In this document: positions 1-64,000 of the stretch, piece after piece
Position numbering within the stretch: the first letter of the stretch is position 1
How the letters are laid out: each line of letters opens with the position of its first letter
From: a virus
Taxonomy: Duplodnaviria > Caudoviricetes
DNA length: 64,000 nt
Reading direction: 5' to 3' (one strand)
Virus record (IMG/VR): IMGVR_UViG_3300020388_000010
Position numbers and translations under genes: made by a program
The notes under the pieces: model-generated
What the model was told of the DNA's origin: nothing
Databases searched by the model: none
Seen by the model: only the letters and a program-made list of their open reading frames with translations

Positions 1-90
1 ATCTATCAACAAGCGTTAGATGAAATCACTAAGTTAGAAGAAGAAATGAAACTAGGATTTGAGTTACCAATAAATTATATGGTAGGATAA
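1..90 (+). CDS. gp13: Neck protein gp13, C-terminal fragment (truncated by window start)
   Basis: Frame 1 reads IYQQALDEITKLEEEMKLGFELPINYMVG*, typical of the gp13 C-terminus; directly upstream of gp14. Confidence 0.8.
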   Translation: MYQQALDEITKLEEEMKLGFELPINYMVG

Positions 91-93
91 GTT

Positions 94-1263
94 ATGGCAG
101 TCAACAAATTTTTTCACGACAGTAATAAAACTTCTATATCTGCCGAGAGAAACTTATATAAAAATCTAATCAAAGAAGCTATCCAGATTCACGGACACGA
201 TGTCTATTATGTAAATAGAACATTTGTAAATGAAGATACTTTATTTGGTGAAGATACATCTTCAACTTTTTCTGAATCACAACTTATAGAAATGTATGTA
301 GAAAATGCAGAAGGTGGTCTTGAGGGTGAGAAAGAATTAGTATCAAAGTTTGGTTTAGATATCAAAGATGAAGTTACCTTTGTCGTAAGTAAAGAAAGAT
401 TTCAAGACATAACAAAACAAGTTGTTTTAGAGTCTGGTACTACTGAAACTTTTGGTGCAGTATTATTAGAAGATGAAACAACTACAAGTGAAAGTGCATA
501 TCTTGTAAATGAAGATGAATCTACTGATGCAGATAGACCTTTAGAGGGTGATTTAGTTTTTCATCCTATTATTAATAAAATGTTTGAAATCAGTTTTGTT
601 GACCACGATGAACCTTTCTTTCAATTAGATAACAATCCAGTTTATAAATTAAAATGTAGATTATTTGAATATGGTAGTGAGGGTCTTGATACTGGTGTAA
701 GTGCGATTGACCAAATAGAAACTGATAGTAGTTTAGATGCACTTTCATATCAATTCACATTAGAACAAACTGGAACATACACAGAAGAAATTTCATTAGA
801 AGATAATGATTTATTATTATTAGATAGAACAGATGGTAGTGATTCTGATGCTGGTGATAATTTAATTTCTGAAACACAGTTTGGTGCAAGTTCTATATTA
901 CTAGAAACTGCTGATACTTATTACATTACAGTTAAAGATGAAACTGGTGCGTTTGAATTAGACGAAGTTATCACTGGTGCAAACGGTGGACAGGCTTATA
1001 TTAAGTTAATAAATAGTAACACATTACACTTTGAATATATAACTGGAACATTTGCAAAAGATGAAGTTATTACTGGTAGAAACAATGGGTTTACTGCAAC
1101 AATAACTGAAATGAAAGAAGAAAATCATTATCTAATTAATGAAGAATATAATGTAGATACTATTGATGAAAAATCTCAGATTGAAGATTTTGAAAACTTA
1201 GATAATACAATATTAGACTTTAGTGAATCAAATCCATTTGGTGACGCTGGGAAGGAAACATAA
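94..1263 (+). CDS. gp14: Neck protein gp14 with acidic internal/C-terminal extension
   Basis: EAIQIHGHDVYYV, SKFGLDIKDEVTFVVSKERF, RPLEGDLVF, FEISFVDHDEPFFQL, terminal ILDFSESNPFG. Confidence 0.9.
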   Translation: MAVNKFFHDSNKTSISAERNLYKNLIKEAIQIHGHDVYYVNRTFVNEDTLFGEDTSSTFSESQLIEMYVENAEGGLEGEKELVSKFGLDIKDEVTFVVSKERFQDITKQVVLESGTTETFGAVLLEDETTTSESAYLVNEDESTDADRPLEGDLVFHPIINKMFEISFVDHDEPFFQLDNNPVYKLKCRLFEYGSEGLDTGVSAIDQIETDSSLDALSYQFTLEQTGTYTEEISLEDNDLLLLDRTDGSDSDAGDNLISETQFGASSILLETADTYYITVKDETGAFELDEVITGANGGQAYIKLINSNTLHFEYITGTFAKDEVITGRNNGFTATITEMKEENHYLINEEYNVDTIDEKSQIEDFENLDNTILDFSESNPFGDAGKET

Positions 1264-2063
1264 TGTTAGGACAACAATTTTATCACGAAACGATTAGAAA
1301 AATAATAGTATCATTTGGTACTATTTTTAATAATATTCAAATTATCAGAAAAAATAGTTCTGGTAATATTACACAATCTATGAAAGTTCCATTAGCATAT
1401 GGGCCTAAACAGAAGTTCCTTACAAGAATTAGAGAAGATGCAAGTATTAGTAAAACAACTGCGATTACTTTACCTAGAATTGCATTTGAGATACAAACAC
1501 TTTCTTACGATACAACTAGAAAATTAAATCGTGTTACAAAGATTAGAAAAACAAGTGCAAAAGGTTCTTCTAAATTAGAAACACAATATATGCCTGTACC
1601 TTATAATGTTGATTTACAATTATTTGTTATGGCAAAAAGTGGTGATGATGCACTACAAATTATAGAACAGATATTACCTTTTTTTCAACCAGAATATACA
1701 ATCACAGTCAATGATAATTTAGATATGAAACAAAAAAGAGATGTACCTATTGTATTGACTGGTATAGATTACGAAGATAATTACGAGGGTGATTTCACAA
1801 CAAGACGAGCAATCATTTATACATTATCTTTTACTGCAAAATTTTATTTGTATGGGCCTGTTACTTCACAGTCTGTTATCAAATCAGTTCAAGTTGACCA
1901 GTTTACAGATTTACCAGACAAATCACCTAAGAGAGAACAAAGATATAGTGTCACACCAGAACCAGTATCTGCTGATTTTGATGATAACTTTGGATTTAAT
2001 GAAACAACATCTTTTTTCCAAGATGCAAAAGAGTTTAATCCAAAAACTGGTAGTGATGAATAA
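1263..2063 (+). CDS. gp15: Tail sheath stabiliser/terminator gp15
   Basis: FYHETIRKIIVSFGTIFNNI, VPLAYGPKQKFL, QIIEQILPFFQP, YTLSFTAKFYLYGP. Confidence 0.93.
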   Translation: MLGQQFYHETIRKIIVSFGTIFNNIQIIRKNSSGNITQSMKVPLAYGPKQKFLTRIREDASISKTTAITLPRIAFEIQTLSYDTTRKLNRVTKIRKTSAKGSSKLETQYMPVPYNVDLQLFVMAKSGDDALQIIEQILPFFQPEYTITVNDNLDMKQKRDVPIVLTGIDYEDNYEGDFTTRRAIIYTLSFTAKFYLYGPVTSQSVIKSVQVDQFTDLPDKSPKREQRYSVTPEPVSADFDDNFGFNETTSFFQDAKEFNPKTGSDE

Positions 2064-2082
2064 ATAAGAGTAGGAGAATAAA

Positions 2083-2946
2083 GTGCCAATAAGAACATTA
2101 CCAAGTAGAGCTATTGCAGATGCATCAATACAGGCTGTTGATATTGCAAACTCTAGTATATCAAAAACAAAAATAGATGCAGATACACGATTAGGTCTGC
2201 AAAACGATTCAATTATATTAGATGGAACAGATGGCGCTGGTGCAAACAAGGGCGACTTTTTATCATTAAATGGTACAGATGGTTCTAGTACAAATGCAGA
2301 TGATAGAATACTTTTTGACGAAACTTTTATTGATAAAGTAAACTTATTTAACATAAACACATTGGGTTCAAGTGGACAAGCTCTTAAAGTTAATGATGCT
2401 GGAAATGATTTTACATTTGGTTCTGCTGGTACTAATGTTAAAATTACAGAAACAGATGTTACAGGCAGTGTTTCTGAAGTAATATTTGATAATACAGTAA
2501 TGACTGGTTATACTAGATTTAAAATCGTAGTTCATAATCTTACATTTTCAACAACAGCAGATTTAAGAATGGCAGATTCACCAGATAATGGTTCAACTGT
2601 ATCATTTACTGGTTATTATGGTTCTCACTATTCACAGTTAGGTTCTTCATCACACGCAGTTGGTTCTGATACTGATACAAACTATTATGATTTTGCTGGT
2701 TGGAATTTTAAAGCAAATATAGGAAATTATCTTGAGTTTGATTGTGTAAATTTTGGTAGGTCAGATACTAATGATTACAAAAAATATATAGTTAATTGGA
2801 TTCATTATAATAACAATAATAATCATTATGGTGTTATAAATTACTTTACAAGTTCATTAGCATCTGCAATGAATTGGATAAGATTTTATCCATCAAGTGG
2901 TACAATAGATGAGGGAAAATTTATTGTTTATGGTGTAAATGAATAA
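2083..2946 (+). CDS. Putative virion fibre/appendage protein (GTG start)
   Basis: AGGAG RBS; N-terminal IADASIQAVDIANSSISKTKI repeats, LDGTDG motifs, beta-rich C-terminal domain ending IRFYPSSGTIDEGKFIVYGV typical of marine phage fibres. Confidence 0.6.
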   Translation: MPIRTLPSRAIADASIQAVDIANSSISKTKIDADTRLGLQNDSIILDGTDGAGANKGDFLSLNGTDGSSTNADDRILFDETFIDKVNLFNINTLGSSGQALKVNDAGNDFTFGSAGTNVKITETDVTGSVSEVIFDNTVMTGYTRFKIVVHNLTFSTTADLRMADSPDNGSTVSFTGYYGSHYSQLGSSSHAVGSDTDTNYYDFAGWNFKANIGNYLEFDCVNFGRSDTNDYKKYIVNWIHYNNNNNHYGVINYFTSSLASAMNWIRFYPSSGTIDEGKFIVYGVNE

Positions 2947-3335
2947 TGTCAAAAGTAAATAATATTCTAGATGAAACATTGATAGGTGAACAAATTATGA
3001 AGGTTGAAGATAAACCAAAAACTGTTGTCAAAACAAATAATGAAGGTAATGATTTTGAATATCAAAGACAAAATTTTTATTCATTAGTTGAAAAAGGACA
3101 AGATGCAATAGAAGGTATATTAGACCTTGCAAGGGAAAGTGAACATCCAAGAACATATGAAGTTGCTGGACAACTCATAAAAAATGTTGCAGAGGTCACA
3201 GAGAAACTTGGTGATTTACATTTGAAGATGCAAAAGTTGAAAGAATTACCAGACAAGGGGCCGAAGAATGTAACTAATGCATTGTTTGTTGGTTCTACAA
3301 CAGAACTACAAAAAATGTTAAAAAATAACAAGTAG
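2946..3335 (+). CDS. gp16: Terminase small subunit gp16
   Basis: DFEYQRQNFYSLVEKGQDAIEGIL, SEHPRTYEVAGQLIK, NALFVGSTTELQKML. Confidence 0.93.
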   Translation: MSKVNNILDETLIGEQIMKVEDKPKTVVKTNNEGNDFEYQRQNFYSLVEKGQDAIEGILDLARESEHPRTYEVAGQLIKNVAEVTEKLGDLHLKMQKLKELPDKGPKNVTNALFVGSTTELQKMLKNNK

Positions 3336-3340
3336 GTAAA

Positions 3341-5239
3341 ATGTCTGATACTAAAGTAAACAGCAATATGATTGAAGAATCTGGTAAAGTTAGTTCTGGA
3401 CAGATTCAACCTAATTCAATTTCAACTGCTGATATAACAAACTCATCAATTACTAATAGTGATATCTCTCCATCAGCTGCAATCGCATTAAATAAATTTA
3501 GTTTGCCTGGAAGTTCATCAGATTTTTTAAAAGGTGATGGAAGTTTTGGTACTGTTGATTTAAGTGCAGTAGGTACTAATGCATTTAATGTTGGTGTGTT
3601 AGGTTTTAAACTCGCAGTCAATGAAGGACTCACTATTTTTAATCTTGTTGATGGTATCGTAGACGAATTTAATAGTGAAGGTGGTATTGATACTGGCGAA
3701 AACTCAAACGCATCTTACGAATCAGCATCAGATTTTTATCAAAATTTATCACCAACGCCTGGTGTTGCAATGCATCTCGGTGTAGATGCAGTTACATTTG
3801 AAAACCCAGAACACGCACCATTAATTACATACACTTCTCAAGAAGCTACATTCGGTGCATTTGGAACTCAAGGTAGTATAACATTTCCCACATTAACAAC
3901 TTCAATAGAAGCAACTATGGTTGGTGCTGGTGCTGGAAACAATAGTCAAGGTTCTGGAGGTTCTGGTGGTAGTGTACAAGGTACAATAGCAAGTCCATCA
4001 ATCGCTGGTGCTACTTGGGATTATGTTGTAGGTGAAGCTGGTGTTGGCCCACAATACAGTACCCCCCAATATCCAAGTGGAGATATAGGTGCTACTGGTG
4101 GTTATGGTGGTGGTGCTTATGGTGCTATTGGTGGAGGTGGTGGTTTTACTGGAATTTTTGATGGTGAAGTTACAATTATAGAGGGTGGTACATATGGTGA
4201 AACTGGAAATTATCATACACCAGGCACACCTAATAATTATCCATTTGAGGGCCCAGGTTTTTCAGATACAGTTTCTCCAACTAATGCTAGTGAAGCAGTT
4301 TTAATTGTAGGTTCTGGTGGTGCTGGTGAAAATTCAAACGGTGCTCCAGCAGCACAAGGTGGTGGTGGTGGATTTACTGCTGGAACTAATGGTTCTGGTG
4401 GTTTTAGTGTACCTACTGCTAGTTCTGGTGGTACTAATGCATCTGGTGGGGGTGCAGACCAAGAAGCAAACGGACATTTAGGGGCATATCCAGTTGGTGA
4501 AATTTCTGGAGGAGGCCCAGCAGAGTGGACACAAGAATCTCCACACCCAGATGCAATACATTTTCAAGGTGGTGGAATGATGTACCCACCTTATCACTAT
4601 GGTGGTGGTGGTTCTGGATATCACGGAGGTGGTGGTACATCTGACCCAGGCGGTTATACTGGTGGTACTGGTGGTGGTTCTGGATATTCAAATCCTACAT
4701 ATGTTGCAACTCCATCTTTAGAATATGAAACAGCAGTTGGTAGTGCATCAAATCCTACTCCATTAAGTGTATTTGACGAAGCACCATATTATACTGGATT
4801 GCCTTCACCAAGACAAGCACTTTTTGCTGATGGAGCTAGAGGTGAAGGGGCAACTAGTGGTGCTACAAATACTGGTGGTGATGGTGGTATTCTTTTAGTT
4901 TTTGATGCTGGTTCAAGTTCAACAAGTATGACTTTAGTATCAGATACATTTACTGCGAGTGCGACACCATCTACTTCAAGAGTTGTGTTGTTTGCAGAAA
5001 TAGCAGATGATTTAAATACTGATGTTGCAATATCAGTAACAAGAGATAATACAACATACAATTCAGTATCATTAACTGATACTGGTTTTGTAAGTGGTTC
5101 AAGTGGTATTAAAATATATACTGGTAGCACACCTTTAACTGGAAGTGCTAGTCCACAAGTTCAGATGAGGTGGAAAGTTGTTGGGTCATCACTTACTGGT
5201 ACAAATAAAATTCACGGAGTTGCACTACAATGGGCATAA
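3341..5239 (+). CDS. Glycine-rich fibre/receptor-binding-like protein, paralogue 1
   Basis: Conserved N block (AFNVGVLGFKLAVNEGLTIFNLVDG), Gly-rich centre, conserved C block ending KIHGVALQWA. Confidence 0.7.
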   Translation: MSDTKVNSNMIEESGKVSSGQIQPNSISTADITNSSITNSDISPSAAIALNKFSLPGSSSDFLKGDGSFGTVDLSAVGTNAFNVGVLGFKLAVNEGLTIFNLVDGIVDEFNSEGGIDTGENSNASYESASDFYQNLSPTPGVAMHLGVDAVTFENPEHAPLITYTSQEATFGAFGTQGSITFPTLTTSIEATMVGAGAGNNSQGSGGSGGSVQGTIASPSIAGATWDYVVGEAGVGPQYSTPQYPSGDIGATGGYGGGAYGAIGGGGGFTGIFDGEVTIIEGGTYGETGNYHTPGTPNNYPFEGPGFSDTVSPTNASEAVLIVGSGGAGENSNGAPAAQGGGGGFTAGTNGSGGFSVPTASSGGTNASGGGADQEANGHLGAYPVGEISGGGPAEWTQESPHPDAIHFQGGGMMYPPYHYGGGGSGYHGGGGTSDPGGYTGGTGGGSGYSNPTYVATPSLEYETAVGSASNPTPLSVFDEAPYYTGLPSPRQALFADGARGEGATSGATNTGGDGGILLVFDAGSSSTSMTLVSDTFTASATPSTSRVVLFAEIADDLNTDVAISVTRDNTTYNSVSLTDTGFVSGSSGIKIYTGSTPLTGSASPQVQMRWKVVGSSLTGTNKIHGVALQWA

Positions 5240-7149
5240 CAAAGTTAGAGAATCAAAATTTAAGTAATGACGCTATTGGAAGTGGTGAAATAAATACTGG
5301 TTCAGTTGATAGCTCTAAGATAGGTGCAGAAGTAAAAAACGAAGACATCTCTCCTAGTGCAAATATTTCAGCAACTAAGTTAGCACTACCTGGCCCACCA
5401 TCACAATTTGTTCGTGGTGATGGTTCATTTGGTGCTATTGATACAACTGGTATTAATGAAAATGCATTTAATATTGGTGTGTTAGGTTTCAAGATGGCAG
5501 TTAATGATGGACTCACAATATTTAATTTAAAAGATGGTGTAGTAGATGAATTTCACGATGAAAGTGGAATAGATACTGCTGAAAATACAAATGCAGCTTA
5601 CGATTCTACTTCAGATTTTTATAGTAATCAAGGTACAAATGTTGACTTACCTTCTCCACAAATAGGTAGAACATCTATCACTTCTACTGGTTCTGGAACA
5701 TATTCTGTTGAACCCACTATTACTGCAGTTGATGTGTTAATTATCGGTGGTGGAGGAGGAGCTGGTACTGGTGGTTATAACAATACTTCTGGTGGCGGTG
5801 GTGGTGCTGGTGGTTTAATATTTTATGAAGATTATCCAGTTACTGGTGGTGGTAGTATTCCAGTATCAGTAGGTGCTGGTGGCAGAGGTGGTGGTGGTGC
5901 ATCTTCATCTATTGCTGGATATCTTGGTGGTTCACCTGGCCCATATGAAACTGCGTTTGATAATGCAACTGCGATTAATGAAGCAAAAACATTTAATTTT
6001 TACAATCCAGCAGAACCAGCACCTCATCAATTTTTTTATTCGCCAGGTGAAAAAGGAACGGACTCTGTTTTTGGTGCAGCTCCAGCATTAGTTTTAACTG
6101 CTGAAGGTGGTGGTAGAGGTGGTGGATATGGTCACACGAGTTATATTGTATCTTTTGAAGATGCAACAATACAAGGTGGTAGTGCTGGTGGAGTTGGTTC
6201 ATATACTTCAGAAGATAATTCTGAAGCTGGAGCTGCAGAACACACATCTACTCAAGTATCAAATCATCCAGTTCCTGGCTTGTCAAACGACCCTTTACCA
6301 GGCACACCAATAAATGCACGAGGAGCTTTTGGAAGTGCTGGTGGTGTAGCAAGTGGAACTGCAGATAACACTACTCACGGAACATCTGGTGGGGGCGGTG
6401 GTGCTGGTACTTCTGGTGGTGATGGTACTGATTCACCAGAAACTGGTGGTGCTGGTGGTGAGGGTTTATTGTACAATGTTGCAGATGGTTCAACACCAGT
6501 AGGATATGCTGGTGGTGGTGGAGGTGGTGGTTCTGATACTGCACCTCCAAATGAAAGTGTACCTTTTGGTGGTGGTATTGGACAACTAACAACAAATAAC
6601 GAGTCAACGCCTTGGCTACAACCAATCGCTGCACTTGGGCCTGAATCTGGTGGTAATCCAGTTGATGCATATGGAAGTACAGAATCTTATCCAGGCGGTG
6701 ATGGAACTGCAAATCGTGGTGCTGGTGGAGGAGCTGGTATCACTCAAGGAGCATCGCCAACTGGTGTGGGTATTGGTGGTAATGGTGGCTCTGGTGTTAT
6801 AATAGTTACAGAAAGTAGATATAATGTTTCTAATACAAGTATGACTTTAATATCCGATACATTTACTGCAAGTTCAACACCAACTACAGCTAGAATAGTA
6901 GTCTTTGCAGAACTGCCTGATGGTCTTTCTGATTTTACTATAAGTGCAACAAGAGATAATAGTACATTTAATGCGATAACTTTAACAGATGAGGGTTTTG
7001 AAGCAGGAAGTTCTGGTATAAAAATATTTACTGGTTCAACTCCTTTAACTGGTTCAGCAAGTCCACAAGTGCAACTTAGATGGAAAATAGTAGGTTCATC
7101 TTTAAGTGGTGCAAATAAAATTCACGGAGTATCATTACAATGGGAATAA
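5230..7149 (+). CDS. Glycine-rich fibre/receptor-binding-like protein, paralogue 2
   Basis: Same N and C blocks; VDVLIIGGGGGAG...GGSGVIIV glycine-rich domain. Confidence 0.7.
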   Translation: MGITKLENQNLSNDAIGSGEINTGSVDSSKIGAEVKNEDISPSANISATKLALPGPPSQFVRGDGSFGAIDTTGINENAFNIGVLGFKMAVNDGLTIFNLKDGVVDEFHDESGIDTAENTNAAYDSTSDFYSNQGTNVDLPSPQIGRTSITSTGSGTYSVEPTITAVDVLIIGGGGGAGTGGYNNTSGGGGGAGGLIFYEDYPVTGGGSIPVSVGAGGRGGGGASSSIAGYLGGSPGPYETAFDNATAINEAKTFNFYNPAEPAPHQFFYSPGEKGTDSVFGAAPALVLTAEGGGRGGGYGHTSYIVSFEDATIQGGSAGGVGSYTSEDNSEAGAAEHTSTQVSNHPVPGLSNDPLPGTPINARGAFGSAGGVASGTADNTTHGTSGGGGGAGTSGGDGTDSPETGGAGGEGLLYNVADGSTPVGYAGGGGGGGSDTAPPNESVPFGGGIGQLTTNNESTPWLQPIAALGPESGGNPVDAYGSTESYPGGDGTANRGAGGGAGITQGASPTGVGIGGNGGSGVIIVTESRYNVSNTSMTLISDTFTASSTPTTARIVVFAELPDGLSDFTISATRDNSTFNAITLTDEGFEAGSSGIKIFTGSTPLTGSASPQVQLRWKIVGSSLSGANKIHGVSLQWE

Positions 7150-8939
7150 CAAAAGTAAATAAAAATCTTATTGGTGATAGTGCATTAGATAGTAATAAAA
7201 TTGCAGATGGTAGTATTGGTGCAGATGAGATATTAGACAATACCATTATCAATGCAGATGTATCACCACAAGCAAGTATTGCATTTTCAAAATTAAGTTT
7301 GCCTGGCAGTTCGTCAGATTTATTAAATGGTGCTGGTGGATTTCAAGTTGCAAATGTAGCACAAACAGATACAAATACTTTTAATATTGGTTTATTAGGG
7401 TTTAAGATGGCAGTCGCAGAAGGACTCACAATATTTAATTTAAAAGATGGTGTTGTGGATGAGTTTAATGATGAGTCTGGTATAGATACTGCCGAAAATT
7501 CTAATGTATCATATGATGATTCTTCAGATTTTTACTCTGGTGGTTCTGGTTTTAATAACTCTACTCCACCAACTCAAAATATATTTTCATTTACAGCAAA
7601 TGGGCCTCACACATATACTGTTGAGTCTGGTGTTACAAATGTTAATGTTTTAGTTGTTGGAGGTGGTGGAGGTGGAGGCTCTGGTGGTTATAATGCTGTT
7701 AAAGGTGGTGGTGCTGGTGCTGGTGGTTTAATCTACTATCCAAATTATCCAGTAACGCCTGGTGGTACAGTTGCAGTAGTGGTTGGTGCTGGTGGAGAAG
7801 GTGCTGGATATAATCCTCCAGCGCCTGGTTCAACACCTTACACTCCTACTGCAAGACCAGATGGTCGTAATGGAACTGGCGAATTCGGTGGTTATGAACA
7901 CCCACAATATTCATACCCAATGGCATACACATATTATTCGCCTGGACAAACTGGTACAGATTCTTCTTTCGGGCCTCTTATAGGTGAAGGTGGAGGTGCT
8001 GGAGGTGGTTATCTAACTTCTGGTTCGCATCCATATATGGGTGGTGTATCTGGTGAAACTTATCACGAAGGTGGTTCTGGTGGTGGTGGTGGTGCTGGGC
8101 CTGGGCCATATATGGGGCCTGGTGGAGAAGGTAAACAAGATGAAAATCATCCAATTCCATTGACTCCACAAATTTTACCAGTAAATTCTATTGGAAGTTT
8201 TGGAAATGATGGTGGTGTAAATCAACCAGATGCTGGGAATGAACTAGCAACAGCTGGTGGTGGTGGAGCTGGTGGTGTTGGTGGAGATGCAGAAGGCCCT
8301 ATCGGTGGAGAGGGTGGTAATGGTTTACTTTATAATATTGCAGATGGTACTACATCAGTAGGTTATGCTGGTGGTGGTGCTGGTGCTGGTTTAGGCGAAT
8401 TTCCAGAGGGTACTTCAGTACCTTTTGGTGGTGGAGATACAAACACCACCCCATTAGTACAACCAAATTGGTTTCCTGGCTTGCCTGGTGCTGTAAATAG
8501 TGGTGGAGGTGGAGCTGGTGCAAGAAATATTAATCCTTCCACTCCTGCTGGTGGTGCTGTTGGAGGAGATGGTGGGCCTGGTGTTGTTATTGTTAAGGAA
8601 ATACAAGGTACTATATCAGATACATCAACAACCCTAGTTTCAGATACATTTACTGCAAGTTCAACTCCGACTAAAGCAAGAATAGTTGTTTTTGCAGAAA
8701 TTAATAGTACATTAAATTCCGAATTAACTGCATCTGCAACTAGAGATAATACAACTTTTAATGCGATAACTTTAACAGACACTGGGTATGTGTCTGGTTC
8801 TTCTGGAACTAAAATATTCACTGGTAGTACACCTTTGACTGGTACTGCAAGTCCTCAAGTTCAAGTTCGTTGGAAAATAGTTGGTTCTGGATTATCTCAT
8901 ATTAATACTATTCACGGTGTTTCACTTCAATGGGCATAG
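7140..8939 (+). CDS. Glycine-rich fibre/receptor-binding-like protein, paralogue 3
   Basis: Same N and C blocks; VNVLVVGGGGGGG...GGPGVVIVK domain. Confidence 0.7.
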   Translation: MGITKVNKNLIGDSALDSNKIADGSIGADEILDNTIINADVSPQASIAFSKLSLPGSSSDLLNGAGGFQVANVAQTDTNTFNIGLLGFKMAVAEGLTIFNLKDGVVDEFNDESGIDTAENSNVSYDDSSDFYSGGSGFNNSTPPTQNIFSFTANGPHTYTVESGVTNVNVLVVGGGGGGGSGGYNAVKGGGAGAGGLIYYPNYPVTPGGTVAVVVGAGGEGAGYNPPAPGSTPYTPTARPDGRNGTGEFGGYEHPQYSYPMAYTYYSPGQTGTDSSFGPLIGEGGGAGGGYLTSGSHPYMGGVSGETYHEGGSGGGGGAGPGPYMGPGGEGKQDENHPIPLTPQILPVNSIGSFGNDGGVNQPDAGNELATAGGGGAGGVGGDAEGPIGGEGGNGLLYNIADGTTSVGYAGGGAGAGLGEFPEGTSVPFGGGDTNTTPLVQPNWFPGLPGAVNSGGGGAGARNINPSTPAGGAVGGDGGPGVVIVKEIQGTISDTSTTLVSDTFTASSTPTKARIVVFAEINSTLNSELTASATRDNTTFNAITLTDTGYVSGSSGTKIFTGSTPLTGTASPQVQVRWKIVGSGLSHINTIHGVSLQWA

Positions 8940-10570
8940 AAAATCAATATCTTGGAAATCCTAATTTAAAGAAAGCATTTGTAAGTCAAGAGTTTACAAA
9001 AGAAAATATTCTTGAGTTTCAAAAATGTATGAATGACCCACAGTATTTTATAGAAACATATATTAAAATTGTATCATTAGACAAAGGTCTGATACCATTT
9101 GATATGTATCCTTTTCAAAAAGAAATGGTTGGTACATTTCACAACAATCGTTTTACAATCTGTAAACTACCTAGACAATCTGGTAAAACAACCACAATGG
9201 TTTCGTATATATTACATTATGTTTTGTTCAATCAAAATATGAATGTAGCAATACTTGCAAACAAAGCTGCAACTGCAAGAGATATTTTATCCAGATTACA
9301 ACTTGCATATGAACATTTACCTAAATGGTTGCAACAAGGAATACTATCGTGGAACAAAGGTAGTTTAGAATTAGAGAATGGTTCACGCATAGTTGCAGCC
9401 TCAACTTCATCAAGTGCAGTTCGTGGTGGTTCATACAATATGATATTTTTAGATGAGTTTGCGTTTGTACCTACAAATATTGCAGAAGAGTTTTTTAGTT
9501 CAGTTTATCCTACTATATCATCTGGTCAATCTACAAAAGTGATTATTGTATCAACACCAAACGGTATGAATATGTATTATAAATTATGGACAGATGCAGA
9601 AACAAAAAAGAATACTTATGTACCCATAGAAGTTCATTGGTCTGAAGTTCCAGGCAGAGATGAAAAGTGGAAGAAAGAAACGATTGCAAATACAAGTGAA
9701 TCACAATTTCAAAAAGAATTTGAGTGTGAGTTTTTAGGTTCTACAAATACATTAATAAATGCATCTATAATAAAAAATATTCCTTTAAGAACGCCTTTAA
9801 CATCTAATGCTGGTCTTGATGTATATGAAAAACCTAAAAAAGGACACACATATGTTATTGTTGCAGATGTAGCTAGAGGTATACAAGGCGATTCTTCTGC
9901 GTTTACTGTTATGGATGTATCTCAATTACCATATAGATTAGTAGGTAAATATAAAAATAATGAAATAAAGCCTATGTTATTTCCAAACATTATCAAAGAT
10001 GTTGCACTTGCATACAATCAAGCATTTGTATTAATAGAAGTAAATGACATTGGTGACCAAGTTGCAAATTCTTTACAATTTGACTTAGAGTATGATAATC
10101 TTATAATGGCAAGTATGAGAGGTCGTGCTGGTCAGATAGTTGGTGGTGGTTTTAGTGGTGGTAAATCACAACTTGGTGTGAGAACAACTAAGGCAGTAAA
10201 AAAAATTGGTTGTTCTAATCTAAAAACAATGGTAGAGTCTAATAAGATTATATTAGAAGATTATGATATAGTTGCAGAGATGTCTTCATTTGTTCTTCAC
10301 GGACAGTCATATCAGGCAGAAGAAGGACACCACGATGATTTAATGATGTGTTGTGTATTATTTGCGTGGTTATCTGGTCAAACTTATTTTAAAGAACTTA
10401 CTGATAGTGATGTTAGAGCTAAATTGTTTGCAGAAAGTCAAAATCAGTTAGAACAAGACCTTGCACCATTTGGATTCTTAGATAATGGTATTGATGACCC
10501 TATACCACAAATAGATGAATATGGTGAAAGATGGACTCCAGTTGTTAGGAAGTATGATACAAATTGGTAA
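8930..10570 (+). CDS. gp17: Terminase large subunit gp17
   Basis: YLGNPNLKK, Walker A PRQSGKTT, Walker B IFLDEFAF, STPNG, nuclease ADVARG and HHDDLMM. Confidence 0.97.
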   Translation: MGIENQYLGNPNLKKAFVSQEFTKENILEFQKCMNDPQYFIETYIKIVSLDKGLIPFDMYPFQKEMVGTFHNNRFTICKLPRQSGKTTTMVSYILHYVLFNQNMNVAILANKAATARDILSRLQLAYEHLPKWLQQGILSWNKGSLELENGSRIVAASTSSSAVRGGSYNMIFLDEFAFVPTNIAEEFFSSVYPTISSGQSTKVIIVSTPNGMNMYYKLWTDAETKKNTYVPIEVHWSEVPGRDEKWKKETIANTSESQFQKEFECEFLGSTNTLINASIIKNIPLRTPLTSNAGLDVYEKPKKGHTYVIVADVARGIQGDSSAFTVMDVSQLPYRLVGKYKNNEIKPMLFPNIIKDVALAYNQAFVLIEVNDIGDQVANSLQFDLEYDNLIMASMRGRAGQIVGGGFSGGKSQLGVRTTKAVKKIGCSNLKTMVESNKIILEDYDIVAEMSSFVLHGQSYQAEEGHHDDLMMCCVLFAWLSGQTYFKELTDSDVRAKLFAESQNQLEQDLAPFGFLDNGIDDPIPQIDEYGERWTPVVRKYDTNW

Positions 10571-10871
10571 ATGCATCTTCATCAATTAAATCATTATCTT
10601 TTTTTAAAAAACAATTATGACAAACTATTACATTGTTGTCTATATGTTCTAATAACAATTTTCTAGTATCTTTTTTTAAACTTTTCTTTTTAGAATCTGC
10701 ACGAATCTTTCTATCATCTGGATAAAATTTTAATACCACTATTTCAGACTCACCACAATATTTACAAGACTTATCTCTTAATTGTTCATTAATCCACTTA
10801 TCTTTTAGTCTACGGTGTCTTCTTGCAACTTTTCGTATGGTATTACGGTATTTTTGATAATGTTCACTCAT
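10545..10871 (-). CDS. HNH-like Zn-binding protein, probably degenerate endonuclease
   Basis: CKYCGE...VCHNCF cysteine pairs; likely start MSEHYQKY; the usual F-H-H catalytic motif reads FYPD. Confidence 0.6.
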   Translation of the reverse strand: MSEHYQKYRNTIRKVARRHRRLKDKWINEQLRDKSCKYCGESEIVVLKFYPDDRKIRADSKKKSLKKDTRKLLLEHIDNNVIVCHNCFLKKDNDLIDEDAFTNLYHTS

Positions 10872-10920
10872 ATTTATATTTAGACTTGGTATAAAAACAA
10901 ACATACAAAAAACGATTTTT

Positions 10921-10928
10921 TATAAATA
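10921..10928 (+). promoter_or_regulatory. T4-type late (gp55) promoter for gp18
   Basis: TATAAATA 43 nt upstream of gp18; a mirror TATAAATA lies on the - strand at 10871-10878. Confidence 0.75.
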
Positions 10929-10970
10929 TAGTTGTAGTAGATTAACTAAACTAATATAAGGAGTAGAAAT

Positions 10971-12983
10971 ATGGGATTTCAAGTTTCTCCAGGCGTAGAA
11001 GTCAAAGAAGTTGACCTAACGAATATCGTTCCTGCTGTTTCTACAACTATTGGTGCTGTTTGTGGCCCCTTTGAAAAAGGGCCAGTAAGTGAAATAACAA
11101 GTATCAGTTCAGAAAAACAACTCGTTGAAGTATTTGGTAAACCAAATGCAAACAATTTTGAGTATTTTTTCACAGCTGCAAACTTTTTACAGTATTCAAA
11201 TTCACTAAGAGTTGTAAGAACTGAAAGTACATTGAAAAATGCATCTTCTGGTGGTTCTGGTATTTTAATCAGAAACACTTTGCATTATCAAGAGGCTTTC
11301 GCAGACGGACAAGGTACTCACGGTACTTGGTCAGCAAGAACGGCTGGTATTCACGCAAACGGAATTAAAATAGACATTTGTGATAAAAACAATTTTTCAG
11401 AAATGTCAAACAAACAAACTAATGATGCCAGTGCAAGTGCTGGTGATACAACAATTACAATGGATGCTATTGATGCTACTGATTTTGCAGTAGGTGAAGT
11501 TATAGAATTTTATTCAAACGCTGGTGGTACAGTTTTCGCTGTAGGACACGAAGCACAAAAATATGAAATTACAGCAACAGATACATCTGGTGAAACAATT
11601 ACAATCAGACAATTAGATGACCCTGCTGCAAGTGGATTAATCGCAGATTTAGCAGACGATTCTTATGTAAAAAGATACTGGAGATTTGCAGATTTATTTG
11701 ATACTGCTCCAGGCACATCTGAATTTGCAACTGCAAGAGGTGTTCTTGATGATGAAATACACATAGTTGTATATGATTCATCTGGAAGACAAACTGGTTT
11801 TGATAACGATGTTGCTGGTGAGAGATTAAACTCTATACTAGAAACATTTGCTTTTGTATCAAAACACCCAGAAGCAACTACACCTCAAGGTAATTCAAAT
11901 TATTATCCAGATGTAGTTTATAGGGATTCTAAATTTGTTTATTGGGGAGACCACCCAACTGCAGCTATTGATGCATCTGGTGACTGGGGTCAACCTCTTT
12001 CATCTGATTTATCAGTACAAGGTTCAAGTGCTTTTAATAAATTTACAACTGGTGTAGAAAATGTAGATAGGTCTACACTTGCAAATGGAACAGACGATTA
12101 TGCTGTTACAGATGGTGAACAACTTACTGCATACGGAAGATTTGATGACGGTGAAGCAGTTGATGTAAATCTAATTATGGCTGCAAAGGCAAGTTCAACT
12201 CTTGCAACAAACTTAATCACTATTGTTGAGAAAAGAAAAGATGCATTAGTCTTTATTTCTCCAGAAAGAGCTGATGTTGTAGGTGCTGCCGATTCTAATA
12301 CACAAACTACAAATGTCAAGAACTTTTTTGATTTACTTCCAAGTACATCATTTGCAGTTTTTGATAGTGGTTACAAATACCAATATGATAGATTTAACGA
12401 TGTATATCGTTATGTACCATTAAATGGTGATATTGCTGGTGTAACTGCATATACTGAATCTGTTGCAGATGCGTTTTTCTCACCTGCTGGTTTTACTAGA
12501 GGTCAAATTAGAGGTGCAGTTAAACTTGCATACGAACCTAATAAAGACCAAAGAGATACATTATATAAAGCAAGAATTAATCCAGTTAACTCATTTCCTG
12601 GCCAAGGTACTGTGTTATTTGGTGATAAGACTGCTCTTGCAAAACCAAGTGCATTTGATAGAATTAATGTTAGAAGACTATTCATTATTCTTGAAAAAGC
12701 AATCGCTACTGCAGCTAAGTTCCAACTATTTGAGTTCAATGATGAATTCACAAGAGCTCAGTTTAAAAACTTAGTAGAACCTTTCTTGAGAGAAATTCAA
12801 GGACGAAGAGGTATTACTGACTTTAAAGTAGTTTCAGACGAATCTAATAACACTGGTGAAGTAATTGATAGAAACGAATTTATTGCTGACATTTTTGTCA
12901 AGCCAACAAGGTCTATCAACTTTATCACTCTTAACTTTGTCGCTGTAAGAACTGGTGTTGCGTTTACAGAGATAGGAGGGTAA
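10971..12983 (+). CDS. gp18: Tail sheath protein gp18
   Basis: FQVSPGVEVKEVDLT, DSGYKYQYDRFND, SPAGFTRG, FDRINVRRLF, KPTRSINFITLNF. Confidence 0.97.
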   Translation: MGFQVSPGVEVKEVDLTNIVPAVSTTIGAVCGPFEKGPVSEITSISSEKQLVEVFGKPNANNFEYFFTAANFLQYSNSLRVVRTESTLKNASSGGSGILIRNTLHYQEAFADGQGTHGTWSARTAGIHANGIKIDICDKNNFSEMSNKQTNDASASAGDTTITMDAIDATDFAVGEVIEFYSNAGGTVFAVGHEAQKYEITATDTSGETITIRQLDDPAASGLIADLADDSYVKRYWRFADLFDTAPGTSEFATARGVLDDEIHIVVYDSSGRQTGFDNDVAGERLNSILETFAFVSKHPEATTPQGNSNYYPDVVYRDSKFVYWGDHPTAAIDASGDWGQPLSSDLSVQGSSAFNKFTTGVENVDRSTLANGTDDYAVTDGEQLTAYGRFDDGEAVDVNLIMAAKASSTLATNLITIVEKRKDALVFISPERADVVGAADSNTQTTNVKNFFDLLPSTSFAVFDSGYKYQYDRFNDVYRYVPLNGDIAGVTAYTESVADAFFSPAGFTRGQIRGAVKLAYEPNKDQRDTLYKARINPVNSFPGQGTVLFGDKTALAKPSAFDRINVRRLFIILEKAIATAAKFQLFEFNDEFTRAQFKNLVEPFLREIQGRRGITDFKVVSDESNNTGEVIDRNEFIADIFVKPTRSINFITLNFVAVRTGVAFTEIGG

Positions 12984-12987
12984 TTAG

Positions 12988-13521
12988 ATGGCAAATATTA
13001 ATGACTTTAAATCAAGACTTGCTGGTGGTGGTGCTCGTGCCAATCAGTTTAGGGTAATATTACCTCCCCCAGTCGGACAAGTAACTGCAGCTATCAATAC
13101 TGAACAGTTTGCATTTCTGTGTAGGTCAGCATCTTTGCCTGGTCAAACACTTGCTGAAATTGCAATTCCATTCAGAGGTAGAACTCTTTATGTTGCTGGT
13201 GAAAGAACATTTGAAACTTGGACTACTTCTGTATTTAACGATACAGATTTTGGAGTTCGTAGAGAAGTTGAAAGATGGATGAACGGTATTAATGACTTAG
13301 TTAATAATACTGGTGCAACCAACCCAGCTGATTACAGAGTAGATATGATTGTTCAACAATTAGATAGAGATGATACAATTCTTCATCAATATGTACTTGA
13401 GGGTTGTTTTCCTCAATCATTAGGTGCAATAGAACTTGCATATGATACTAATGATGCTATTGAACAATTTGATATCATTTGGAGATATGACACATTCAGA
13501 GTCACGGGCATTAATTTATAA
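12988..13521 (+). CDS. gp19: Tail tube protein gp19
   Basis: GGGARANQFRV, LCRSASLPG, PFRGRTLYVAGERTFETW, QQLDRD. Confidence 0.95.
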   Translation: MANINDFKSRLAGGGARANQFRVILPPPVGQVTAAINTEQFAFLCRSASLPGQTLAEIAIPFRGRTLYVAGERTFETWTTSVFNDTDFGVRREVERWMNGINDLVNNTGATNPADYRVDMIVQQLDRDDTILHQYVLEGCFPQSLGAIELAYDTNDAIEQFDIIWRYDTFRVTGINL

Positions 13522-13556
13522 CTCATAAATATAATAATATAAAGGAGTTGTAGATA

Positions 13557-15077
13557 ATGGCTGAGTTTTTTGGTTTTGAAATAAAAAGAAAAGAAAAGGA
13601 GTTGGGGGCAGTAACGCCTCCAGCTACTGATGATGGTACATACGATATATCTGGTGGTGGTTTCTATTCCACAATCCTAGATACAGATGGTCGTTCACGC
13701 ACAGAAGATGATTTAATCCGAAGATATAGAGATATTGCAATACAACCAGAGTGTGATAGTGCAATAGAAGATATCGTAAGTGAAGCAATCGCATCTGATG
13801 AAAGAGATATGTGTGTATCTATCGCATTAGATAATTTACAAGTTTCTACTTCAATTAAAAAAAGAATTAAAGAAGAATTTGAAAAGGTTCTACAATTATT
13901 AGATTTTAATAATAAAGCACACGATATTTTTAGAAGATGGTATGTTGATGGAAGATTATTCTATCACAAAGTTATTGATGCAAAAAATCCCAGAAAGGGT
14001 GTTCAACAACTTCGTTATATTGATCCTAGAAAAATTAAAAAAGTTAGAGAAGTAGAGACTAGTAAAAAAGGTCAAGTTGATGTTGTAAAAAAGTTTAAAG
14101 AGTTTTACATTTATAATCAACAAGGACATCAAGTAAATAATACTTCTACTGGTGTTAAATTAACATTTGATTCAATCGCATATTGTCCATCTGGACTTAT
14201 TGATATGCATAAAGGTACTGTATTATCGTATCTTAATAAAGCAATCAAACCAGTAAATCAATTAAGAATGATTGAGGACTCTGTGGTAATTTACAGAATA
14301 TCAAGAGCCCCAGAAAGAAGAATATTTTATATTGATGTAGGTAATTTACCTAAAATAAAAGCAGAACAATATCTTAAAGATGTTATGAATCGTTATCGTA
14401 ACAAACTAGTATATGATGCATCTACTGGTGAAATTCGTGACGATAGAAATCATATGTCTATGTTAGAGGATTTTTGGTTACCAAGAAGAGAAGGTGGTAG
14501 AGGTACAGAGATTACTACACTGCCTGGTGGTGCAAATCTTGGTGAGATAGATGATATTACATACTTTCAAAGAAAGTTATATCGTTCATTAAATGTTCCT
14601 ATCTCAAGATTAGAAGCAGAACAAAACTTTTCATTAGGTAGGTCAACAGAGATTACAAGAGATGAATTAAAATTTACTAAATTTGTAGGTAAGTTAAGAA
14701 AAAAATTCTCAGTAATCTTTAATGATTTACTTAGAACACAATTAATTCTTACTGGTGTTATTGCAGAAGAGGAATGGAAACAAATGTCTGAACACATACA
14801 GTTTGATTTCTTACAAGATAATAACTTTACAGAATTAAAAAATGCAGAACTACTTAAAGAGAGATTAGAAATGTTATCACAAGTAGAAAACTATGTTGGT
14901 ACATATTTCTCTAAAGAGTGGGTAAAAAAGAATGTATTACACTTAACAGATGACGAAATAGGTGAAATGCAAAAACAAATAGAGGGTGAGGGTGACGATA
15001 ACGAAGAAAATGGCGATAACAACTTTGAACAAAAAGGAGATGGTAATGAGCCAGGAAAAAATAAAATCAATGGTTGA
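13557..15077 (+). CDS. gp20: Portal protein gp20
   Basis: WYVDGR, IYRISRAPERRIFYIDVGNLPK, MLEDFWLPRREGGRGTEITTLPG. Confidence 0.97.
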   Translation: MAEFFGFEIKRKEKELGAVTPPATDDGTYDISGGGFYSTILDTDGRSRTEDDLIRRYRDIAIQPECDSAIEDIVSEAIASDERDMCVSIALDNLQVSTSIKKRIKEEFEKVLQLLDFNNKAHDIFRRWYVDGRLFYHKVIDAKNPRKGVQQLRYIDPRKIKKVREVETSKKGQVDVVKKFKEFYIYNQQGHQVNNTSTGVKLTFDSIAYCPSGLIDMHKGTVLSYLNKAIKPVNQLRMIEDSVVIYRISRAPERRIFYIDVGNLPKIKAEQYLKDVMNRYRNKLVYDASTGEIRDDRNHMSMLEDFWLPRREGGRGTEITTLPGGANLGEIDDITYFQRKLYRSLNVPISRLEAEQNFSLGRSTEITRDELKFTKFVGKLRKKFSVIFNDLLRTQLILTGVIAEEEWKQMSEHIQFDFLQDNNFTELKNAELLKERLEMLSQVENYVGTYFSKEWVKKNVLHLTDDEIGEMQKQIEGEGDDNEENGDNNFEQKGDGNEPGKNKING

Positions 15078-15231
15078 TAATATAGTTAACGGAAACAATT
15101 TAGAATCAGAATCTGATTTTAAAAACATTATGTCTGATAAGGTTGGAGAAACTTTAGAAAAAGAAAGACAAACTATTTCAAAAGATATGGTAACATCACA
15201 CATACCAGAGGTAGGGGAAGATGAAGTTTGA
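15046..15231 (+). CDS. Small acidic protein in prohead-core (gp67-like) position
   Basis: AAGGAG RBS before ATG 15046 (MSQEKIK); directly after portal. Confidence 0.55.
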   Translation: MSQEKIKSMVDNIVNGNNLESESDFKNIMSDKVGETLEKERQTISKDMVTSHIPEVGEDEV

Positions 15232-15469
15232 TAGTTTTTATTCTAAAATAGTAGAAAAAGACGAACATAAAAGAAGTAAGGAATACAGAAAACTGACTCC
15301 TAAAATGAAGAAGGCAGTTGATGAAATATTCAATAAAATGGATTCTAACTCCTCAGATTTTATAAATAGTTTTGAGAACAATATTAATTTAGTTTCTAAG
15401 AAACACAAAGTAACAAACAATGAATTGATGAGTTACTTTGAAAGAGAAATGTTAACAATAGGAAAGTAA
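15221..15469 (+). CDS. Small head-associated hypothetical protein
   Basis: Coupled ORF between gp20 and gp21; N-terminus MKFDSFYSKIVE resembles a capsid-targeting sequence. Confidence 0.55.
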   Translation: MKFDSFYSKIVEKDEHKRSKEYRKLTPKMKKAVDEIFNKMDSNSSDFINSFENNINLVSKKHKVTNNELMSYFEREMLTIGK

Positions 15470-15470
15470 A

Positions 15471-15857
15471 ATGGCTTTTACAGTAAGAAATCTTAAAGAT
15501 ACAGATTTTGAAACGGTGGTTCATATTACAATTACTGGGACAAATGGTACTGCAGCTCAAGTTGTAGATGCATCTAATCTTGCTGGGGCTTCAACAAATC
15601 CTAGACTTGCGATTGTTTCTTGCACTTGGAGTGTAAGTTCAACTACTGAAATAGAGTTTCACGCAGATGCACCAGTAACTGCACTTACATTAAATGGTAA
15701 TGGTAATTATAATATTGGTAGTCAACAACTACCACCAATTACAAATAATGGTGGAACTGGTGTAGATGGTGATATTGATATGGAAAACGATGCAGCTTGT
15801 GTTGGTTTTGTTATTTTAAAGTTAAGAAAAGTTTCTGGTTATAATAACCTATCATAA
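15471..15857 (+). CDS. Conserved hypothetical virion protein upstream of gp21
   Basis: Beta-rich 128 aa ORF; TATAAATA at 15361-15368 upstream. Confidence 0.55.
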   Translation: MAFTVRNLKDTDFETVVHITITGTNGTAAQVVDASNLAGASTNPRLAIVSCTWSVSSTTEIEFHADAPVTALTLNGNGNYNIGSQQLPPITNNGGTGVDGDIDMENDAACVGFVILKLRKVSGYNNLS

Positions 15858-15867
15858 GGAAAGATGA

Positions 15868-16515
15868 ATGAAATTAATATCTGAAGCACTTGAAAATGTA
15901 AAATTTCTTACTGAAGAAGACGATAAAGGTAGCAAAAATTACAAAATTCAAGGTGTATTTATGCAAGGTAACATAAAGAACCGTAATGGTAGAGTATATC
16001 CAACAGATGTTTTGGAAAATGAAGTAAAAAGATACTCTGAAAAATTCATTGAAAAAAATCGTGCATATGGTGAACTTGGACACCCAGAAGGCCCAACGGT
16101 AAATCTGGATAGAGTTTCACATATGGTAACTTCTTTACAAAGAGATGGAGATGATTTTATAGGTGAAGCAAAAATTATGAACACACCAATGGGTAAGATT
16201 GTAAAAAATATCATAGATGAAGGTGGCACACTTGGTGTTTCTTCTAGAGGTATGGGTAGTCTTGAACAAAAAAACGGTGCAAATTATGTGAAAAAAGATT
16301 TTATGTTGGCAGCTGCTGCTGATATAGTTGCAGACCCCTCTGCACCTAAAGCTTTCGTAAACGGAATTATGGAAGGTAAGGAATGGGTTTGGAATAATGG
16401 ACTTCTAAAAGAAGTTGAAATAAGTGACATAGTTGAAACTATAGAGAGTTCTGTGCGTAAAAAACTTCCAAATGTGGAAGCTCTTGCGTTTGCAAAATTT
16501 CTTAAAAAGTTATAA
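15868..16515 (+). CDS. gp21: Prohead core protease gp21
   Basis: KNRNGRVYP, GELGHPEGPTVNLDRVSH, GVSSRGMGS, DIVADPSAPKA. Confidence 0.97.
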   Translation: MKLISEALENVKFLTEEDDKGSKNYKIQGVFMQGNIKNRNGRVYPTDVLENEVKRYSEKFIEKNRAYGELGHPEGPTVNLDRVSHMVTSLQRDGDDFIGEAKIMNTPMGKIVKNIIDEGGTLGVSSRGMGSLEQKNGANYVKKDFMLAAAADIVADPSAPKAFVNGIMEGKEWVWNNGLLKEVEISDIVETIESSVRKKLPNVEALAFAKFLKKL

Positions 16516-16518
16516 AAC

Positions 16519-16526
16519 TATAAATA
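16519..16526 (+). promoter_or_regulatory. Late promoter for gp22/gp23
   Basis: TATAAATA upstream of the gp22 RBS. Confidence 0.7.
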
Positions 16527-16557
16527 ATAATGATAATTAAAACAAGGAGAACCTTCA

Positions 16558-17805
16558 ATGTCAGAACTAGATAAGACTATTGAGGAGTTGGAAAAAGAAG
16601 TCGTAGCGGAACTAGATGAAGCCAACGGCAAAAAACCTAATTCTACTGGTGGTAAGGCAGACCCTATGCCAAAAATGAAAGATGGTGAAAAACCAGAAGA
16701 TGTAGGTGGCCCAACGCCCGAAAAAGATGCGAATATGGTTGGAAAACCAGACGCCGCAAAAAAAGTTAAAAAGGACACTTCTGCACCCACTAAAGGTGCT
16801 GTTCCTCCAGAAAAGGCAGATACTATTAAAGAAGCCGAACACGAGGACGATGAAGAACCTAAAATGAAAAAAGATGATGAAGAAGAAGATGATGATGACG
16901 ATATGGACGAACAAATATCTAAATTATCTAAACTTTCTAAAACTGAACTCGTTAATCAATATACCAAAGGTATGACTAAATCTGCACTTGCAAAAGGTAT
17001 CGTAGAGTACGGTAATGGTATGAAAAATGCTATGAAAATGCACGGTAAAGATGACGAAAAGAAAAAGAAAATGCCTGAAAGTGTTGATGTCAGAAAAGAT
17101 GTTGATGCACTTTTAGAAGGTGAAGATTTTTCTGATGAGTTTAAAACTAAAGCTGAAACAATATTTGAAGCTGCAGTATCATCTAGAATTTCTGAAGTTA
17201 AAGAAACTTTAGAAGAACAAAAAACTCAAGCTATTGAAGAAGCAAAAGAAGATATGGTTGACAAAATTGACTCATATCTAACTTATGTTACTGAAGAGTG
17301 GAAGAAAGAAAACCAACTTGCTATTGAAAGAGGTCTAAAGGGAGAAATCGCTGAAGACTTTATTACTGGTCTTAAATCTTTATTTGAAGACCACTATATT
17401 GATGTTCCAAACGAAAAATATGACATTCTTGAAGCACAGACTAAAGAAATTGAGGAACTAAAAGCAAAGGTAAACGATTTAATGGAACAAGATAAATCAG
17501 CTAAGAATAAAGTTGGTGAACTTGTTCGTGAATCATTAATTTCTGAAGTATCAAAAGATTTAGCAGAAACAGAAAAAGAAAAATTTAATTCTTTGACTGC
17601 TGATGTTGAATTTTCTGATGAAGAATCTTTTAAAGAAAAACTATCTACTTTGAAAGAATCATACTTCCCTTCAGAGAAAAAAGTTGAAGAAGTATTATCT
17701 GAAGACGCTGAAAGTCCTAAGACTATTGAAGCAAACTCAGATATAATGGCGGCATATACGGCTGCAATTAACAAAACCCATAAAAGGGCAGTAAATAAAT
17801 CGTAA
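16558..17805 (+). CDS. gp22: Prohead core scaffold gp22
   Basis: EFKTKAETIFEAAV, YLTYVTEEWKKENQLAIERG, FITGLKSLFEDHYI; long charged N-terminal extension. Confidence 0.93.
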   Translation: MSELDKTIEELEKEVVAELDEANGKKPNSTGGKADPMPKMKDGEKPEDVGGPTPEKDANMVGKPDAAKKVKKDTSAPTKGAVPPEKADTIKEAEHEDDEEPKMKKDDEEEDDDDDMDEQISKLSKLSKTELVNQYTKGMTKSALAKGIVEYGNGMKNAMKMHGKDDEKKKKMPESVDVRKDVDALLEGEDFSDEFKTKAETIFEAAVSSRISEVKETLEEQKTQAIEEAKEDMVDKIDSYLTYVTEEWKKENQLAIERGLKGEIAEDFITGLKSLFEDHYIDVPNEKYDILEAQTKEIEELKAKVNDLMEQDKSAKNKVGELVRESLISEVSKDLAETEKEKFNSLTADVEFSDEESFKEKLSTLKESYFPSEKKVEEVLSEDAESPKTIEANSDIMAAYTAAINKTHKRAVNKS

Positions 17806-17840
17806 TGATAAATATAGTAAATATATAAGGAGAAACTAAG

Positions 17841-19181
17841 ATGTTTCAAACAACACATTTACAAGAGAAGTGGCAGCCCGTTCTAGACCATCCAGATTTA
17901 CCAAAAATCAATGATAGTTATAGAAGAGCCGTCACTACTGTTATTTTAGAAAATCAAGAAAAGGCACTTAGAGAAGATGCTTCTTTCTTGTCAGAATCAG
18001 TTCCTACTAACGCAACTGCAGTTGGTGCTAATCCAATGGCAAATTGGGATCCGATCCTAATTTCATTAGTAAGAAGAGCTATGCCTAATTTGATTGCATA
18101 TGACATTTGTGGTGTGCAACCAATGACTGGCCCAACTGGTTTAATCTTTGCTATGCGTTCAAGATTTGATGACCAGTCTGGTGCAGAAGCACTAGTTGAT
18201 GAAGCAGATGGCGAACATTCTGCTGATAACTCATCATCTTCACTGACAGCTGCACAACAAGGTACTAACCCAAGTGTACTTAATGACTCTCCAGAAGGCG
18301 CTTATACTTTCGCACAAGGTATGACTGCTGCACAAGCAGAAGCATTAGGTGATAGTTCTCAAAACCACTTTGCACAAATGGCTTTCTCTATTGAGAAATC
18401 AACTGTTACTGCAAAGTCTAGAGCACTTAAAGCTGAGTACACAATGGAACTTGCACAAGACTTAAAAGCAATTCACGGTCTTGATGCAGAAACAGAACTT
18501 GCAAACATCCTTTCTGCTGAAATTCTTGCAGAAATCAATAGGGAAGTAGTAAGAAGAATTTACAGAACTGCCGTAGAAGGTGCTGCTGTAAATACAACTA
18601 CTGCTGGTACTTTTGACTTAGATACAGACTCTAACGGTAGATGGTCTGTTGAAAAATTCAAAGGACTAATGTTCCAGATTGAAAGAGATGCAAATGCAAT
18701 CGGTCAAAAAACTCGTAGAGGGAAAGGTAACATCTTACTAGTAAGTGCTGATGTTGCTTCTGCTTTACAAATGGCTGGAATTCTAGATTACCAATCTGCA
18801 TTAAACAACAACCTACAAGTTGATGACACTCAAAACACTTTTGCTGGTGTATTGAATGGTCGTTACAGAGTATATGTTGACCCATACGCTGCAAATGTAG
18901 CTGCAAGTCAATATTATGTTGTTGGATATAAAGGTACTTCACCTTATGATGCTGGTACTTTCTATTGCCCATATGTTCCACTACAAATGGTGAGAGCAGT
19001 TGGTGAGCAAACTTTCCAACCTAAAATCGGTTTCAAAACTAGATACGGTATGATTGATAACCCATTCGCAGTTGACGCTGGTGCGTTAGCTGATAACAAC
19101 GATGCTGGTTCTTCAAATACTGCATTTACTAAAGAAACTAACCAATATTACAGAAGAGTTAAAGTTTCTAACTTAATGTAA
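17841..19181 (+). CDS. gp23: Major capsid protein gp23
   Basis: LVRRAMPNLIAYDICGVQPMTGPTGLIFAMR, KSRALKAEYTMELAQDLKAIHGLDAE, FQPKIGFKTRYG. Confidence 0.98.
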   Translation: MFQTTHLQEKWQPVLDHPDLPKINDSYRRAVTTVILENQEKALREDASFLSESVPTNATAVGANPMANWDPILISLVRRAMPNLIAYDICGVQPMTGPTGLIFAMRSRFDDQSGAEALVDEADGEHSADNSSSSLTAAQQGTNPSVLNDSPEGAYTFAQGMTAAQAEALGDSSQNHFAQMAFSIEKSTVTAKSRALKAEYTMELAQDLKAIHGLDAETELANILSAEILAEINREVVRRIYRTAVEGAAVNTTTAGTFDLDTDSNGRWSVEKFKGLMFQIERDANAIGQKTRRGKGNILLVSADVASALQMAGILDYQSALNNNLQVDDTQNTFAGVLNGRYRVYVDPYAANVAASQYYVVGYKGTSPYDAGTFYCPYVPLQMVRAVGEQTFQPKIGFKTRYGMIDNPFAVDAGALADNNDAGSSNTAFTKETNQYYRRVKVSNLM

Positions 19182-19203
19182 TAACTACAATCTACCACAC
19201 CAC

Positions 19204-19234
19204 AAAAAAGGGGAGTTCGCTCCCCTTTTTTTTT
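19204..19234 (+). terminator. Intrinsic terminator after gp23
   Basis: AAAAAAGGGGAG-TTCG-CTCCCCTTTTTTTTT hairpin with U-tract. Confidence 0.9.
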
Positions 19235-19237
19235 GAT

Positions 19238-19245
19238 TATAAATA
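19238..19245 (+). promoter_or_regulatory. Late promoter for gp3
   Basis: TATAAATA 5 nt before ATG 19251. Confidence 0.7.
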
Positions 19246-19250
19246 ATAGT

Positions 19251-19841
19251 ATGACAGATTTAAACGCACTCACACGACAACCAGAAGAGATAGACTATTC
19301 TGCACCGAGTCAGTATAGATTCTCTATTATACAATTACCTAAAGTACAATTCTTTACTACTGCGTGTAATGTACCAGGCGTTAATATGGGTGATGCAATA
19401 TTTCCTACACCTTTTAAAGATATTCCAGTTTTACCAGATAAGGTAACATTTGAAAATCTTGAAATAACTTTTTTAGTAGATGAAAAATTACAGAATTATC
19501 AAGAACTTTTTAACTGGATTATGGCGATTGGATTCCCAGAAGATAGAGCTCAGTTCAAAAGTTTTAGACAAGAAAATGTAGACCAATTTCCTACATCTCA
19601 ATCAAAGATAAATGCACCATCAGATTCACCTAAACCTAGAACACCAGACGGTGCAATGTATTCAGATGCAACATTAACAATACTATCTAATAAGAATAAC
19701 CCAATATTAAATGTTAACTTTTCAAATGTATATCCAGTAACACTTTCTGCATTACAGTATACAAATGACCAAGCAGATACTCAATATATGAGTGCGACTG
19801 CAACCTTTCAATATCAATTATTTAAATTTGAATCGTTGTAA
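19251..19841 (+). CDS. gp3: Tail completion/tube terminator gp3
   Basis: LPKVQFF, DKVTFENLEITFLVDEKLQNYQELFNW, MYSDATLTILSNKNNP, YPVTLSAL. Confidence 0.85.
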   Translation: MTDLNALTRQPEEIDYSAPSQYRFSIIQLPKVQFFTTACNVPGVNMGDAIFPTPFKDIPVLPDKVTFENLEITFLVDEKLQNYQELFNWIMAIGFPEDRAQFKSFRQENVDQFPTSQSKINAPSDSPKPRTPDGAMYSDATLTILSNKNNPILNVNFSNVYPVTLSALQYTNDQADTQYMSATATFQYQLFKFESL

Positions 19842-19844
19842 TAC

Positions 19845-19873
19845 TTGACAATCTTTTAATTATGGTATATAAT
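19845..19873 (+). promoter_or_regulatory. Consensus sigma70-type promoter, apparently leaderless, for uvsY
   Basis: TTGACA-17-TATAAT; ATG 5 nt downstream, no SD. Confidence 0.8.
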
Positions 19874-19878
19874 ATAGT

Positions 19879-20289
19879 ATGGATTTAACAAAAATACAAG
19901 AAATGTTTGACAAAGACTCAAAGATTGATGAAACTAATATCAATCTAGAAGAGACTAGAAGTCCAGCATTATTAAATAAATATTTAAAACTCTACACTAA
20001 TTTTAGACTTATGTTAAGTAAGGCTGAAACTGATATGAAAATATTAAAAAAACAAAAATGGGAATACTATTCTGGTAAAGCAGAGAAACCATTTGAGTTA
20101 AAAATTCTTAGACAAGATATTCCAACATACTTAGAATCAGATGAAGATATGGTTAGACTACAATCTAAACTAGATTATCTTAAAGTTGTTTCTAGTTACT
20201 TGGAACACATAGTAAAAAACTTACACAGTAGAGGGTTTCAATTAAGAAACATAACAACTTGGATTAAATATACGGAGGGTGCATTATGA
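19879..20289 (+). CDS. uvsY: Recombination mediator UvsY
   Basis: KDSKIDETN, KWEYYSGKA, PFELKIL, YLESDED, RGFQLRNITTW. Confidence 0.9.
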   Translation: MDLTKIQEMFDKDSKIDETNINLEETRSPALLNKYLKLYTNFRLMLSKAETDMKILKKQKWEYYSGKAEKPFELKILRQDIPTYLESDEDMVRLQSKLDYLKVVSSYLEHIVKNLHSRGFQLRNITTWIKYTEGAL

Positions 20290-21149
20290 GTATATGTGAA
20301 AATAACTACTATTATTTCATAGGTGCATTAAATGACCAACAATGTAATGCAATTATAGAAAGAGGGTTATCTGATATGACTCTCACAGAACAAAAGAATG
20401 GAAAGCAAGCAACTGATGCTACTACTTTTGATTTTAGACAAAAGGGTGGTGAAACATCTAACGCTGGTAATATTGCACAAAATCATTTGACTGCACAAGG
20501 TAGAAGACAAAAAGGTATTAAAGAAGAAGATGTTTATGTTAGAGATACTAAAGTTGGGTGGTTAGCAGATAAATGGATATATGATTTAATACACCCATTT
20601 ATACGAGAAGCAAATCAAAAAGCAAACTGGAATTTTGAGTGGGATTTTTCTGAAACTTGTCAGTTTACAGTTTACAATCCAGGCCAGTTTTATTCTTGGC
20701 ATACTGATGGTGGTTCAAGACCATACATACCATTTGACCCAACAGTAGAAGAACAAAGAAGAAAAGATAATGATGGAAATTATATAGTTGCAAAAGATGA
20801 TACTGGTAAAGAAGTAAAGTTTGATAAAACATATAGGGGTGGTAAATTTGAAGGATTGCCAAGATATATTCCAGCGCCTGGTTTTGTAGATAATCCAAAT
20901 CAATTCTGGAAGACAAGAAAATTATCCGTAACGGTAAATTTAACCAATCCAAAAAATTACAAAGGTGGTAATCTTAAATTTGATTTAGGGCCTCATATGG
21001 GTAGTAAAAGATATCACACTTGTACGGAAATAAGACCAAGAGGTTCTATCATAGTATTTCCATCATTCATACACCACTTGGTCACTCCAGTTACTGAGGG
21101 AACTAGATACTCTTTAGTAGTATGGAATTTAGGAAAGATGTTTAAATGA
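20286..21149 (+). CDS. 2OG-Fe(II) oxygenase (prolyl-4-hydroxylase-like)
   Basis: QFTVYNPGQFYSWHTD, RKLSVTVNL, GSIIVFPSFIHHLVTPVTEGTRYSLVVW. Confidence 0.88.
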   Translation: MSICENNYYYFIGALNDQQCNAIIERGLSDMTLTEQKNGKQATDATTFDFRQKGGETSNAGNIAQNHLTAQGRRQKGIKEEDVYVRDTKVGWLADKWIYDLIHPFIREANQKANWNFEWDFSETCQFTVYNPGQFYSWHTDGGSRPYIPFDPTVEEQRRKDNDGNYIVAKDDTGKEVKFDKTYRGGKFEGLPRYIPAPGFVDNPNQFWKTRKLSVTVNLTNPKNYKGGNLKFDLGPHMGSKRYHTCTEIRPRGSIIVFPSFIHHLVTPVTEGTRYSLVVWNLGKMFK

Positions 21150-21880
21150 TTGATACTGTAAAATTTTTTAAAGAAAAAAAGTATGTTCTTATAAAAGAAA
21201 TGATACCTAAAGATATTGCAAAAGTAGGGGCACAATATTCACATTACGATAAAGCAAGACTATTTCAACCAGAAGCAGAAAGTGCTCAGATTCCAGGCAG
21301 TCATAGTGTTTATGGTGACCCACTTATGGAAACACTTTTGAATTTTGGTAGAAAGAAAATAGAACAATCTACTGGTTTAGAATTGTGGCCTACTTATTCT
21401 TATTATAGATTGTACAAAGTAGGTGATGTATTAAAAAGACATAAAGACAGACCATCTTGTGAAGTATCTATTACTTGTTGTTTAGGATATGATTACAAAG
21501 GTAAAGAAGATTATAACTGGGGTATGTTTGTTGGCCCAGAAGATGGTGAAAGAGGTACAAAGGGTAAGATGATTCCTATGGAGCCTGGTGATGGAGTAAT
21601 CTATCGTGGGTGTGAAGTGGAACATTGGAGAGAAGCATTTGATGCACCAGAGGGTGCCTGGCAAACACAAGTATTTTTACATTATGTAAACAAAAATGGG
21701 CCATTTGCTGATTTTTGTAAATTTGATTCTAGACCATCACTTGGTCTTTCACACTCAACGAAAGATAAGGAAAAGATTGCGGCTGCTACAAAGGCAGATG
21801 CAGAACTTTTATCTAAAAAAGATGCTTTTCCAAAATTGAACAAAGAAGAAGTACCTTATGAAAATAGAGAAAAAAAATGA
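21146..21880 (+). CDS. 2OG-Fe(II) oxygenase-like protein
   Basis: PTYSYYRLY, LKRHKDRPSCEVS, GDGVIYRGCEVEHWRE, QVFLHYV. Confidence 0.82.
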   Translation: MIDTVKFFKEKKYVLIKEMIPKDIAKVGAQYSHYDKARLFQPEAESAQIPGSHSVYGDPLMETLLNFGRKKIEQSTGLELWPTYSYYRLYKVGDVLKRHKDRPSCEVSITCCLGYDYKGKEDYNWGMFVGPEDGERGTKGKMIPMEPGDGVIYRGCEVEHWREAFDAPEGAWQTQVFLHYVNKNGPFADFCKFDSRPSLGLSHSTKDKEKIAAATKADAELLSKKDAFPKLNKEEVPYENREKK

Positions 21881-23297
21881 AGTATACATACGAATTGAAA
21901 CCGAACCACATATTGCAAGAGAACTCTCAGAGTATTTTACCTTTGAAGTGCCTGGTGCAAAATTTATGCCCAGTTATAGAAATAAAATATGGGATGGAAA
22001 AATACGATTATTCTCAGTTGCTACTGGACAAATCTATTTGGGATTATTACCATACATCAGAGAGTTCTGCAAACGCAATGACATTAGATACGAATTAGAT
22101 TTTAATACAAAACCAGAAGATATTGATGAATCAACTATTATTTCATTTATTAAACACCTTAAAATACCATACAAAGCTCGTGATTATCAAATTTCTAGTA
22201 TTCTTTATGGTGCCAGAAAATGTCGTGGTCTTTTTGTTTGTCCTACTGCATCTGGTAAATCGTTAATCATTTACGGTCTTACAAGATGGTGTCATTTAAA
22301 AAATCTTAAAACATTGATACTTGTACCTACAACAAGTTTAGTAGAACAGATGTCTAGTGATTTTATAGATTATGGTTGGTTAGAATCATATATTCAAAAA
22401 GTATATTCTGGTCATAGTAAAAAAATAGAAAAAGATGTTGTGATATCTACTTGGCAATCTTTACATAAGTTTCCTAAAAAATATTTTGAACAATTTGGTT
22501 GTGTAATAGGTGATGAGGCTCATTTATTTAAAGCAAAATCACTTACATCTATAATGACTAAATTACATTTATGTAAATATCGTTTTGGACTTACTGGTAC
22601 ACTAGATGATTTACAAACTCATAAATTAGTTTTAGAAGGATTGTTTGGTACAACAAATAAAGTTATAACTACAAAGGAATTGATAGAAAAGAAAACATTA
22701 TCTAATCTTAAAATAAACAGTTTAATTTTAGGATATACTGAAAATGATTGTAAGATTGTAAAAGATTTAAAATATGCAGATGAAATAGATTATATTGTCA
22801 ACGATAAAAGAAGATTGCATTTTGTAAATAAATTAGTTAATCCACTAAAAGGAAATACATTAGTGTTATATCAATTTGTAGAGAAACACGGAAAGCCTTT
22901 ATATGAATTAATGAAGAATACCTACAAAGATAGAAAGGTATTTTTTGTAAGTGGTGGTGTTGATGCATTAACTAGAGAAGAAATTAGAGCTATGACTGAA
23001 AAATCTAAAGATGCAATTATTGTTGCATCATATGGAACTTTCTCTACTGGTATTAATATTAAAAATTTACATAACATAATATTTTCATCACCATCTAAAA
23101 GTAAAATTAGAGTTTTACAATCCATAGGTAGAGGTTTAAGATTAGGTGATAACAAAACTGAATGTAAATTATTTGATATTGCAGATGATTTTACATATAA
23201 AAATAGACAAAACTTCACACTTCGTCATTTTATGGAACGAATAAATATATACAACGAAGAACAATTTGATTATACAATACATAGGATTAACTTATGA
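21858..23297 (+). CDS. uvsW: DNA helicase UvsW
   Basis: WDGKIRLF, PTASGKS, DEAH, GLTGT, QSIGRGLR. Confidence 0.96.
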   Translation: MKIEKKNEVYIRIETEPHIARELSEYFTFEVPGAKFMPSYRNKIWDGKIRLFSVATGQIYLGLLPYIREFCKRNDIRYELDFNTKPEDIDESTIISFIKHLKIPYKARDYQISSILYGARKCRGLFVCPTASGKSLIIYGLTRWCHLKNLKTLILVPTTSLVEQMSSDFIDYGWLESYIQKVYSGHSKKIEKDVVISTWQSLHKFPKKYFEQFGCVIGDEAHLFKAKSLTSIMTKLHLCKYRFGLTGTLDDLQTHKLVLEGLFGTTNKVITTKELIEKKTLSNLKINSLILGYTENDCKIVKDLKYADEIDYIVNDKRRLHFVNKLVNPLKGNTLVLYQFVEKHGKPLYELMKNTYKDRKVFFVSGGVDALTREEIRAMTEKSKDAIIVASYGTFSTGINIKNLHNIIFSSPSKSKIRVLQSIGRGLRLGDNKTECKLFDIADDFTYKNRQNFTLRHFMERINIYNEEQFDYTIHRINL

Positions 23298-23545
23298 TTA
23301 CTAAACCAGAGTATATAAAATTTAAAGAGATGTATGATTATAGAAGAAAGATTGAATACAATAAAGAAAAGATTAAAAAAAGAATAGACAAGATGTACGA
23401 AGAATTTGAATTTAACATTGTAGAAACAAAAGAAGAGGTTTTTGACCACTTTTGGGGAAATGTAAATTTAGATAGAACTAATTTAGATGAGCCTCCAGTT
23501 GAATGGAAACCTCAAAACAGAAAGTTAAGGTTGTGGAATGAGTAG
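23294..23545 (+). CDS. Hypothetical protein
   Basis: Coupled 83 aa ORF. Confidence 0.55.
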   Translation: MITKPEYIKFKEMYDYRRKIEYNKEKIKKRIDKMYEEFEFNIVETKEEVFDHFWGNVNLDRTNLDEPPVEWKPQNRKLRLWNE

Positions 23546-23981
23546 TTACCGAATAATGAAATTATCTAATGGTGATGAAATCATTTGTAAGTTGCACAAT
23601 GCTGAAAATGGATACTTTAAAATAGGATATCCTATGAAGATGTGTACGGTAAATACTATGGGAAAAGATGGTAAATACGAAGAAAATCTTGCACTTCGTA
23701 AGTGGGCTACATTTACTAAAGATAAAGTATTTGCAATAGAAAAAAACCAAGTCGTTCTACATTATGAAGTAAATATTGGATTATGTAAATATTATGAATA
23801 TATTTTAAAAAGATATAATGATGCTGAACGATATAAAAATAAAGACGGTGATGAATTAAAAGTAAATGAAGATAATATTGAAGTCAAAGAACAGATAACT
23901 ACATTAGAAGAATCCGATATGGAAGAATTAATTGATGAATATCAAAATGTACCTTATGATTATGATGAAACTAAACACTAA
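23538..23981 (+). CDS. Conserved hypothetical protein (Sm-like N-terminus) between uvsW and gp55
   Basis: IMKLSNGDEIICK motif common in T4-like phages at this position. Confidence 0.6.
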   Translation: MSSYRIMKLSNGDEIICKLHNAENGYFKIGYPMKMCTVNTMGKDGKYEENLALRKWATFTKDKVFAIEKNQVVLHYEVNIGLCKYYEYILKRYNDAERYKNKDGDELKVNEDNIEVKEQITTLEESDMEELIDEYQNVPYDYDETKH

Positions 23982-24001
23982 TTTCAATCAATACAAGAAT
24001 A

Positions 24002-24029
24002 AGTATAACACCGAAAAATATTTTGTCAA
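24002..24029 (-). promoter_or_regulatory. Leftward sigma70-type promoter (antisense)
   Basis: Reverse complement reads TTGACA-16-TATACT with TG extended -10. Confidence 0.5.
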
Positions 24030-24053
24030 TAGGTAATTTATTTTTTTATATGG

Positions 24054-24081
24054 TTGACAATAAAATAAAATATGGTAAAGT
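24054..24081 (+). promoter_or_regulatory. sigma70-type promoter for gp55
   Basis: TTGACA-16-TAAAGT with TG extension. Confidence 0.55.
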
Positions 24082-24102
24082 AATGAATACAAGGAAATAA
24101 TA

Positions 24103-24648
24103 TTGGCTGCAAAAAAACAACATTATGTTAATAACAAACAATTCTTAGAAGCAATCACAGAGTGGAAAGAAACGGTAAAAGATGCAGAATCTTTAGGGGA
24201 AGAAAGACCACCAGTAACAGATTATATTGGTGAGTGTTTTTTAAAGATTGCACAACATTTATCATTCAGACCTAACTTTATTAATTATTCATATAAAGAA
24301 GAAATGATAGGTGATGGTATTGAAAACTGTTTACAGTATGTAAATAACTTTGACCCAGAGAAGTCAAAGAATCCCTTTTCATATTTTACACAAATAATAT
24401 ATTATGCATTTATTCGTAGAATACAAAAAGAAAAAAAACAAACACATACTAAACATAAAATAATAGAAAAAAGTATGATGGCTACTTTTGACCAAAATCC
24501 ACTTGATGATACAAATTATGGTAATCAGTATATGGATTATTTACAAAAGAATATGTTACCAGCTGATGGTCAAGAGGTTTATAAAACAAGTAGTTCAAAG
24601 AAAAAAGAAACTAAAAAGAGTTTAGAAAACTTTTATGAGGAAAAATAA
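24103..24648 (+). CDS. gp55: Late-transcription sigma factor gp55 (TTG start)
   Basis: HYVNNKQFL, YIGECFLKIA, PNFINYSYKEEMIGDGIENC, NPFSYFTQIIYYAFIRRIQKEKKQ. Confidence 0.96.
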   Translation: MAAKKQHYVNNKQFLEAITEWKETVKDAESLGEERPPVTDYIGECFLKIAQHLSFRPNFINYSYKEEMIGDGIENCLQYVNNFDPEKSKNPFSYFTQIIYYAFIRRIQKEKKQTHTKHKIIEKSMMATFDQNPLDDTNYGNQYMDYLQKNMLPADGQEVYKTSSSKKKETKKSLENFYEEK

Positions 24649-24866
24649 TGTATAAAGTTTATGGCACAACAATATGTCTATATTGCGATAAGGCTGAAAA
24701 CTTATTGAAAACAAAAGATTTACCCTTTGAAAAAATATATATTGACCAAGATGAAGATGCAAAAGATTATATAATAGAACAAGGGTTCAGAACAGTTCCA
24801 CAGATTTGGTTAGATGACAAATGGATAGGTGGATATGATGATTTAGTAAAGTTCTTAAATAAATAA
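24648..24866 (+). CDS. Glutaredoxin
   Basis: CLYC, TVPQIW, IGGYDDL. Confidence 0.9.
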   Translation: MYKVYGTTICLYCDKAENLLKTKDLPFEKIYIDQDEDAKDYIIEQGFRTVPQIWLDDKWIGGYDDLVKFLNK

Positions 24867-24885
24867 GAAAGTTAAAGGAGATAAA

Positions 24886-25071
24886 ATGTTTAGTTTTATA
24901 ACAAATTTATTTAAACCAAAACCAAAAAAGATTTCAAAGTCAAGACTTATGACTATGACTAAGAGAGAGTTAGAGAATGTAGGTCGTAAACACGGTATTG
25001 AATTAGATAGAAGATATCTAAAAGATGACCTTGTTGAACAACTTTGGAAACATATAAATGGAAAGAAATAA
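24886..25071 (+). CDS. Small basic hypothetical protein (Rho-N/HeH-like)
   Basis: AAGGAG RBS; MTKRELENVGRKHGIELDRRYLKDDLV. Confidence 0.55.
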   Translation: MFSFITNLFKPKPKKISKSRLMTMTKRELENVGRKHGIELDRRYLKDDLVEQLWKHINGKK

Positions 25072-25502
25072 TGTATGAATATAAATGTGAAATTGTCAAG
25101 ATTGTGGACGGCGACACTATTGATGTCAATATTGATTTGGGTTTCGGTACTTGGATTCATAATGAACGAATACGCCTCTATGGAATTGACACACCAGAAT
25201 CAAGAACAAGAGACTTGGAAGAAAAGAAAGCTGGTCTGTACGCAAAAAAGTGTGTGGAAGGATTTATGCCAGTGGGTTCAAGTCAAGTCTTAATGACAAA
25301 GAAAGATAAGTCTGGTAAGTTTGGTAGGGTCTTAGGTGACTTTATAATCTATGATGGACAAGAAGATAGAAATATGGGTATCGTTGAGTATATGATAAAA
25401 CACAATATAGGTGTTGAATATAATGGACAATCCAAACAACAGATTCAAGAACATCACTTACAAAATAGACAATATTTAAAATCACAAGGCGTAATAGATT
25501 AG
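25071..25502 (+). CDS. Thermonuclease (SNase-like)
   Basis: KIVDGDTIDV, RIRLYGIDTPESRT, GKFGRVLG. Confidence 0.88.
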   Translation: MYEYKCEIVKIVDGDTIDVNIDLGFGTWIHNERIRLYGIDTPESRTRDLEEKKAGLYAKKCVEGFMPVGSSQVLMTKKDKSGKFGRVLGDFIIYDGQEDRNMGIVEYMIKHNIGVEYNGQSKQQIQEHHLQNRQYLKSQGVID

Positions 25503-25505
25503 ATT

Positions 25506-26573
25506 ATGAAGATAGCTTTAGTAACCGACACCCATTTCGGTGCTCGGAATGACCACGACCATTTCAACACATATTTTTACAAATTCTATGAGGATATATT
25601 CTTTCCTTATCTTAAAGAACATAATATAAAAGATTGTATTCATTTAGGTGATGTAATGGATAGAAGAAAATTTGTGTCATATAAAACTGCAAAAGATTTC
25701 AGAGAACAGTTTTGTGAAAGTTTTGTGACAAATGACATAAATGTGCATATGATAGTGGGCAATCACGATACATACTTTAAGAATACTAATGAAGTAAATT
25801 CACTTGATGAATTGATTGGTAGTCGTTATGAGAACATAAAGATATATTCGGAAGCAGAAACTGTTGAGTTTGATATACCTATATTTTTTCTGCCTTGGAT
25901 TAATTCAACAAACTATAATAAAACACTTGAGAAAATGCAAAAGACAAAAGCTACAGTTGCAATGGGTCACCTTGAAATAAAAGGATTTGAAATGCATCAC
26001 GGTTTTCCAAGTGAAACTGGTATGGATAAATCAGAGTTTAATAGATTTGATATGGTAATGTCTGGACACTTTCATAAAAAATCAGATGATGGACATATAT
26101 TTTACTTAGGAACACCCTATCAAATATATTGGAATGATGATAAATGTCCAAAAGGATTTCATATATTTGATACAGAAACAAGAGAATTAGAAAGAATTGT
26201 AAACCCATACAAAATATTTAAAAAAGTTTATTATGATGATTCTAATGGTCAAGACTATAATTTCAATCAAATAAAAGATTTAGAGGACAAATATGTCAAA
26301 CTAATAGTTGTAAATAAAAAAGACTTATATATGTTTGATAAGTTTGTAGACCAAGTTTTAACAGAATCAAAAGCACACGATGTTAAAATTATAGAGGACT
26401 TTTCAGACTTGAAAGCTGAGAATGTAAAAAATGAAATTATAGAAAATGCACAAGATACAATAACCTTATTGGATTCTTATGTTGAAGAAATAGATGTGAA
26501 TAACTTAGATAAAAATAGACTCAAAACAATGTTAAAAGGATTGTATGTTGAGGCTAGTAATATGGAAATTTAG
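25506..26573 (+). CDS. gp47: Recombination nuclease gp47 (Mre11/SbcD-like)
   Basis: DTHFG, HLGDVMDRRK, GNHD, SGHFH, YLGTPYQ. Confidence 0.95.
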   Translation: MKIALVTDTHFGARNDHDHFNTYFYKFYEDIFFPYLKEHNIKDCIHLGDVMDRRKFVSYKTAKDFREQFCESFVTNDINVHMIVGNHDTYFKNTNEVNSLDELIGSRYENIKIYSEAETVEFDIPIFFLPWINSTNYNKTLEKMQKTKATVAMGHLEIKGFEMHHGFPSETGMDKSEFNRFDMVMSGHFHKKSDDGHIFYLGTPYQIYWNDDKCPKGFHIFDTETRELERIVNPYKIFKKVYYDDSNGQDYNFNQIKDLEDKYVKLIVVNKKDLYMFDKFVDQVLTESKAHDVKIIEDFSDLKAENVKNEIIENAQDTITLLDSYVEEIDVNNLDKNRLKTMLKGLYVEASNMEI

Positions 26574-26582
26574 GAGTAAATA

Positions 26583-27119
26583 ATGGTTGATATAGTTCCG
26601 AATGTTGTTTTTAAAACAAGAGTAAAAGATAATGATTGCACGGATTGTCCAAACCCATATAAGTGGGAAGATAAATCTACTGATGATTATTTTAGTGGTA
26701 AGAAAGTTGTTTTGTTTTCTTTGCCTGGTGCATTTACACCAACTTGTTCAACATATCAATTACCAGATTTTGAAGCTATGTATTCACAGTTTAAAGAAGA
26801 AGGAATAGATGACATTTATTGTATGTCTTGTAATGATGCATTTGTAATGAACAAATGGGCAGAACAACATAGTTTAGAAAATGTTAAAGTTATACCAGAT
26901 GGTAATGGAGATTTTACTTCTGGAATGGGTATGTTAGTTAAAAAAGAAAATTTAGGTTTTGGTGATAGGTCGTGGAGATATGCGGCTATAATAAATGATA
27001 AAAACATTGAACATCTTTTTATTGAACCAAACAAAAAAGATAATGCAGATGATGACCCATATGGTGAAACCTCACCACAAAATATACTTCAGTATATTAA
27101 AAGTAATAAAGGAAAGTAA
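26583..27119 (+). CDS. Peroxiredoxin (Prx5 type)
   Basis: FSLPGAFTPTCS, NDAFVM, PDGNGDFT, RSWRYA. Confidence 0.92.
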   Translation: MVDIVPNVVFKTRVKDNDCTDCPNPYKWEDKSTDDYFSGKKVVLFSLPGAFTPTCSTYQLPDFEAMYSQFKEEGIDDIYCMSCNDAFVMNKWAEQHSLENVKVIPDGNGDFTSGMGMLVKKENLGFGDRSWRYAAIINDKNIEHLFIEPNKKDNADDDPYGETSPQNILQYIKSNKGK

Positions 27120-27120
27120 A

Positions 27121-28092
27121 ATGAGAAACTTCTTATTTGTATTTACATTATTATTTGCAACAACTTTGTTTGCACGAGATCAAATTAAAATAGTAGGTAG
27201 TTCTACTGTATATCCATTTGCAACAACTGTTGCAGAACGATTTGGTAAGTCTAGTGGATTTAAAACACCAGTAGTTGAGTCAACTGGTTCTGGTGGTGGA
27301 TTAAAACTTTTTTGTGCTGGTATGGGAACACAACACCCAGACATAACAAATGCATCAAGAAGAATAAAACAAACAGAAATAGATAATTGTAAAAAGAATG
27401 GTATCAAAGATATTACAGAAGTTAAAATAGGATATGATGGTATTGCGATTGCAAACTCAAAAAAAGGTGTTAACTTTCATTTATCAACAAGAGATTTATA
27501 TCTTGCACTTGCAAAAGATGTACCAGCAGACATTGATGGTAAAACTGTTAAACCTAATCCATATAAAAAATGGATAGAAATAAATCCAACATATCCAGAC
27601 TTACCTATTGCTGTTTATGGCCCACCTCCAACATCTGGTACTAGAGATGCACTTAATGAACTTGGTATTGAAAGGGGTTGTAAAACATATCCAGAGAGAA
27701 AAAAACTTAAAGAAAAAAATAAAGAATTATATAAATCTGAATGTCGTGCAATAAGAACAGATGGTGTATATATAGAAGCTGGTGAGAACGACAATCTAAT
27801 AATTGAAAAATTAATAACAAACCCAGATTCATTAGGTATATTTGGTTATTCTTTTTTAGATGAGAATAGAGATAAAGTAAAGGCTGCAACAATTAATGGT
27901 GTTAGTCCAGAGTTTGAATTAATTAGTAATGGTACATATCCTATTTCTAGGTCATTATGGTTTTATGTAAAAGATGCACACGCAGCTGTAATTCCAGGCA
28001 TTAGAGAATATACAAAAGAATTTACATCTGATAGAGCAATAGGTGATGACGGATATTTGATAGGTAAAGGACTCATACCACTTAATGATTAA
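27121..28092 (+). CDS. pstS: Phosphate ABC transporter substrate-binding protein
   Basis: Signal peptide from ATG 27121; IVGSSTVYPF, GSGGGLKLFC, DITNASRRIK, GPPPTSGTRD, YPISRSLWFYVK. Confidence 0.93.
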   Translation: MRNFLFVFTLLFATTLFARDQIKIVGSSTVYPFATTVAERFGKSSGFKTPVVESTGSGGGLKLFCAGMGTQHPDITNASRRIKQTEIDNCKKNGIKDITEVKIGYDGIAIANSKKGVNFHLSTRDLYLALAKDVPADIDGKTVKPNPYKKWIEINPTYPDLPIAVYGPPPTSGTRDALNELGIERGCKTYPERKKLKEKNKELYKSECRAIRTDGVYIEAGENDNLIIEKLITNPDSLGIFGYSFLDENRDKVKAATINGVSPEFELISNGTYPISRSLWFYVKDAHAAVIPGIREYTKEFTSDRAIGDDGYLIGKGLIPLND

Positions 28093-28582
28093 ATTTAGTG
28101 AAATAAAAGATATACACCCAGAGGGTTCTATTTGGTTAGGTGAAAATCGTAATAAAAATGATAAAACTCTTTTGCATAATCAAGCATTATCTTTTCACGA
28201 GAATTTTCTTGATGTTGCAAAAGATGTTTTTACAGAAGACAAAAGATTTGCAGATGTAACCGAACACGATTGGATGCAACCACTATTTGATAAACTAATG
28301 AAATTATTAGAAGATGTTGGATTTGGTAAATATTATGTTGTACAAGCAGATTTAAACAAGGCTACAGATGTTCCATCACATTATCGTATGTTATATATAC
28401 CTTGTTGTTCTCCAGATTGTATTGACTTAGATATTCAAACTGGTGAAAAAGGTATTTTTAAACTACCACTCAAAGAGGGAAGTTTTATAGTAATGCCTCC
28501 CAATTCTGGTATTAGAATTATTGCACCACCAGGCAAAATGTTTTTATCTTTGATTATGGGTATTTGTAAAGATGAGGATTGA
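28085..28582 (+). CDS. Hypothetical protein, possibly degenerate cupin/2OG fold
   Basis: Coupled ORF; KEGSFIVMPP resembles the oxygenase G-x-xxxFP strand. Confidence 0.5.
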   Translation: MIKFSEIKDIHPEGSIWLGENRNKNDKTLLHNQALSFHENFLDVAKDVFTEDKRFADVTEHDWMQPLFDKLMKLLEDVGFGKYYVVQADLNKATDVPSHYRMLYIPCCSPDCIDLDIQTGEKGIFKLPLKEGSFIVMPPNSGIRIIAPPGKMFLSLIMGICKDED

Positions 28583-29201
28583 CAGCATACCATTGTTCCC
28601 AACAATGATTTACAAATTTCATATTGACCCAAACTTATATAATAAACAAAGTATAATTGATATTGTAGAAAAGAATTACCAAAAAAATAGTTATAGAAAT
28701 AAGTTTGATAGTAATAGTGACATACATCATTCATATGCTGATTTTGACAATGATGATTACGATAAACCAGTTTTAGATAAACTAACAGATGTTTACAATA
28801 ATACATTTACTGAATTTACTAAACAACTAAAATTTAAAAGGTTTGAATATAGTTTAGATAATATTGTTGCAACTAAAGGTTCTCAATATATGGCTCCACA
28901 TAATCATTTACCAGTTGCAGACTATTCTTGTATTCATTATATAAAGTTTAATAAAGATGTTCATAAACCAACCACATTTAGAAATCCTAGTATGTTTGCT
29001 AAAAGTTTACATCATATTAAACCTAAATTTAAACCTAGAATAAATGAAGTAGACTTTTCAATATTTTCTGAAAAACATTTTGTTTTGACAACAGAAGATG
29101 ATATGATAATTATACCATCTTACTTAGAACACCAAGTAGATAAATCATATAATGACGAAATGAGAATAACTATCGTTACAAATTTAATAGTAAATGACTA
29201 A
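28572..29201 (+). CDS. Putative 2OG-Fe(II) oxygenase
   Basis: LFPT, PHNH, SCIHY, EDDMIIIPSYLEHQV, RITIVTN. Confidence 0.8.
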   Translation: MRIDSIPLFPTMIYKFHIDPNLYNKQSIIDIVEKNYQKNSYRNKFDSNSDIHHSYADFDNDDYDKPVLDKLTDVYNNTFTEFTKQLKFKRFEYSLDNIVATKGSQYMAPHNHLPVADYSCIHYIKFNKDVHKPTTFRNPSMFAKSLHHIKPKFKPRINEVDFSIFSEKHFVLTTEDDMIIIPSYLEHQVDKSYNDEMRITIVTNLIVND

Positions 29202-29715
29202 AATGATTATAACAAAAAATGATATATTATCAGAGGAAGATAGGCTTCTTATAGTAAAAGATATACAGTATGAGTTAAAACATAACCCTACTCCAAATAA
29301 AATGAAACCTTTATATCAAACAAAGGTTGACATACACAGAAAATATGTTAAAATACATAAACATTGGGATAATTTTTTCAAATCAATATATGATATGTTT
29401 ATTTTAAACAAGATAGGATTTGGTGCTTTCACAATGTGTTGGGGTATGAAACAATCTAAAGAAACAATAAATATGTATCACACACACCAGAAAGCAGACA
29501 CTAACGAAAGTCCAGATTTAAGTATCATATATTATGCACAAAATAAATATCCTAAGTATGGAACTTATATAGGTATTGGAGATATGAAAGAGGGAGTACA
29601 AAATTCACTTGTAGTTTTTGATGCAAGTATTCCACATAGAGCTCCAGATTTACCTAAAGAAGTTTTAGAAGAAGAAGACAGAATAATAATCGCAATGGAT
29701 TACATATATGACTAA
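29194..29715 (+). CDS. Putative 2OG-Fe(II) oxygenase
   Basis: YHTH, SIIYY, NSLVVFDASIPHRAP, RIIIA. Confidence 0.7.
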   Translation: MTKMIITKNDILSEEDRLLIVKDIQYELKHNPTPNKMKPLYQTKVDIHRKYVKIHKHWDNFFKSIYDMFILNKIGFGAFTMCWGMKQSKETINMYHTHQKADTNESPDLSIIYYAQNKYPKYGTYIGIGDMKEGVQNSLVVFDASIPHRAPDLPKEVLEEEDRIIIAMDYIYD

Positions 29716-29947
29716 AAAATACATACACATAAATCAACACAAGATTCGTGCAAATAAAAAACACGGAACAAATGAAGCAGTAATTACTATTAAAGAAGGT
29801 CGTAAAAATACTTATTGTCATAGTGTTGAAATACTAGGCCCATCTAAATTATTTTATGGTGGTAATGATAAACCAATTCTACCTTGTGGTGCAAGAGTTG
29901 TTATTGAAACAGAAAGTGATTTAAAGATTGATAATAAAGACTATTGA
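29708..29947 (+). CDS. Conserved phage hypothetical protein
   Basis: IHINQHKIRAN...CGARVVIET, recurrent in marine phages. Confidence 0.65.
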   Translation: MTKKYIHINQHKIRANKKHGTNEAVITIKEGRKNTYCHSVEILGPSKLFYGGNDKPILPCGARVVIETESDLKIDNKDY

Positions 29948-30722
29948 TTGGAAAGTTGCAACTCTTTTCGTTCAAAAAAGACACTATAGTGCAGTTATGC
30001 CTAGACTAACTAAACATTGGTTAGGTTGTTATCAAAATGAAAAGTTAGTTGGGGTAATAACTTTAGGTTGGGGAACTAGACCTAAACATACCATACAAAA
30101 AATATTTCCAGAATTAGATACAAAAGATTATTATGAAATAGGAAAAATGTGTATGGATGAAGATATGCCTCGTAATTCTGAATCTCAAATGTTATCAAAA
30201 ACATTAAGTTATATACGAGAAAATTTATCCAATATAAAATATCTTTATACTTGGGCAGATGGTATTGTTGGTAAGCCTGGATATGTTTATCAATCTGCAA
30301 ATTTTTTATATGGTGGATTTGTTTGGACAGATGTTTATATTTTAGATGGAGAAAAGGTACACCCAAGAACATTACAAGGACAATTACCAAATGATGATGG
30401 AATGAAGTATGGACACAGACCCAATTCCGAACAACTAAAAGAAATGAAAATTACTAGAGTTTTTGGTAAACAGTTTCGTTACATATATCCTATGAATAAA
30501 ACATATAGAAAGTATCTTAAAAAATCTACTATGAATTGGAATTTAGACTATCCAAAAGATAAAGACTTGGAATGGAAAGTTAAAAAACCAGAGGACGAGA
30601 AATATACTTTGACAAAGGTAATGCCGTTCAAACAAGATAGTGGTAAAGTAAAACATAACTCTACTAATGTAAATAAAGTTGCAGATAAGTATGGAACAGC
30701 AAGTTTGGAGGAATTCATTTGA
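29928..30722 (+). CDS. Mom-like GNAT-fold DNA modification protein (GTG/TTG-type start)
   Basis: FVQKRHYS, LVGVITLG, EIGKMC, PRNSESQMLS, TWADG, GYVYQSANFLYGG. Confidence 0.78.
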   Translation: MIIKTIDWKVATLFVQKRHYSAVMPRLTKHWLGCYQNEKLVGVITLGWGTRPKHTIQKIFPELDTKDYYEIGKMCMDEDMPRNSESQMLSKTLSYIRENLSNIKYLYTWADGIVGKPGYVYQSANFLYGGFVWTDVYILDGEKVHPRTLQGQLPNDDGMKYGHRPNSEQLKEMKITRVFGKQFRYIYPMNKTYRKYLKKSTMNWNLDYPKDKDLEWKVKKPEDEKYTLTKVMPFKQDSGKVKHNSTNVNKVADKYGTASLEEFI

Positions 30723-32425
30723 TAATATTTAAGAAAGTTAGATGGAAAAATTTATTATCTACTGGTAATTATTTTTTAGAAGTTGAATTAGATAGAAGCC
30801 CTACAACACTCATAGTCGGAGAAAATGGTTCTGGTAAATCAACAGTTCTTGATGCACTATGTTTTGTACTATTCAATAAACCATTTAGAACTGTGAGTAA
30901 GTCACAACTAATTAACTCTATCAATTTAGGGGGAACTATTGTTGAGATAGAATTTGTAATACAAAAAAATAATTTTAAAATTATTCGTGGTATGAAACCA
31001 AATATATTTGAAATATATTGTAATGGTCGTATGATGAATCAAGATGCAAATGCATTAGATACACAAAAGATATTAGAACAACAAATCCTTAAATTAAATT
31101 ATCGTTCATTTACTCAAGTTGTAATCTTAGGCTCATCTACATTTGTTCCTTTTATGCAATTAAGAAGTAAAGATAGAAGAGAAGTAGTAGAGGATATATT
31201 AGACATTAAGATATTCTCATTAATGAATTTCTTATTAAAACATAAAGTAAAAGAAGTTTCAGAAGAACTAAAGTCAATAGAATATGAATTTAGATTATCA
31301 AAAGAAAAGATTGATTTACAAAACAAATATATTGAAGATATAAAAAGAAACAAAGAAAAAATTATAGAAGAAAAGGAACATTTGATATTTGATAGTGAAA
31401 AGGTTGTGTTATCAGAACAAGAAAAAGCAGATGTTTTAAATGAAGAAGTTAAAAAACTACAACCAGAGGTTTTACAAAAAGATATTGTTAAAGGTAGTAT
31501 TCGTGAATATCATAAGATGGAAGCTAAACTTTCTAATAGAATAGATGAAAACAAAAGACAAAAAGAATTCTTTGAAAATAACGAATCTTGTCCACTTTGT
31601 ACTCAAGATATAGAATTAGATTTAAAGAAACAAAAGATAGAAGAAAAATCAAAAAGAATACAAGAACTTAATAGTGGTATAGACAAACTTAAAATAGAAC
31701 TAAATGATAAAGAACAACTTCTTAAAGGTATAGAGATGTTGTCAAAACAAATTAGAGAGAAAGAAGTTGAGGTTGCAAAGATATGTACTTCTATAACACA
31801 TATGCAAAAATTAATTACACAAACATCACAACAGATTAATGTTATGAAAAAGGGTGAAGTATCTGAAGAAGATAAAGTTAAACTTACAAGACTATCAGAA
31901 AGATGTAAATTACAAGAGGAACAGATAACTAAACTAAGAGAAGATAAGTTTTATGTAGATGTTGCAAGAAATTTATTAATGGACACTGGTATCAAAACAA
32001 AGATAATAAACAAGTATTTACCGATTATGAATAAATTAATCAATGGGTACTTGACAAGTATGGATTTTTATGTTAACTTTAAACTGGACAATAATTTTAA
32101 TGAAACTATTAAGTCCAGACACAGAGATGAATTTAGTTATTCTTCTTTTAGTGAGGGTGAAAAAATGAGGATTGACCTTGCACTTCTCTTTACTTGGAGA
32201 GCTGTTGCAAAGATGAAAAACTCAACCAACACTAATTTATTAATACTAGATGAAATCTTTGATAGTAGTTTAGATACTACTGGTACTGATGATTTCTTAA
32301 AAATATTGCACACTTTTGCTGACCAAAATGTATTTGTCATAAGTCATAAGGGAGATACAATGTTTGATAAGTTTAGAAGTGTGATAAAGTTTGAAAAACA
32401 AAGAAACTTTAGTAAATTATTATGA
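30719..32425 (+). CDS. gp46: Recombination ATPase gp46 (Rad50/SbcC-like)
   Basis: WKNLLSTGN, GENGSGKST, CPLC hook, FSEGEKMRIDLAL, LILDEIFDSSLD. Confidence 0.96.
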   Translation: MIIFKKVRWKNLLSTGNYFLEVELDRSPTTLIVGENGSGKSTVLDALCFVLFNKPFRTVSKSQLINSINLGGTIVEIEFVIQKNNFKIIRGMKPNIFEIYCNGRMMNQDANALDTQKILEQQILKLNYRSFTQVVILGSSTFVPFMQLRSKDRREVVEDILDIKIFSLMNFLLKHKVKEVSEELKSIEYEFRLSKEKIDLQNKYIEDIKRNKEKIIEEKEHLIFDSEKVVLSEQEKADVLNEEVKKLQPEVLQKDIVKGSIREYHKMEAKLSNRIDENKRQKEFFENNESCPLCTQDIELDLKKQKIEEKSKRIQELNSGIDKLKIELNDKEQLLKGIEMLSKQIREKEVEVAKICTSITHMQKLITQTSQQINVMKKGEVSEEDKVKLTRLSERCKLQEEQITKLREDKFYVDVARNLLMDTGIKTKIINKYLPIMNKLINGYLTSMDFYVNFKLDNNFNETIKSRHRDEFSYSSFSEGEKMRIDLALLFTWRAVAKMKNSTNTNLLILDEIFDSSLDTTGTDDFLKILHTFADQNVFVISHKGDTMFDKFRSVIKFEKQRNFSKLL

Positions 32426-32874
32426 TTAAAAAGATTAGTGTATTGTGTTTATTACCATCATTTGTTTTCGCAACAAATCCTTGTGAATATGATAATCAAA
32501 CTACATCCACAATGCAAGGTACAGTAGAATCAGTAATCGTAAAAGATAAAACAGTAACAGAGTATTTTAGAGAAACAAAGAAATGTAAAGTAATAATTAA
32601 AGCAAAAGTACAAGGTAAATGGTATATCACTTCAGAAGATTATATATTCACACCAGATATGTCAGAAAACGAAGCTTGCCAAAATGCAGTTAATCGTGCA
32701 AAAGAAAGATTATTACAAGAGTTTGTTCCAGAAACATTAGAATCAACAAAAAATTTAAATTGTCAAGTAAAGGCCTTGACAAAACCAAGAATTGAGTGTA
32801 CAGTAGAAACACTTAATGTTGTAATGCCAGGGTTGGGATTACAAGAAGTTAAACTTAAACAATGTAATAGGTGA
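32422..32874 (+). CDS. Secreted cysteine-containing hypothetical protein
   Basis: Signal peptide MIKKISVLCLLPSFVFA; six mature cysteines. Confidence 0.6.
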   Translation: MIKKISVLCLLPSFVFATNPCEYDNQTTSTMQGTVESVIVKDKTVTEYFRETKKCKVIIKAKVQGKWYITSEDYIFTPDMSENEACQNAVNRAKERLLQEFVPETLESTKNLNCQVKALTKPRIECTVETLNVVMPGLGLQEVKLKQCNR

Positions 32875-32877
32875 TAT

Positions 32878-33072
32878 ATGAATAAAAGAAAAGGCATTTT
32901 AACCAATGTTTTAATTTTATGTGGAGTTTTTGCTCTACTTATATTTACACAGTCTTGTGGTACTGTTTCTGGATTCGGCCAAGATATAAAAGATGTATCT
33001 GGTTGGGGAAAAGAGAAACTACAAAATTCTGATGAAGAGGAGGTGATTAATTATGAAGAAGAAGTTATTTAG
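32878..33072 (+). CDS. Entericidin EcnA/B-like lipoprotein
   Basis: Lipobox TQSC followed by GTVSGFGQDIK. Confidence 0.65.
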   Translation: MNKRKGILTNVLILCGVFALLIFTQSCGTVSGFGQDIKDVSGWGKEKLQNSDEEEVINYEEEVI

Positions 33073-33760
33073 CATCTTGCCTCTCATCGCACTAGGTTCT
33101 TGTGCAACAAAAGTAGATGTTGACCCTTTGGTTGAAACACCAGAGATTCAACAACAAATACAGAAAGTTGAAAGTACATCTAGTGTTATACCAAATTGGT
33201 TCAAAGAACTTCCAGAAGATGAAAAAATGATTTACTCATCTGGAACTGCAATCGCACCAGATTTACAATTATCTGTTGATATTGCAACTATGAACGCTAA
33301 AACAGTTCTTGCAGATAGAATAAATGGTAAACTTAATAGTATGACCAAACAATTTATTGCAAAAACTGGTACTACGGATTTAGATTCTCAAGTATTAAAT
33401 GAATTAGAAAGAGTATCTAAAAATGTAATTGCATCAGTAGATGTTGCTGGTTATAAAATTAAAGATATGGAAGTATATCCTGCTGGAACTCAATATCGTT
33501 CATTTGTATTATTAGAATATTCTGATGAAGAAGCTATAAAAATACTTATGAATAGAATGAGAAAAGACAGAGCTGTATATGCAAAACTTCGTTCTAATAA
33601 TGCATTTAAAGAATTAGAAAGAAGTGTTGACAAATCTTTAAACCAAGACGAAGTACAATCTTTATCTAATATAGAAAAAGAATTGGATGACTTGGGTGAT
33701 AATAATAGACACATCAGAACAGTTCCCTCATATGGGCCTGATAAATGGATGACAGAGTAA
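33053..33760 (+). CDS. LPP20-like lipoprotein
   Basis: Lipobox LGSC; IPNWF, SSGTA, ATMNAKTVLA. Confidence 0.65.
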   Translation: MKKKLFSILPLIALGSCATKVDVDPLVETPEIQQQIQKVESTSSVIPNWFKELPEDEKMIYSSGTAIAPDLQLSVDIATMNAKTVLADRINGKLNSMTKQFIAKTGTTDLDSQVLNELERVSKNVIASVDVAGYKIKDMEVYPAGTQYRSFVLLEYSDEEAIKILMNRMRKDRAVYAKLRSNNAFKELERSVDKSLNQDEVQSLSNIEKELDDLGDNNRHIRTVPSYGPDKWMTE

Positions 33761-34080
33761 TGAGATTATTTATTGTCTTAATTTTTCTGTTTGCATCAAC
33801 AACTGCATTTAGTCAACCTAAAAAGGGATTATTTGAAGGTGTTGGTGCATTTCTAGGTGTAGTGGGTGCAAAACAGTTAAATGTTTCTGACCCATATGCA
33901 CTTGCGGCTAGTGGACTACTAGGATTATTCATTGGTGGTCAAGTCGGTCAACATATTGACCGAACTGAAGAAATACACGATATAGAAAGTAAAAGATGTA
34001 AAAAGTTTATTACTGGAACTAATCGTGTAGGAATGGCTTGCAGAGAGTTTGGACAATGGGTAGTCGTACATATGGAGTAA
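33760..34080 (+). CDS. Glycine-zipper membrane protein
   Basis: Signal peptide; GVGAFLGVVG and GLLGLFIGGQVG zippers; ATG overlaps upstream stop. Confidence 0.65.
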   Translation: MRLFIVLIFLFASTTAFSQPKKGLFEGVGAFLGVVGAKQLNVSDPYALAASGLLGLFIGGQVGQHIDRTEEIHDIESKRCKKFITGTNRVGMACREFGQWVVVHME

Positions 34081-34084
34081 AAAT

Positions 34085-34138
34085 ATGTGGATTGCAATAG
34101 GTATTGTAGGGTATTTACTATTACCTTATATAGTATAA
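34085..34138 (+). CDS. 17-aa hydrophobic micro-peptide MWIAIGIVGYLLLPYIV
   Basis: GGAG SD 7 nt upstream; ends just before terminator; not in ORF track. Confidence 0.5.
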   Translation: MWIAIGIVGYLLLPYIV

Positions 34139-34139
34139 G

Positions 34140-34170
34140 AAAAAGGGAACTTCGTGTTCCCTTTTTTTTT
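34140..34170. terminator. Bidirectional intrinsic terminator
   Basis: AAAAAGGGAAC-TTCGT-GTTCCCTTTTTTTTT, A-tract and T-tract on either side. Confidence 0.85.
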
Positions 34171-34237
34171 AGTTGATTCCCATTCCTATACTCATTAATA
34201 TTGTGAATACTGACATTGTAATCGTAAATAAATTCAT
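34169..34237 (-). CDS. 22-aa hydrophobic micro-peptide MNLFTITMSVFTILMSIGMGIN
   Basis: AGGGGA SD 5 nt upstream on - strand; stop abuts the terminator; not in ORF track. Confidence 0.5.
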   Translation of the reverse strand: MNLFTITMSVFTILMSIGMGIN

Positions 34238-34337
34238 TTGAATCCCCTATGGCTTGGTCTATATCTTTATATAGTATTCTGTATAAAAAATATAAAGTAT
34301 ATTCACAAATAAAATATCAAAAAAATACAAAAAGGGG

Positions 34338-34365
34338 TTGACATTGTTTCAAAAACAAGTATAAT
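34338..34365 (+). promoter_or_regulatory. Strong early sigma70-type promoter
   Basis: TTGACA-16-TATAAT with A-rich UP element. Confidence 0.75.
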
Positions 34366-34414
34366 ATAGTTATGATAACAAATAACATAATAACAATTAA
34401 AAAAGGAGTATATT

Positions 34415-35368
34415 ATGGTTGCAGCTGTTGAGACAATGGCATATGCTGGAGAAGTGCCTTGGCACGGATTAGGAACAAAAGTTCCACACGATTTATCAAC
34501 TGACGAGATGTTAAAACAATCTGGTTTAGATTGGTATGTACAAAAACTACCTACTTATGTAGATAACCCATCTGGACAACAAAAGACTGGTTCATTTGCA
34601 TTAGTTAGAAGTTCTGATAACAAAGTTCTTGCACCAAGTGTAGGACAAAACTGGAATCCAGTTCAAAACAAAGAAGCATTTGATTTCTTTTCTGAGTATG
34701 TTGAAGCTGGTGATTTAGAGATGCATACTGCTGGTTCTTTAATGGACGGTAAAATGGTATGGGCTCTTGCAAAAGTTAAACAAAGTTTTGAATTATTCAA
34801 AGGTGATGAGGTAGAAAACTATATGTTGTTTTCAAATCCACATCAGTTTGGTAAGTCTATTGATATTAGAATGACACCTATTAGGGTTGTTTGTAATAAC
34901 ACTTTAACTTTATCTTTGAGTACCGATAGTGATTCTATGGTGAAAGTAAATCATAGAAGAGAGTTTAATCCAGAAATGGTTAAAGAACAACTTGGTATTG
35001 CAAAAGAAAAAATGGATAATTACAAGACTATGGCAGAGTTTCTTGGTAGTAAAAGATATACTACTGAAAGACTTGTTGAGTATCTTAACACAGTATATCC
35101 ATCTAATATCAAAGATGATGATATTAAAAACCCATCTGTTCCGACAACAGTTAATGGTAGGAAAGCATTTGAAGTTATTGAAACTCAGCCTGGTAATCAG
35201 TATGCAAAAGGTACTTGGTGGCAGGCGTTTAATGCAGTAACTTTTAATACTGACCACCAACAAGGTTCTACTACTGACGGAAGACTTACTTCTGCTTGGT
35301 ATGGTAGGAACAGAAGAGTTAAGTTAAAAGCACTTGATACTGCATTAAAAATGGCAGAAGTTGCTTAG
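34415..35368 (+). CDS. DUF932-family protein
   Basis: VETMAYAGEVPWHGLG, PVQNKEAFDFF, TAGSL, TPIRVVCNNTL, GTWWQAFNAVT. Confidence 0.88.
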   Translation: MVAAVETMAYAGEVPWHGLGTKVPHDLSTDEMLKQSGLDWYVQKLPTYVDNPSGQQKTGSFALVRSSDNKVLAPSVGQNWNPVQNKEAFDFFSEYVEAGDLEMHTAGSLMDGKMVWALAKVKQSFELFKGDEVENYMLFSNPHQFGKSIDIRMTPIRVVCNNTLTLSLSTDSDSMVKVNHRREFNPEMVKEQLGIAKEKMDNYKTMAEFLGSKRYTTERLVEYLNTVYPSNIKDDDIKNPSVPTTVNGRKAFEVIETQPGNQYAKGTWWQAFNAVTFNTDHQQGSTTDGRLTSAWYGRNRRVKLKALDTALKMAEVA

Positions 35369-35408
35369 GGACTTGACAAATTATTGACTCTATGGTAGTG
35401 TAATAATA

Positions 35409-35416
35409 TATAAATA
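35409..35416 (+). promoter_or_regulatory. Late promoter for hsp20
   Basis: TATAAATA; a TTGACA also lies at 35374. Confidence 0.6.
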
Positions 35417-35420
35417 TAGA

Positions 35421-35580
35421 TGAGAAGCCGTTCATAAGACTTCTCAATGACACAATATAGTATACCTACCCTAGAGTGTCATAAATAAATAGAGTTATGG
35501 GGTTCTCTATAAAAAACCCCAACTTTATGAGTTGCCTTTTTGGGACTCAATATTAATCTTGCTTAAAGAAGGAGATAGAT
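35421..35580 (+). promoter_or_regulatory. Structured 5' UTR, ROSE-like RNA thermometer
   Basis: Five successive hairpins; the last pairs ATCTT(G)CTT with AAGGAGAT (SD), leaving a bulged G. Confidence 0.7.
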
Positions 35581-36009
35581 ATGAATACTTTAGCAACATT
35601 AGACCGTAATAGGTTAACACCGTATACAGTTGGTTTTGATAGTCTATTTGATAGACTTTTTGATACTGACTTTCATACAACAAGTGGTGGATTCCCACCA
35701 TATAACATAGTCAAAAATGATGACTACAACTATCAAATTGAGATGGCCTTGGCTGGTTATTCCAAAAAAGACATTGATATTGAACTAAAGGAAGGAACTT
35801 TAAGTATCTCATCTAAAAAAATAGAAGGTGATACAAATGAGAATACTTTAATACACAGAGGTATTTCTCACAAAAGTTTCAAAAGAAGTTTTACTTTATC
35901 AGATGAGATGAAAGTGAAAGGTGCAAAAATGGAAAATGGAATGTTATACATTGCATTAGAAAGAATTGTGCCTGACCACAAAAAACCTCAAACGATACAA
36001 GTAAAATAA
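35581..36009 (+). CDS. hsp20: Small heat-shock protein Hsp20 (IbpA-like)
   Basis: FPPYNIVK, IEMALAGY, HRGIS, FKRSFTL, AKMENGMLYI. Confidence 0.95.
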   Translation: MNTLATLDRNRLTPYTVGFDSLFDRLFDTDFHTTSGGFPPYNIVKNDDYNYQIEMALAGYSKKDIDIELKEGTLSISSKKIEGDTNENTLIHRGISHKSFKRSFTLSDEMKVKGAKMENGMLYIALERIVPDHKKPQTIQVK

Positions 36010-36016
36010 ATTTATC

Positions 36017-36052
36017 GGTGGGGTTGACAAAACCCCACCTTTATTATATAAT
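36017..36052 (+). promoter_or_regulatory. Hairpin (probable hsp20 terminator) overlapping a consensus sigma70 promoter
   Basis: GGTGGGGTT-GACAA-AACCCCACC stem; TTGACA(36024)-17-TATAAT(36047). Confidence 0.7.
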
Positions 36053-36058
36053 GATTAT

Positions 36059-36301
36059 ATGAAAAAAATAGATAATGTTAACCACCCACCACATTACAAT
36101 CAACAAAAAATTGAATGTATAGATGCAATAGAATGTGCAACTGGTGATGGTTTTGAAAGCTATCTTCAAGGTAATATATTAAAATACATTTGGAGATATA
36201 ATTATAAAAATGGTACTGAGGACTTAAAGAAAGCCCAATGGTACTTAAATAAACTTATTGAAGTGAAGGAACTAAATAATGAAATTGTCAAATCAGACTA
36301 A
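36059..36301 (+). CDS. DUF3310-family protein
   Basis: DNVNHPPHY, IECIDAI, GNILKYIWRY, EDLKKAQWYL. Confidence 0.88.
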   Translation: MKKIDNVNHPPHYNQQKIECIDAIECATGDGFESYLQGNILKYIWRYNYKNGTEDLKKAQWYLNKLIEVKELNNEIVKSD

Positions 36302-36953
36302 AGAGATATTAAAAAACTATTCTCAAATCAATCAAAACATTTTAATCAAACAAGGTAATCAGTTAAAAACTGTATCTGCAATGAAAAACATTGTTGCATC
36401 TGCAACTGTTCCAGATGAGTTCTCACAAGAGATTCCTATCTACAATCTAAATGAATATCTTGCAGCTATGTCTTTATTTAAAGAACCAATTTTATCTTTT
36501 AATGATAAGTATATGACTATCGCAGAAGAAGATAATAGTTCAAGTTGTAAGTATCATTATTCTGACCCATCTGTTATCGTTACAGTTGATAAAGAAATTA
36601 GTATGCCATCTGTTGATGCAGAGGTTGATATCACAGAAGTAAATCTAAAGAAAGTTATTACTGCAGCTGGCACATTAGGTGTATCTGATTTAGTATTAAC
36701 TGGTCAAAAAGATAGTACAATACAACTAAAAGTAAAAGATAAAAAGAACAAAGCATCAAATGATTTTGCAATCACAATCGGTAGTGGTGCATCTGCATTT
36801 TTTGAATTTTATTTCAAAGTAGAAAATCTAAAACTATTGCCTGGTGATTATAAAGTACAAGTTTCATCTAAAGGTATTTCTTATTTCCAACATAAGAATT
36901 TAGATGTATCATATTTTATTGCATTAGAACCAGAATCAACATACAATTCATAG
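36279..36953 (+). CDS. gp45: Sliding clamp gp45
   Basis: MKLSNQTKEILKNYSQINQNI, IYNLNEYL, FKVENLKLLPGDY, YFIALE. Confidence 0.95.
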   Translation: MKLSNQTKEILKNYSQINQNILIKQGNQLKTVSAMKNIVASATVPDEFSQEIPIYNLNEYLAAMSLFKEPILSFNDKYMTIAEEDNSSSCKYHYSDPSVIVTVDKEISMPSVDAEVDITEVNLKKVITAAGTLGVSDLVLTGQKDSTIQLKVKDKKNKASNDFAITIGSGASAFFEFYFKVENLKLLPGDYKVQVSSKGISYFQHKNLDVSYFIALEPESTYNS

Positions 36954-36962
36954 GGGAGTTAA

Positions 36963-37916
36963 ATGAATAACACCTTTTTATGGGTTGAGAAGTATAGACC
37001 TAAAACTATACAAGATTGTATATTACCAGAAACTCTAAAGAAAACTTTTTCTGAGTTTGTTAAAAATGGTATTCCTAATCTATTACTAACAGGCGGGCCT
37101 GGTGTTGGTAAAACAACAGTTGCAAAAGCAATGTTAGAACAAATAGGTTATGATTATATTATGATTAACGGTTCTGAAGAATCTGGTATTGATGTACTTC
37201 GTAATAAAATGAAAAACTTTGCATCTACTATGTCGTTAGAGGGTAGTAGAAAGTTTATCATTATTGATGAGGCAGATTATCTAAATGCACAATCAACACA
37301 ACCAGCACTTCGTGGTATGATAGAGGAGTTTCACAAGAACTGTGGATTTATTCTTACTTGTAATTTTAAGAATAGAATCATAGAACCTTTACATAGTCGT
37401 TGTAGTGTGGTTGAATTTAATATTCCAAAAACTGAAAAACCAACACTTGCAAGAGAGTTTATGACAAGTATTGAAAATGTTCTCAAAACAGAGAGAGTAA
37501 ATGATAAAAAAATAAAGTATGATGAAAGAGTTGTACAAGAACTAATTATAAAGTTCTTTCCAGATTGGAGAAGATGTCTTAATGAATTACAAAGATATTC
37601 TACCTCTGGACAAATTGATAGTGGAATATTAGTAAACCTTTCTGAAAAGAATATGAGAGATTTAATCACATTCTTGAGAGAGAAAGATTTTACAAGTATG
37701 AGAAAGTGGGTTGTTAATAATTTAGATAACGACCCTGCTAGAATATTTAGAAAAATGTATGACAATCTTTATGAGTATTTTGAAGATGGTCGTTCAATCG
37801 CAACAGCAGTTTTATTGATTGCAGACTATCAATACAAAGCTGCATTTGTTGCCGACCAAGAAATTAATTTACTTGCTTGTCTAACACAGTTGATGGGTGA
37901 ATGTAAATTTAAATAG
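36963..37916 (+). CDS. gp44: Clamp loader ATPase gp44
   Basis: LWVEKYRP, GPGVGKTT, IIDEAD, PLHSRC, FPDWRR. Confidence 0.96.
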   Translation: MNNTFLWVEKYRPKTIQDCILPETLKKTFSEFVKNGIPNLLLTGGPGVGKTTVAKAMLEQIGYDYIMINGSEESGIDVLRNKMKNFASTMSLEGSRKFIIIDEADYLNAQSTQPALRGMIEEFHKNCGFILTCNFKNRIIEPLHSRCSVVEFNIPKTEKPTLAREFMTSIENVLKTERVNDKKIKYDERVVQELIIKFFPDWRRCLNELQRYSTSGQIDSGILVNLSEKNMRDLITFLREKDFTSMRKWVVNNLDNDPARIFRKMYDNLYEYFEDGRSIATAVLLIADYQYKAAFVADQEINLLACLTQLMGECKFK

Positions 37917-37924
37917 GAGTTATT

Positions 37925-38689
37925 ATGGTTGATACAAATGAACAGGCAATTAATCTTGCAAAAGATATTAAGATGTCAATGGTTACTAAACCAGCATTAA
38001 ATATGTTGGAAGTATTTTTACCAGAATATGTTACAGATGAATTTAATGAGTATATTGATGGTGTAAGAGGAAGTGCAAAAAGTTTTTCACACGAACTTGT
38101 AGGACAAATTAAAGCAAATAAAAAGTCTGCACAATTAGATATGAACTTTGAAGATAAGCCAGTAAAAGGTTTGAAAGCACTTCTTGAAGGTTTTACACTT
38201 TCATATCTACAATTTTTAGGTTGTGCAGATGCAAAAAGTGATTGTGTATCTATGTGGTCAGTACATAGTTATGAAGGTGATTATAATCCACTACACGATC
38301 ACGGTGTTAATACACCTACTGGAATGTCTTGTATTTTATATTTAAAAGTACCACCACAGATAGAAAAATTATCTGGTAGTGCAAAAGAATACGAGACTGG
38401 TGGACTTAAACTAGATTTAAATAATGCATCTGGTACTACTGATGGTTTCACATTTTTTAGTTGGGGTATGAACTGCACTAGTGATATTAAACAATTAAAA
38501 CCAGTTCAAGAAGCATTTGTAAAACCAGAAGTTGGTAAACTATTAATGTTTCCTAATTGGTTAAAACACTCTGTATCACCATTTTATGGTGAAGGAGAAA
38601 GAAGAACTTTATCTGCAAACTTTGAGATAGAATTAAAAACTATGCCTTTACTTGCAGACCAAAAGATACTTGCACAGAGCCCACAATAA
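37925..38689 (+). CDS. Putative 2OG-Fe(II) oxygenase
   Basis: GDYNPLHDH, SCILYLKVP, PEVGKLLMFPNWLKHSVSPF, RRTLSAN. Confidence 0.82.
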   Translation: MVDTNEQAINLAKDIKMSMVTKPALNMLEVFLPEYVTDEFNEYIDGVRGSAKSFSHELVGQIKANKKSAQLDMNFEDKPVKGLKALLEGFTLSYLQFLGCADAKSDCVSMWSVHSYEGDYNPLHDHGVNTPTGMSCILYLKVPPQIEKLSGSAKEYETGGLKLDLNNASGTTDGFTFFSWGMNCTSDIKQLKPVQEAFVKPEVGKLLMFPNWLKHSVSPFYGEGERRTLSANFEIELKTMPLLADQKILAQSPQ

Positions 38690-39090
38690 TGGCATATGAA
38701 TTAAAAGAGTATCTGAATTCTTTAAACTTTAATAAGAATAATCTTATGGACGGTGAGGACGATATGTACGAAAAAAAGTATAGTCCTTTTATTGTAAATA
38801 AATGTCTTGCACCACATAATGATTGTATATTATTAGTGAATGAAATGAATCGTTATGGTTCAGTTTTAGACAAAGACAAGAAGTTGCAATATGACTTTTT
38901 ACTAAATACTATAAGAACAAGAAAAAGATATGCCCCTTGGATAAGGGAAAGCAAATCTAAAAATCTTGAGTATGTAAAAGAATATTATGGATATAATAAC
39001 TCTAAAGCTAAATCAATTCTTGACATACTTAACGATAAACAAATAGAGTTTATCAAAAGTAAACTGAATAAAGGTGGAATGAAAAAATGA
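38689..39090 (+). CDS. gp62: Clamp loader small subunit gp62
   Basis: YSPFIVNKCL, NEMN, QYDFLLN, VKEYYGYNNSKA. Confidence 0.92.
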   Translation: MAYELKEYLNSLNFNKNNLMDGEDDMYEKKYSPFIVNKCLAPHNDCILLVNEMNRYGSVLDKDKKLQYDFLLNTIRTRKRYAPWIRESKSKNLEYVKEYYGYNNSKAKSILDILNDKQIEFIKSKLNKGGMKK

Positions 39091-39512
39091 ACGAAACTTT
39101 ATGGAACACAGATAAGATGTTAGAAGTTTCTTTGAAAGAACCAGATGATTTTTTAAAGGTTAGGGAAACACTTTCCAGAATCGGAGTATCATCTAGAAAA
39201 GAAAAGAAACTTTTTCAATCTTGTCACATACTACACAAACAAGGCAAATATTACATAGTTCACTTCAAAGAACTATTTGCACTTGATGGTAAAGAGCACA
39301 ACATATCAGATAACGATATAGGAAGAAGAAATTCTATAGCCTGTCTTTTAAAAGATTGGGGACTAGTTAGTTTTGAGAACGAACCAGAAACCAAAGCTCC
39401 ACTATCACAAATAAAAGTTATCTCTTTTAAAGAAAAAGGTGATTGGATTTTAGAACCAAAATATAATATAGGAAAAAAGAAAGAGGAAACTGATGAGCCA
39501 AAAAGCGATTAA
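39087..39512 (+). CDS. regA: Translational repressor RegA
   Basis: PDDFLKVRETLSRIG, QSCHILHKQGKYYIVHFKELFALDG, KYNIG. Confidence 0.96.
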   Translation: MNETLWNTDKMLEVSLKEPDDFLKVRETLSRIGVSSRKEKKLFQSCHILHKQGKYYIVHFKELFALDGKEHNISDNDIGRRNSIACLLKDWGLVSFENEPETKAPLSQIKVISFKEKGDWILEPKYNIGKKKEETDEPKSD

Positions 39513-39732
39513 ACAAAAATTAAAATCTGCATTTTTACTTCACTCTGAAGGACATATTAAGAAACACCTTGCAAATGTTGAGGTGTTACTTGACAATCCA
39601 AGAGGCATTGGTGAACACGGTGATATCGTAAGTGAAATAGAAAAAGAACTGCACGAGGTCGCTAAATATGAAGATTTAATTGAGGCAATGAACAAATACT
39701 TTCCAGAGGAAAAAGATTTAATTGAGGGTTGA
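39493..39732 (+). CDS. Conserved hypothetical protein
   Basis: HLANVEVLLDNPRGIGEH motif, recurrent in marine T4-like phages. Confidence 0.65.
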   Translation: MSQKAIKQKLKSAFLLHSEGHIKKHLANVEVLLDNPRGIGEHGDIVSEIEKELHEVAKYEDLIEAMNKYFPEEKDLIEG

Positions 39733-39756
39733 CTATTTTTAAAAAGGTGATATAGT
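39729..39756 (+). promoter_or_regulatory. sigma70-type promoter, apparently leaderless, for gp43
   Basis: TTGACT-16-TATAGT; ATG 6 nt downstream, no SD. Confidence 0.55.
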
Positions 39757-39762
39757 TATATT

Positions 39763-42252
39763 ATGGATTTTTATACTAATGTAGTGCAATGGGGTAATTT
39801 TCTTTTAGTTCGTGGTGTTGATAAAAATCAAAGAGTAAGTTTTAGATTAAAATACAAACCAACTTTGTTTGTTCCAGTAATGAAACAAACGGATTGGAAA
39901 ACTCTTGATGGTAAATCAGTAACACCATATCAATTTGATTGTATAAAAGATGCAAAGGACTTTTTTCTCAAATACGAAAGTCAGCCTCATCTTGTTCACG
40001 GACTAAACAGATTTGCATACACATATATTTCAGATACATTTCCACAGAAGGTAAACTGGAACATTGATAAACTATTAATTATGACGATTGATATTGAGGT
40101 TCAATGTGAGAATGGTTTTCCTAATCCAGAATCTGCAATAGAACCTTTACTTTCTATTACAGTTAAAGACCAACAATCTAAAAAAATTATAGTGTGGGGT
40201 ATTCAACCTTACGAGAATACAAGAGAAAATGTTACTTATATTCGTTGTCCTAACGAACACGATTTGATTATGGAGTTTATGTCTTTCTGGACAAAGAACT
40301 ATCCAGATGTTATTACTGGTTGGAATACAGACTTCTTTGATATTCCTTATCTTGCAAATAGAATCAAACAAGTTTGTGGTGAAGATAAAATGCGAGAACT
40401 ATCACCTTGGAAAAATGTTAGTGCAAGAAAAATATATAGTATGGGTAGAAATCATTTGATGTATGACATTATGGGTGTATCTCAATATGATTATTTACAA
40501 CTCTATCAAAAGTTTACTTACACCAGACAAGAATCATACAAGTTAGATTATATTGCAAGTGTAGAGCTTGGTGAAAAGAAAGATGAAAATCCATACGAAA
40601 CATTTAGAGAGTGGTATGAAAAAGACTTTCAATCTTTCATTGATTATAATATTCAAGATGTGGAAATAGTTGACAAACTAGAAGACAAGATGGGTTTGAT
40701 TGACCTTGCACTTACTATGGCCTATGAGGGTAAAGTAAATTATTCAGATGTGTTTGGTCAAGTTAAATATTGGGATATTTTAATCTATAACTTCTTGAGA
40801 AAAAGAAAGATTGTTATACCACAGAAAAAGTCTTATAACAAAAACGAACAATATGAAGGTGCATATGTAAAAGAACCGATTACTGGTTTACATAAGTGGG
40901 TTGTATCATTTGATTTGAATTCACTATATCCACATTTAATTATGCAATATAATCTCTCACCAGAAACATTATTGAAAAGTAAACATCAAGACATTACAGT
41001 TGATGATATGTTAAAAGGTATTAAACTAGACATACCAGATAGAACTACTATGACACCAAATGGTGCATTGTTTAGAACAGATAAAAAAGGTTTCTTACCA
41101 ACTATGATGGAAGAGTTATACAATGAACGAGTGACTTACAAAAAGAAAATGTTATCTGCACAACAAGAATTTGAAAACACAAAAGACAACAAGTATAAAA
41201 AACTGATAAGTCGTTATAACAATATTCAGATGGCTCGTAAGATTTCTTTGAACTCTGCTTATGGTGCAATAGGTAATCAATATTTTCGTTATTACGATAA
41301 AGCGATTGCAGAGGGTATTACAAAGAGTGGTCAATTATCTATTCGTTGGATTGAAAACAAACTTAACAAATATCTAAACAATGTTTTAAAAACAGATGAT
41401 GATTATGTGATTGCATCTGATACCGACTCTGTTTATTTGACTATGGATAAACTTGTTAGTGAAACAATTAAAAGTGATAATGCACTTAGTAAAACAATAA
41501 ACTTTCTAGACAAGGTTGCATCAGAATCTATTGAACCATACATTACAAAATCGTATGACGAACTTAAACAATACACAAATGCATATGCAAATAAGATGTT
41601 TATGAAACGAGAAGTGATTGCAGACAAAGGTATTTGGGTTGCAAAGAAAAGATATATTCTAAATGTTTGGGATAGTGAAGGTGTATCATACAAAGAAGCA
41701 AAGTTGAAGATGATGGGTATTGAAGCTGTCAAGTCATCAACGCCTGCAATGTGTAGACAAAAGATTAAAGATGCACTTGAACTTATAATGACAAGTGATG
41801 AAAAAGAATTAAACAAGTTTGTAATTAATTTTAGAGAAGAGTTTCTTAAAGTAAAACCAGAATTGATTTCGTTTCCTCGTTCAGTAAATGGTTTATCAAA
41901 ATACTTTGATAGTGGAACAACATTTAAAAAGTCAACACCTATGCATATCAAAGGTGCATTGATATACAATCATAAGATAAAACAAAATAAACTTATAAAC
42001 AAATACCCTTTGATACAAGAGGGTGATAAGATTAAGTTTGTTTATTTAAAACAACCTAATCCATTTACTTCAAATGTAATCACATACATTACTAAACTTC
42101 CTAAAGAATTTGATATACACAGTTTTGTTGATTATGATATACAGTTTGAAAAAGTTTTCATTGACCCCTTGACATTAATTTTAAATAGTATAAAATGGAA
42201 TATAGATAGAACTTATGGAACACAAGGTAACTTAGAGGATTTTTTTGGGTAA
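39763..42252 (+). CDS. gp43: Family B DNA polymerase gp43
   Basis: DIEV exo I, SFDLNSLYPH, KISLNSAYGAIGN, SDTDS, KKRY. Confidence 0.98.
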   Translation: MDFYTNVVQWGNFLLVRGVDKNQRVSFRLKYKPTLFVPVMKQTDWKTLDGKSVTPYQFDCIKDAKDFFLKYESQPHLVHGLNRFAYTYISDTFPQKVNWNIDKLLIMTIDIEVQCENGFPNPESAIEPLLSITVKDQQSKKIIVWGIQPYENTRENVTYIRCPNEHDLIMEFMSFWTKNYPDVITGWNTDFFDIPYLANRIKQVCGEDKMRELSPWKNVSARKIYSMGRNHLMYDIMGVSQYDYLQLYQKFTYTRQESYKLDYIASVELGEKKDENPYETFREWYEKDFQSFIDYNIQDVEIVDKLEDKMGLIDLALTMAYEGKVNYSDVFGQVKYWDILIYNFLRKRKIVIPQKKSYNKNEQYEGAYVKEPITGLHKWVVSFDLNSLYPHLIMQYNLSPETLLKSKHQDITVDDMLKGIKLDIPDRTTMTPNGALFRTDKKGFLPTMMEELYNERVTYKKKMLSAQQEFENTKDNKYKKLISRYNNIQMARKISLNSAYGAIGNQYFRYYDKAIAEGITKSGQLSIRWIENKLNKYLNNVLKTDDDYVIASDTDSVYLTMDKLVSETIKSDNALSKTINFLDKVASESIEPYITKSYDELKQYTNAYANKMFMKREVIADKGIWVAKKRYILNVWDSEGVSYKEAKLKMMGIEAVKSSTPAMCRQKIKDALELIMTSDEKELNKFVINFREEFLKVKPELISFPRSVNGLSKYFDSGTTFKKSTPMHIKGALIYNHKIKQNKLINKYPLIQEGDKIKFVYLKQPNPFTSNVITYITKLPKEFDIHSFVDYDIQFEKVFIDPLTLILNSIKWNIDRTYGTQGNLEDFFG

Positions 42253-43444
42253 TTATTTTAGATATACATTAGACGATTTAGAAAAGTCTGCAAATAGAAA
42301 ACTATTTAATTTTATCAGCTTCTTTGCTGGTGGAGGTGGTTCTTCTTGTGGATATAAATTATCTGGTGGTGAATGTTTATTTGTAAATGAGTTTCAACAA
42401 GTTGCAGTAAATGATTATCTTGCAAACTTTCCAAACACACAACATATCTGTGGTGATATTAAAAATGTCACTGGTCAAAAGATTATGGAAATGACTGGAT
42501 TAAAGCCTGGTGAGTTAGATATATTAGATGGTTCACCACCTTGTCCACCATTTAGTATGTCTGGTACAAAACAAAAAGGTTGGAATCAAGAAAAAACTGC
42601 ATATGGTATGAAACAAAAAAACATTGAAGATTTAACTTGGGAACAAATTAGAATTGTTGGTGATTTAAAACCTAGAGTTGTTGTTTGTGAAAATGTTAAA
42701 GGTTTAACAATGGATTATGCAAGAGATCATTTAAATAGAATGGTTAAAGATTTTGAATCACACGGATATCATACAGTATGGAGAGTTTTAAAAGGACACG
42801 AACACGGAGTTCCACAAAAGAGAGAAAGAGTTTTTATAGTATCAGTTAGAGAAGATGTATTAGATGATATAGGTTTACCTTTTATGTGTTTAGATAGTTC
42901 TATATTTCCAGACCCAAAAGAAGAAAGATATAATATTAAAGATGCAATATATGATATACAAAAGACAAATAAAAATATATCTGAAGCATTTGAATTAAAA
43001 GAGTCTATGAAGAAAAGTGCTAAATATAAGTGGTTAAAAAGATTACAAAAGAATCCAGACAAAGTTATGTCTGTTGGTGATGATGTTGTCGGGCCTTGGT
43101 ATAGAAAAGTAATTGAACATAGAAAGAAGTGGGGTAAAAGTGAATGGAAAGAAAAACATAGTTTTTATCAATCAAGAAGAGTGCCTTGGAATCAACCAAG
43201 TCATACTCTATCAGAACAAGGATTAAGACAATCTCTTGCAGTTCATTTACACCCAGAAGAAGATAGAGTTTTTACTACTATTGAGGCTGCAAGAATAATG
43301 ACATTACCAGAAGATTATAAACTTGTTGGTAAATTAGATGACAACCTTGCGAGGATAGGGTTGATGGTTGCACCTTTACAATTACATTATCTATCAAAAA
43401 AGATTTATGAAAATATCCTAAAACCATATAAGGAGACAAAATGA
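42245..43444 (+). CDS. DNA (cytosine-5) methyltransferase (TTG start)
   Basis: Motif I FAGGGG, IV GSPPCPPFS, VI ENVKG, VIII PQKRERVF, IX/X EAARIMTLPEDY. Confidence 0.93.
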   Translation: MGNYFRYTLDDLEKSANRKLFNFISFFAGGGGSSCGYKLSGGECLFVNEFQQVAVNDYLANFPNTQHICGDIKNVTGQKIMEMTGLKPGELDILDGSPPCPPFSMSGTKQKGWNQEKTAYGMKQKNIEDLTWEQIRIVGDLKPRVVVCENVKGLTMDYARDHLNRMVKDFESHGYHTVWRVLKGHEHGVPQKRERVFIVSVREDVLDDIGLPFMCLDSSIFPDPKEERYNIKDAIYDIQKTNKNISEAFELKESMKKSAKYKWLKRLQKNPDKVMSVGDDVVGPWYRKVIEHRKKWGKSEWKEKHSFYQSRRVPWNQPSHTLSEQGLRQSLAVHLHPEEDRVFTTIEAARIMTLPEDYKLVGKLDDNLARIGLMVAPLQLHYLSKKIYENILKPYKETK

Positions 43445-44421
43445 AAAAAATAGTATTAGAAAAAGATTATGGTAAGAAAGAAACATTTGAAAAATGGAAT
43501 GGTAAATTCTTAGATGATTCATCTTATGATAAAGTTTACAAAGTTACACAAAAAGAAGATTTAGGAATAATGAAACCAGTAAGGTCATTAGATGGTTCTG
43601 ATGTTCCCCTTGCATATGTTGTAAACAATGTATATCCTAATGATGATATTAGAGATGTTCTCACAACAATAGAAGATACATCTACAATGAGAGCAAATTG
43701 TTCTGGGCCTATTGATAAAGAAGAAATGAAGAAAAAAGGTTTGATAGAGGGTGAACATTATAAATTAAGAACACCAAACTCTTATTATGTAAAAACCAAA
43801 TCTGGTAAATGGGGTATGATTGCATACAGTAATGAAATACATTCAGTAATGATAGGATATAAAAGAGGAAGATTTACTGGTGCAATAGATTCATCTGGTT
43901 GGTGTAAAGATAATAAAGAGAGATGGGAAAGACTTCAAGAGATATCTAAATGGAATGAGATTGCATTTAAGAAAGCAAACGAACAAGTATACAAATCTCA
44001 AAAGAGTTTTGCAGATAATAACATAAAACCAGAACATAGAGTTGGTGGTGGTATATTTACAACACTTTCTGCAAATAGATATTCTGCATATCAATCTACA
44101 AAGATGTCTGCACATATTGATAGTGGAGATACAGATGCTGGACTTACATCAATGTGCGTTTTCAGAGAAGGTGATTATGAGGGTGCATACTTAGTGTTTC
44201 CTAGATATGGAGTTGCTCTTGATGCACCAGATAACTCAGTAATCATTGCAGATAGTAATGAAGTACACGGAGTTACAGAGATAAGAGGTTCTGGACAAAG
44301 GTTTAGTTGTGTTGCATATTGTGATAGAAGACTCGCAACAGTAGGTGTTTATGGTAAACAAGAAAAACTTATTGGTAAGTATGCAGCTAAAGAAAGTGGA
44401 AACTTAGAAGAATTTATGTAA
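43441..44421 (+). CDS. TET/JBP-family 5-methylpyrimidine dioxygenase
   Basis: FTTLSANR, HxD in AHIDSGD, GAYLVFPRYG, HGVTEI, RFSCVAY; coupled to a C5-MTase. Confidence 0.82.
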   Translation: MKKIVLEKDYGKKETFEKWNGKFLDDSSYDKVYKVTQKEDLGIMKPVRSLDGSDVPLAYVVNNVYPNDDIRDVLTTIEDTSTMRANCSGPIDKEEMKKKGLIEGEHYKLRTPNSYYVKTKSGKWGMIAYSNEIHSVMIGYKRGRFTGAIDSSGWCKDNKERWERLQEISKWNEIAFKKANEQVYKSQKSFADNNIKPEHRVGGGIFTTLSANRYSAYQSTKMSAHIDSGDTDAGLTSMCVFREGDYEGAYLVFPRYGVALDAPDNSVIIADSNEVHGVTEIRGSGQRFSCVAYCDRRLATVGVYGKQEKLIGKYAAKESGNLEEFM

Positions 44422-44525
44422 CTACACATTTTGCAGACCCTTATATAGTGGTATTATTGAGAGAGTGTGTTATATTAAAATAGAATCACAATTAAGTGAT
44501 ATCCATTAAAACAAAAGGAGTTAAG

Positions 44526-45512
44526 ATGGAAATTAAAAAAAAGGCAATATCAGCCTCAGAAGAAATATTAGGATTTAATCCTAAATCAAAAGAAGAAGAT
44601 ATCTTTAGAGTTGTAATGACACCAAAAATGGCAAGGTATATTCTTAATAATCATAATAAACATAACAGAAAGTTTGTTCCAGCTCAATTAAAAGCAATAA
44701 ACCTTAGTGTAGACAGACATAACTGGTTACACACTGGTGATACTTGTGCATTTGATACAACTGGCAATTTAACTGAGTTTCAACATAGACTAGAAAATAT
44801 TGCAGCTGAAAGAAAAAACAGAGTTGTTTGGATTGCAACTGGTGTTAGAAAAGATAGTTTTGAAAAGGCTGCACCAGCAAAAAACCGAACTAAGTTTGAT
44901 GTTGTATGGCGTTATGAAAAAAGTGCAACAAAAGATGAGGTCACTACCTTAGAACAAGTTTTAAGAATGAGAAAAGGGAAGGACAAACAATCTATTGATA
45001 CCGAAACTTTAACAATGGTAAATGCACTAAGTTTATTTAGAGTATGGAAAGAATATATTCGTATAGGTATGAACATAACCAATAAATTTTTTGAAGATAA
45101 AAAAGTTAGAAGATTTTTACCTTGGCAAAGAATTTTAAATGCTTGGGCAACAATTTTAGTCTTTCAAGGTAAAGATGAAATACCAAAAAACTTTTTATCA
45201 CTACTTAAAACTCATCTCACAACAACAAAAAAAGTTCAACTCTTTACAGAAATGAATGAGTATTTTCTTGGAGATGAGGGTAAAGGTGTCGGTTGGATTA
45301 CTGGAACAAAAAAATCTGAACAGATGTTTTATATGTTATGTAAAGCCACAGATAGATTTTTAATCGCACCAGAAGGTGATTGTGAGTTCGGTTTAAGTCT
45401 TGCAGAATCTAATCACACAAATATGCTTCAACAGAGTTCAACTTATAGAAGTTTTTTAATGAATCCTCAAGGATTAAAATTAAAAACTAAAAACATAGTA
45501 ACTTTATTTTAG
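44526..45512 (+). CDS. ParB/Srx-like (DGQHR-like) domain protein
   Basis: AAGGAG RBS before ATG 44526; TPKMARYIL..NR..W..TGD..FD..GNLTEFQHRL. Confidence 0.55.
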   Translation: MEIKKKAISASEEILGFNPKSKEEDIFRVVMTPKMARYILNNHNKHNRKFVPAQLKAINLSVDRHNWLHTGDTCAFDTTGNLTEFQHRLENIAAERKNRVVWIATGVRKDSFEKAAPAKNRTKFDVVWRYEKSATKDEVTTLEQVLRMRKGKDKQSIDTETLTMVNALSLFRVWKEYIRIGMNITNKFFEDKKVRRFLPWQRILNAWATILVFQGKDEIPKNFLSLLKTHLTTTKKVQLFTEMNEYFLGDEGKGVGWITGTKKSEQMFYMLCKATDRFLIAPEGDCEFGLSLAESNHTNMLQQSSTYRSFLMNPQGLKLKTKNIVTLF

Positions 45513-45515
45513 ATT

Positions 45516-46040
45516 ATGATTATAATGATTAGTGGTATACCTTGCTCTGGCAAAACCACATTACTTAAATCTATAATAAAAGACTTGGGTTCATATGAAA
45601 ATTGTGAACCCACTTCTTTATTTAAATGTCAAAAATTTAAAGATGTTCTTGTAATAGGTCAATATCCAGAAAATGAAACATTTGGTGGTACTGACAGATT
45701 ATCATATGGAACAATTAGTAAGTTTCAAGATTTTATAAACACACAATCAAAACAATATAAACACATTATCTTTGAGGGTGATAGGTTCACAAATAATATT
45801 GAGTGGGTACTTGACAAACACCAAAGTATAGTGTATATTCTAATAGTAAGCTATGAAGAAGAAAATAAAAGACACACTTTGAGAAAAGACAATCAAAGTG
45901 AAACTTGGTTAAAAGGAAGAAGAACCCAAATAGACAATATACAAAAGAATTTAAGTCTTATGGGAAGATTACAGATTAGAGATACTTCAGATGGTATCAA
46001 TACTGTAAAGGGTGAAATTATGGAGATACTGAATGCCTGA
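45516..46040 (+). CDS. P-loop nucleotide kinase-like protein
   Basis: [11 protein letters not shown]...[15 protein letters not shown]. Confidence 0.7.
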
Positions 46041-47073
46041 TTTTTTAAAAGAAGTTATCAAAACAACTGGTAACGAATATGCATCATTAGTTTCAGACGG
46101 AGTTGGAGCTGGTGATGTAGATGAATTTATTGATACTGGGTCATATGCTTTAAATGCATTATTATCTGGTTCAATAAATGGTGGACTTCCAGCAAATAAG
46201 ATTACTGCAATCGCTGGTGAAAGTGCAACTGGTAAAACATTTTTTCTGATGGGTATGTGTAAAAACTTTCTGGACAAAAATCCAGAGAGTGGTGTCATAT
46301 ACTTTGAAAGTGAAAGTGCGATTACTAAACAAATGATTATTGATAGAGGTATTGACCCATCAAGAATGGTTATACTTCCAGTAACAACAGTACAAGAATT
46401 TAGAACTCAATCATTGAAAGTTCTAGATAGCTATATTAATCAAGAAGAATCTATTCGTAGACCATTATTTCTTGCATTAGATTCACTTGGTATGTTATCA
46501 ACAACAAAAGAAGTTGAAGATACTGCTGAGGGAAAAGAAACAAGAGATATGACTCGTGCTCAAGTTCTTAAAGCTGCATTTAGAGTGTTGACTTTAAAAC
46601 TTGGTAAAGCAAAAGTACCTATGGTTGTAACGAATCACACATATGATGTTGTTGGTTCTATGTTTCCAACAAAAGAAATGGGTGGTGGTTCTGGATTAAA
46701 ATATGCAGCTTCTTCTATTGTATATCTTTCTAAAAGAAAAGAAAAAGAAGGAACAGAAGTTGTAGGTAATATTATACATTGTAAAAACTTTAAATCAAGA
46801 CTTACCATTGAAAACAAAATGGTAGATGTTAGACTAACATATAATAAAGGTCTTGATAGATATTATGGATTACTTGAACTTGCAGAAAAATATAAAGTAT
46901 TCAAAAAAGTTTCAACAAGGTATGAATTACCAGACGGTTCAAAACAATATGGTAAAACTATATTGAATGACCCAAAGAAATATTTCACTAAAGATGTTAT
47001 GGCCATCTTAGATGAATGTGCAAAAAAGGAATTTAGATATGGTGGAACAGAAAGCGTTGAAGAAAGCGAATGA
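46033..47073 (+). CDS. uvsX: Recombinase UvsX (RecA-like)
   Basis: [39 protein letters not shown]. Confidence 0.96.
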
Positions 47074-47434
47074 TACCTCAAAAAGATATTTAGGTAATAT
47101 CGCAGATAGTTATGTTTTCTTAGAAAACAAATCAAAATCACAACAAGATTGCATTGGTATTAAAGGTGGTAGATATGATGGTGTAGTATTCAAGTTTGGA
47201 AAGATTGCATCAGTACAAGACTCACAAAACCAAGGCTTAGAAGCAGTTCTTAAATTTCAATATACAGTTGTTGATTACAACGGATTGAAAGAAGAACATT
47301 TGAATATAGATTTCAAAAATCTTCTAGGTGATATACTTTGTGATATAGTAGATAAACATTATTCAGAGGGGGTAATTAGTGGTACAAAATCAAACGATAG
47401 AAGTAACGACACTAAGTCAGTTATTGAACAATGA
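47039..47434 (+). CDS. Hypothetical protein in the T4 gp40 position
   Basis: Between uvsX and gp41; [27 protein letters not shown]. Confidence 0.55.
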
Positions 47435-48785
47435 ACAATTCAATCGTAAGGTAACACCCTTTTTAAAGAAAGAATATTTTAAAGATAGAAGTCAACAGAT
47501 TGTCTTTGAAGAAATAAATGACTTTGTAGAGAAGTATTCTAAACCTCCAACTCAAACTGTTTTAGAAATAGAACTTCAAAACAGAAGAGATTTATCAGAT
47601 ACTGAACATACTAGTGCATTAGAACTTTTAAAATCACTTGATAAGTCAGAGGTTGATTACGATTGGTTGTTGAAAACAGTTGAACAATTCTGTAAAGACA
47701 AAGCTGTATATAATGCAGTTGTTGATAGTATAAAAATAATAGAAGACAAAGATAAGAACAACACACCAGAATCTATTCCAAGTATATTATCAGATGCACT
47801 TTCAGTATCATTTGACAATCATATTGGACACGATTATATTGATGAGTCTGAAAATAGATATGAATACTATCATAAAAAAGAAGATAAAATATCTTTTGAC
47901 TTAGACTACTTTAATAAGATTACTAAAGGTGGTTTACCTAATAAAACATTAAATGTTGCACTTGCTGGTACTGGTGTAGGTAAATCATTGTTTATGTGTC
48001 ATATGGCTGCATCAACTTTGATGCAAGGTAAAAATGTTCTTTATATTACATTAGAAATGGCAGAAGAAAAGATTGCAGAAAGAATAGATGCAAACTTAAT
48101 GAATATATCTATTGATGATTTACACGAACTACCTAAAAAGATGTTTACTGATAAGATATCAAGTATATCTAAAAAGACAAATGGTAAATTAGTAATTAAA
48201 GAATATCCAACTGCATCTGCACATAGTGGACACTTTAAAGGTTTAGTAAAAGAACTTGCACTCAAGAAATCATTTAAACCAGATATCATTTTTATAGACT
48301 ATCTAAATATTTGTTCATCATCTAGGTTTAAAGGTAATGCAAGTATAGGTTCATATTTTTATATTAAGGCTATTGCAGAAGAACTTAGAGGGTTTGCAGT
48401 TGAATCAAATGTACCGATTGTTTCTGCAACACAGACAACGAGAAGTGCATACACTTCAACAGATGTAGGATTAGAAGATACATCTGAAAGTTTTGGATTG
48501 CCTGCAACTGCTGATTTAATGTTTGCATTAATATCAACAGAGGAACTAGAGGATTTAAATCAGATAATGATTAAACAATTAAAGAACAGATATAATGACC
48601 CTACTATGAATAAAAGATTCATATTAGGAATAGATAGAGCAAAGATGAAGTTATATGATGTTGAACAAGTCGCACAAAAAGATGTGTTAGACTCTGGACA
48701 GAATGAACCAGTCTTTGACAATACTGGTGTTGGAAAAAGATTAGGAGAGAAGTCTTATGAAAAGTTTTCCGACCTCAAAATATAA
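47379..48785 (+). CDS. gp41: Replicative helicase gp41 (GTG start)
   Basis: AGTGVGKS, YITLEMAEEKI, IDYLNIC, SATQTTR, SESFGLPATAD, QLKNRY. Confidence 0.96.
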   Translation: MVQNQTIEVTTLSQLLNNEQFNRKVTPFLKKEYFKDRSQQIVFEEINDFVEKYSKPPTQTVLEIELQNRRDLSDTEHTSALELLKSLDKSEVDYDWLLKTVEQFCKDKAVYNAVVDSIKIIEDKDKNNTPESIPSILSDALSVSFDNHIGHDYIDESENRYEYYHKKEDKISFDLDYFNKITKGGLPNKTLNVALAGTGVGKSLFMCHMAASTLMQGKNVLYITLEMAEEKIAERIDANLMNISIDDLHELPKKMFTDKISSISKKTNGKLVIKEYPTASAHSGHFKGLVKELALKKSFKPDIIFIDYLNICSSSRFKGNASIGSYFYIKAIAEELRGFAVESNVPIVSATQTTRSAYTSTDVGLEDTSESFGLPATADLMFALISTEELEDLNQIMIKQLKNRYNDPTMNKRFILGIDRAKMKLYDVEQVAQKDVLDSGQNEPVFDNTGVGKRLGEKSYEKFSDLKI

Positions 48786-48987
48786 AAAGTACAAGGTTAA
48801 ATATTTTGTTGATGTGGAATGGAGAGATAAAGCAGCTTGCTATGTTGTTATTGAATTACCGACAAACGATGTTGTCCAAATATTTAAATTCAAGGAAGAC
48901 GCTGAAGAAATGGTTTTAACTCTAATGACTATAAGACCATTTGGTAAAGAACCTTTACCAAAATTCTTAAAGGAAAATGTATGGTAG
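48757..48987 (+). CDS. Hypothetical protein
   Basis: AGGAG RBS; coupled ORF. Confidence 0.55.
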   Translation: MKSFPTSKYKKYKVKYFVDVEWRDKAACYVVIELPTNDVVQIFKFKEDAEEMVLTLMTIRPFGKEPLPKFLKENVW

Positions 48988-49553
48988 ATGATCCAGTAAA
49001 AGACCACCCACCAATATGGGGTAAAGAAGGTAGACAAATATTATTCAAAGAGAGATATCCAGTTGTTCTCAAAACATATGATAAATGGAAAACTCTTAAC
49101 CCTATATTAGAAAAGTTTATCAGACAACAAGGTGATAGAATAAATTACAAGTCAAATGTAAAAGCACAAATGACTGAATGGAATATGCAATTAGAAGCTG
49201 GTGGTGAACATTTTCAAGAACTAGTAAACTGGGTAAGAGAAATTTCAATAGAAGTATCACCAGTACAATTCATTCCAGATTGTTACGATTGTTGGGGTGC
49301 AGTATATAAAAAGGGAGAATATACTATATCCCACGACCATTGGCCTGCGATATGGTCTTGGACATACTATGTTAATGTAACTAGTCAATGTTCACCATTA
49401 GTATTCACAAACACAGATTATAAAGTACAACCGTCAAACGGATTGCTGGTGATGTTTCCAGGCTGGGTAAAACATAAAGTACCACCACAAGAAATTGACT
49501 TTGAAAGAGTTATGGTTGCTGGTAATTTAAATGCAAGAACTGGAATGTTTTAA
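48981..49553 (+). CDS. Putative 2OG-Fe(II) oxygenase
   Basis: SHDHWP, SWTYYV, GLLVMFPGWVKHKV, RVMVAGN. Confidence 0.82.
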   Translation: MVDDPVKDHPPIWGKEGRQILFKERYPVVLKTYDKWKTLNPILEKFIRQQGDRINYKSNVKAQMTEWNMQLEAGGEHFQELVNWVREISIEVSPVQFIPDCYDCWGAVYKKGEYTISHDHWPAIWSWTYYVNVTSQCSPLVFTNTDYKVQPSNGLLVMFPGWVKHKVPPQEIDFERVMVAGNLNARTGMF

Positions 49554-49557
49554 AGAC

Positions 49558-49585
49558 TTGACAAATTTCAATTTATAAATATAGT
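49558..49585 (+). promoter_or_regulatory. Overlapping early (TTGACA-16-TATAGT) and late (TATAAATA 49574-49581) promoters
   Basis: Both consensus elements in the short intergenic gap. Confidence 0.6.
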
Positions 49586-49613
49586 AGTAATAGAACTATG
49601 GAAAAATTGAAAA

Positions 49614-50852
49614 ATGTTAACATTTAAAGAATTTTTATTAGAAGATAAACAAGGCAAAAATCTACACCTTGAACACTTGGAAGATGAGATACTCAACTTT
49701 GGTGTCGGTGGGGGTAGAGGTGCAATTAATTTTCTACAATCATTAAGAGATATGTTATCTGGGTCATCTAAAGGTTCAGTTAATATGACTGTTAAGTGGG
49801 ACGGGGCCCCTGCTATATTTGCAGGCATTGACCCATCAGATGGCAAGTTCTTTGTCGCAAAGAAATCAGTATTTAATGTAAATCCAAAGTTGTATAAAGA
49901 AGAATCAGAAATAGATGTTTCTGGTGATTTAAAAGACAAGTTTGCAATCGCATTAAAAGAATTTAAAAAATTAGGAATTAAAAATGTTATTCAAGGTGAT
50001 TTAATGTTCACCAAGAAAGATTTAAAAAAGGAGAAAATTGATGAACAAACCTTTATTTCTTTTCAGCCTAACACTATCGTTTATGCTGCACCTATGGGTT
50101 CTGAACTTGCTGGACAAATCTCTAAATCACAAATTGGAGTTGTATGGCACACCACCTATGAAGGCGATAATTTGCCATCAATGTCAGCAAAATTCGGTGT
50201 GGATATAAAAGGATTAAAAAATATAGATAGTGTATGGATGGATAATGCTTCATTTAAAGATGTTTCTGGTAAGGCAACATTTACTCAATCAGAAACAGAA
50301 GAAGTAACATCATACTTATCAACAGTTGGTAAGATTTTTAGACGAATAAATTCATCATTGTTAGAGAAGTTTATTAGACTTCAAAATTCAATGGTAGGGA
50401 ATTTGTCTGGTGCTTCTCTGAAAACATATAATAATTTAAAAGTAAGAGAAGGACAAACTATCAAAAATGTAAGACAACACGCTCAAGGATATCTTGACCA
50501 TATTGCAAACCATTTTGATAAGAATAAGGACAAAGTAAAGACACTCGGAGCAAAAGAAAAGATTGAAAGAAATAAGAACGAGTATCTGAGAGAGTTTAAG
50601 AAACATATCAGAAATATAGAAAATGTCATTTCTTTTCAACAAGCCCTTGTGGCCGCAAAGATGTTAATTGTTAAAAAGTTGAATTCAGTTAAACAACTAA
50701 CGGACACCTTTATAAAAACAAAAAATGGATTTAAGGTTACAAATCCAGAAGGTTATGTTGCAATTAATAATGATGGTAAGGCCGTAAAACTTGTTGATAG
50801 AATGGAGTTTAGTTTTAATAACTTTACTGCAATAAAGAATTGGGATAAGTGA
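49614..50852 (+). CDS. Ligase/nucleotidyltransferase-like protein with capsid-targeting-like N-terminus
   Basis: MLTFKEFLLE; KWDG (motif I-like), QGDL, EGYV, VKLVDR. Confidence 0.6.
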   Translation: MLTFKEFLLEDKQGKNLHLEHLEDEILNFGVGGGRGAINFLQSLRDMLSGSSKGSVNMTVKWDGAPAIFAGIDPSDGKFFVAKKSVFNVNPKLYKEESEIDVSGDLKDKFAIALKEFKKLGIKNVIQGDLMFTKKDLKKEKIDEQTFISFQPNTIVYAAPMGSELAGQISKSQIGVVWHTTYEGDNLPSMSAKFGVDIKGLKNIDSVWMDNASFKDVSGKATFTQSETEEVTSYLSTVGKIFRRINSSLLEKFIRLQNSMVGNLSGASLKTYNNLKVREGQTIKNVRQHAQGYLDHIANHFDKNKDKVKTLGAKEKIERNKNEYLREFKKHIRNIENVISFQQALVAAKMLIVKKLNSVKQLTDTFIKTKNGFKVTNPEGYVAINNDGKAVKLVDRMEFSFNNFTAIKNWDK

Positions 50853-50899
50853 CTTGACAAACATATTTAAATATAGTAATTATAAAGTAGAGGAATGTT

Positions 50900-51997
50900 A
50901 TGAAAACATTTAAACAATTTATAAACGAACAAAAGGAGTATTTAATTATGGGTGACACAAAAAAAGCATATGATATGGAAAGAGTGATTGTATCTGCAGC
51001 TGGAGGTGAAAACTTCGTTTCAGACTTGATTCCTAATTCAGAAAAAGTTGGTAAAAAAATTATTAATGATTTAAAATTAACTGGTAAATCGTATTTTCCT
51101 AAAAATTCTTATCCAGCAACTGATAAATGGGCAAAATACTTTTTGCCTGATAAACCTAAAGGTTCAACATTGACACCTAAAACTGATTTTATAATCGGTA
51201 ACAAAAAGATATCTTTAAAAACTGGTGATGCAGTATTAATGTCTGGTGAAAGAAAAGAAGCAACTGCTACTTTTTATAATGCAATGGATAATACAAAAAC
51301 ATTGGATGATGCAGTTAAAAGATTAAAAAAACATATAGACAATATGTTACCATCAACAGATATGACAAAATATAATATAAAAGGTAATAAAACACAATTA
51401 TCAAAAGCAGGTAAATTTGCAGAGATAGAAATACTAAAAAAAGCAGATGAAGCTCATAAAGCATTTAAAAAAGATATGAGAGATGTATTTATAAATTCAG
51501 AAGGATTTGGTAGAGAATTTACTTTTGAAGCAATGACTGGTAAAATTAAATTTGGTGATAATGATGGAACTGCTGACCATTTTTTAGTAACAGATTATGA
51601 TGGTAATGCAACTTTACATAAAGTAACTAAATCATCAGACGAATATGTTTCTAAAATAATGAAATATGTTAAACCAGATGCAACTTTTAAAACAACACAA
51701 AGAACTTCTGCTAAATTAAAATCACCATCTAATAAAAAAGGTGGTACTGGTTATTACACCTTTTGGTCTGCTTTGAAGGTCGGTGTTAAAATGATACAAG
51801 AAGAAGAAATAAAAAATGCAGATTTGTTAAATGAGAGTATTTTTGATATAATAAAAAGAACTTTTAAAAAAGCGATTAACTGGATAAAAAGTTTTTTTAA
51901 AAAAATTTATAGTTTTGTTTCTAAATCTTATAAATCATTGATGGAATTTATGGTTTTAGAACCAGTTGTGAAATATAATAATATGGTTAAGTGGTAA
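50900..51997 (+). CDS. Putative PD-(D/E)xK-like nuclease with capsid-targeting-like N-terminus
   Basis: MKTFKQFINE; E..., TPKTDF..ISLK; amphipathic C-terminal helix. Confidence 0.5.
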   Translation: MKTFKQFINEQKEYLIMGDTKKAYDMERVIVSAAGGENFVSDLIPNSEKVGKKIINDLKLTGKSYFPKNSYPATDKWAKYFLPDKPKGSTLTPKTDFIIGNKKISLKTGDAVLMSGERKEATATFYNAMDNTKTLDDAVKRLKKHIDNMLPSTDMTKYNIKGNKTQLSKAGKFAEIEILKKADEAHKAFKKDMRDVFINSEGFGREFTFEAMTGKIKFGDNDGTADHFLVTDYDGNATLHKVTKSSDEYVSKIMKYVKPDATFKTTQRTSAKLKSPSNKKGGTGYYTFWSALKVGVKMIQEEEIKNADLLNESIFDIIKRTFKKAINWIKSFFKKIYSFVSKSYKSLMEFMVLEPVVKYNNMVKW

Positions 51998-52020
51998 TGA
52001 AAACATTTAAACAATTTATA
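50900..52020 (+). repeat. 24-bp direct repeat ATGAAAACATTTAAACAATTTATA at 50900-50923 and 51997-52020
   Basis: Identical copies encode the N-termini of two consecutive genes. Confidence 0.85.
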
Positions 52021-52317
52021 GAAGCACCAAGAATACCTAGAAAGAAAGGTCAACCAGCAGGGTCTGATAAACATTCTGATTTATATACAGATGAGAATCC
52101 TAAAGGTACGATACACGGACTAGGATTTAAAGATGAAAAGACTGCAAGGGCAAGTGTAAAGAAAATAAATAGTAGTAATAGAAAACACGCACATAAAATA
52201 CAAGCTGCGATTGCAATGGAACAAAGAGCAAAAGTTGCTGGTAAAACAAAAGAGGCTGCAATCTATCGTGCTTATATAGAGAAGATGAAAAAGAAAACAA
52301 AGGAAATGAACAAATGA
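51997..52317 (+). CDS. Basic hypothetical protein with capsid-targeting-like N-terminus
   Basis: MKTFKQFIE; HSDLYTDENPKGTIHGLGF. Confidence 0.7.
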   Translation: MKTFKQFIEAPRIPRKKGQPAGSDKHSDLYTDENPKGTIHGLGFKDEKTARASVKKINSSNRKHAHKIQAAIAMEQRAKVAGKTKEAAIYRAYIEKMKKKTKEMNK

Positions 52318-52775
52318 AGACATTTACAGAGTTAAAAAAGTATGTTATGGATTTGGATAACGATGTAAGAGATATGTATTCTGTTGATCAAGAAGTTGTT
52401 GAGATTATGGATAAAGAAAATCTTGATGAAGTAACTGCAATTTCTAAGTTTATACAAAGAGCAAGAAAAGCAGGAAGAAAGTTAAGAGCTAAGTCTGCAT
52501 TGTTTTTAAAGAAAAGAATGAAATCTCTTAAAAGGTATAAAAAACCAGAAGCAATTAAAAGAATTGCAAGAAAGAAAGCAATAGATTTGTTAGTGCAAAA
52601 GATATACAAACTTCCATATAGAAGTTTACCTATGCAGAGAAAAGCACAGATAACTCAAAACTTTTTATCTAAACCGAATGTTAAAAAGAAAATTAATAAG
52701 ATTGCGAAGAAACAAGAAAGAAAAGTAAGAATTGCAGACAGAGAGAGAATTGCAAAAATGAGAGCAAAAAAATGA
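52314..52775 (+). CDS. Very basic hypothetical protein, putative head-internal
   Basis: MKTFTELKK; acidic leader to ENLDE, then K/R-rich domain. Confidence 0.65.
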   Translation: MKTFTELKKYVMDLDNDVRDMYSVDQEVVEIMDKENLDEVTAISKFIQRARKAGRKLRAKSALFLKKRMKSLKRYKKPEAIKRIARKKAIDLLVQKIYKLPYRSLPMQRKAQITQNFLSKPNVKKKINKIAKKQERKVRIADRERIAKMRAKK

Positions 52776-52972
52776 TGGAAGATGGCCCTATGAAAGAACA
52801 CATTAATAGAAGTAAAGAAGGTGTAATTGTTGCAAAGTATATCACTTACACTTTAAAAAATGGTATGTTGGTAAAAGATGTTAGTACGAGAAAATATATG
52901 AAATCATCTAAAGGTGATTACATAGATACATCTAGCAGTGAACCAATAGTAGAGGTATCAAATGAAACTTAG
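52772..52972 (+). CDS. Small hypothetical protein
   Basis: Coupled 66 aa ORF. Confidence 0.55.
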   Translation: MMEDGPMKEHINRSKEGVIVAKYITYTLKNGMLVKDVSTRKYMKSSKGDYIDTSSSEPIVEVSNET

Positions 52973-55900
52973 AGAGTTATTAGAAGAAGAGGTATCAAGA
53001 AAAGATATAAATGATTTAGAAAAATTTGCAGATAGAATATTAAAAAAATATGGAGTTGATATAGAATTTACTAAACACTTTGTAGATAGAATGAATGACC
53101 CAAGAAATAGTCCAGAGATAAAAGTATCTGAACTACAAAGGTTCTTTAAAAAGATTCAAAAAAACAAAGCGAGAAATATAATAAACAACCCAGACATACA
53201 AGCTGTTTTAAAAGATATGTCAACTAATTTAAATTTACCAGTTGTTATTAAAACAAAAGGTAATGAGATAGAAGTAACAAACAAGACTATTATGAGAAAA
53301 CCAGATTTTAAAACACCTAATAAGGTTATTAAGTACGAGTCATTTAGAACTTTTTCAGAAGCAACTGAATCAGTTGTATTTACATTTGGTAGATTTAATC
53401 CACCAACAACTGGTCACGAAAAACTAATAGAGAAAGTCAAGAAGATTGCTGGTGGTGATGACTATTATATATTCCCATCACATTCTCAGAACAATAAGAA
53501 AGACCCTTTACCACTTGCAAAGAAAGTTGCATATATGAGAGATATGTTTCCAAAACATAAAAGAAACATAATCGCAAATAATAAATTAAAAACAGTTTTA
53601 GATATTGCAGTTTATTTTCACCAACAAGGTTATGTAGAATTAAATATGGTGGTGGGTTCGGATAGAGTTGCAGAGTTTAAAAAACTGTTGACAACATATA
53701 ATGGTCAAGAAAAAAGACACGGTTTTTACGATTTTGATACTATACAAATTTTTAGTGCTGGTGAAAGAGACCCAGATGCAGAAGGTGTTACTGGAATGAG
53801 TGCATCTAAGATGAGAGCAGCTGCAACCAATAATGATTATGATACATTTCAAAAAGGATTACCACGAGGTTTTAAAAATGGTAATCAATTATTCAAGGAT
53901 GTGAGGAAAGGTATGAACTTAAAAGAGAATTCAAAATACTCTGATGAAGAAATTGAAAGAGATTTATATGTCAGAGGTGCAATCTATCAAATCGGAGATT
54001 TGGTAGAAAATATAAATGATGGAACTAGTGGTGAGATAATTAGAAGAGGTACTAACTATGTGCAATACACAGATGGTGAAAATGTGCATAAAGCATTTCT
54101 TCATTCAATAAAAGAAACAAAAAAAATAACAAAAACAAAACAAGACTCAGATATAAAAGACAGTCCAGGCTCTGAACCAGCAAAGTATTATGCAAAAGGT
54201 GTAGGTGATAAAAAAGGAATGTCTGTATCTACTAAAAAGGCAAGAGATGCCCATTTTACAAAGGGAGCGAAAATGGACGATGACAACCCAAATGCATATA
54301 AACCAGCGCCTGGTGATAAAGATAAGAAAACTAAACCTTCACAATATACTAAAAAGTTTAAACAGATGTATGGTGAAGTTTCAGAAAAAAGAATAGACCC
54401 AGCAGATATTGATGATTTTGCAACAGATGATGATATTAAAGCTGCAGATAAAAATATTATGATGCAGTTAAGAAAGTCTGTATCTTTACGAGGTAATTTT
54501 CCAGTACAATTTATGGATAAGAAGAAAGTAAAAGTTTCATCTAAGATTGCACAAGCAGTTCAATCAAAATATGATTCTATGAAAAAAGCATCTGATAAAG
54601 AAAAATTTCAGAGTAAAATTTCTAAATCATATAAAGATTTATTAAGTGCGTTGAAAGAACAACTTAATATTAATGAACAACCAAAACACGAAATTACAGT
54701 AGGTGATTACACAACTAAGTTTTTCTATATGTGTGGTTCTGCACAAACAACTATGAAAAAACACGCAGATAAAGAAGGTGCAGAAGAACTTACTCGTATG
54801 CAAGATTTATTTTATAAAATGGAAAAAGATGCAATGGACTCTGGTGGTGCAAGTGATGAACAGAAAAAGAAATCACAAATACTCTATGATAAAATAATTG
54901 CAAAAGCAGACGATATAGGTATTAAGAATGAAGTTGACAAATATATGAAACTTCATTTGACTTCAATGTTAAATAATAAACCTAAACTAGGATTTGGTAG
55001 AACAGATATTAGTGAAAGTCTTTGGAAAAACATTCATAAAAAAAGACAAAGAATAAAACAAGGTTCTGGTGAGAAGATGAGAAAACCTGGCGAGAAGGGA
55101 GCTCCAACACCAGCACAATTAAAAAGAGCAAAAGGTGAAGAAACTGATATAAAAGAAATGCCCTATTATAGAAAAATCTATGATAAGATACATCAAATGG
55201 TGCATCCTAAAGGTTATGATAGGATACTTAAAATGTACATACAAATGCATAAACAAGGACATAGAAATCCTGCTCAAGCATTAGGACAAATGGTAAAAGG
55301 TGTTAATGCAAGAGATGTTGCATATTACATTAATGGTTTAGTAAAAAAAGGTAAATTACCATCTGACCTTGCAGCTAAAGTTGATTTTGAAATAGACGAA
55401 TCGGTAAATCTTAATGAGAAGATTGAAGGTTTAGTTAAGAAATCACAACAAACTGGTGTTCCTTATGGTATTCTAAAAAAGAGTTATGATAGAGGACTTG
55501 CAGCTTGGAAAACTGGACACAGACCAGGCACTACTCCACAACAATGGGCATTTGCAAGAGTGAACTCAATGTTAACTGGTGGTAAAGCAGACCCAGATTT
55601 ACAAAAACAAGCAAGAGCATCTAAAAAGAAAAAGAAAAAAGAATCATATGAAATAGGAGAACCTTATGCTAGACATACATTTGATGTTACACCAGGCCAA
55701 GACTATGAACAGTCAGTCAAGTCAAAGGTTGCGAGTGAATCCAACATACAAGACTGGTTTGAAAGACCGTCTACTAGAAAAGAGTATCAAGAAAGATACA
55801 AAGATGAGTGGGAAGAAAAACTCCAAGAAACCTATAATCTTATGAGGTCAAAGATTTCTAAAGATGATTTAGAAGATAAATATATAGAGAAACTAGAGAT

Positions 55901-56177
55901 AGTAGAATCTGAATATCAAGGTCGTAAAGTTAAGTTAAATGACCCATTTAGACTACCTAGTGGAAGTAATAAAAAATTTGGTGTTTATGTGAAAAATGAA
56001 AAAGGTAATGTAGTTAAAGTGACTTTCGGCGACCCAAATATGGAGATTAAGAGAGACGACCCAGGCAGATTAAAAAGTTTTAGAGCAAGACATAATTGTG
56101 ATAATCCAGGCCCTAAAACAAAAGCACGATACTGGAGTTGTTTTCAGTGGAGAAAAGGTGCAAAGGTTGATAATTAG
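52962..56177 (+). CDS. Multidomain polyprotein containing a cytidylyl/NMN-adenylyltransferase-like domain
   Basis: VVFTFGRFNPPTTGHEKL, VVGSDR, SAGERDPD, MSASKMR, plus many small domains separated by xLxE/IxE sites. Confidence 0.75.
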   Translation: MKLRELLEEEVSRKDINDLEKFADRILKKYGVDIEFTKHFVDRMNDPRNSPEIKVSELQRFFKKIQKNKARNIINNPDIQAVLKDMSTNLNLPVVIKTKGNEIEVTNKTIMRKPDFKTPNKVIKYESFRTFSEATESVVFTFGRFNPPTTGHEKLIEKVKKIAGGDDYYIFPSHSQNNKKDPLPLAKKVAYMRDMFPKHKRNIIANNKLKTVLDIAVYFHQQGYVELNMVVGSDRVAEFKKLLTTYNGQEKRHGFYDFDTIQIFSAGERDPDAEGVTGMSASKMRAAATNNDYDTFQKGLPRGFKNGNQLFKDVRKGMNLKENSKYSDEEIERDLYVRGAIYQIGDLVENINDGTSGEIIRRGTNYVQYTDGENVHKAFLHSIKETKKITKTKQDSDIKDSPGSEPAKYYAKGVGDKKGMSVSTKKARDAHFTKGAKMDDDNPNAYKPAPGDKDKKTKPSQYTKKFKQMYGEVSEKRIDPADIDDFATDDDIKAADKNIMMQLRKSVSLRGNFPVQFMDKKKVKVSSKIAQAVQSKYDSMKKASDKEKFQSKISKSYKDLLSALKEQLNINEQPKHEITVGDYTTKFFYMCGSAQTTMKKHADKEGAEELTRMQDLFYKMEKDAMDSGGASDEQKKKSQILYDKIIAKADDIGIKNEVDKYMKLHLTSMLNNKPKLGFGRTDISESLWKNIHKKRQRIKQGSGEKMRKPGEKGAPTPAQLKRAKGEETDIKEMPYYRKIYDKIHQMVHPKGYDRILKMYIQMHKQGHRNPAQALGQMVKGVNARDVAYYINGLVKKGKLPSDLAAKVDFEIDESVNLNEKIEGLVKKSQQTGVPYGILKKSYDRGLAAWKTGHRPGTTPQQWAFARVNSMLTGGKADPDLQKQARASKKKKKKESYEIGEPYARHTFDVTPGQDYEQSVKSKVASESNIQDWFERPSTRKEYQERYKDEWEEKLQETYNLMRSKISKDDLEDKYIEKLEIVESEYQGRKVKLNDPFRLPSGSNKKFGVYVKNEKGNVVKVTFGDPNMEIKRDDPGRLKSFRARHNCDNPGPKTKARYWSCFQWRKGAKVDN

Positions 56178-56185
56178 GAAAAGTT

Positions 56186-57241
56186 ATGACAACATATAGA
56201 AGAACAATGACAGAGATGTATCAACAAGTTAGGGAAAGAACACTGACTCCAAATGAGTTGAAACGCAGAGAAGAGATTGCAAAAGATTTACCTTTAAAAG
56301 ATTTTGAAAAAAGATATGGTAAAGAAAAAGGTATGCAAGTTAAAATGGCAGTTGCAACTAAAATGGCAAAAAAAGAATCTTTTGAACTTGATGAAGTATC
56401 AATGACGAATCCTCAGTCATTGTCATTAACAACAAAAGATGCCCTTGTTATAAGAGCAAAACAACTTAGAGAAAAGGGACTTGGTTTGAAAGCAAGAATA
56501 GAAATTGCAAATAAAATTGAAATTAAATCACCATCTTTATTTAAGTATTATCGTGAATTAGAAAAAAAAGGTATTAAAAAGGGGCCTGAAGTTAAGAAGT
56601 TTGATAAACAACTTATGTCTGCACTTGCAAAGAAGTTTGGACAAGATATTGCAAAGAAAACAGAGAAGGCACTAAAAGAAGAACTTAATGAAGATGGACA
56701 TAGTGATGTTCCATCAATGATTAGAAAATGTAAAACAGTTATTGAAGATGCAAATGAGATTATGAGTAAACTAAACTCTATGGACAAGGAAGGTTCACTA
56801 CCAACTTGGTGGACTAATAAACTTGCAGTTGCATCAAACAGTATGAATAAAATGAGAGATTATATTCTGAACCCTATTGAAGAAAGTGTTATTATGGAAA
56901 AAGAAGGTGATTTAGAGGATATGAAAAAAGTTGTTGAAGAACTTAAAGGTGCATCTAAAATGCATTTAGGTCAAGCAGTTCGTATTGATAAATTAGATTT
57001 AGAAAACAAAACACTAGATACTATTTGTGATGAATTAAGAGGTGCATCTAAAATGCATTTAGGCCAATCCAAAAGAGTTCAAGCACATATTAATATGATG
57101 GAAGGTGATGCTACTGATGCAGCCAAAGAATTGATTAATAGAGAAAAAGAGAGAATGAAAGATAAACACGACACAATTATGCAAAGAGCAAAAATTAAAG
57201 ATGTTACTGATGCGAGTCGTGAGAAACAAGGAGAAAATTAA
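56186..57241 (+). CDS. Modular putative head-internal polyprotein
   Basis: Domains separated by ESFELDE, EELNE, ESVIME; duplicated EL(K/R)GASKMHLGQ. Confidence 0.65.
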   Translation: MTTYRRTMTEMYQQVRERTLTPNELKRREEIAKDLPLKDFEKRYGKEKGMQVKMAVATKMAKKESFELDEVSMTNPQSLSLTTKDALVIRAKQLREKGLGLKARIEIANKIEIKSPSLFKYYRELEKKGIKKGPEVKKFDKQLMSALAKKFGQDIAKKTEKALKEELNEDGHSDVPSMIRKCKTVIEDANEIMSKLNSMDKEGSLPTWWTNKLAVASNSMNKMRDYILNPIEESVIMEKEGDLEDMKKVVEELKGASKMHLGQAVRIDKLDLENKTLDTICDELRGASKMHLGQSKRVQAHINMMEGDATDAAKELINREKERMKDKHDTIMQRAKIKDVTDASREKQGEN

Positions 57242-58020
57242 TGACAAAGTATTTTGATACAAAAAATGGAACTTTGGAAAATGCCGTGTTATCTGTTTAC
57301 GAGAAAAAATTAGACCCAGTAAATAAAAACGCTGTAAAGAAAAAGTTTGACGATAGAAAAGATAAAGATATTGATAATGATGGAGATGTGGATTCAACAG
57401 ATAAATTTCTTCACAAAAGAAGAAAAGCAATCACTAAAGCGATTGAAAAAGAAGGTAATATGTTTACTATGAAACTTGCACAAGCAAGAAAAAATGGTGA
57501 CGATGAAATGGTTGTTTCTGGTAAAAAATATAAAGTAAAAGATGTTGAAGGAACTGTAAAGGAGTTAAAAATGTCTAAAAATGAAAACGCATATTTTAGA
57601 GTTGATACTATGAGAGATGCTCTAAAAAAAGTATGGGGTGATGCAGTAAAAGAATCTGTTGAACCTAAAAAAGAATCTCTAGAAGAAAAGAAACTAGAAG
57701 ATTCACCTAACCCAGCTAACCAATGGCATATGTGTGCAAAAAATGTAGTACACGAAAAATGGGGTAGGGGTAATACAATACACTCTATGCACGCCGACCC
57801 AGATAAAAAAGGTATGGTTGAATGGTATGATATTTGGTTTCAACACGGAATTGAAAAACAAGTTCCAACTAAAGATTTGGAAATAGTTCACGAAGAAGGA
57901 CACGAAAACCATAAGAAAGATAAAGATAAAAAACTTATGGGTAAAAAAATGCATAAGACTATGACTGGTAAACCAATGTCAGATATTGAAACTTCTAAAG
58001 AAGAAAAAAAATCTGCATAG
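57241..58020 (+). CDS. Modular putative head-internal protein with DxDxDG motif
   Basis: DKDIDNDGDVDSTD; ESLEE linker; His-rich C-terminal domain. Confidence 0.6.
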   Translation: MTKYFDTKNGTLENAVLSVYEKKLDPVNKNAVKKKFDDRKDKDIDNDGDVDSTDKFLHKRRKAITKAIEKEGNMFTMKLAQARKNGDDEMVVSGKKYKVKDVEGTVKELKMSKNENAYFRVDTMRDALKKVWGDAVKESVEPKKESLEEKKLEDSPNPANQWHMCAKNVVHEKWGRGNTIHSMHADPDKKGMVEWYDIWFQHGIEKQVPTKDLEIVHEEGHENHKKDKDKKLMGKKMHKTMTGKPMSDIETSKEEKKSA

Positions 58021-58022
58021 GG

Positions 58023-58050
58023 TTGACAAGTTACGATAGTATGTTATAAT
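58023..58050 (+). promoter_or_regulatory. sigma70-type promoter
   Basis: TTGACA-16-TATAAT with TG extension. Confidence 0.7.
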
Positions 58051-58073
58051 AACAGAATGAAAAGAGAGGTAAA

Positions 58074-58601
58074 GTGAAAAATTTTTATGATGTTTATAAT
58101 TCTACATTAAGTGAGAAAGAGGAATTACCAACACTATTTTGCGATATGGATATGGTGTTGGTTGATTTTTTAGGAGGTGCCGATAAAGAAGTCGGTCAAA
58201 CCTTTGTAAAAATGGATAATGCAAAAAGATGGGCAACTATTCACAAGAATAAATCCTTTTGGGAAAACTTAGAATGGATGCCTGGAGCAAAGAGATTATG
58301 GAGTTTCGTTAATAAATATGGTTCACATATATTATCTGCATATTCAACAAAAGATAGTAATTGTGTGCCTGGTAAAATGAAATGGTTGAGAAAGAATTTG
58401 AGTTTAACACAGAGAAGCCGTATACATTTAGTAAGGCGTTCTCAAAAACAAGATTTTGCAATGACAAACAATAAACCTAATGTTTTAATTGATGACCACG
58501 CTAAAAATATTAAAGAGTGGAAATCAAAAGGTGGTATCGGAATACATCATATGTCTGTGAGTACAACATTAAACGAATTGAAAAAATTAGGTTATAAATA
58601 G
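58074..58601 (+). CDS. HAD-family 5'(3')-nucleotidase-like phosphatase (GTG start)
   Basis: FCDMDMVLVDF, FWENLEWMPGA, ILSA, GKMKW, VLIDD, WKSKGGIGI. Confidence 0.85.
   Translation: MKNFYDVYNSTLSEKEELPTLFCDMDMVLVDFLGGADKEVGQTFVKMDNAKRWATIHKNKSFWENLEWMPGAKRLWSFVNKYGSHILSAYSTKDSNCVPGKMKWLRKNLSLTQRSRIHLVRRSQKQDFAMTNNKPNVLIDDHAKNIKEWKSKGGIGIHHMSVSTTLNELKKLGYK
58593..58600 (+). promoter_or_regulatory. Late promoter
   Basis: TATAAATA upstream of structural gene 58626. Confidence 0.7.
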
Positions 58602-58625
58602 TTATAAAACTATAAGGAGAAAACA

Positions 58626-60146
58626 ATGAGTTTATGGAGTATGAATGATGGCTCCGCTTTATCTGGTACTCACACTTACACGAATGGAAGTGCGATTGTA
58701 CAAGCTAATGCAAGTGGAGCATACAAAACCGAAGTAAAAATCGGTGATGTAGTTACTACAGCTGGTGGAGAAAAAGTGAGAGTAAAAGACCTTACACCAC
58801 CTAGAACAGTTGCTACATCTGCTGTAAACGCAAGTAATGAAAGAATTACCATTACTTCACACGGATATACTGCAAACACACCACTCACATATAGTGCAGC
58901 TGGTGGAACTGCAATCGCTGGAATCACAGACGGACAAATCGTATTTGTTAAAACTGTTCACGATGCAAACACAATAGATGTATCTGCAACAGAAGGCGGT
59001 TCAGTAATTAATATAACTGGAACTGGTAATAATTCACAAACATTTATTGGTGAAACAAATACTGGTATGACATTAACATCTGATTTTGGTGGAAGCACAG
59101 AAAGTGGTGTTGCCGCAACTGTATCAAGACCACCAATAAACGGACACGGTGGAACTATTGATAGCACCGTATTTGGTATAGATGAAGGTGAATCTGTTGC
59201 TGGTGTTGATAATGTGACTGATATTGCATTAACATCAACTACTGGTGCAAGATATGTACAAGCACCAACTATTACTGTTGCAGGGCCAACTGCAAGAGTT
59301 CTTACAACTGCAAATGTTTCACTTGCAAACGATACATTTACCATTACAGGCCACAATATGAGAACTGGTACATCTATAACTTATAATAGTCAAGGTGGAA
59401 CTAATCTTGCACAAAATAGTGGTAACATTACAGATGATACTGAATTATTTGTTATTCGTGTAGATGCAGACACTATTAAGTTAGCAAGTTCACTTTCTAA
59501 TGCAGAAGCTGGTACTGCACTTGATATGACTGGTGGTTCTGGTAATGTTGGTAATAACTCACAAACATTAACTGGTACTACTGCAACTGCAACTGCAACA
59601 GTTTCTGGTGGAGCTGTTTCTGCAATTACTGTAACAGCAGTAGGTTCTGATTATCAATCTACACCAGCTGTAACAGTTGAAGCACCAAAAATGACAATTC
59701 CAACTGGTAATGTAAATGCTGGTACTAATGTAATCACATTTACTGGACACGGACTAACAGATGCTGACCAAATCACTTACAACCAAGTAGGTGGTGGAAC
59801 TTTAATGACCAATGTAACTAACGGACAAACTGTATTTGTTAGAGATAAAACTGACGATACCTTTAAGATTGCAGCTACTGAAGGTGGAACTGCGATTAAC
59901 ATTGGTACTGGTCATAGTGCTCAAACATTTACTATTGTAACTGGTGCAACAACAGCAACTGCTGTAGCTTCAACTGGTTTAGGTAATGACGGTGATAGTA
60001 ACACCACAGAACTTAGCCATGTAGGTTGGGTTAAGAAAACAGTAGGTACTGGTGGTCGTGCTGGTAGAGTTCAATATGAAACTCTAGTTGCTGCTTCAAG
60101 TATTTCTGGTGATGCTGCTGATGATATCGCACTACCAGATAGCTAG
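58626..60146 (+). CDS. Virion structural/decoration protein with three repeated beta domains
   Basis: Repeats ITITSHGY/FTITGHNM/ITFTGHGL; C-terminal HVGWVKKTVGTGGRAGRVQYETLVA. Confidence 0.7.
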   Translation: MSLWSMNDGSALSGTHTYTNGSAIVQANASGAYKTEVKIGDVVTTAGGEKVRVKDLTPPRTVATSAVNASNERITITSHGYTANTPLTYSAAGGTAIAGITDGQIVFVKTVHDANTIDVSATEGGSVINITGTGNNSQTFIGETNTGMTLTSDFGGSTESGVAATVSRPPINGHGGTIDSTVFGIDEGESVAGVDNVTDIALTSTTGARYVQAPTITVAGPTARVLTTANVSLANDTFTITGHNMRTGTSITYNSQGGTNLAQNSGNITDDTELFVIRVDADTIKLASSLSNAEAGTALDMTGGSGNVGNNSQTLTGTTATATATVSGGAVSAITVTAVGSDYQSTPAVTVEAPKMTIPTGNVNAGTNVITFTGHGLTDADQITYNQVGGGTLMTNVTNGQTVFVRDKTDDTFKIAATEGGTAINIGTGHSAQTFTIVTGATTATAVASTGLGNDGDSNTTELSHVGWVKKTVGTGGRAGRVQYETLVAASSISGDAADDIALPDS

Positions 60147-60169
60147 AATCTAAATTATAGGAGTATATT

Positions 60170-60406
60170 ATGTCTTTAGAATTAAAAGATATTGAAACGA
60201 GAAAACAAGAATTACAAGTTGAATTATCAAAGGTAGAGAATCAACTTGTAGAGGCACTCAAAAAAGTAGAGTCGTTGAAACAAACTAAATTCTCTATCGC
60301 TGGTGCCATAGCGCTTTGTAATGAATTCGGTGAGAAAACTGATGTCGGAAAAGATGAAAATTCTGATGCCGACAGTAACATTCCCCACACTATTGCTGGG
60401 GTTTAG
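60170..60406 (+). CDS. Coiled-coil hypothetical protein
   Basis: AGGAG RBS; heptad pattern. Confidence 0.6.
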   Translation: MSLELKDIETRKQELQVELSKVENQLVEALKKVESLKQTKFSIAGAIALCNEFGEKTDVGKDENSDADSNIPHTIAGV

Positions 60407-60423
60407 ACCATAGGAGATAAAAT

Positions 60424-60888
60424 ATGGCTGATAAGAAAATTACTGCGTTAACAGACTTAGGGTCTGGTATCGCAACTGCTGATTTATTTCACATTGTAGA
60501 TGACCCAACTGGTACACCTATCAATAAGAAAATTTCAGCTGCGAATGTATTTAACTATATTCCAACATTTATTGCAACTAACAGTACAGAAGCACTAACT
60601 AATACTTCTACTGCTGTTTCAGTTTCTACTGCTGTTTCAACAGTTGATTCATCTGGTGGTGCAGTAACTGTAACACTTGCAGCTGGTGTAACTGGTCAGT
60701 TGAAGACAATTATTTGTACTACTGCTGGTAATAACATCACTGTAACTCCTGCCGCCACAGTTGGTTCTGGTACTACTGTTGTACTAGATGCCGCTGGTGA
60801 ATCAGTATCATTAATGTATACTGGTACTGCTTGGGCTGCAGTTGCAACTTCATCTTTCGCAACAAGTATTGCAACAGTCATTCAGTAA
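60424..60888 (+). CDS. Putative virion structural protein
   Basis: [25 protein letters not shown]; Thr/Ala/Val-rich beta domain. Confidence 0.65.
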
Positions 60889-61061
60889 TGTCTGACTTAA
60901 AGATGAAAAGTAAAAAGATGGGTGACCATCTTGATACTATGTTGAAAAAATATAAGAGAGGTGAAAAAATAGGTTTCACCGCTCTTGCAAGACTAAAGGC
61001 ACGAGGTTTAATTCCTCGTGCTGATGGTTCAAAGAAAAAAGGTAAATTAGGGAAATCATAA
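60888..61061 (+). CDS. Small basic hypothetical protein
   Basis: ATG overlaps upstream TAA; GEKIGFTALARLKARGLIPRADG. Confidence 0.6.
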   Translation: MSDLKMKSKKMGDHLDTMLKKYKRGEKIGFTALARLKARGLIPRADGSKKKGKLGKS

Positions 61062-61492
61062 TGATAGATTTTAAACAGTATATTACTGAACTAAAGGGAA
61101 CAAAACCCGCTAACTCTAATGCACAACACGACTCCGACCACGATATGGTTGATGTGTCTGATGATGGTGTTGTTAGAAAACTTAATTCATTTTTGGGTTG
61201 TATTGCCGAAATGGATCATATGTTACCAGAACAAACTATTAGTGTTGTGAGAAGAAGACTTGCAAGTATTGGATTAACATTTCCAAATATTGATGTAGTA
61301 GAAGATTCTGGAAACATATCTGCACCGTTAACACAATTCGGTGGTAGATTTGGTAAAGACATTGACACACCTCACAATGAGTTTGTTAATGATGATGGTA
61401 TTTCACATAGAGTTGAAGGTGGTCGTTCCATTAATTTTGTTTATGAAAAAAAAGAAAATGGAAAATTCAAGGTCACTGCCGAAATTAAATAA
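61061..61492 (+). CDS. Hypothetical protein with capsid-targeting-like N-terminus
   Basis: MIDFKQYITE; LTQFGGRFGK. Confidence 0.65.
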   Translation: MIDFKQYITELKGTKPANSNAQHDSDHDMVDVSDDGVVRKLNSFLGCIAEMDHMLPEQTISVVRRRLASIGLTFPNIDVVEDSGNISAPLTQFGGRFGKDIDTPHNEFVNDDGISHRVEGGRSINFVYEKKENGKFKVTAEIK

Positions 61493-61854
61493 TGTTTGAG
61501 AAAATAACTGTTGATAATGTTATGATGTATGCGATGAAACATTATAATAATCCTCAAGGGGATAATGAAAAAGAATTTCTTGATGATATGAAGAGATTCA
61601 AATATATTAAGAGATTGTTGAGAAAATATCAAGACAATGGGCCTTTGAAAGAACGATTGATTTTAAATCACATAATTGTTTTAAATAATGTCTTTGGTGC
61701 AGATGCGTGTTCAACACTTTTATTATTTAAATTAGAAACTTCGTTATGGAAATATATAAAACCATTTATGGAATTTTTAAAAATTCTTCCAGAATGTGAG
61801 TTAAAAAATATAGAGAATGACGAAAAAGTAGAAAGTATTTTAAGGAATATTTAA
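61492..61854 (+). CDS. Conserved T4-like marine phage protein
   Basis: YAMKHYNNP, EFLDDMKRFKYIKRLL, ERLILNHIIVLNNVFG. Confidence 0.75.
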   Translation: MFEKITVDNVMMYAMKHYNNPQGDNEKEFLDDMKRFKYIKRLLRKYQDNGPLKERLILNHIIVLNNVFGADACSTLLLFKLETSLWKYIKPFMEFLKILPECELKNIENDEKVESILRNI

Positions 61855-62492
61855 TGGGAACTGCGATAGATTTATTTGTAACTTATAGGTTTATTAAATT
61901 ATTAGTAACACCTTTTGAAAAAACTGATGCATTTAAACTTGGTATTATTAACGAAAAGGGTTTACGACAAGTCGTGCCTGGAACAACAAAACCAACACCT
62001 CTTTCAACAATCAAAGAAAGAAATGCATATACTGTTCTCCACAAGTTAGTATTCAATATTAAAAGAATTTTTGCAAGAGTGCCTGGACTAGGTTCTAAAG
62101 TTGGAACTTATGCAGCTGCACTTTTTTTATTAAAGGACACATTCAAAGAGGGTGTTGACCCTAAAATGTTTGAAAGAGAATTTTTAAAGTTTATAAAAGA
62201 AAATGATATTAAACTAGATGACACGATTACTGAAGAAGTTGATTTAGTTGATGGAAAATTACCAAAAGGTGTTTATAAACTGTCAAATGATATTATAAAA
62301 GATGATGATGAAGACATACCATTACTAAAAAAAGATGATGATGTGGAAACATTAGAGGACACATTACCATCTGATACAGTATTAGGTGTTCCAGTTTTTG
62401 CAGTCCTACATACTAATAGTAATAGTAAGATTTTTGTAAGTATGGATGATATTGAACCAGTATCAGTAGAAGATGCATTAGGAGAAATTTAA
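61854..62492 (+). CDS. Conserved T4-like marine phage protein
   Basis: DLFVTYRFIKLLVTPFEKTDAFKLGII, YTVLHKLVFNIKR, YAAALFLLK. Confidence 0.75.
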   Translation: MGTAIDLFVTYRFIKLLVTPFEKTDAFKLGIINEKGLRQVVPGTTKPTPLSTIKERNAYTVLHKLVFNIKRIFARVPGLGSKVGTYAAALFLLKDTFKEGVDPKMFEREFLKFIKENDIKLDDTITEEVDLVDGKLPKGVYKLSNDIIKDDDEDIPLLKKDDDVETLEDTLPSDTVLGVPVFAVLHTNSNSKIFVSMDDIEPVSVEDALGEI

Positions 62493-64000
62493 TGGATAAG
62501 AAAAAATATGTAAGAGTAGACCCTTTCACTGGATTCCCAGAGAAAGATGTAAAAGAAGATGCACCGACAACATCTACTGCTGGTGTTGCAGCCACTGGTG
62601 ATGACCCAACAGTTGTTATGAAAAAGAAAAAGAAAAAATTATATGATGGTAGAACATCTATTGCAAAGAAATTTGTTGAAAGAATATTAAAACAAAGAGA
62701 AGCAAGGAGAGTTGCAGAAGAAGTTGAACTTGAAGAAAAAGTAAAACAACCTAGACAATTAATTAATCCAAGTAAAGAAGCTATGGTTGTAAAAAATAAT
62801 AAAGTTATCGTAGTTGATAAAAAAGATTTAAAACAATACACATCAAAAGGTTGGTCTCTTGCAGAAGATATTGAACTTGATGAAATGCGAGGTATATATG
62901 TTGTTCGTAATGATAATGGTAGAATGATTGCAAAAAATAAAAACAGAAATGCGATTGATAAAGAGAGAAAAAAGTACGAAACACAAACTGGTAACAAAAC
63001 TACAATGAATATTGAAAAAGAACCAGTTCCAGATTTAAAAGAAGGCACTGAACTTGAAGAGGCACTAAAACCAAAAGATAAAAAAGTTGTAGATGCATTT
63101 TATGATGGTAAATCTATGAAAGGTGATACACTATCCACAGATGGTAAAAAACTAGAAAAAAGTGGTTTGGGTGCTCAAACTATTGCAACTTCATCTGGTG
63201 GCAAATTTAAGGTTGTTGCAAAGATGGACGGAAAACATACTCAGTCAGTAGTTTCATATATTAAAAAATCATTTCCTAAAAATGTAGTAGAAGAGATTAC
63301 AGAAGGAACTATGGCTAGTGGTCTTTTTTCAAATAACCCAGAAACATCAAACAAATCTGGTTATGAATTAACTAAGTTTTTTAAGAAAAAACCTAATGCA
63401 AAACAAGCATATGATTTTGTAGATAGACACATTCCAGATGATGAATTAGGTGATGATATAGCTGCACTTGCTGGTGAATTAGATGATGCACCAGGCAGAT
63501 TGAAAGACTTTCCATATAAAAAACAAAAGAAAGCATATAGTAAAATTGACCCAAGAAGTGTTGTCTTAAATAGACTTGCAGATTTTACTGATGACAAAAA
63601 TGCAATGTTGTTAGTTAAAACACTTATGAATATGGGTGTTAAACCAATTAAATTAGGTACTGGTAGGGCTGGTAAAGGTGAGTATGACCCTATAAAGATG
63701 AAAATTAATCCTAGTAAAATAGATGCAATCTTAAAAAAATTTGGTGTGTCAGACCCCAAACAAATTACATTCAAGGAAGAAACAATGGAAATAACAGAAG
63801 AAGTTATGACACTTAAAACAAAAGATAGTGTTATGGGACTTAAAGTATTTAATGGTGCAAAGGGTTTAGGTTTAAAAGCTGCACTCTTAGGAAAATATGT
63901 AAGAGTTAAAGGTAGTAAAAAACAAGTAAACGATTTTGGAAGAACAGTTATTGGTAAATCATCAATGGGTAGTCCTACTGAATTAAATCCCCCTCAACTA
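62492..64000 (+). CDS. Large modular polyprotein, open to window end (absent from ORF track)
   Basis: AGGAG RBS; MDKKKYVRVDPFTGF...; no stop in 503 codons; linkers EEVELEE, EDIELDE, EGTELEE, VEEITE, ETMEITEE. Confidence 0.8.
   Translation, partial: MDKKKYVRVDPFTGFPEKDVKEDAPTTSTAGVAATGDDPTVVMKKKKKKLYDGRTSIAKKFVERILKQREARRVAEEVELEEKVKQPRQLINPSKEAMVVKNNKVIVVDKKDLKQYTSKGWSLAEDIELDEMRGIYVVRNDNGRMIAKNKNRNAIDKERKKYETQTGNKTTMNIEKEPVPDLKEGTELEEALKPKDKKVVDAFYDGKSMKGDTLSTDGKKLEKSGLGAQTIATSSGGKFKVVAKMDGKHTQSVVSYIKKSFPKNVVEEITEGTMASGLFSNNPETSNKSGYELTKFFKKKPNAKQAYDFVDRHIPDDELGDDIAALAGELDDAPGRLKDFPYKKQKKAYSKIDPRSVVLNRLADFTDDKNAMLLVKTLMNMGVKPIKLGTGRAGKGEYDPIKMKINPSKIDAILKKFGVSDPKQITFKEETMEITEEVMTLKTKDSVMGLKVFNGAKGLGLKAALLGKYVRVKGSKKQVNDFGRTVIGKSSMGSPTELNPPQL

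Follow-up and report, generated by a model that had tools for sequence, protein, structure and literature searches.

The window, by which we mean the whole 64,000-nt stretch of DNA analysed here, derives from a marine T4-like myophage akin to the OM43 phage Melnitz and to the pelagiphages Mosig and HTVC008M. The genes that bear on DNA modification are these:

29928..30722, + strand: Mom-family protein (PF25680, E 3.2e-53, 180.8 bits)
39763..42252, + strand: gp43-type family B DNA polymerase (Pfam PF00136/PF03104), directly upstream of the methyltransferase
42245..43444, + strand: DNA cytosine-C5 methyltransferase (PF00145, E 8e-55; PDB 8YF3, E 2e-69)
43441..44421, + strand: TET/JBP-type 5-methylpyrimidine dioxygenase (PF12851, 44.5 bits, cut-off 34.9)
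44439..46022, + strand: swappable cassette between TET and uvsX, delimited by comparison with the relative G001
44496..45512, + strand: 338-aa gene of the tailoring cassette, without assigned function (phrog_5931, function unknown)
45516..46040, + strand: P-loop nucleotide kinase (PF18751, E 8e-6, slightly below the cut-off)

The methyltransferase shows the motifs SPPC (GSPPC), ENV (CENV) and QKRER in its alignment with 8YF3, that is, the catalytic cysteine of the PC motif and the ENV and QxRxR signatures of C5-cytosine methyltransferases, and has 223 relatives in IMG/VR. The TET gene begins at 43441, overlapping the methyltransferase stop, and its product carries the HxD...H iron triad and the 2OG-binding arginine, with H225-x-D227, H276 and R287 invariant in an alignment of 8 lineages. 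With the polymerase upstream of the methyltransferase and a P-loop kinase or glycosyltransferase downstream of the TET, the module follows the order pol-MT-TET-(P-LK/GT) known from the clade II/B modules of Burke 2021 (PMC8256090), whose methyltransferases and TETs were determined experimentally to act on GpC[C/T] (PMC8256090). The nearest solved structure is SpCmoX (PDB 8YF3) of Synechococcus phage S-B43, a GC-specific enzyme whose mark blocks HhaI (PMC12783734); the two share the SPPC motif and align at E 2e-69. Unlike the window enzyme, however, CmoX transfers a carboxymethyl group from Cx-SAM and requires R350 (PMC12783734). We therefore rejected a carboxymethyltransferase identity: SPPC is present, but the R350 position (GRMVPP) is Leu (GLMVAP), and this Leu together with the TET neighbour leads us to expect a methyl donor.

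The cassette behind the TET is variable. In G001, a relative 96-99% identical to the window, it is replaced by 4.0 kb with four other genes, including a cytidylyltransferase-like one. The 338-aa gene has no Pfam hit, and tblastn gave no match to it in 80 IMG/VR loci, a 98%-identical relative included, or in Melnitz, Mosig and HTVC008M; a weak ParB_N lead (Atlas) comes with an AF2 pLDDT of 34. Melnitz and other loci have homologues of the P-loop kinase (56-62%) downstream of the module. A tailoring role for P-LK has been proposed (PMC8256090), and the kinase of the window is a candidate 5hmC kinase for this step. The Mom-family protein matches PF25680 over its full length and above the gathering score (profile positions 3-197 of 202). 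It may be a second DNA-modification gene, its family being the adenine-modifying one of phage Mu; by tblastn it reaches 63% to Melnitz and 32% to Mu Mom, and it went undetected in Mosig and HTVC008M.

We compared word counts in the window with those expected from 300 synonymous-codon shuffles. The following features stand out:

1..64000, no strand: compositional footprint (word counts and codon-preserving shuffles)
4253..4257, + strand: the one CCWGG lacking both a 5' G and a 3' C, reading GGC-CCA-GGT
18045..18053, + strand: W-D-P of gp23, a forced choice, written TGG-GAT-CCG
60018..60021, + strand: the only CATG, in CAT-GTA (His-Val)

The window holds 56 CCWGG sites, 55 of them flanked by a 5' G or a 3' C. 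An earlier note, made by eye, had counted about 50 and singled out 4253-4257 as the one exception, correctly; its chance estimate of about 30% for a shielding flank was too high, as the shuffles and the module-less relatives give about 18-20%. The flank bias stands against the codon-aware baseline: bare HCCWGGD occurs once against 45.4 +/- 3.1 expected, and the shielded forms are in excess (GCCWGG, 30 versus 5.6; CCWGGC, 27 versus 4.3). Even at the exception a GCC abuts the site, with C4252 immediately 5' of it. The CCWGG total, 56 against 55 expected, is unremarkable, as 53 of these sites encode Pro-Gly dipeptides, which synonymous change is unable to delete.

Words that cannot be shielded are purged. 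No GGWCC (35.3 expected), TCGA (74), ACGT (86) or CGCG is present, CATG occurs once (60018; 102 expected) and GATC nine times (149 expected), and CGWCG, CAATTG, AGTACT and CTTAAG belong to the same set. Shieldable words, namely CCWGG, CCGG-type words, GCGC (6 copies) and CCTG/CAGG, persist only with GC[C/T] overlapping or abutting them; CCGG itself is down to zero (17 expected). The absence of GGWCC, the near-absence of CATG, TCGA, ACGT and CCGG and the rarity of GATC had all been described correctly from the letters. Short palindromes are thus depleted relative to a codon-preserving null, in a word set that varies among related phages, as in restriction-site avoidance. Additionally, the asymmetric CCTG/CAGG is purged unless shielded (CAGGT, 3 versus 132 expected), so that in the lineage of the window the CCWGG rule forms part of a wider purge.

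Where the encoded protein forces a target word, the codons are chosen around it. Pro-Gly is shielded in 53 of 54 cases, with CCA-GGC used 18 times and CCA-GGT twice. All 35 Gly-Pro pairs are written with GGS (GGG 20, GGC 15, GGT or GGA 0), in agreement with the earlier reading, whereas GGT and GGA account for 90% of Gly codons window-wide; it is specifically at Pro-Gly and Gly-Pro that the rare codons GGC, GGG and NNG come into use. The resulting excess of GGSCC (38 versus 4.9) may reflect plain avoidance rather than shielding, since an enzyme specific for GGWCC would spare GGSCC. Likewise, His before G is CAC 71 times and CAT once, and W-D-P of gp23 accepts GATC, the alternative codon GAC creating GGACC; both choices had been pointed out before.

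The rule is restricted to genomes that carry the module. It is obeyed in 18 of 18 lineages (methyltransferase clusters at at least 90% identity) with the polymerase-linked methyltransferase/TET pair, cultured Melnitz among them, with 287 shielded and 2 bare sites. The shielded-to-bare ratio at Pro-Gly is 53:1 in the window, 25:0 in its close loci, 140:1 in other module-bearing loci and 69:0 in Melnitz, as against 13:36 in Mosig and 6:39 in HTVC008M, which lack the module (jointly 19 versus 75). Because of their 95-99% identity to the window, the close loci (L001-L007 and G001) add no independent evidence. The difference in Pro-Gly shielding between genomes with and without the module is large (Fisher p = 1e-58), in a contrast that is confounded by host and gene content, as the module-less myophages infect SAR11 and the window and Melnitz share a Mom-like gene that is undetected in Mosig and HTVC008M. 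At conserved orthologous Pro-Gly positions, shielding is 6/6 in the window, 6/6 in Melnitz, 3/6 in Mosig and 0/5 in HTVC008M. The OM43 podophages MEP401 and MEP301, without the module, avoid neither CCWGG nor GGWCC. The CCGG/CCNGG part is constant in all 18 lineages, while avoidance of CATG, TCGA, ACGT, GATC, GGWCC and CCTG differs between them; that of GGWCC is relaxed in 6. In a 50-kb sample of S-B43, where GC-directed C5 modification is proven, we did not see the shield rule; GGCC, AGCT and CCGG are avoided outright, and the effect is therefore not general to GC marks.

The protective word is GC[C/T] and not every GpC: survival of restriction-type words tracks overlap with GC[C/T], a footprint read from the sequence, and depends on which base follows the GpC. 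GCATG/CATGC occurs 0 times against 25 expected (GCATG alone, 0 versus 15). CCTGC[A/G] without another shield is likewise lost (0 versus 44), whereas CCTGC[C/T] partly survives (13 versus 30), and yet the inner cytosine of CCTGCN (bottom strand GCAGG) is the same in both. All 6 GCGC of the window are R-GCGC-Y, and in module-bearing genomes GCGCA is depleted and GCGC[C/T] close to expectation. The flank rule extends to the A-less words CCGG and GCGC, with HCCGGD at 7/190, 0/52 and 0/24 in groups of module-bearing genomes and GCCGG at 52/84 and 15/27. Each flank of CCWGG is protective (59 G-CCTGG-only and 47 CCTGG-C-only sites), and doubly shielded sites are enriched (27 versus 3.9; 16 versus 1.4). 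If instead every GpC were modified, GCATG, CGCG and CCTGCA would have been lost because their cutters ignore the C5 group there. CATG-type enzymes are typically partnered by adenine methylases. The clade IIb methyltransferases of Burke methylate GpCN (PMC8256090), and SpCmoX recognises GC with no 3' preference stated (PMC12783734). We nevertheless consider this unlikely, in view of the dependence on N in CCTGCN, the 3' Y that GCGC needs, and the GCT depletion and TGCA enrichment confined to module-bearing genomes; furthermore, TETs, even in clade IIb, hydroxylate only Gp5mC[C/T] (PMC8256090).

The proposal that GpC modification shields sites is thus supported in part. A cytosine mark at GpC explains which sites survive, given that the flank rule is confined to module-bearing genomes and extends to A-less words, and that the methyltransferase has characterised homologues specific for GpC; the protective word, however, has to be narrowed from any GpC to GC[C/T]. 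With GC[C/T] as the protective word, TGCA is probably unmodified; its abundance is then not shielding, and its excess (550 copies) wants another explanation. TGCA does bear out the claim that GC-centred palindromes abound, but AGCT, at 109 copies against 156 expected, does not (GGCC has 50 copies). AGCT, which contains GCT on either strand, is depleted in several module-bearing lineages despite its presumed modification, probably through the overall depletion of GCT/AGC.

The retention of restriction words only on GC[C/T] expected to be enzyme-modified suggests that a sparse mark protects against cutting. As a whole, the data are likely best explained by hypermodification of the GC[C/T] cytosine, with the purging of words that it cannot shield and with nucleases of the hosts as selecting agents. 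After replication, the polymerase-linked methyltransferase would methylate the cytosine of GC[C/T]; the neighbouring TET would convert the methyl group to 5hmC, and the swappable tailoring cassette, here the 338-aa gene and the P-loop kinase, may elaborate 5hmC further; this chemistry is modelled on characterised homologues. Nuclease target words unable to carry the mark would be purged. Those that cannot be deleted, namely CCNGG at Pro-Gly, GGNCC at Gly-Pro and residual CCGG, GCGC and CCTG, would be rewritten with a preceding codon ending in G, with Gly as GGC, or as GGG-CC or GGC-CC; this would place a modified GCC within the site or directly beside it, presumably blocking cleavage. As the mark would sit on a minority of cytosines only, synonymous editing of the genome would make up for its sparseness. 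Selection most likely comes from Type II restriction enzymes in the host population, whose repertoire the purged words may represent; the lineage mosaic of avoided words is what changing host repertoires would give.

Two other accounts dispense with the cytosine mark. The Mom-like protein might modify adenine in a CAGGC-like context and so create the flank rule: its PF25680 match is strong (E 3e-53), its distribution follows that of the rule in the window, Melnitz, Mosig and HTVC008M, and the Mu Mom context S-A-S-N-Y would fit GCCTG, read as CAGGC. However, the rule covers CCGG and GCGC, words without A/T, and both CCWGG flanks protect; moreover, CAGGT, which is also S-A-S-N-Y, is purged and CCA-GGT shunned. 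This makes an adenine mark highly improbable as the cause. We regard as equally implausible an origin without nuclease selection, from codon-pair or translational preference or from biased mutation, for instance the deamination of methylated cytosine. Mutation could account for the overall GCT/AGC depletion and for a shift of Ala to GCA in module-bearing genomes, but there is no such flank bias in the Mosig and HTVC008M orthologues, which encode the same proteins at a similar composition. In addition, the purged words are nearly all restriction-type palindromes, some down to zero; rare codons are recruited just at Pro-Gly and Gly-Pro; and mutation bias is unable to put G or C selectively beside CCWGG.

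Given that CCGG/CCNGG shielding is invariant in 18 lineages and that module-less OM43 phages show no CCWGG pressure, hosts alone could be the cause only on the assumption that phages keep the module just where they encounter such enzymes. An agent of the phage clade itself, such as a nuclease that degrades unmarked host DNA and takes GC[C/T] as the self-mark, could instead lie behind the invariant CCGG/CCNGG part and perhaps GCGC. Chloroviruses use their own restriction-modification pairs in this way to mark self against host DNA. Every purged word outside this part varies, the rule is missing from MEP401, MEP301 and the SAR11 myophages, a staphylococcal-nuclease-like gene (25044-25502) is common to the window and Melnitz, and the Melnitz paper mentions just one type II methylase in the host H5P1 (PMC9004378). 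Nonetheless, no conserved site-specific nuclease candidate was found near the module in 80 loci, SNase-type enzymes are non-specific, and a nuclease whose sites the methyltransferase of the phage only partly protects is unlikely to evolve. The relaxation of GGWCC avoidance in 6 lineages makes at least that part host-dependent, and selective retention of the module where C5-sensitive enzymes occur explains the association without a phage nuclease. We therefore judge a phage agent quite improbable; if real, it would mean that a T4-like phage carries a restriction-modification logic of its own and has recoded its genome accordingly.

The proposed hypermodification with host selection bears on a known doubt. 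The discoverers of phage MTase/TET pathways question whether a GpC-limited mark protects from restriction and suggest regulatory roles instead; a later preprint considers broad anti-restriction protection by such a mark unlikely (10.1101/2023.12.21.572611). The placing of coding-forced CCNGG on GC[C/T] in 18 lineages (287:2), with unshieldable words purged, is evolutionary evidence on that point. Our module resembles clade II/B of Burke 2021 (PNAS, PMC8256090) in gene order, in marine virome origin and, going by the footprint, probably in the GpC[C/T] context. In contrast, those enzymes were defined in E. coli from short contigs and their biological role was left open, whereas here the phage genomes themselves, Melnitz included, carry a codon-level footprint tied to the mark. 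Such a footprint would offer a sequence-only readout of the modification motif and of the nuclease specificities blocked, and Melnitz and OM43 strain H5P1 form a cultured pair in which direct testing is feasible.

T4, with hydroxymethylcytosine and glucosyl-hmC, also opposes C5 cytosine modification to nucleases. It swaps every C before replication via the dNTP pool and so needs no site editing; the mark of the window would be post-replicative, limited to GC[C/T], and complemented by purging and re-flanking of target words. Phage Mu offers a further comparison: here the Mom homologue accompanies a cytosine system in a marine phage of T4 type, and the footprint is not explained by it. With classical palindrome avoidance the window shares a strong codon-aware depletion of short palindromes in a lineage-dependent set, but its avoidance is conditional: it is lifted exactly at sites overlapped by the putative modification motif of the phage, and words forced by Pro-Gly and Gly-Pro are kept with new flanks, not lost. 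Finally, the methyltransferases of Bacillus phages SPR, phi3T and rho11s and the chlorovirus enzyme M.CviPI (GpC) are likewise virus-encoded orphan C5 enzymes, and SPR protects the same word family (GGCC, CCGG and CCWGG). These enzymes methylate the restriction words proper, whereas here a short generic GCY would be modified and the genome edited to overlap it; GCC suits this purpose, as it can overlap both the CCNGG and the GGNCC that Pro-Gly and Gly-Pro make unavoidable.

Word counts in the window were set against 300 synonymous-codon shuffles, which leave all proteins and the overall codon usage intact. The restriction-site footprint described in the earlier note, a flank rule for CCWGG together with missing or rare words, proved real and very strong. 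CCWGG occurs 56 times (raw count), with a 5' G or a 3' C at 55 of the 56. GGWCC, TCGA, ACGT, CCGG and CGCG have raw counts of zero, alongside 1 CATG, 9 GATC, 6 GCGC, 550 TGCA, 109 AGCT and 50 GGCC.

Table. Words in the window, observed versus expected from shuffles
HCCWGGD (bare CCWGG): 1 versus 45.4 +/- 3.1
GCCWGG: 30 versus 5.6
CCWGGC: 27 versus 4.3
GGWCC: 0 versus 35.3
GGSCC: 38 versus 4.9
CATG: 1 versus 102
GATC: 9 versus 149
TCGA: 0 versus 74
ACGT: 0 versus 86
CCGG: 0 versus 17

Totals nevertheless match expectation (CCWGG, 56 versus 55; GGNCC, 38 versus 40), because coding imposes most of the sites: in-frame Pro-Gly accounts for 53 of the 56 CCWGG, and Gly-Pro for 35 of the 38 GGSCC. With Pro always CCN and Gly always GGN, synonymous change cannot remove these words, and they are re-flanked instead. 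Among the 53 Pro-Gly sites, the preceding codon ends in G at 27, Gly is GGC at 24, both apply at 1 and neither at 1. The codon choices noticed by eye were confirmed: all 35 Gly codons that precede Pro are GGG or GGC, yet 90% of Gly codons overall are GGT or GGA; His before G is spelled CAC in 71 cases and CAT in one; and the W-D-P of gp23 reads TGG-GAT-CCG, tolerating GATC and avoiding GGACC.

The window has a G+C content of 32.2%, and every called gene is on the + strand. Its gp23 region is closest to the Pelagibacter phages Mosig and HTVC008M and the Methylophilales (OM43) phage Melnitz, at ~70-77% nucleotide identity. Four genes separate the gp43 polymerase (39763-42252) from uvsX (46033-47073):

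42245-43444, +, C5-cytosine methyltransferase (MTase; PF00145, E 8e-55)
43441-44421, +, TET/JBP dioxygenase (PF12851, score above its cut-off)
44496-45512, +, 338-aa gene, function not assigned
45516-46040, +, P-loop nucleotide kinase

The 338-aa gene has no Pfam match at E <= 10, its single-sequence AlphaFold model is unusable (pLDDT 34), and the Atlas gives a weak ParB_N lead and nothing else. A query of genome_contigs with the MTase, aimed at host identity, returned no match, and one with PstS gave matches of 55-65% spread over the Proteobacteria, which did not narrow down the host; a C5-MTase survey of the family around one match (3/29 genomes) could not be tied to OM43 and was left out of the evidence.

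The MTase-TET module is present in cultured Melnitz (MTase 76%, TET 78%), and both genes are absent from Mosig and HTVC008M. Melnitz has OM43 strain H5P1 as its host, in common with the OM43 phage Venkman. IMG/VR holds 223 relatives of the MTase, from which we analysed 80 loci (713 kb in total, 72-97% amino-acid identity). Shielding of Pro-Gly sites follows the module (Fisher p = 1e-58) and is kept in 18/18 MTase clusters (>=90% identity).

Table. Pro-Gly sites, shielded and bare (the gene set of this comparison holds 54 window sites, 53 of them shielded; the flank tally holds 53)
Window: 53 and 1
Close loci (95-99% identical to the window): 25 and 0
Other module-bearing loci: 140 and 1
Melnitz: 69 and 0
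Mosig: 13 and 36
HTVC008M: 6 and 39

Likewise, Gly before Pro is GGS 250 times and GGW 15 times with the module, against 0 and 37 without it. The A/T-free words CCGG and GCGC obey the same conditional rule. In module-bearing groups HCCGGD is found 7 versus 190, 0 versus 52 and 0 versus 24 times (observed versus expected), against 52 versus 84 and 15 versus 27 for GCCGG/CCGGC; GCGC is depleted before A and near expectation before C or T. Other avoidances vary between lineages: avoidance of CATG, TCGA and ACGT is peculiar to the window's cluster, that of GATC is found in six clusters, and that of CCTG in two, the window's own and the L015 group; in six small clusters GGWCC avoidance is relaxed. 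Shifting host restriction repertoires would produce such variation.

A translational or mutational origin of the footprint is excluded by orthologous controls in the module-less relatives: conserved Pro-Gly sites are shielded at 6/6 positions in the window and 6/6 in Melnitz, compared with 3/6 in Mosig and 0/5 in HTVC008M. A further gene was, like the module, detected in the window and in Melnitz:

29928-30722, +, Mom-family gene (PF25680, E 3e-53; 32% identical to phage Mu Mom)

This gene, a candidate second DNA-modification system in a T4-like marine phage, is 63% identical to a Melnitz gene annotated DUF465 and went undetected in Mosig and HTVC008M, which makes it a confounder. We reject it as the cause of the shield rule, since the rule also holds for CCGG and GCGC, both CCWGG flanks protect (59 and 47; both, 27; bare, 4), and CAGGT occurs 3 times versus 132 expected. 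A restriction enzyme recognising HCCWGGD itself is ruled out because CCGG, GCGC and CCTG receive the same G/C flank exemption.

The simplest candidates for the selecting agent are Type II enzymes of the host. On that reading, the words purged from the window would predict a host pool with activities against CATG, GATC, TCGA, ACGT, CGCG, CAATTG, AGTACT and CTTAAG and one of CCTG type. Avoidance of CCWGG and GGWCC was not seen in the OM43 podophages MEP401 and MEP301, both without the module; every module-bearing lineage keeps the CCGG/CCNGG rule, and these other OM43 phages lack it. Either the module is kept only where such enzymes are met, or an agent carried by the clade imposes the rule; against the latter, no conserved site-specific nuclease was found near the module among the 80 loci.

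The footprint is broader than the earlier note saw, with CCTG as an added target. The asymmetric 4-mer CCTG/CAGG is scarce in the window (93 versus ~300 expected) in every context but one, GCCTG/CAGGC, which is enriched (69 versus 24). GC[C/T] lies in or against 92 of the 93 survivors (examples at 5389, 6044, 7004 and 59281).

Table. All 93 CCTG/CAGG sites of the window by class, observed versus expected
GCCTG: 69 versus 24.2
CCTGC[C/T]: 13 versus 29.6
CCTGGC: 9 versus 4.3
GCCCTG: 1 versus 1.6
GpC solely as GCA/GCG: 0 versus 43.9
No neighbouring GpC: 1 versus 196.3

We know of no enzyme with CCTG/CAGG specificity. Every CCWGG includes CCTG/CAGG, so the two words are confounded within the window; relatives separate them. 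Because CCTG is avoided in two clusters and the Pro-Gly rule holds in all 18, CCWGG/CCGG is a target independently of CCTG. Also purged from the window are CAATTG (0 versus 30), AGTACT (0 versus 19), CTTAAG (0 versus 10) and CGWCG (0 versus 10). AATT is depleted as well (565 versus 774).

Several lines of evidence favour GC[C/T] over GpC in general as the shielding word. Survivors of the form CCTGCN have a pyrimidine at N in 13 cases and a purine in none, where 40% pyrimidine is expected; the in-site bottom-strand cytosine (GCAGG) is identical for any N, yet survival varies, which argues against every GpC being modified. GCATG/CATGC is absent (0 versus 25 expected), and 6/6 GCGC sites of the window lie in the context R-GCGC-Y. 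The earlier proposal of GpC modification shielding sites from host restriction was right at its core, with the word narrowed to GC[C/T], CCTG added as a target, and the host repertoire still a prediction. Its view of TGCA and AGCT as abundant shielded sites did not hold. TGCA is enriched in the window (550 versus 394) and words containing GCT/AGC are depleted; TGCA is the sole GpC context in which both strands read GCA, so that its abundance probably signifies the reverse of shielding. GCT depletion, TGCA excess and an Ala codon shift to GCA (0.60-0.68 versus 0.42-0.50) are confined to module-bearing genomes. The TGCA excess and GCT/AGC depletion may reflect either a cost that the modification carries or the decay of GCT once methylated.

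The GC[C/T] context suggested by the footprint agrees with experiments on homologues. In clade II/B modules, DNA polymerase lies upstream of the MTase and a kinase or glycosyltransferase follows TET; the MTases modify GpC[C/T], or GpCN in subclade IIb, and the TETs act on Gp5mC[C/T] (Burke et al. 2021, PMC8256090). The nearest solved structure to the window MTase (E 2e-69) is SpCmoX of Synechococcus phage S-B43 (8YF3), a GC-specific C5-carboxymethyltransferase whose product blocks HhaI. The window enzyme likewise has the SPPC motif but carries Leu at the R350 position, so by the criterion of the SpCmoX paper it is not a carboxymethyltransferase, which fits a neighbouring TET that needs 5mC. 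Across eight lineages, neither the TET triad (H225/D227/H276) nor R287 varies. S-B43 failed as a positive control for GC-mark footprints: despite its proven GC-directed carboxymethyl mark, the sample at 120001-170000 (L093) does not show the shield rule. It lacks CCWGG and GGWCC avoidance, and avoids outright CCGG (1 versus 44), GGCC (10 versus 33), AGCT (46 versus 141) and GGSCC (0 versus 9). While the enzymology of MTase and TET is already known, our literature searches found no description of the conditional, codon-level footprint or its clade-wide link to the module.

The tailoring step is mobile. Across window 15428-60931, identity to G001 (IMGVR_UViG_3300047475_000019) is 96-99% except at 44439-46022, where in G001 the 338-aa gene and kinase are replaced by 4.0 kb with four other genes (L174:14556-18395), one of them cytidylyltransferase-like (PF01467). 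In other lineages the cassette is absent and TET adjoins uvsX directly. The footprint is unchanged across all these arrangements. The position next to the polymerase may generally accommodate modification genes; in Mosig, a gene in the C5-MTase slot (L084:1-232) is annotated as an adenine methyltransferase.

Other genes in the window include a PstS-type phosphate-binding protein (26995-28092, +; PF12849, E 4e-41), with 55-65% identity to PstS of many Proteobacteria; Melnitz and the Mosig/HTVC008M samples lack it. A staphylococcal-nuclease-like protein between gp55 and gp47 (25044-25502, +; PF00565, E 3e-6) corresponds to Melnitz gene 158, and the syntenic 50 kb of Mosig/HTVC008M gave no match to it. 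A DUF932 protein (34415-35368, +; PF06067, E 2e-40) is shared with Melnitz gene 221.

Follow-up and report, generated by a model that had tools for sequence, protein, structure and literature searches.

A chained array of putative glycine-rich fibre genes between the two terminase genes of a marine T4-like phage

The analysed window is a 64,000-nt stretch of viral DNA (IMG/VR record IMGVR_UViG_3300020388_000010), on whose + strand all array positions are given. Three long genes, A, B and C, occupied the slot between the small and large terminase subunit genes, with neck and packaging genes (gp13, a gp14-like gene, gp15 and gp16) around them. The locus displayed the following features:

2083..2946, + strand: ORF287, variable fibre-like gene flanked by gp15 and gp16, perhaps belonging with the array
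2946..3335, + strand: small terminase subunit, gp16-like, 129 aa (phrog_445, E 2e-43), left border of the slot
3341..5239, + strand: putative fibre paralogue A, 632 aa (N block 3341-3745, Gly-rich centre 3746-4921, C block 4922-5236)
5230..5239, + strand: A/B junction ATGGGCATAA, stop of A overlapping start of B
5230..7149, + strand: putative fibre paralogue B, 639 aa (N block 5230-5628, centre 5629-6834, C block 6835-7146)
7140..7149, + strand: B/C junction ATGGGAATAA, from ORF list and DNA alignment
7140..8939, + strand: putative fibre paralogue C, 599 aa (N block 7140-7541, centre 7542-8621, C block 8622-8936)
8930..8939, + strand: C/gp17 junction ATGGGCATAG, terminase start within the Q-W codons of C
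8930..10570, + strand: large terminase subunit gp17 (TerL; Pfam Terminase_6N and 6C), right border of the slot

The small terminase protein was 100% identical to those of four related metagenomic loci (L004-L007), and gp17 shared 75% identity with TerL of Methylophilales phage Melnitz and 67% with that of Pelagibacter phage HTVC008M. Paralogue A started with MSDTKVN five bases past gp16, both B and C with MGITK, and gp17 with MGIENQYLGNP. Just ahead of gp16, ORF287 displayed only 92% protein and 96% nucleotide identity to its counterpart in related locus L006, where backbone genes reached 99-100%, and its identity went down to 22-69% in other relatives. Its N-terminus had a weak similarity to paralogue A (E 0.098). 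No fibre chaperone gene was found inside the array, and Pfam and PHROG searches detected neither signal peptide nor enzyme domain in the three paralogues. The motif TATAAATA was absent from the + strand between positions 1 and 10870, with one copy at 10921, ahead of gp18.

The three genes are paralogous far beyond chance, with overall identities of 44-45% in the protein alignment. As described in the first-pass annotation, ORF list and alignment agreed on similar N blocks and C blocks of about 105 aa around divergent Gly-rich centres. Conservation was confined to the first ~134 and last 105 residues, both recovered by tblastn within the window (E 1e-40 to 1e-49), and the centres were only 25-42% alike. 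Pfam domain PF21722 (Gly_rich_2) was recognised in B (26.7 bits) and C (37.4 bits) above the gathering threshold of 24.3, and most database relatives of these genes carry it. Paralogue A, whose centre is of type M2, gave no Pfam match above threshold, PF21722 included.

Genes gp16 and gp17 had been taken as normally adjacent, which is true in T4 and untrue in marine T4-like phages. The g15-g18 segment of marine cyanomyoviruses has been termed a hyperplastic region (Millard 2009, in the statement cited in PMC2984593), and the slot itself contains metabolic genes in Syn9 and P-TIM40, an oxygenase together with a halogenase in HTVC008M, a 677-aa F5/8-C protein in Melnitz and a 69-aa ORF in Mosig. 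Since the slot was already known as hyperplastic, the fibre genes are no intrusion into a closed gp16-gp17 pair. What distinguishes the present locus at this same site is a homogeneous array of fibre paralogues chained into gp17. The array also lies beyond the pelagimyophage host recognition cluster, which stops upstream, at the neck genes (PMC7029224). The 677-aa protein of Melnitz was considered as a homologue and set aside, its resemblance being weak and N-terminal only (E 0.16).

About 50 related metagenomic loci from IMG/VR served as comparison set. Their slots held two or three genes, with paralogue A at position 1, beside gp16, in all close relatives. Paralogue B was replaced by a 239-aa centre-less form in L004-L007 and L027, and carried a C-type centre in L008 and L013-L016. 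Colinear blastn segments revealed replacement of the B centre alone, with breakpoints at window positions ~5882 and ~6775 (the gap was placed from these segments, that of MAFFT being misplaced), and exchange breakpoints fell partly inside conserved Gly-rich segments. Relatives further contained a second fibre array upstream of the neck genes, just ahead of gp13, which exchanges centres with the slot array: centre M4 occurred in both, paired with N3, N1 and N20. Likewise, the module table associated M1 with N1, N2, N9 and N10, M5 with N3, N6 and N8, and M6 and M7 each with several N types. The slot behaves as a recombination-shuffled cassette, in which the same centre occurs with different conserved flanks, in different positions and in different arrays. 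Although these loci are metagenomic assemblies, where such repeats can be mis-assembled, the same arrangements recurred in independent samples (L004-L007 and L027; L013-L016).

Instead of a fixed copy number and order, which would speak against the array idea, relatives thus displayed two or three copies, centre loss and mosaicism. The plug-in cassette proposed in the first-pass annotation holds inasmuch as variable copy number, centre loss and centre exchange were all seen, but what is usually exchanged is the Gly-rich centre more than the whole gene. Relative to L006, nucleotide identity was 99.1-99.6% in the backbone, 93-95% in the centres and 80% in the C block of B. A fresh in-frame deletion of B was rejected as the source of the 239-aa middle gene of L004-L007, whose C block is only 80% identical at the nucleotide level against 99% in the backbone; this divergence, together with recurrence of the same join in distant lineages, indicates a separate allele and no recent deletion. 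The array locus is missing from the nearest virus record, a 47-kb fragment, and megablast of the locus matched within the gp17 part only, to P-TIM68. A tblastn search with paralogue C in the GenBank phage collection gave no match, probably in part through low-complexity masking.

Four parts may be distinguished in the proteins: an extended N-terminal region, a near-invariant helix probably serving trimerisation or docking, a jelly-roll (CBM-like) sandwich made of the end of the N block and the C block, and a TNF-like/polyglycine domain inserted within this sandwich. CBM and Eph-LBD jelly-rolls aligned over range ~100..599 of the C model (125-144 residues; C block alone, 105-118). Centre-less forms were complete genes on many contigs, as widespread "mini" genes of 190-245 aa, and a profile built from them matched 1529 cluster representatives (clusters at 50% identity), mostly in two stretches split at one common point and for some in one continuous stretch. 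Other scaffold members carried alternative inserts, namely ConA-like, F5/8-C or ALK-type Gly-rich modules. The Gly-rich centres appear to be inserted into a helix and jelly-roll scaffold that also occurs insert-free. The centre-less form gave an AF2 model of low quality (pLDDT 47), so that the split jelly-roll is read from alignment ranges and profile matches.

The centres are, judging from profile comparison, homologous to the receptor-binding-type TNF-like/glycine-rich domain of tail fibre gp24 from cyanophage Pam3. A profile of 53 family members retrieved two Pam3 fibre chains from the PDB (7ypx_A, E 1.2e-5; 7yfw_a, E 1.7e-5), with a significant alignment of the first strand and GGGG motif, the terminal GG.G..G.V.V lining up in a separate, weak and non-scoring stretch (-2.1 bits). 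In the AF2 model of paralogue C (ma8183e37eabc, pLDDT 67, moderate confidence), the centre is predicted to fold as a TNF-like sandwich that continues into a stack of glycine-rich strands. VIA-align matched this model to 7ypx_A (Z 13.2, 217 of 250 residues, rmsd 6.5, 24% identity) and 7yfw_a (Z 12.5), overall identity to the Pam3 chains being 24-27%, and Foldseek gave the Pam3 fibre fold a probability of 1.0. A Bxb1 tail-tip chain was also matched (Z 11.6, 191 residues, 30% identity), and hits in BFVD were mostly viral "glycine-rich domain-containing proteins". The fibre-like nature initially proposed for these genes is thus supported by homology as well as by structure prediction.

In the Pam3 virion gp24 forms a tail fibre, whose Gly-rich domain was proposed to recognise the host receptor through its variable distal tip (PMC9608196). 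[quoted passage not shown] Yet gp24, which is 289 aa long, has a helical docking shaft, carries the domain at its C-terminal end and is served by a dedicated chaperone gene, whereas the domain of the array proteins is inserted in a jelly-roll scaffold and followed by the conserved 105-aa C block, in three to five paralogues per genome. The N-terminal region of the array proteins, modelled with low confidence, is also unlike that of gp24. Proteins A, B and C would be located on the virion, form trimers and bind receptors, and since their centres differ, the phage would carry several binding specificities, possibly five over the whole genome with the upstream array included.

Adhesin gp38 of T2/T6/S16-type phages follows a shared logic, with conserved glycine-rich core motifs and hypervariable receptor-binding segments (PMC3157838), and recombination within or beside these motifs exchanges specificity among phages (PMC3157838; Tetart 1998 cited there). 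It differs in being a single small protein that caps the long tail fibre, with neither tandem array nor removable-centre scaffold. No gp38 match to the array proteins was obtained in Pfam, PHROG or PDB profile searches, and gp38 of S16 was not among the fold matches listed. CBA120-like phages reportedly encode four tailspikes, paralogous or analogous receptor-binding proteins side by side that widen or partition host range. These tailspikes are enzymatic and form a branched complex through distinct docking domains, in contrast to the array, where the docking/helix region is nearly invariant among paralogues.

At the DNA level, all three junctions (3/3) aligned to the consensus ATTCACGG(A/T)GT..CA.T.CAATGGG(C/A)ATA(A/G), with a 10-nt overlap, ATGGG(C/A)ATA(A/G), and the downstream ATG within the Q-W codons. 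ORF list and junction alignment confirmed the overlaps at 5230-5239, 7140-7149 and 8930-8939. These are overlapping genes, in which each downstream start falls within the last codons of the gene before it and has no alternative; for gp17, no other in-frame start was found ahead of the conserved YLGNP. Translation may be coupled across the junctions. The ending had also been viewed as a junction device. Overlap is real in the slot, but the K-I-H-G-V-x-L-Q-W-x-stop ending is a structural C-terminus universal in the fibre family, present where no gene follows and carried by 38 distinct non-overlapping ends; chaining was confined to the g16-g17 slot, other arrays of the family starting 1-5 nt past the stop. 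Read one base out of frame, Q-W-Ala-stop (CAA TGG GCA TAA) gives ATG GGC ATA, so that M-G-I is forced by the overlap. Inheritance of M-G-I by B and C from gp17, through a duplication that included the terminase start, is an unnecessary assumption, as the internal ATG yields ATG GGC ATA anyway. A microhomology-mediated duplication is possible.

We favour the overlap as a by-product of this fixed C-terminus: Q-W encoded as CAA-TGG contains an ATG that could become the start of the next gene or of gp17, which would allow tightly coupled translation of a single late message all the way from the neck genes to gp17. A junction adapted as plug-in connector, selected for adding or dropping whole fibre genes while always re-creating RBS and start, both for the gene that follows and for terminase, is a conceivable but doubtful alternative. 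It would account for a junction conserved at all boundaries of the slot, fibre-fibre as well as fibre-gp17 (27 distinct junction sequences), for exact preservation of the M-x-x-T-K N-terminal length, and for the frequent choice of GGA as Gly codon of H-G-V, by which GGAG arises 10 nt ahead of the ATG. GGA was used in 11 of 14 distinct junctions between fibre genes, against 5 of 38 ends without overlap, and represents 23% of the Gly codons of the genome. The counted junctions are, however, phylogenetically related, so that this enrichment reflects few independent events, and GGT occupies the position in 12 of 13 gp17 junctions. The suggested Shine-Dalgarno role retains limited support between fibre genes and none for gp17. 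CAA avoidance in non-chained ends gave no signal (CAG in 8 of 38 ends versus 14% genome-wide). Moreover, the connector motif is the universal C-terminus of the family, M-G-I/V/L is dictated by the overlap, same-family arrays elsewhere use separate ATGs past the stop, and the exchanges observed mostly concern centres instead of whole genes. As to the view that terminase always remains correctly initiated, the gp17 start was indeed always kept in the last Q-W codons among relatives, but any in-register homologous exchange achieves this.

Our overall explanation, to which we give a probability of about 75%, is that A, B and C are tandem paralogues of a large fibre/adhesin family in marine T4-like phages (relatives of pelagimyophages and phage Melnitz). 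Fibres of neck, collar, whisker or head decoration, encoded beside the neck genes like T4 fibritin (wac) and not located on the baseplate, are unlikely. Such a location would suit an array inside the neck/packaging module, with its upstream counterpart near gp13, and an N terminus unlike the baseplate-docking helix bundle of Pam3 gp24, yet solved homologues of the centres come only from a tail fibre (Pam3) and from a tail-tip protein (Bxb1), and gene position says little in a hyperplastic region where cyanophages also carry metabolic genes. Non-virion proteins acting in or on the infected cell, for instance in superinfection exclusion or envelope modification, are very improbable: envelope-modifying genes do occur in pelagimyophage variable islands (PMC7029224), but the absence of signal peptides and enzyme domains in our searches, the homology to structural fibre proteins and the position among late structural genes, without promoter motif of their own, all speak against them.

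According to the fibre-family explanation, conserved N and C blocks, together with conserved Gly-rich segments at centre edges, would serve as homology handles for recombination, whether it takes place among paralogues, from one array to the other or between co-infecting phages. Centres would then be swapped or removed (mini forms) and copy number would change, resulting in a host-range island within a near-clonal backbone. Since the scaffold hardly varies in its helix and first strands from one paralogue or phage to another, paralogues might also co-assemble into mixed (hetero)trimers or compete for one docking site, a combinatorial display system that we regard as quite unlikely. If true, one virion or fibre would show combinations of Gly-rich tips, with mini subunits as blanks, and chained translation would set subunit ratios.

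SAR11, OM43 and their relatives are the most abundant heterotrophs of the ocean, and their phages are difficult to cultivate; for pelagimyophage genomes, receptor-binding proteins have been reported as unidentifiable (PMC7029224). The present locus reveals a large family with a fixed scaffold and an exchangeable binding module, for which module exchange in near-clonal backbones has direct comparative support, and which yields concrete candidates for host-range determinants. The family may serve as a marker for phage-host arms races in metagenomes and as a natural scaffold tolerating insert replacement, and its junction would be a small, clean case in which the conserved end of one protein has been co-opted to start the following gene. 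The array itself is probably host-binding and, as host-range toolkits go, ordinary in kind but unusually tidy in its arrangement.

The locus between the two terminase genes is a real and well-defined tandem array. Its members are probable receptor-binding fibre genes whose Gly-rich centres are exchangeable. The window comes from a marine T4-like myophage and begins within the neck module:

94-1263, gp14-like neck protein (phrog_460)
1263-2063, gp15 sheath stabiliser (phrog_227)
2083-2946, ORF287 (287 aa), between gp15 and gp16
2946-3335, small terminase gp16 (phrog_445, E 2e-43)
3341-5239, 5230-7149 and 7140-8939, long ORFs A, B and C, directly after gp16
8930-10570, large terminase gp17 (TerL), after C
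10971-12983, sheath gp18, after gp17

TerL shared 75% identity with its counterpart in Methylophilales phage Melnitz, 67% with the proteins of the Pelagibacter phages HTVC008M and Mosig, and some 65% with cyanomyovirus TerL. G+C content rose from about 0.30 to 0.38-0.47 within A, B and C because of their GGN codons. Long antisense ORFs in 3400-8800 (e.g. 152 aa at 8363-8821, minus strand) were Pro/Ala-rich mirrors of this GGN-rich coding strand and are almost certainly not genes. A 119-aa reverse-strand ORF was present between gp17 and gp18 (10545-10904, minus strand), and in Melnitz the equivalent position is taken by a hypothetical gene, also on the reverse strand. The gp14-like protein was longer than in Melnitz, HTVC008M and Mosig (389 versus 270-290 aa), its extra C-terminal part being acidic with a repeated (D)EVITG...G...A motif.

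Protein alignment and block matches within the window bore out the first-pass annotation in its description of three paralogues with similar ends around divergent middles. A, B and C were 44-45% identical overall, with conservation clustered at the two ends, in an N block of 133-135 residues and a C block of 105, each of which matched its counterparts in the window at E 1e-40 to 1e-49; the centres (360-402 residues) were 25-42% alike. Pfam PF21722 (Gly_rich_2) was above threshold for the centres of B and C, and A had no Pfam hit. A profile of 53 family members matched the cyanophage Pam3 tail fibre (7ypx, 7yfw) at E 1.2e-5. An AlphaFold2 model of C built from the alignment of these members (pLDDT 67; residues 1-85 of low confidence, a helix at 75-98, then strands) resembled 7ypx_A (Z 13.2, 217 residues, 24% identity) and a mycobacteriophage Bxb1 tail-tip chain (Z 11.6, 191 residues, 30% identity). 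Most BFVD matches were viral proteins annotated as "glycine-rich domain-containing", encoded by cyanophages, prasinoviruses and a haloarchaeal virus. Pam3 gp24 is the sole tail fibre of that phage, was found in virions and has been likened to the S16 gp38 adhesin (PMC9608196). We infer a virion function for A, B and C.

Carbohydrate-binding-module and Eph-ligand-binding jelly-rolls aligned to the C model over approximately residues 100 to 599 (125-144 residues, Z 9-10). Since the C block by itself is too short for this, the modelled sandwich seems to be completed by strands from the N block's end, and the Gly-rich domain would then be inserted into it. This insert-in-scaffold reading agrees with three independent facts. 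Close relatives carried genes of 233-240 aa in which the N block was fused straight to the C block at ...YSN|(S/P)TT(S/T)MT...; centre-less forms (194-240 aa) were complete genes, each on up to 57 contigs; and a profile made from them found 1529 cluster representatives (50% identity clusters), most matching in two stretches split at one profile position (about 125) and some in one continuous stretch. The model of the centre-less form was too poor for a direct check of the fold. Other members of the scaffold family bore ConA-like lectin, F5/8 type C or ALK-type glycine-rich modules, which fits a predicted role of the scaffold as a carrier of ligand-binding modules.

An IMG/VR scan yielded 50 related loci, whose genes were mapped by BLAST against the window proteins. 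Five of them (L004-L007 and L027) were near-clonal relatives: their gp14, gp15, gp16, gp17 and gp18 proteins were 100% identical to those of the window and the DNA 99.1-99.6%. Their fibre genes diverged more: the centres were 93-95% identical in nucleotides and ORF287 96%, and the middle gene was a 239-aa centre-less allele with a C block just 80% identical. In five others (L008 and L013-L016; backbone 93-95% in nucleotides), the middle gene combined B-type N and C blocks with a C-type centre, which shared 79% protein identity with the centre of C (the centres of B and C share 41%), and colinearity with the window broke at about 5882 and 6775. In two further loci, L023 (backbone proteins 97-99%) and L012, the slot contained just two genes, and their N blocks were of other types. 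In another metagenomic relative (L010:1830-3470), two ORFs of 202 and 343 aa, 98-99% identical to the window TerL, stood in place of an intact gp17, owing to a frameshift, a stop codon or misassembly.

When 95 family genes were clustered block by block (N, centre and C), centre types turned up alongside many N types and at many positions. Centre type M1 was paired with N-block types N1, N2, N9 and N10, M5 with N3, N6 and N8, and M6 with five N types; M4 occurred with N3 in an upstream array, and with N1 and N20 adjoining gp17. With two-gene slots, swapped centres and mixed N and centre types, copy number and order were clearly not fixed and mosaicism was evident, as the proposed cassette array had predicted. 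DNA identity among the window paralogues reached 72-82% over stretches of 88-232 nt (N and C blocks, centre edges), and such stretches would likely act as handles for exchange. Breakpoints fell inside conserved Gly-rich segments, reminiscent of T-even gp38 adhesins, whose swaps take place in or close to conserved motifs (PMC3157838).

ORF287 had no match in Pfam or PHROG. It varied far more than the adjacent genes, with 92% protein identity against their 100%, dropping to 22-69% in other relatives. A weak likeness to the fibre N block was seen at its N terminus (E 0.098), and ORF287 is probably a further fibre-like variable gene.

DNA alignment of the junctions recovered the proposed boundary sequence, ...ATTCACGG(A/T)GT..CA.T.CAATGGG(C/A)ATA(A/G), downstream of all three paralogues, with the next start an ATG within the Q-W codons and thus 10-nt overlaps (5230-5239, 7140-7149 and 8930-8939). 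Wherever the gene sits, every family member ended in (K/T)-I-H-G-V-(S/A)-L-Q-W-x-stop (two exceptions with S-W), an ending that forms the last jelly-roll strand (residues 589-598 in the C model). With Q encoded by CAA, an ATG lies inside the Q-W codons, and reading onward through Ala-stop gives ATG GGC ATA. The M-G-I start noted in the first-pass annotation follows from this reading; M-G-(I/V/L) is imposed by the overlap and so speaks neither for a special connector nor for a shared ancestry of the gp17 start with the fibre starts. In upstream arrays and more distant phages, the next gene had its own ATG 1-5 nt past the stop (MPNP..., MSKTR..., MTTRV...). The length of the family M-x-x-T-K N terminus was exactly kept in the overlapping form.

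The suggestion that the array always leaves the terminase start intact held in 13 of 13 distinct fibre-gp17 junctions: gp17 began at the Q-W ATG in each, with no alternative in-frame start ahead of the conserved YLGNP motif. The array is absent from Melnitz, HTVC008M and Mosig, and their TerL has its own ATG one or two residues nearer YLGNP. A Shine-Dalgarno site supplied by the upstream gene end fared differently at the two kinds of junction. Of 14 distinct fibre-to-fibre junctions, 11 had GGA as the Gly codon of H-G-V, which places GGAG 10 nt ahead of the ATG; none of the 13 gp17 junctions did. Among non-overlapping ends, 5 of 38 had GGA at this codon, and across the window GGA accounts for 23% of Gly codons. 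This enrichment (Fisher p ~2e-5) is a hint, not proof, that a Shine-Dalgarno-like site is selected at fibre starts, because the junctions are related by descent. The T4-type late promoter motif TATAAATA was absent from the plus strand at positions 1-10870 and occurred at 10921-10928, just ahead of gp18. From this absence, the neck genes through gp17 probably form one late, tightly coupled message.

In T4, gp16 and gp17 are neighbours. The first-pass annotation took this as the norm, which did not extend to marine T4-like phages, where the slot held inserts:

Contents of the gp16-gp17 slot in other phages
Melnitz: 677-aa F5/8-C protein
HTVC008M: 2OG oxygenase and tryptophan halogenase
Mosig: 69-aa ORF
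P-TIM40 and Syn9: metabolic genes and endonucleases

In marine T4-like phages, g15-g18 is described, in a passage of PMC2984593 citing Millard 2009, as a hyperplastic region with 4-14 inserted genes. In pelagimyophages, the host recognition cluster ends at the neck genes, and tail fibres were not identifiable by homology (PMC7029224). Relatives of the window carried two more paralogues about 2.8 kb upstream of the neck gene (L006:279-4861), the corresponding region lying just off the window's 5' end; these were followed by a 170-aa ORF, two 2OG-Fe(II) oxygenases and gp13. The HTVC008M oxygenase and halogenase lie in the slot itself. More distant phages had runs of three to six family members (six in L050:7149-17997; also L026:518-8981 and L048:9707-15959), with separate start codons and T4-type late-promoter-like TATAAATA motifs after some genes.

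The array thus occupies a known variable site and is chained into the terminase gene via an overlap that the family's conserved ending permits. Its Gly-rich fibres are of the Pam3 type and its shuffling around conserved motifs is gp38-style; it is not a new class of system. As far as found in the literature, three features appear undescribed: a scaffold that carries the Gly-rich domain as an insert and is also widespread without it, a clean record, from comparing relatives, of centres exchanged between positions and between arrays, and how large this family is among relatives of the phages of abundant marine heterotrophs.

Follow-up and report, generated by a model that had tools for sequence, protein, structure and literature searches.

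A predicted post-replicative cytosine hypermodification locus with a swappable ParB-like/kinase cassette between the polymerase and uvsX genes of a marine T4-like phage

What becomes of the cytosines in a phage that carries a C5-cytosine methyltransferase (MTase, MT) and a TET/JBP-type dioxygenase between its polymerase and recombinase genes, and how far beyond 5-hydroxymethylcytosine (5hmC) might the genes that follow take the modification? The question is raised by a locus in the window (the whole 64,000-nt stretch of viral DNA that was analyzed), which belongs to the genome of a marine T4-like phage, kin of the OM43 phage Melnitz. As stated in the initial annotation, four genes lie at 42245-46040, between those for gp43 and UvsX; all are on the + strand, are closely packed and encode the C5-MTase, the TET/JBP protein (a 5-methylpyrimidine dioxygenase, 5mYOX), a ParB/sulfiredoxin (Srx)-fold protein (ORF4) and a P-loop kinase (PLK), in this order (Table 1). 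The polymerase and MT genes overlap by 8 nt, MT and TET share an ATGA, PLK and uvsX overlap by 8 nt and ORF4 is spaced 3 nt from PLK, the 104-nt gap from TET to ORF4 being the sole break in the packing; an independent metagenome contig (X6; 2607 nt, 31 differences) bridges TET, ORF4, PLK and uvsX. We consider it rather probable that this is a locus for post-replicative cytosine hypermodification of the C5-MT/5mYOX kind published as “clade II/B”, comprising the four steps proposed below, ORF4 as a helper and a swappable cassette.

Table 1. Features of the locus and its flanking genes (positions in the window)
Feature	Position	Strand	Basis or remark
Family-B DNA polymerase (gp43-like), upstream flank	39763..42252	+	Pfam DNA_pol_B 1.6e-34; phrog_262 E 0
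C5-cytosine DNA methyltransferase	42245..43444	+	PF00145 DNA_methylase 7.9e-55; TIGR00675 6e-48; TTG start
TET/JBP-type 5-methylpyrimidine dioxygenase (5mYOX)	43441..44421	+	PF12851 44.5 bits, cut-off 34.9
TET C-terminal tail GNLEEFM	44398..44418	+	Resembles polymerase C-terminus ...GNLEDFFG
Swappable cassette, TET stop to uvsX ATG	44440..46032		Similarity breaks vs relatives
ORF4: ParB/Srx-fold N-domain (DGQHR-type) and helical C-domain	44526..45512	+	AF2 model, structure matches
EFQHR motif (family consensus GQHR), ParB/Srx “GxxR” nucleotide-/phosphate-binding box	44775..44789	+	Conservation
P-loop kinase (Ploopntkinase3 family), candidate 5hmC DNA kinase	45516..46040	+	Walker A GIPCSGKT; PF18751
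UvsX recombinase, downstream flank	46033..47073	+	phrog_97 2.3e-94; RecA 3.3e-15

The MT-TET core is of a known, published kind, its layout matching that of clade II/B of Burke et al. 2021 (PNAS 118:e2026742118; PMC8256090), in which the polymerase is followed by C5-MT, TET and then a P-loop kinase or glycosyltransferase. The MTase scores 187 bits against PF00145 (cut-off 22) and bears motifs I (FAGGGG, residue 27), IV (PPC, 98-100), VI (ENV, 149) and VIII (QKRER, 191), while the Fe(II) ligands of the dioxygenase (H225-x-D227 and H276) and its 2OG-binding R287 are unchanged in 29/29 TET orthologs. The coupling of a C5-MTase with an HxD...H...R dioxygenase, as initially read, thus holds, with both proteins passing their Pfam cut-offs (for the dioxygenase in the TET_JBP profile search that had been suggested), catalytic motifs in place and the genes overlapping. 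Of the 53 related loci with enough sequence ahead of TET to judge, 52 have MT as its immediate upstream neighbor. A polymerase upstream of the pair is the signature of clade II/B, whose members make Gp5hmC (PMC8256090), and the gene order in the window and in 60 related loci would place its MT and TET in this clade. This linkage and layout agree with the earlier suggestion that the pair is of the type converting 5mC to 5hmC post-replicatively. Clade I/II MTs together with clade A/B TETs have yielded Gp5mC and then Gp5hmC in E. coli (Burke et al. 2021, PMC8256090); judging from homology and from these clade activities, the MTase would methylate cytosine of the newly made phage DNA, probably in GpC (step 1), and TET would oxidise the resulting 5mC to 5hmC (step 2), for which no ParB is required, because MT and TET alone gave 5hmC in that study. 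Also shared with the clusters of Burke et al. are the marine metavirome source, the HxD-H-R of TET and, among relatives of this phage, cassettes with a glycosyltransferase, an epimerase or a CTP-transferase; unlike in those clusters, the kinase is paired here with a Pfam-less DGQHR-type ParB/Srx protein.

How would the dioxygenase find DNA that has just been replicated? Its C-terminus resembles that of the polymerase, and such a tail, [GS][NS]L-x-x-F followed by a hydrophobic residue, ends 23/23 of the TET orthologs read, down to 51% identity, as well as a Mom-like protein and the polymerase itself. The gp43-gp45 pair of T4 is the basis for reading such tails as clamp-binding. By this analogy, we infer that GNLEEFM is a sliding-clamp-binding peptide, and, as the TET tail copies the polymerase one, TET probably rides the gp45 clamp, on which it would travel behind the fork.

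Beyond 5hmC, the plausible next enzyme is the product of the fourth gene, recognized as a P-loop kinase from the beginning and identified here as a homologue of a proven DNA-base kinase, the 5-hmdU DNA kinase M6 gp54: by hhalign, the kinase family profile aligns with it at 92.8% probability (E 4e-7), and the 124 aligned columns take in Walker A as well as the G-x-Y-P...G-x-D-R block. In the Pfam search, the window kinase itself scores 26 bits against PF18751 (Ploopntkinase3), just under the cut-off of 27, many of its orthologs carrying PF18751. Placement in PF18748 (HMUDK_HMUD1), the family of M6 gp54, was considered and rejected, the match being to the sister family PF18751. Not every cassette type includes the kinase, which, where present, lies without exception between TET and uvsX or adjoins TET, and this restricted placement indicates that it is part of the modification pathway and not a housekeeping enzyme; distant homologues are encoded by the cultured phages Cr30 and Phelemich, which carry TET-like genes. 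From homology to the 5-hmdU kinase and from gene context, the kinase would add a phosphate to the 5-hydroxymethyl group in DNA, so that 5-phosphomethylcytosine arises (step 3), and this phosphate would then either stay as the final state or serve as a leaving group (step 4). The “undescribed route” initially attributed to the kinase and/or the ParB-like protein gains from the kinase homology but is already in print as an idea: among the C5-MT/TET contigs of Burke et al. 2021, both P-loop kinases and ParB are listed, and the authors proposed that TET-made 5hmC is phosphorylated (PMC8256090); we found no publication resolving the route beyond 5hmC or testing its kinase branch.

A homologous kinase is used in the thymidine pathway of M6, ViI, PaMx11 and PhiW-14 (Lee et al. 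2018, 2021; PMC5889632, PMC8989533), and the logic would be common to both, i.e., a hydroxymethylpyrimidine in DNA is converted into a phosphate ester, which then undergoes substitution. There, however, 5hmdU is made before replication and a transferase (PF18724) is always present, whereas here the starting point would be 5hmC made after replication, the kinase is of the PF18751 type, and neither ADDT (PF18724) nor aGPT-Pplase3 (PF18746) matched any of the four module proteins or the complete Melnitz genome, M6 gp51 scoring 2.3e-48 as the positive control for the transferase profiles.

The protein encoded ahead of the kinase is less easily placed. Within the frame 44496-45512, the likeliest true start of ORF4 is the ATG at 44526, with AAGGAG 5 nt ahead, which makes the product 328 aa long; it has no Pfam match. 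In its AlphaFold model (pLDDT 93.4), residues 32-129 find ParB/Srx-fold proteins as best PDB matches, namely sulfiredoxin (Z 5.4; rmsd 3.9 over 83 aligned residues), SerK (4.8) and Atu1540 (4.7), followed by PadC (4.7), pNOB8 ParB-N (4.5) and BrxU (4.5), as well as Osa, KorB and SbnI; the Z values are modest, but the matches are consistent and the domain is small. The PDB comparison gave no clear solved-structure counterpart of the helical C-domain, and the full-length protein matches BFVD models of phage “ParB-like nuclease domain protein” (E 3.3e-7). E94, Q96, H97 and R98 of the motif are invariant in 20 orthologs, with conservation of Q, H and R at 90% or above over 70 distant family members. 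The modelled fold and a GxxR-type motif following a beta-hairpin place the N-domain in the ParB/sulfiredoxin-fold superfamily, so that the original description of the third gene as ParB/DGQHR-like stands, the motif reading EFQHR rather than DGQHR. ParB has been published as a 5mYOX activator (PMC13229309), and a ParB of this or the segregation type was tried as an identity for ORF4 and rejected, PF02195 being absent from ORF4 and from the 70 members and the motif being QHR, not ERR; the weak Pfam matches within the family are to GmrSD_N (3 members, best 6e-4) and DndB (3 members, best 0.058). By analogy with the ParB proteins of phage thymine dioxygenases, ORF4 would most likely be a DNA- or nucleotide-binding helper, catalysis in phosphate displacement being less likely. 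It is obligatory for neither TET nor the kinase, because a TET with 99% identity is accompanied by cassettes without it, and a kinase with 97% identity likewise occurs in its absence. Family members away from any TET or kinase are found in cyanophage S-RIM4 (in a tRNA island) and in loci L065 and L067-69; the setting in the latter loci is that of DruA-like modules.

A promoter precedes ORF4 and the kinase, which together make up a cassette that relatives replace with others. Similarity to loci L003-L009 stops ~18 nt past the TET stop and returns at the uvsX ATG, and, in run X16, one loose end at 44439 coincides with the start of an L003-type cassette and another lies before 46032. At least seven different cassettes occupy this slot in near-identical phages (TET 94-99% identical); such exchange and its exact boundaries are new here. 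With one locus lacking any cassette between TET and uvsX (L053) and another bearing a different module without MT/TET (L065), the polymerase-uvsX junction is a variable spot, in keeping with the insertion proposed initially. In relatives within the same TET identity range, a TAGT (PF20691), an epimerase and a cytidylyltransferase replace ORF4 and PLK, and L036 (TET ~75% identical) bears a T4-type alpha-glucosyltransferase (PF11440, 3.6e-66); these glycosyltransferase-type replacements count in favor of 5hmC as the precursor shared by the cassettes. The statement that no glycosyltransferase is visible in the window was confirmed inasmuch as tblastn with those of the relatives' cassettes returned no homologue anywhere in its 64 kb, the Pfam scan having covered a subset of its ORFs. 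In 26/47 loci, the family of the first gene after TET shows a GxxR motif of ParB/Srx type, before kinase and glycosyltransferase alike, a recurrence that is also new here and whose support varies by family: a 319-aa family is linked to the ORF4 family by hhalign (69%, E 4.3e-5), a 393-aa protein (L008) has ParB_N families as Atlas structural neighbors, and the others are ParB-like by motifs and weak hhalign links (32-49%). Relatives swap the cassette for other ParB-like/kinase or glycosyltransferase ones, and by such exchange the final base would be varied as a defence against host nucleases that depend on modification. A bolder version, which we regard as tentative and somewhat doubtful, is that ORF4 and the Ploopntkinase3 kinase make an undescribed cytosine modification, be it stable 5-phosphomethylcytosine or a base arising from phosphate displacement without a known amino-acid:DNA transferase, and that ParB-superfamily proteins are general, exchangeable partners of clamp-tethered 5mC dioxygenases too.

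A slot that accepts many unrelated genes, and is empty in L053, might also be expected to hold passengers: MT and TET alone could be the modification system, with 5hmC (or 5mC/5hmC) as the product, and ORF4 and the kinase unrelated cargo of a hyperplastic region, the latter a nucleotide kinase and the former a free-standing ParB/DGQHR accessory, e.g., for anti-defence or DNA binding. The spread of the ORF4 family over other, TET-less variable islands and the sub-threshold Pfam score of the kinase, along with its weak matches to generic kinases, would fit such cargo, which we nevertheless think unlikely, as the kinase family aligns with a proven DNA-base kinase and its homologues recur in three unrelated TET-bearing phage lineages, the slot in relatives holds TAGT and AGT, families named for hydroxymethylated DNA bases, and the ORF4-like/PLK pairing persists at a mere 31% ORF4 identity (L070-72, where the order TET, ORF4-like, PLK is retained).

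Granted a working kinase, is 5mC the base concerned? In the thymine dioxygenase clusters of 5mYOX clade C1 (5mYOX176/ParB176; O'Toole et al. 2026, PMC13229309), 5mYOX adjoins a ParB-superfamily protein and a P-loop kinase, a context that is their hallmark, and the ParB-like gene is, as here, swappable and without an obvious DNA-binding domain. Since 5hmU is the substrate of the kinase relatives with proven activity (PMC8989533) and T as well as 5mC is oxidised by a phage TET, TET89 (PMC8256090), thymine might be the main substrate, with ParB-dependent 5hmU turned into 5-phosphomethyl-U by the kinase and the MTase acting separately. We judge this improbable: translation of the MTase is coupled to that of TET, and its gene is the immediate upstream neighbor in nearly all of the related loci that can be judged, whereas the C1 clusters have no C5-MT next to them and thymine as their substrate; AADT or GATase, usually present in those clusters (PMC13229309), were not found among the module proteins or in the Melnitz genome; a polymerase upstream of the pair is characteristic of the 5mC-active clade II/B (PMC8256090); and the C1 ParBs resemble chromosome-segregation ParBs (closest structures M. 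xanthus and C. crescentus ParB) with conserved CTP-site residues, unlike ORF4, which has no PF02195 match, bears a DndB/GmrSD-like QHR motif and is dispensed with by TET relatives.

Slightly less probable still, finally, is ORF4 as a catalytic second-step transferase that stands in for the missing amino-acid:DNA transferase and builds a new cytosine adduct, either by displacing the phosphate or by attaching another one. In its favor, its best structural matches include true phosphotransferases (sulfiredoxin and the serine kinases SerK and SbnI), a phosphate pocket is suggested by the invariant residues N-x-x-N-R ... Q-H-R ... R, its gene nearly abuts that of the kinase, ADDT is missing from the module and Melnitz, and the pre-kinase protein varies while the kinase stays constant, as for a specificity-determining enzyme. 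Against it, a DGQHR-type domain acting on DNA bases is without known catalytic precedent and similar ParB-like first genes precede kinase-less glycosyltransferase cassettes (L005, L010, L003 and L009), because of which a general helper fits better than kinase-specific chemistry.

The closest cultured phage offers a comparison. Melnitz (MZ577095; Buchholz et al. 2022, PMC9004378), which infects Methylophilales (OM43), is 74.8% identical to the window in nucleotides over the matched parts (TET 78% and PLK 58% identical), and its paper names the methylase alone, the other genes of the locus being annotated as hypothetical (PMC9004378). The order is shared as polymerase, MT, TET, one uncharacterised protein, PLK, two small ORFs and uvsX, the pre-kinase protein being unrelated to ORF4, 427 aa long and opening with a GIY-YIG-like motif.

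The genes for a family-B DNA polymerase and UvsX enclose four plus-strand genes, and both the profile matches and the gene positions bear out the four-gene modification module that the initial annotation had called at 42245-46040; the genes overlap or almost abut, a 104-nt gap 3' of the second being the sole break. The first encodes a C5-cytosine methyltransferase (MT; PF00145, 7.9e-55) with motifs I, IV (PPC), VI and VIII all present, and the second a TET/JBP dioxygenase (TET) that scores 44.5 bits against the TET_JBP profile PF12851 (cut-off 34.9), in keeping with its original call, and whose residues H225-x-D227, H276 and R287 do not vary across 29 orthologs. The third gene, ORF4, most likely starts at the ATG at 44526, preceded by AAGGAG. 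PADLOC returned nothing beyond generic matches for ORF4, TET and the kinase, and a promoter/terminator scan and a search for the T4 late-promoter motif gave matches not above chance.

Features of the module, its surroundings and related loci (window coordinates unless a locus is named)
Feature	Location	Strand
Mom-family protein	29928-30722	+
gp45 clamp	36279-36953	
2OG-Fe(II) oxygenase (PF13759)	37925-38689	+
Family-B DNA polymerase	39763-42252	
MT	42245-43444	+
TET	43441-44421	+
Cassette (TET stop to uvsX ATG)	44440-46032	
ORF4	44526-45512	+
P-loop kinase (PLK)	45516-46040	+
UvsX	46033-47073	
2OG-Fe(II) oxygenase (PF13759)	48981-49553	+
Melnitz pre-kinase protein	L001:5017-6300	
Melnitz-type pre-kinase protein	L030:3309-4628	
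452-458-aa protein between TET and kinase	L022:8579-9937	
452-458-aa protein between TET and kinase	L032:2884-4260	
Cassette with distant kinase homolog	L041:2751-6596	
Kinase directly 5' of TET	L047:1-1328	
Kinase directly 5' of TET	L048:2-1386	
DruA-like/ORF4-like set	L065:5787-9464	
DruA-like/ORF4-like set	L067:6078-8936	
M6 gp54	L076:11686-12249	

Burke et al. (2021; PMC8256090), who screened marine viromes for C5-MT/TET pairs, describe such clusters, and the window locus therefore belongs to a catalogued kind; among TET/ParB/kinase cassettes it is the cytosine-type version without a transferase. In that work, clade I/II MTs and clade A/B TETs yielded Gp5mC followed by Gp5hmC in E. coli, ParB genes were found in C5-MT/TET contigs, and it was suggested that a kinase could phosphorylate 5hmC made by TET, which hypothetical proteins would then modify further. 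The initial annotation's proposal that 5hmC is processed further by an undescribed kinase/ParB-like route is partly supported as to mechanism, but not as to its novelty, having already been voiced by Burke et al. Most likely, by analogy with the clade for which it was shown, cytosine in the window phage would be converted to 5mC by MT and to 5hmC by TET; homology and context suggest that the kinase would then phosphorylate it, and ORF4 might serve, in the weakest step of the scheme, as a ParB-type helper at the end. The literature searched contains no published test of a kinase on 5hmC and none resolving the kinase branch of the C5-MT/TET pathway, unlike the glycosyltransferase branch, which has been worked out.

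The kinase (174 aa) reaches 26 bits against Ploopntkinase3 in its window copy (cut-off 27), many of its orthologs carry PF18751, and its family profile aligns with gp54 of phage M6 (hhalign probability 92.8%, E 4e-7), a member of the sister family PF18748 and, by experiment, a 5-hmdU DNA kinase (PMC8989533). In cultured phages, too, homologs occur in genomes that have TET: in Cr30 at a distance of about 7 kb from a TET-like gene, and in cluster-B-type mycobacteriophages, where genes 1-5 of Phelemich comprise both. In RefSeq, M6 gp54 and its relatives in NC_025422 (Cr30) and NC_022063 (Phelemich gene 5) are labelled "terminase small subunit", and so is PHROG 800, to which the window kinase has a match at 1.3e-12; this label looks like a propagated misannotation. 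Two related contigs (L047, L048) place the kinase directly 5' of TET rather than 3', and stop before any MT is visible.

The proven thymidine pathway requires an amino-acid:DNA transferase after the kinase (PMC8989533), and none was found in the module or in the complete genome of the closest cultured phage, the OM43 phage Melnitz, by a search in which the positive control, M6 gp51, was detected. As the usual transferase is missing, the product would be either a phosphorylated cytosine/phosphate ester or one made by a new, unrecognised displacing enzyme. Melnitz carries, in order, the polymerase, MT, TET, a 427-aa protein, PLK, two small ORFs and RecA/UvsX, of which its paper (PMC9004378) names only the methylase. 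The 427-aa protein and its counterpart in the related locus L030 open on a GIY-YIG-like motif (in L030, ..YLYEI....GKKYIG..) and lack a ParB-type motif within the first 160 residues; they may represent an insertion or fusion of the homing-endonuclease type. Phages overcome restriction and CRISPR systems by DNA hypermodification, which also yields epigenome-sequencing tools, and the window locus together with Melnitz, whose host is OM43, offers a compact four-gene test case for the kinase branch.

ORF4 has zero Pfam, NCBIfam or PADLOC matches and is not a chromosome-segregation-type ParB of PF02195. A profile built from 20 close homologs retrieved, at E <= 0.001, 10,930 cluster representatives, none of them named, every name given to distant members being "hypothetical", with the N-domain consensus ITP..A..IL...N..NR...W..G..I.F...GNL..GQHRL.AI and weak GmrSD_N and DndB matches in a few members. 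Since PDB searches with the single sequence and two profiles gave chance-level matches only (ribosomal proteins), the fold was found by structure: an AlphaFold model from a 70-sequence alignment reached pLDDT 93.4 and pTM 0.85, an earlier one from the 20 close homologs having been poor (pLDDT 66). Residues 32-129 of the model consistently match ParB/sulfiredoxin-fold structures (sulfiredoxin Z 5.4, SerK 4.8, Atu1540 4.7, PadC 4.7, pNOB8 ParB-N 4.5, BrxU 4.5, then Osa, KorB and SbnI), so the "ParB/DGQHR-like" call holds at superfamily level. Foldseek against the PDB placed ParB-family chains first, yet at E 0.05 or worse; the full-length model resembles predicted structures of phage proteins that are annotated as "ParB-like nuclease domain protein" (E 3.3e-7) or "ParB/Sulfiredoxin", and the helical C-domain (about 130-325) lacks a clear match among solved structures.

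In favour of ORF4 taking part in the pathway, the order TET, ORF4-like gene, PLK is retained in L070-72 at 31% ORF4 identity, and ORF4-like genes also occur just 5' of the polymerase (L043/44) or just 3' of MT (L073); against it, the family turns up without TET next to DruA-like genes and, in cyanophage S-RIM4, within a tRNA island, and ORF4 is lacking from loci with a 99%-identical TET or a 97%-identical kinase, so it is not obligatory for either. A predicted ORF4-kinase complex scored 0.00, which is no answer and counts neither way. In 26/47 loci the first gene after TET comes from seven seemingly unrelated families that have, about 80-120 residues in from the N-terminus, a GxxR motif of the ParB/Srx type. 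ORF4 HMM profiles did not match the other cassette proteins and profile-sequence hhalign was insignificant, the links being moderate and from profile-profile comparison only. A 319-aa family aligns to that of ORF4 across the ParB/Srx core (hhalign 69%, E 4.3e-5), a 393-aa protein in L008 has ParB_N families as its Atlas structural neighbours, and the remaining families are placed by motifs, hhalign at 32-49% and one SbnI match at E 0.21. PDB sequence searches with L032, L010 and profile A4 gave nothing useful. Because ParB-like first genes sit 5' of kinase and glycosyltransferase cassettes alike, a general dioxygenase/DNA-handling helper fits better than kinase-specific chemistry.

In other marine T4-like phages (L065, L067), genes for a DruA-like protein (PF14236, up to 2.4e-12) and for a small protein precede the ORF4-like one, with MT, TET and kinase all absent; in L065, where the small protein is YunG-like and a MazG-like gene comes next, the set lies between the polymerase and uvsX and is a different ParB-like module occupying the same slot. 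The 452-458-aa protein of L022 and L032 has DUF262-like motifs (..QR.., DGGHR) and, in L022, a C-terminal HNH match (PF01844, 3.2e-4) slightly below cut-off; this is a GmrSD-like layout, of the modification-dependent nuclease type, within a phage modification cassette.

TET is encoded in 60 IMG/VR loci, 53 of which extend far enough 5' to show the preceding gene; in 52 of these it is MT. Between the TET stop and the start of uvsX the sequence is hypervariable, even where the flanks are 94-100% identical.

Gene content between TET and uvsX in the window and related loci
Locus	Content
Window	ORF4, PLK
L008	unrelated 393-aa protein, same PLK (97%)
L003	365 aa, 336 aa, cytidylyltransferase, 426 aa
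L004	helicase-like, epimerase, TAGT glycosyltransferase
L007	helicase-like, TAGT, 294 aa
L005	323 aa, 214 aa, TAGT-like
L009	400 aa, 294 aa
L036 (more distant, TET about 75%)	T4-type alpha-glucosyltransferase, then TAGT-like gene
L053 (TET 67%, flanks 87-93%)	empty

The breakpoints lie about 18 nt past the TET stop and at the uvsX ATG, and recur in metagenome contigs, where a loose end at 44439 equals the L003 cassette and a second falls before 46032. An independent 2607-nt DNA contig spans TET-ORF4-PLK-uvsX with 31 differences; RNA-library contigs X15 and X16 span the polymerase, MT, TET, PLK and uvsX, ORF4 being uncovered there, an uninformative absence, and such libraries can hold DNA. A TTGACA-N17-TAnnAT element opens alternative cassettes, and those without a kinase close with TTGACA-N17-TACAAT and AAGGAG before uvsX, which is consistent with promoter-flanked modular exchange, a process known from T4-type plastic regions. 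Such exchange by near-identical, abundant ocean phages amounts to a natural experiment on modified-base diversification. In the L041 cassette a distant kinase homolog (29% identical) occurs together with a TAGT glycosyltransferase, besides a helicase-like protein and an epimerase, so a kinase need not stand in place of sugar transfer.

The last residues of TET are GNLEEFM and those of the polymerase GNLEDFFG, a tail type retained in 23/23 TET orthologs read, down to 51% identity, and the phage has its own gp45 clamp gene. In T4 the gp45 clamp is bound by the C-terminal tail of gp43; given this likeness, TET and a Mom-family protein may, by analogy, be tethered to clamps that stay behind on new DNA, and the TET tail suggests how a post-replicative enzyme could keep pace with the fork. 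The Mom-family protein (PF25680, 3.2e-53), whose family includes the adenine modifier of phage Mu, ends in the same tail type (...TASLEEFI), and its presence means that the phage may modify adenine besides cytosine. Two more small 2OG-Fe(II) oxygenases are encoded on either side of the replication genes, one after the helicase and the other in the interval from the clamp loader to the polymerase.

Follow-up and report, generated by a model that had tools for sequence, protein, structure and literature searches.

Four open reading frames near the end of a 64,000-nucleotide stretch of viral DNA (the window) encode chains of independent protein modules, and these chains are probably, at roughly 60%, cargo that is loaded into the phage head and cut apart in the capsid at its joints by the head protease. 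On this reading, the region from 49.6 kb to beyond the end of the window would be a variable capsid-cargo gene cluster of a T4-like marine phage of the pelagimyophage/Melnitz type, and the system would be a variation on the T4 internal-protein scheme in which the cargo units are fused and the leader is reused as a joint. A literature search found no paper describing such fused cargo chains with protease sites as joints.

In the scheme that we propose, single cargo genes would begin with a short leader ending in hydrophobic-x-Glu, the commonest type resembling that of T4 internal protein IPI. Adjoining cargo genes would undergo in-frame fusion, with the downstream leader persisting as a short acidic linker, and the fusion products would be ORFs 52962, 56186, 57241 and 62492, made up of mostly basic modules, 45-190 residues long, that fold independently. 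The chains would enter the prohead core, where a gp21-type protease would cleave after the Glu of every joint during head maturation, and the freed small basic proteins, together with one NMNAT/PPAT-like nucleotidyltransferase, would remain with the DNA and probably exit with it at infection. The linker-coding repeat would act as an in-frame recombination site, such that modules could be deleted, inserted or exchanged without loss of frame.

Modules and joints of the four chains

All four module chains described in the initial annotation are present on the + strand, which carries every feature given here: ORF 52962 (52962..56177, 1071 aa), ORF 56186 (56186..57241, 351 aa), ORF 57241 (57241..58020, 259 aa) and ORF 62492 (62492..64000, 503 aa, open at its 3' end). 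The linker peptides quoted there were all found in place, but one of them, DVKE, is not an inter-module linker, as it sits in a disordered N-terminal stretch with no folded module on both sides. The joint motif given, E-[LI]-x-E, is enriched relative to 300 shuffles of each protein, with 5 occurrences in ORF 62492 (0.3 expected, z 9.2) and 4 in ORF 52962 (0.4 expected, z 5.4), and [LI]xE occurs 16 times in ORF 52962 (7.5 expected, z 3.2); the actual joint rule, however, is broader, namely hydrophobic-x-Glu with L, I, F or Y at P3. Likewise, the description of the modules as small and basic fits most of them (pI 9.0-10.4), but ORF 52962 also holds a 190-residue nucleotidyltransferase, and the two non-basic modules, residues 323-385 (pI 4.8) and 573-685 (pI 7.0), are both found in this protein.

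Polyprotein 1 (ORF 52962) consists of a leader, an N-module, the nucleotidyltransferase, an SH3-like barrel and about seven more modules including DUF5824. The HxGH-type nucleotidyltransferase module (53361..53927) has an NMNAT/PPAT-like fold, with matches to Pfam PF01467 (24.6 bits, cutoff 21) and phrog_395 (E 8.8e-72), and a Foldseek probability of 1.00 to NMN/NaMN and phosphopantetheine adenylyltransferases. Polyprotein 2 (ORF 56186) starts with a second leader type, M-T-x-Y-R-x-x-M..., and has a joint E-L-D-E at 56387-56395; its N-module and middle module recur in P0024, P0072, P0153 and P0269 attached to ORF 52962 and ORF 62492 modules, and in P0024 modules of all three ORFs are combined in a single protein. 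Polyprotein 3 (ORF 57241) begins with a leader of a third type and has a conserved, Asp-rich core. The 503 residues of polyprotein 4 (ORF 62492) are the first of about 600 (627 aa in the L003 homologue) and comprise six modules.

The modules are judged real because near-identical relatives differ by indels and swaps of entire modules located at linkers, because modules are also present in relatives as stand-alone genes, and because predicted folds stop at the linkers. Alignment of relatives and structure prediction for each module had both been proposed as checks, and both bore out the modular description, with the gain, loss and swap breakpoints of relatives coinciding with linkers.

Conservation of the joints as protease-type sites greatly exceeds that of the adjacent sequence. 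Among 40 family members, hydrophobic-x-Glu is retained in 81-100% at nine ORF 52962 joints, compared to 37-56% for the same motif inside domains. Five joints are kept in 100%: L-K-E / N (aa 320-322, 53919..53927), next to the low-confidence segment 323-326; Y-G-E / V (aa 470-472, 54369..54377), preceded by a leader-like K-K-F-K-Q-M and a breakpoint in P0034 and P0083; I-S-E / S (aa 683-685, 55008..55016); I-K-E / M (aa 730-732, 55149..55157), a breakpoint in P0032 and P0050; and L-N-E / K (aa 817-819, 55410..55418), which ends the low-confidence segment 807-819 directly 5' of the DUF5824 module. The remainder are F-S-E / A (aa 131-133, 53352..53360; hydrophobic-x-E in 96% of the family), I-N-E / Q (aa 570-572, 54669..54677; 96%), I-K-E / T (aa 383-385, 54108..54116; 95%), followed by a disordered stretch (386-419), and I-V-E / S (aa 980-982, 55899..55907; 81%), which precedes a C-terminal beta module (phrog_7595) and is a further P0050 breakpoint. 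The L003 homologue, 98% identical, is missing exactly residues 569-681, the 113-aa module bounded on its left by I-N-E and on its right by I-S-E, and in the family alignment the indel edges, at residues 8, 133, 472, 572, 685, 732 and 982, are every one a hydrophobic-x-E site. In the structure model, 13 of the 16 [LI]xE sites fall within low-confidence segments or next to them (49% expected), although with a mean pLDDT of 57.5 the model is poor overall and this overlap alone is weak evidence. Conserved hydrophobic-x-E could instead be structural at domain starts.

Four of the five ORF 62492 linkers are low-confidence inter-domain segments in a model with a pTM of 0.37: linker 1, E-E-V-E-L-E-E plus the coding repeat (62716..62737, segment 77-84); linker 3, E-G-T-E-L-E-E (63040..63061, segment 181-189), before a widespread A-L-K-P-x-D-K-K module; linker 4, I-T-E / G (63296..63304, segment 269-274), with homology ends clustering at residues 261-280; and linker 5, I-T-E / E (63791..63799, segment 426-434). 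Linker 2, E-D-I-E-L-D-E (62863..62884), is predicted to be helical at moderate confidence (pLDDT ~75). An exhaustive search yielded 484 relatives of ORF 62492, and 64% of their homology termini lie 8 residues or fewer from a linker (17% expected). L006 is without the module between linkers 1 and 2. In L003, linker 2 is followed by a different module, and an additional one is inserted just 5' of linker 5. One module occurs in more than 100 proteins, at any position and nearly always after E-E-V-x-L-x-E, and another is preceded by a T4-like leader, a type-B leader or a linker, depending on the protein.

The DNA encoding the linkers is itself repeated. The core TGAACTTGAWGA, 12 nt in length, is exact at 56383, 62725, 62872 and 63049, always on the + strand, with 0.06 occurrences expected from shuffles, and a linker-coding repeat of about 20 nt, GAAGAAGTTGAACTTGAWGAA and variants, is found within and between genes. 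The linker Leu codons are CTT in 4/4 cases, CTT being 22% of the window's Leu codons overall, and the remaining two EL[DE]E sites of the window use TTA and CTA. The suggestion that linker DNA could act as microhomology is supported by a deletion junction, that of L006, which is a hybrid of two linker copies.

Linkers as former gene leaders

The linkers derive from genes that were once separate and whose N-terminal leaders have been kept, a point that the initial annotation had missed. In Melnitz and S-SM1, the cytidylyltransferase has a gene of its own, and its N-terminal leader is the same as the internal linker at aa 131-133 of ORF 52962. In Melnitz, the ORF 52962 modules are separate genes, each with a leader of its own, and in relatives P0033 and P0034 the product of 51997..52317, a small basic leader-bearing protein that is a free module here, is joined in frame to the upstream end of the cytidylyltransferase. 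In both Melnitz and S-SM1, an E-E-V-E-x-x-E linker directly follows the core of the ORF 57241 homologue, and ORF 57241 differs from its L003 counterpart by indels at x-K-E and L-E-E sites.

A 10-residue leader directs T4 internal proteins to the head (PMC9026906), and the T4 leaders of NC_000866 were used for comparison. A leader pattern scan gave five matches in the window, all at 49.6-61.1 kb. Besides the free module, the leader-bearing genes encode a DUF6267 protein with a capsid-targeting-like leader (49614..50852; PF19782, E 2.6e-98), homologous to S-SM1 gp189; a basic protein (50900..51997) with a weak match to the S-SM1 virion protein gp188 and a T4 IPI-like leader, whose first seven residues are those of IPI bar one; a very basic protein of pI 10.6 with a leader-like start (52314..52775); and an acidic protein (61061..61492), whose Melnitz homologue starts with a leader of the same type. 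The 50900 gene and the next gene share 24 identical leader-coding nt. The leaders of ORFs 56186, 57241 and 62492, also overlooked earlier, are conserved and belong to other types than the T4-like one; they are without experimental precedent and are counted against the cargo reading.

A T4-type late-promoter-like motif, TATAAATA, lies at 49574..49581, 33 nt upstream of the first leader-bearing gene; it also sits at 16519, 39 nt ahead of the scaffold gene, and 33 nt ahead of 58626. Overall, the motif is no commoner than expected by chance, and it is its placement alone that is suggestive.

Head protease, packaging and other readings

The gp21-type prohead protease that had been assigned at 15868 (15868..16515) matches the phrog_207 head maturation protease with E 4.9e-79 and is the proposed processing enzyme; I-S-E then Ala is found at its N-terminus. 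The gp22-like head scaffold (16558..17805; phrog_237, E 7.9e-74) provides an internal control for the protease motif, with 18 [LI]xE sites (6.8 expected from shuffles), the same excess as in the polyproteins, and a second site, E-L-D-E then Ala, identical to the linkers. In T4, gp21 cleaves after L/I-x-E with few determinants required, and gp22 gives several fragments upon gp21 cleavage (PMC9026906). Cleavage of the chains by the gp21 homologue would be consistent with these parallels.

It is conceivable, though unlikely, that the chains are loaded into the head and stay uncut, like the 70-kDa Alt protein of T4, losing at most an N-terminal leader, with linkers that are flexible acidic spacers and recombination sites. 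The packaging evidence from homologues is silent on internal cuts, linker 2 of ORF 62492 is predicted helical, and the N4 virion RNA polymerase is an example of polyvalent proteins that enter the virion without processing (PMC5512222). However, it is P3 and P1 of the gp21 rule that are kept in relatives while flanking linker residues vary, the same E-L-D-E / A is found in the phage's own scaffold, whose T4 counterpart, gp22, is fragmented by gp21, and an exposed L/I-x-E would be hard to shield in a prohead packed with an active protease of so few determinants (PMC9026906).

Packaging draws outside support from virions of the cyanophage S-SM1. Mass spectrometry of purified S-SM1 virions detected gp188, gp190, gp191 and gp192 (Sullivan 2010, PMC3037559, Table S8). 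The cytidylyltransferase, gp190 (25 peptide counts; PMC3037559), is a leader-bearing homologue of the nucleotidyltransferase module, two of its three virion neighbors resemble window genes, and the core of ORF 57241 is invariant with gp191 (10 peptide counts). Counting against the cargo reading, the phiM12 protein with the N-module is annotated as hypothetical only, although a gene nearby is marked virion structural. Together with the T4-like capsid-targeting leaders on neighbor genes, the presence of homologues in virions suggests that the chains are probably packaged in this phage too; their ejection, and any host-takeover or anti-defence role of the modules, is putative.

The location of the cluster within the replication module, flanked by the gp41 helicase and, as relatives show, the gp61 primase, might instead point to unpackaged accessory proteins of the usual cytoplasmic, multidomain kind, encoded in a hyperplastic region, with shared N-termini reflecting translation-start preference or recombination cassettes, and linkers that are fusion scars. 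Shuffling of T4-type accessory genes via intergenic linkers is known (PeSLs, PMC2839356), S-PM2 and Syn9 encode the cytidylyltransferase yet have virions without detected protein (PMC3037559), and one module is found in podophages. This reading is nonetheless improbable, given four products of the syntenic S-SM1 cluster in purified virions and a leader near-identical to the IPI start, internal-protein leaders being a tested head-targeting signal. T4 internal-protein genes, too, lie away from head genes, and a fusion scar would not preserve P3 and P1 in 81-100% of relatives. The podophage module is residues 686-723 of ORF 52962, also found in T7-like podophages, for which we know of no gp21-type protease; therefore, some modules, at least, function without the head-protease route.

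Because each chain has numerous cut sites, as does a scaffold, the proteins might also be auxiliary prohead-core components akin to T4 gp67/gp68, chopped and expelled before DNA packaging as assembly aids, since most of the several fragments into which T4 core proteins are processed exit the head (PMC9026906). This is very improbable: the modules are folded and basic (pI 9-10.4) and include an enzyme, in contrast to the acidic (pI 4.6), helical scaffold; module content differs between near-identical phages, unlike an assembly factor; and homologues are detected in mature virions.

Relation to known systems

The cargo reading places the chains closest to T4 IPI, IPII and IPIII (and Alt), with which the cluster shares the 10-residue leader ending in hydrophobic-x-Glu, basic proteins of variable content, homologues of gp21 and gp22, genes scattered away from head genes, and virion homologues. 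In contrast to the T4 proteins, there are several cargo units per chain, the leader serves again as a joint inside the chain, two other types of leader exist, and the joint-coding DNA is repeated and marks recombination breakpoints; sequence homology to the mature T4 internal proteins is absent.

Ejection and inner-body proteins of the giant phages phiKZ, 201phi2-1 and SPN3US are similarly head proteins that are cleaved behind the Glu of a three-residue motif, frequently at multiple sites, and the products of this gp21-like S/A-x-E cleavage remain associated with the DNA and are ejected (PMC9026906). The P3 residue differs, however, and giant-phage cuts mostly strip propeptides from single proteins, release of a string of unrelated modules not being described there. 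Shared linker DNA, as seen here, is absent from the giant-phage proteins, and module shuffling at cut sites is not reported for them.

Polyvalent proteins (Iyer et al. 2017, PMC5512222) likewise string together 2-15 unrelated domains in long chains and are predicted to be packaged, delivered with DNA and sometimes processed. They carry conflict-type enzyme domains, often with an embedded metallopeptidase for self-processing (PMC5512222), whereas no polyvalent-type domain, peptidase or ADP-ribosyltransferase was found here, only 13 scattered families with mostly single weak matches, and processing would rely on the head protease acting in trans at a joint of uniform type.

Finally, the PeSL cassettes of T4-type hyperplastic regions (Arbiol et al. 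2010, PMC2839356) resemble the linkers in that short conserved flanking sequences are sites of homologous recombination, with harmless shuffling of modules. Unlike PeSLs, which are promoter-terminator units between genes, the repeat described here is part of the coding sequence, in frame, and is also a leader and presumed protease site.

Module boundaries and module exchange

The modules of the four polyprotein ORFs, which are named by their starts, are real, and all four ORFs (52962, 56186, 57241 and 62492, the last open at its 3' end) are present in the window together with every linker peptide quoted for them in the initial annotation. The 12-nt DNA core that had been assigned to the linkers occurs exactly four times, in the places claimed for it, against 0.06 copies expected, and the repeat lengthens to about 21 nt in relatives. 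CTT is the Leu codon in four of four linkers, with a share of 22% of the Leu codons in the window, and two unrelated EL[DE]E sites in the window use a Leu codon other than CTT. At the protein level, E[LI]xE is found five times in ORF 62492 against 0.3 expected from shuffles of the same protein, and four times against 0.4 in ORF 52962. The same cleavage-type site is found in the scaffold protein, the expected substrate of the head protease, where [LI]xE is in similar excess (18 versus 6.8 in shuffles).

Predicted structures of ORFs 62492 and 52962 contain no fold that spans a joint, the hydrophobic-x-Glu site between modules, in agreement with the separate domains first proposed, and the joints are exposed in both. 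The model of ORF 62492 (mean pLDDT 73.8, pTM 0.37) consists of six separate small domains, with four of the five linkers in segments of pLDDT below 50 and linker 2 helical at about 75. That of ORF 52962 is weaker (mean pLDDT 57.5); it resolves a nucleotidyltransferase, an SH3-like barrel, a helical module and DUF5824, and its low-confidence segments hold or adjoin 13 of the 16 [LI]xE sites, versus 49% expected. In a 40-member alignment of the ORF 52962 family, with identity down to 56%, hydrophobic-x-Glu is kept in 81-100% of sequences at nine joints and in 37-56% at six intradomain copies of the same motif, where flanking identity is similar or higher.

Architectural changes among relatives fall at the same sites. 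A word-based search of metagenomes returned more than 4000 relatives of ORF 52962, ranging from 687 to 1071 residues among the matches listed, and pairwise and multiple alignments place changes of architecture at residues 8, 133, 472, 572, 685, 732 and 982, all seven of which are hydrophobic-x-Glu sites. The homologue in the related locus L003 is 98% identical across 958 residues and lacks exactly residues 569-681, a module flanked by two of the linkers originally described. In a second locus, L006, the module between linkers 1 and 2 of ORF 62492 is absent, and the DNA at the deletion junction combines the 5' part of one linker with the 3' part of the other; in the 627-aa L003 counterpart of ORF 62492, which stood in for the part of this ORF beyond the window, linker 2 is followed by a different module and linker 5 is preceded by an additional one. 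For ORF 62492, an exhaustive profile-free search of metagenomes gave 484 relatives, in which 64% of homology termini lie within 8 residues of a linker versus 17% expected, a count dominated by one very common module; among isolate phages (50,697 phage records), nothing matched this ORF by tblastn. One related protein, P0024, is composed of the N-module of ORF 56186, an ORF 62492 module and the last 500 residues of ORF 52962, indicating that the four ORFs draw on one module pool. It could be argued that the motif is a by-product of chance composition, but the shuffles, the conservation of joints and the breakpoints lead us to reject this explanation. We consider it almost certain that the modular chains are shuffled at linker repeats.

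Other combinations and repeats were observed. P0072, another related protein, is 81% identical to ORF 52962 across residues 1-875 and carries a C-terminal lytic transglycosylase domain (SLT_2) in place of the C-terminal modules, a domain typically found in proteins whose target during infection is the cell wall. Residues 686-723 of ORF 52962 (55017-55130), a very basic module of 38 residues belonging to phrog_16028, exist as a tiny stand-alone gene with 67-73% identity in T7-like podophages whose hosts are Pelagibacter, Prochlorococcus and Synechococcus. ORF 56186 contains a 40-nt direct repeat (56935-56974 and 57028-57067, 88% identical) that encodes a 13-residue peptide twice, each time with K-M-H-L-G-Q at its end.

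Most modules have a pI of 9.0-10.4, and few can be named. Pfam recognises only CTP_transf_like and DUF5824 in the four ORFs, and neither Pfam nor PHROGs names the modules of ORFs 62492 and 56186. In 100 module-sharing relatives, Pfam finds 13 scattered families, mostly as single weak matches, with no peptidase or ADP-ribosyltransferase domain. The ORF 62492 model has no Foldseek match in the PDB at E <= 0.001, and KH- or ferredoxin-like folds, to which there were weak matches of about 60 residues only, were not relied on. The best-defined module, residues 134-322 of ORF 52962, matches PF01467 (24.6 bits, cutoff 21) and has both the Rossmann-like fold and the N-terminal (T/H)xGH of HxGH nucleotidyltransferases, with a T-T-G-H at residues 149-152 that is nearly invariant in the family. 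It has no match among PDB sequences by phmmer, and Foldseek aligns it with NMN/NaMN and phosphopantetheine adenylyltransferase structures at probability 1.00, with TM scores of up to 0.70 on the target. Residues 41-71 of ORF 57241 (57361-57450) comprise an Asp-rich stretch (D-x-D-x-D-N-D-G-D-x-D-x-x-D-K) and, after it, a basic helix; the stretch looks like a calcium-binding loop and is invariant across the window phage, Methylophilales phage Melnitz and gp191, a virion protein of phage S-SM1.

Leaders and the origin of the linkers

The classic example of proteins injected along with phage DNA is the set of T4 internal proteins, each known as a single small protein; one of them, IPI, blocks a restriction enzyme. 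IPII and IPIII start with M-K-T-Y-Q-E-F-I-A-E followed by Ala, and IPI with M-K-T-F-K-E-F (NC_000866). This leader pattern is found in five window genes, all within 49.6-61.1 kb, one of which starts M-K-T-F-K-Q-F-I-N-E; genes 49614, 50900, 51997 and 61061 carry a leader of about 10 residues like that of IPI-III, and ORF 52962 begins with a looser version, M-K-L-R-E-L-L-E. Other conserved leaders stand at the starts of ORFs 56186, 57241 and 62492. The likeness is limited to the leader; Pfam and PHROG show no homology to mature IPI, IPII, IPIII or Alt.

Melnitz encodes the modules of ORF 52962 as separate genes that all begin with short leaders of their own, and the T4-like leader is also present on the separate-gene cytidylyltransferases of Melnitz and S-SM1, homologues of the nucleotidyltransferase module, whose N-terminal start is an internal linker peptide of the window protein. 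One ORF 62492 module has a T4-like leader before it in one relative and a leader of a second type in another, where the window has an acidic linker. The commonest module follows E-E-V-x-L-x-E in almost every one of its more than 100 contexts, among them cases in which this peptide closes the second leader type. The linkers are thus leaders that were kept when genes fused.

Leader-coding DNA is itself repeated in the cluster: 24 identical nt encode the T4-like leader at the starts of two adjacent genes (50897-50933 and 51994-52030), and one crossover between them would cleanly delete or insert gene 50900. The first 50 residues of ORF 62492 (62492-62640), an aromatic-T-E-V-x-P-F-T-G followed by an A-G-T-G-D-D stretch and a Lys run, are predicted to be disordered yet are conserved in dozens of proteins that otherwise differ; they may form a third type of address tag.

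Probable packaging and cleavage, and related systems

In T4, the first 10 residues of IPIII are enough for head incorporation, and the prohead protease gp21 cuts after L/I-x-E (PMC9026906). The window phage, a T4-like marine myophage with weak DNA matches to Melnitz and Pelagibacter phage HTVC008M, encodes both a gp21-type protease (15868-16515; phrog_207, E 4.9e-79) and a gp22-type scaffold core (16558-17805; phrog_237, E 7.9e-74), the two components expected of an internal-protein system, followed by the major head protein (17841-19181). In purified S-SM1 virions, mass spectrometry detected the cytidylyltransferase (T4-GC190, 25 peptide counts) and T4-GC1453, 1454 and 1455 (12, 10 and 7 counts) (Sullivan et al. 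2010, PMC3037559, Table S8). The S-SM1 record lists them as genes 188, 190, 191 and 192, a series lying shortly downstream of gp41, in the same position as the window cluster; the leader is found at the start of gp190 and of gp192, gp191 has the invariant Asp-rich core in common with ORF 57241, and ORF 50900 weakly matches gp188. The cytidylyltransferase was not detected in S-PM2 and Syn9 virions (PMC3037559), a relative of the N-module in phage phiM12 carries no virion-protein annotation, and the sharing of ORF 52962 residues 686-723 with T7-like podophages is a reservation on packaging and cleavage. We infer packaging, cleavage and ejection in the window phage, whose polyproteins are probably carried in the head and cut at their joints. 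Indirect evidence for cutting comes from the conserved joint motif, the matching site in the scaffold protein and the exposure of joints in the structural models.

The address-and-cut logic of T4 appears to be multiplexed, with many unrelated modules behind one address and cut sites between them, and modules appear to be exchanged between phages at those sites. In the full model, to which we give somewhat less than even odds (roughly 0.45), head-targeting leader and protease site together form a universal in-frame cassette joint. Homologous recombination between joint-coding repeats of about 20 nt would let cargo modules be taken up, lost and rearranged, and the head protease would then resolve each chain into separate injected proteins. 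Such a system would work like the T4 internal proteins, but with cargo units multiplexed in chains, and would resemble the ejection proteins of giant phages, which are extensively processed. The chains are similar to polyvalent proteins (Iyer et al. 2017), but the domains that define that class, several conflict-type enzyme domains, often with an embedded metallopeptidase, were not found by Pfam in the window ORFs. The recombination logic parallels that of PeSL cassettes, although the joints lie in coding sequence instead. In the literature searched, no paper was found that describes a polyprotein arrangement of leaders and protease sites, or that joins the term capsid targeting sequence with cyanophage, pelagiphage or marine phages, and the cluster genes are unmentioned in the pelagimyophage genomics paper.

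If the model is true, abundant marine T4-like phages possess an integron-like system at the level of protein modules, by which what enters SAR11, OM43 or cyanobacterial cells ahead of phage DNA could change rapidly. The family is large and belongs to phages of some of the sea's most abundant bacteria, and the model would define a large pool of effectors for the first minute of infection, nearly all of them uncharacterised, explain the published oddity of a cytidylyltransferase within cyanophage virions, and provide a natural blueprint for packing several proteins into T4-type capsids.

Surroundings of the polyprotein cluster

The cluster is preceded by genes for a UvsX-like recombinase (46033-47073), a DnaB-like helicase (47379-48785) and a 2OG-Fe oxygenase, and in the syntenic loci of L003 and Melnitz its end is followed by primase. 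A 5'-3' deoxyribonucleotidase gene (58074-58601; phrog_2643, E 4.3e-30) lies inside it, carries no leader and is conserved in Melnitz. The late-promoter motif TATAAATA shows no enrichment across the window, with 9 copies against 11.3 expected, and only its placement before gene 49614 was noted. A 211-aa minus-strand ORF opposite ORF 62492 (62413-63048) is unlikely to be a gene, and is attributed to the shadow of the Lys/Glu-rich frame. A second late-promoter-like TATAAATA (58593-58600) lies 33 nt upstream of gene 58626-60146, within the cargo cluster, whose 506-aa product has Gly/Thr/Ala-rich repeats and weakly matches giant baseplate-wedge proteins.
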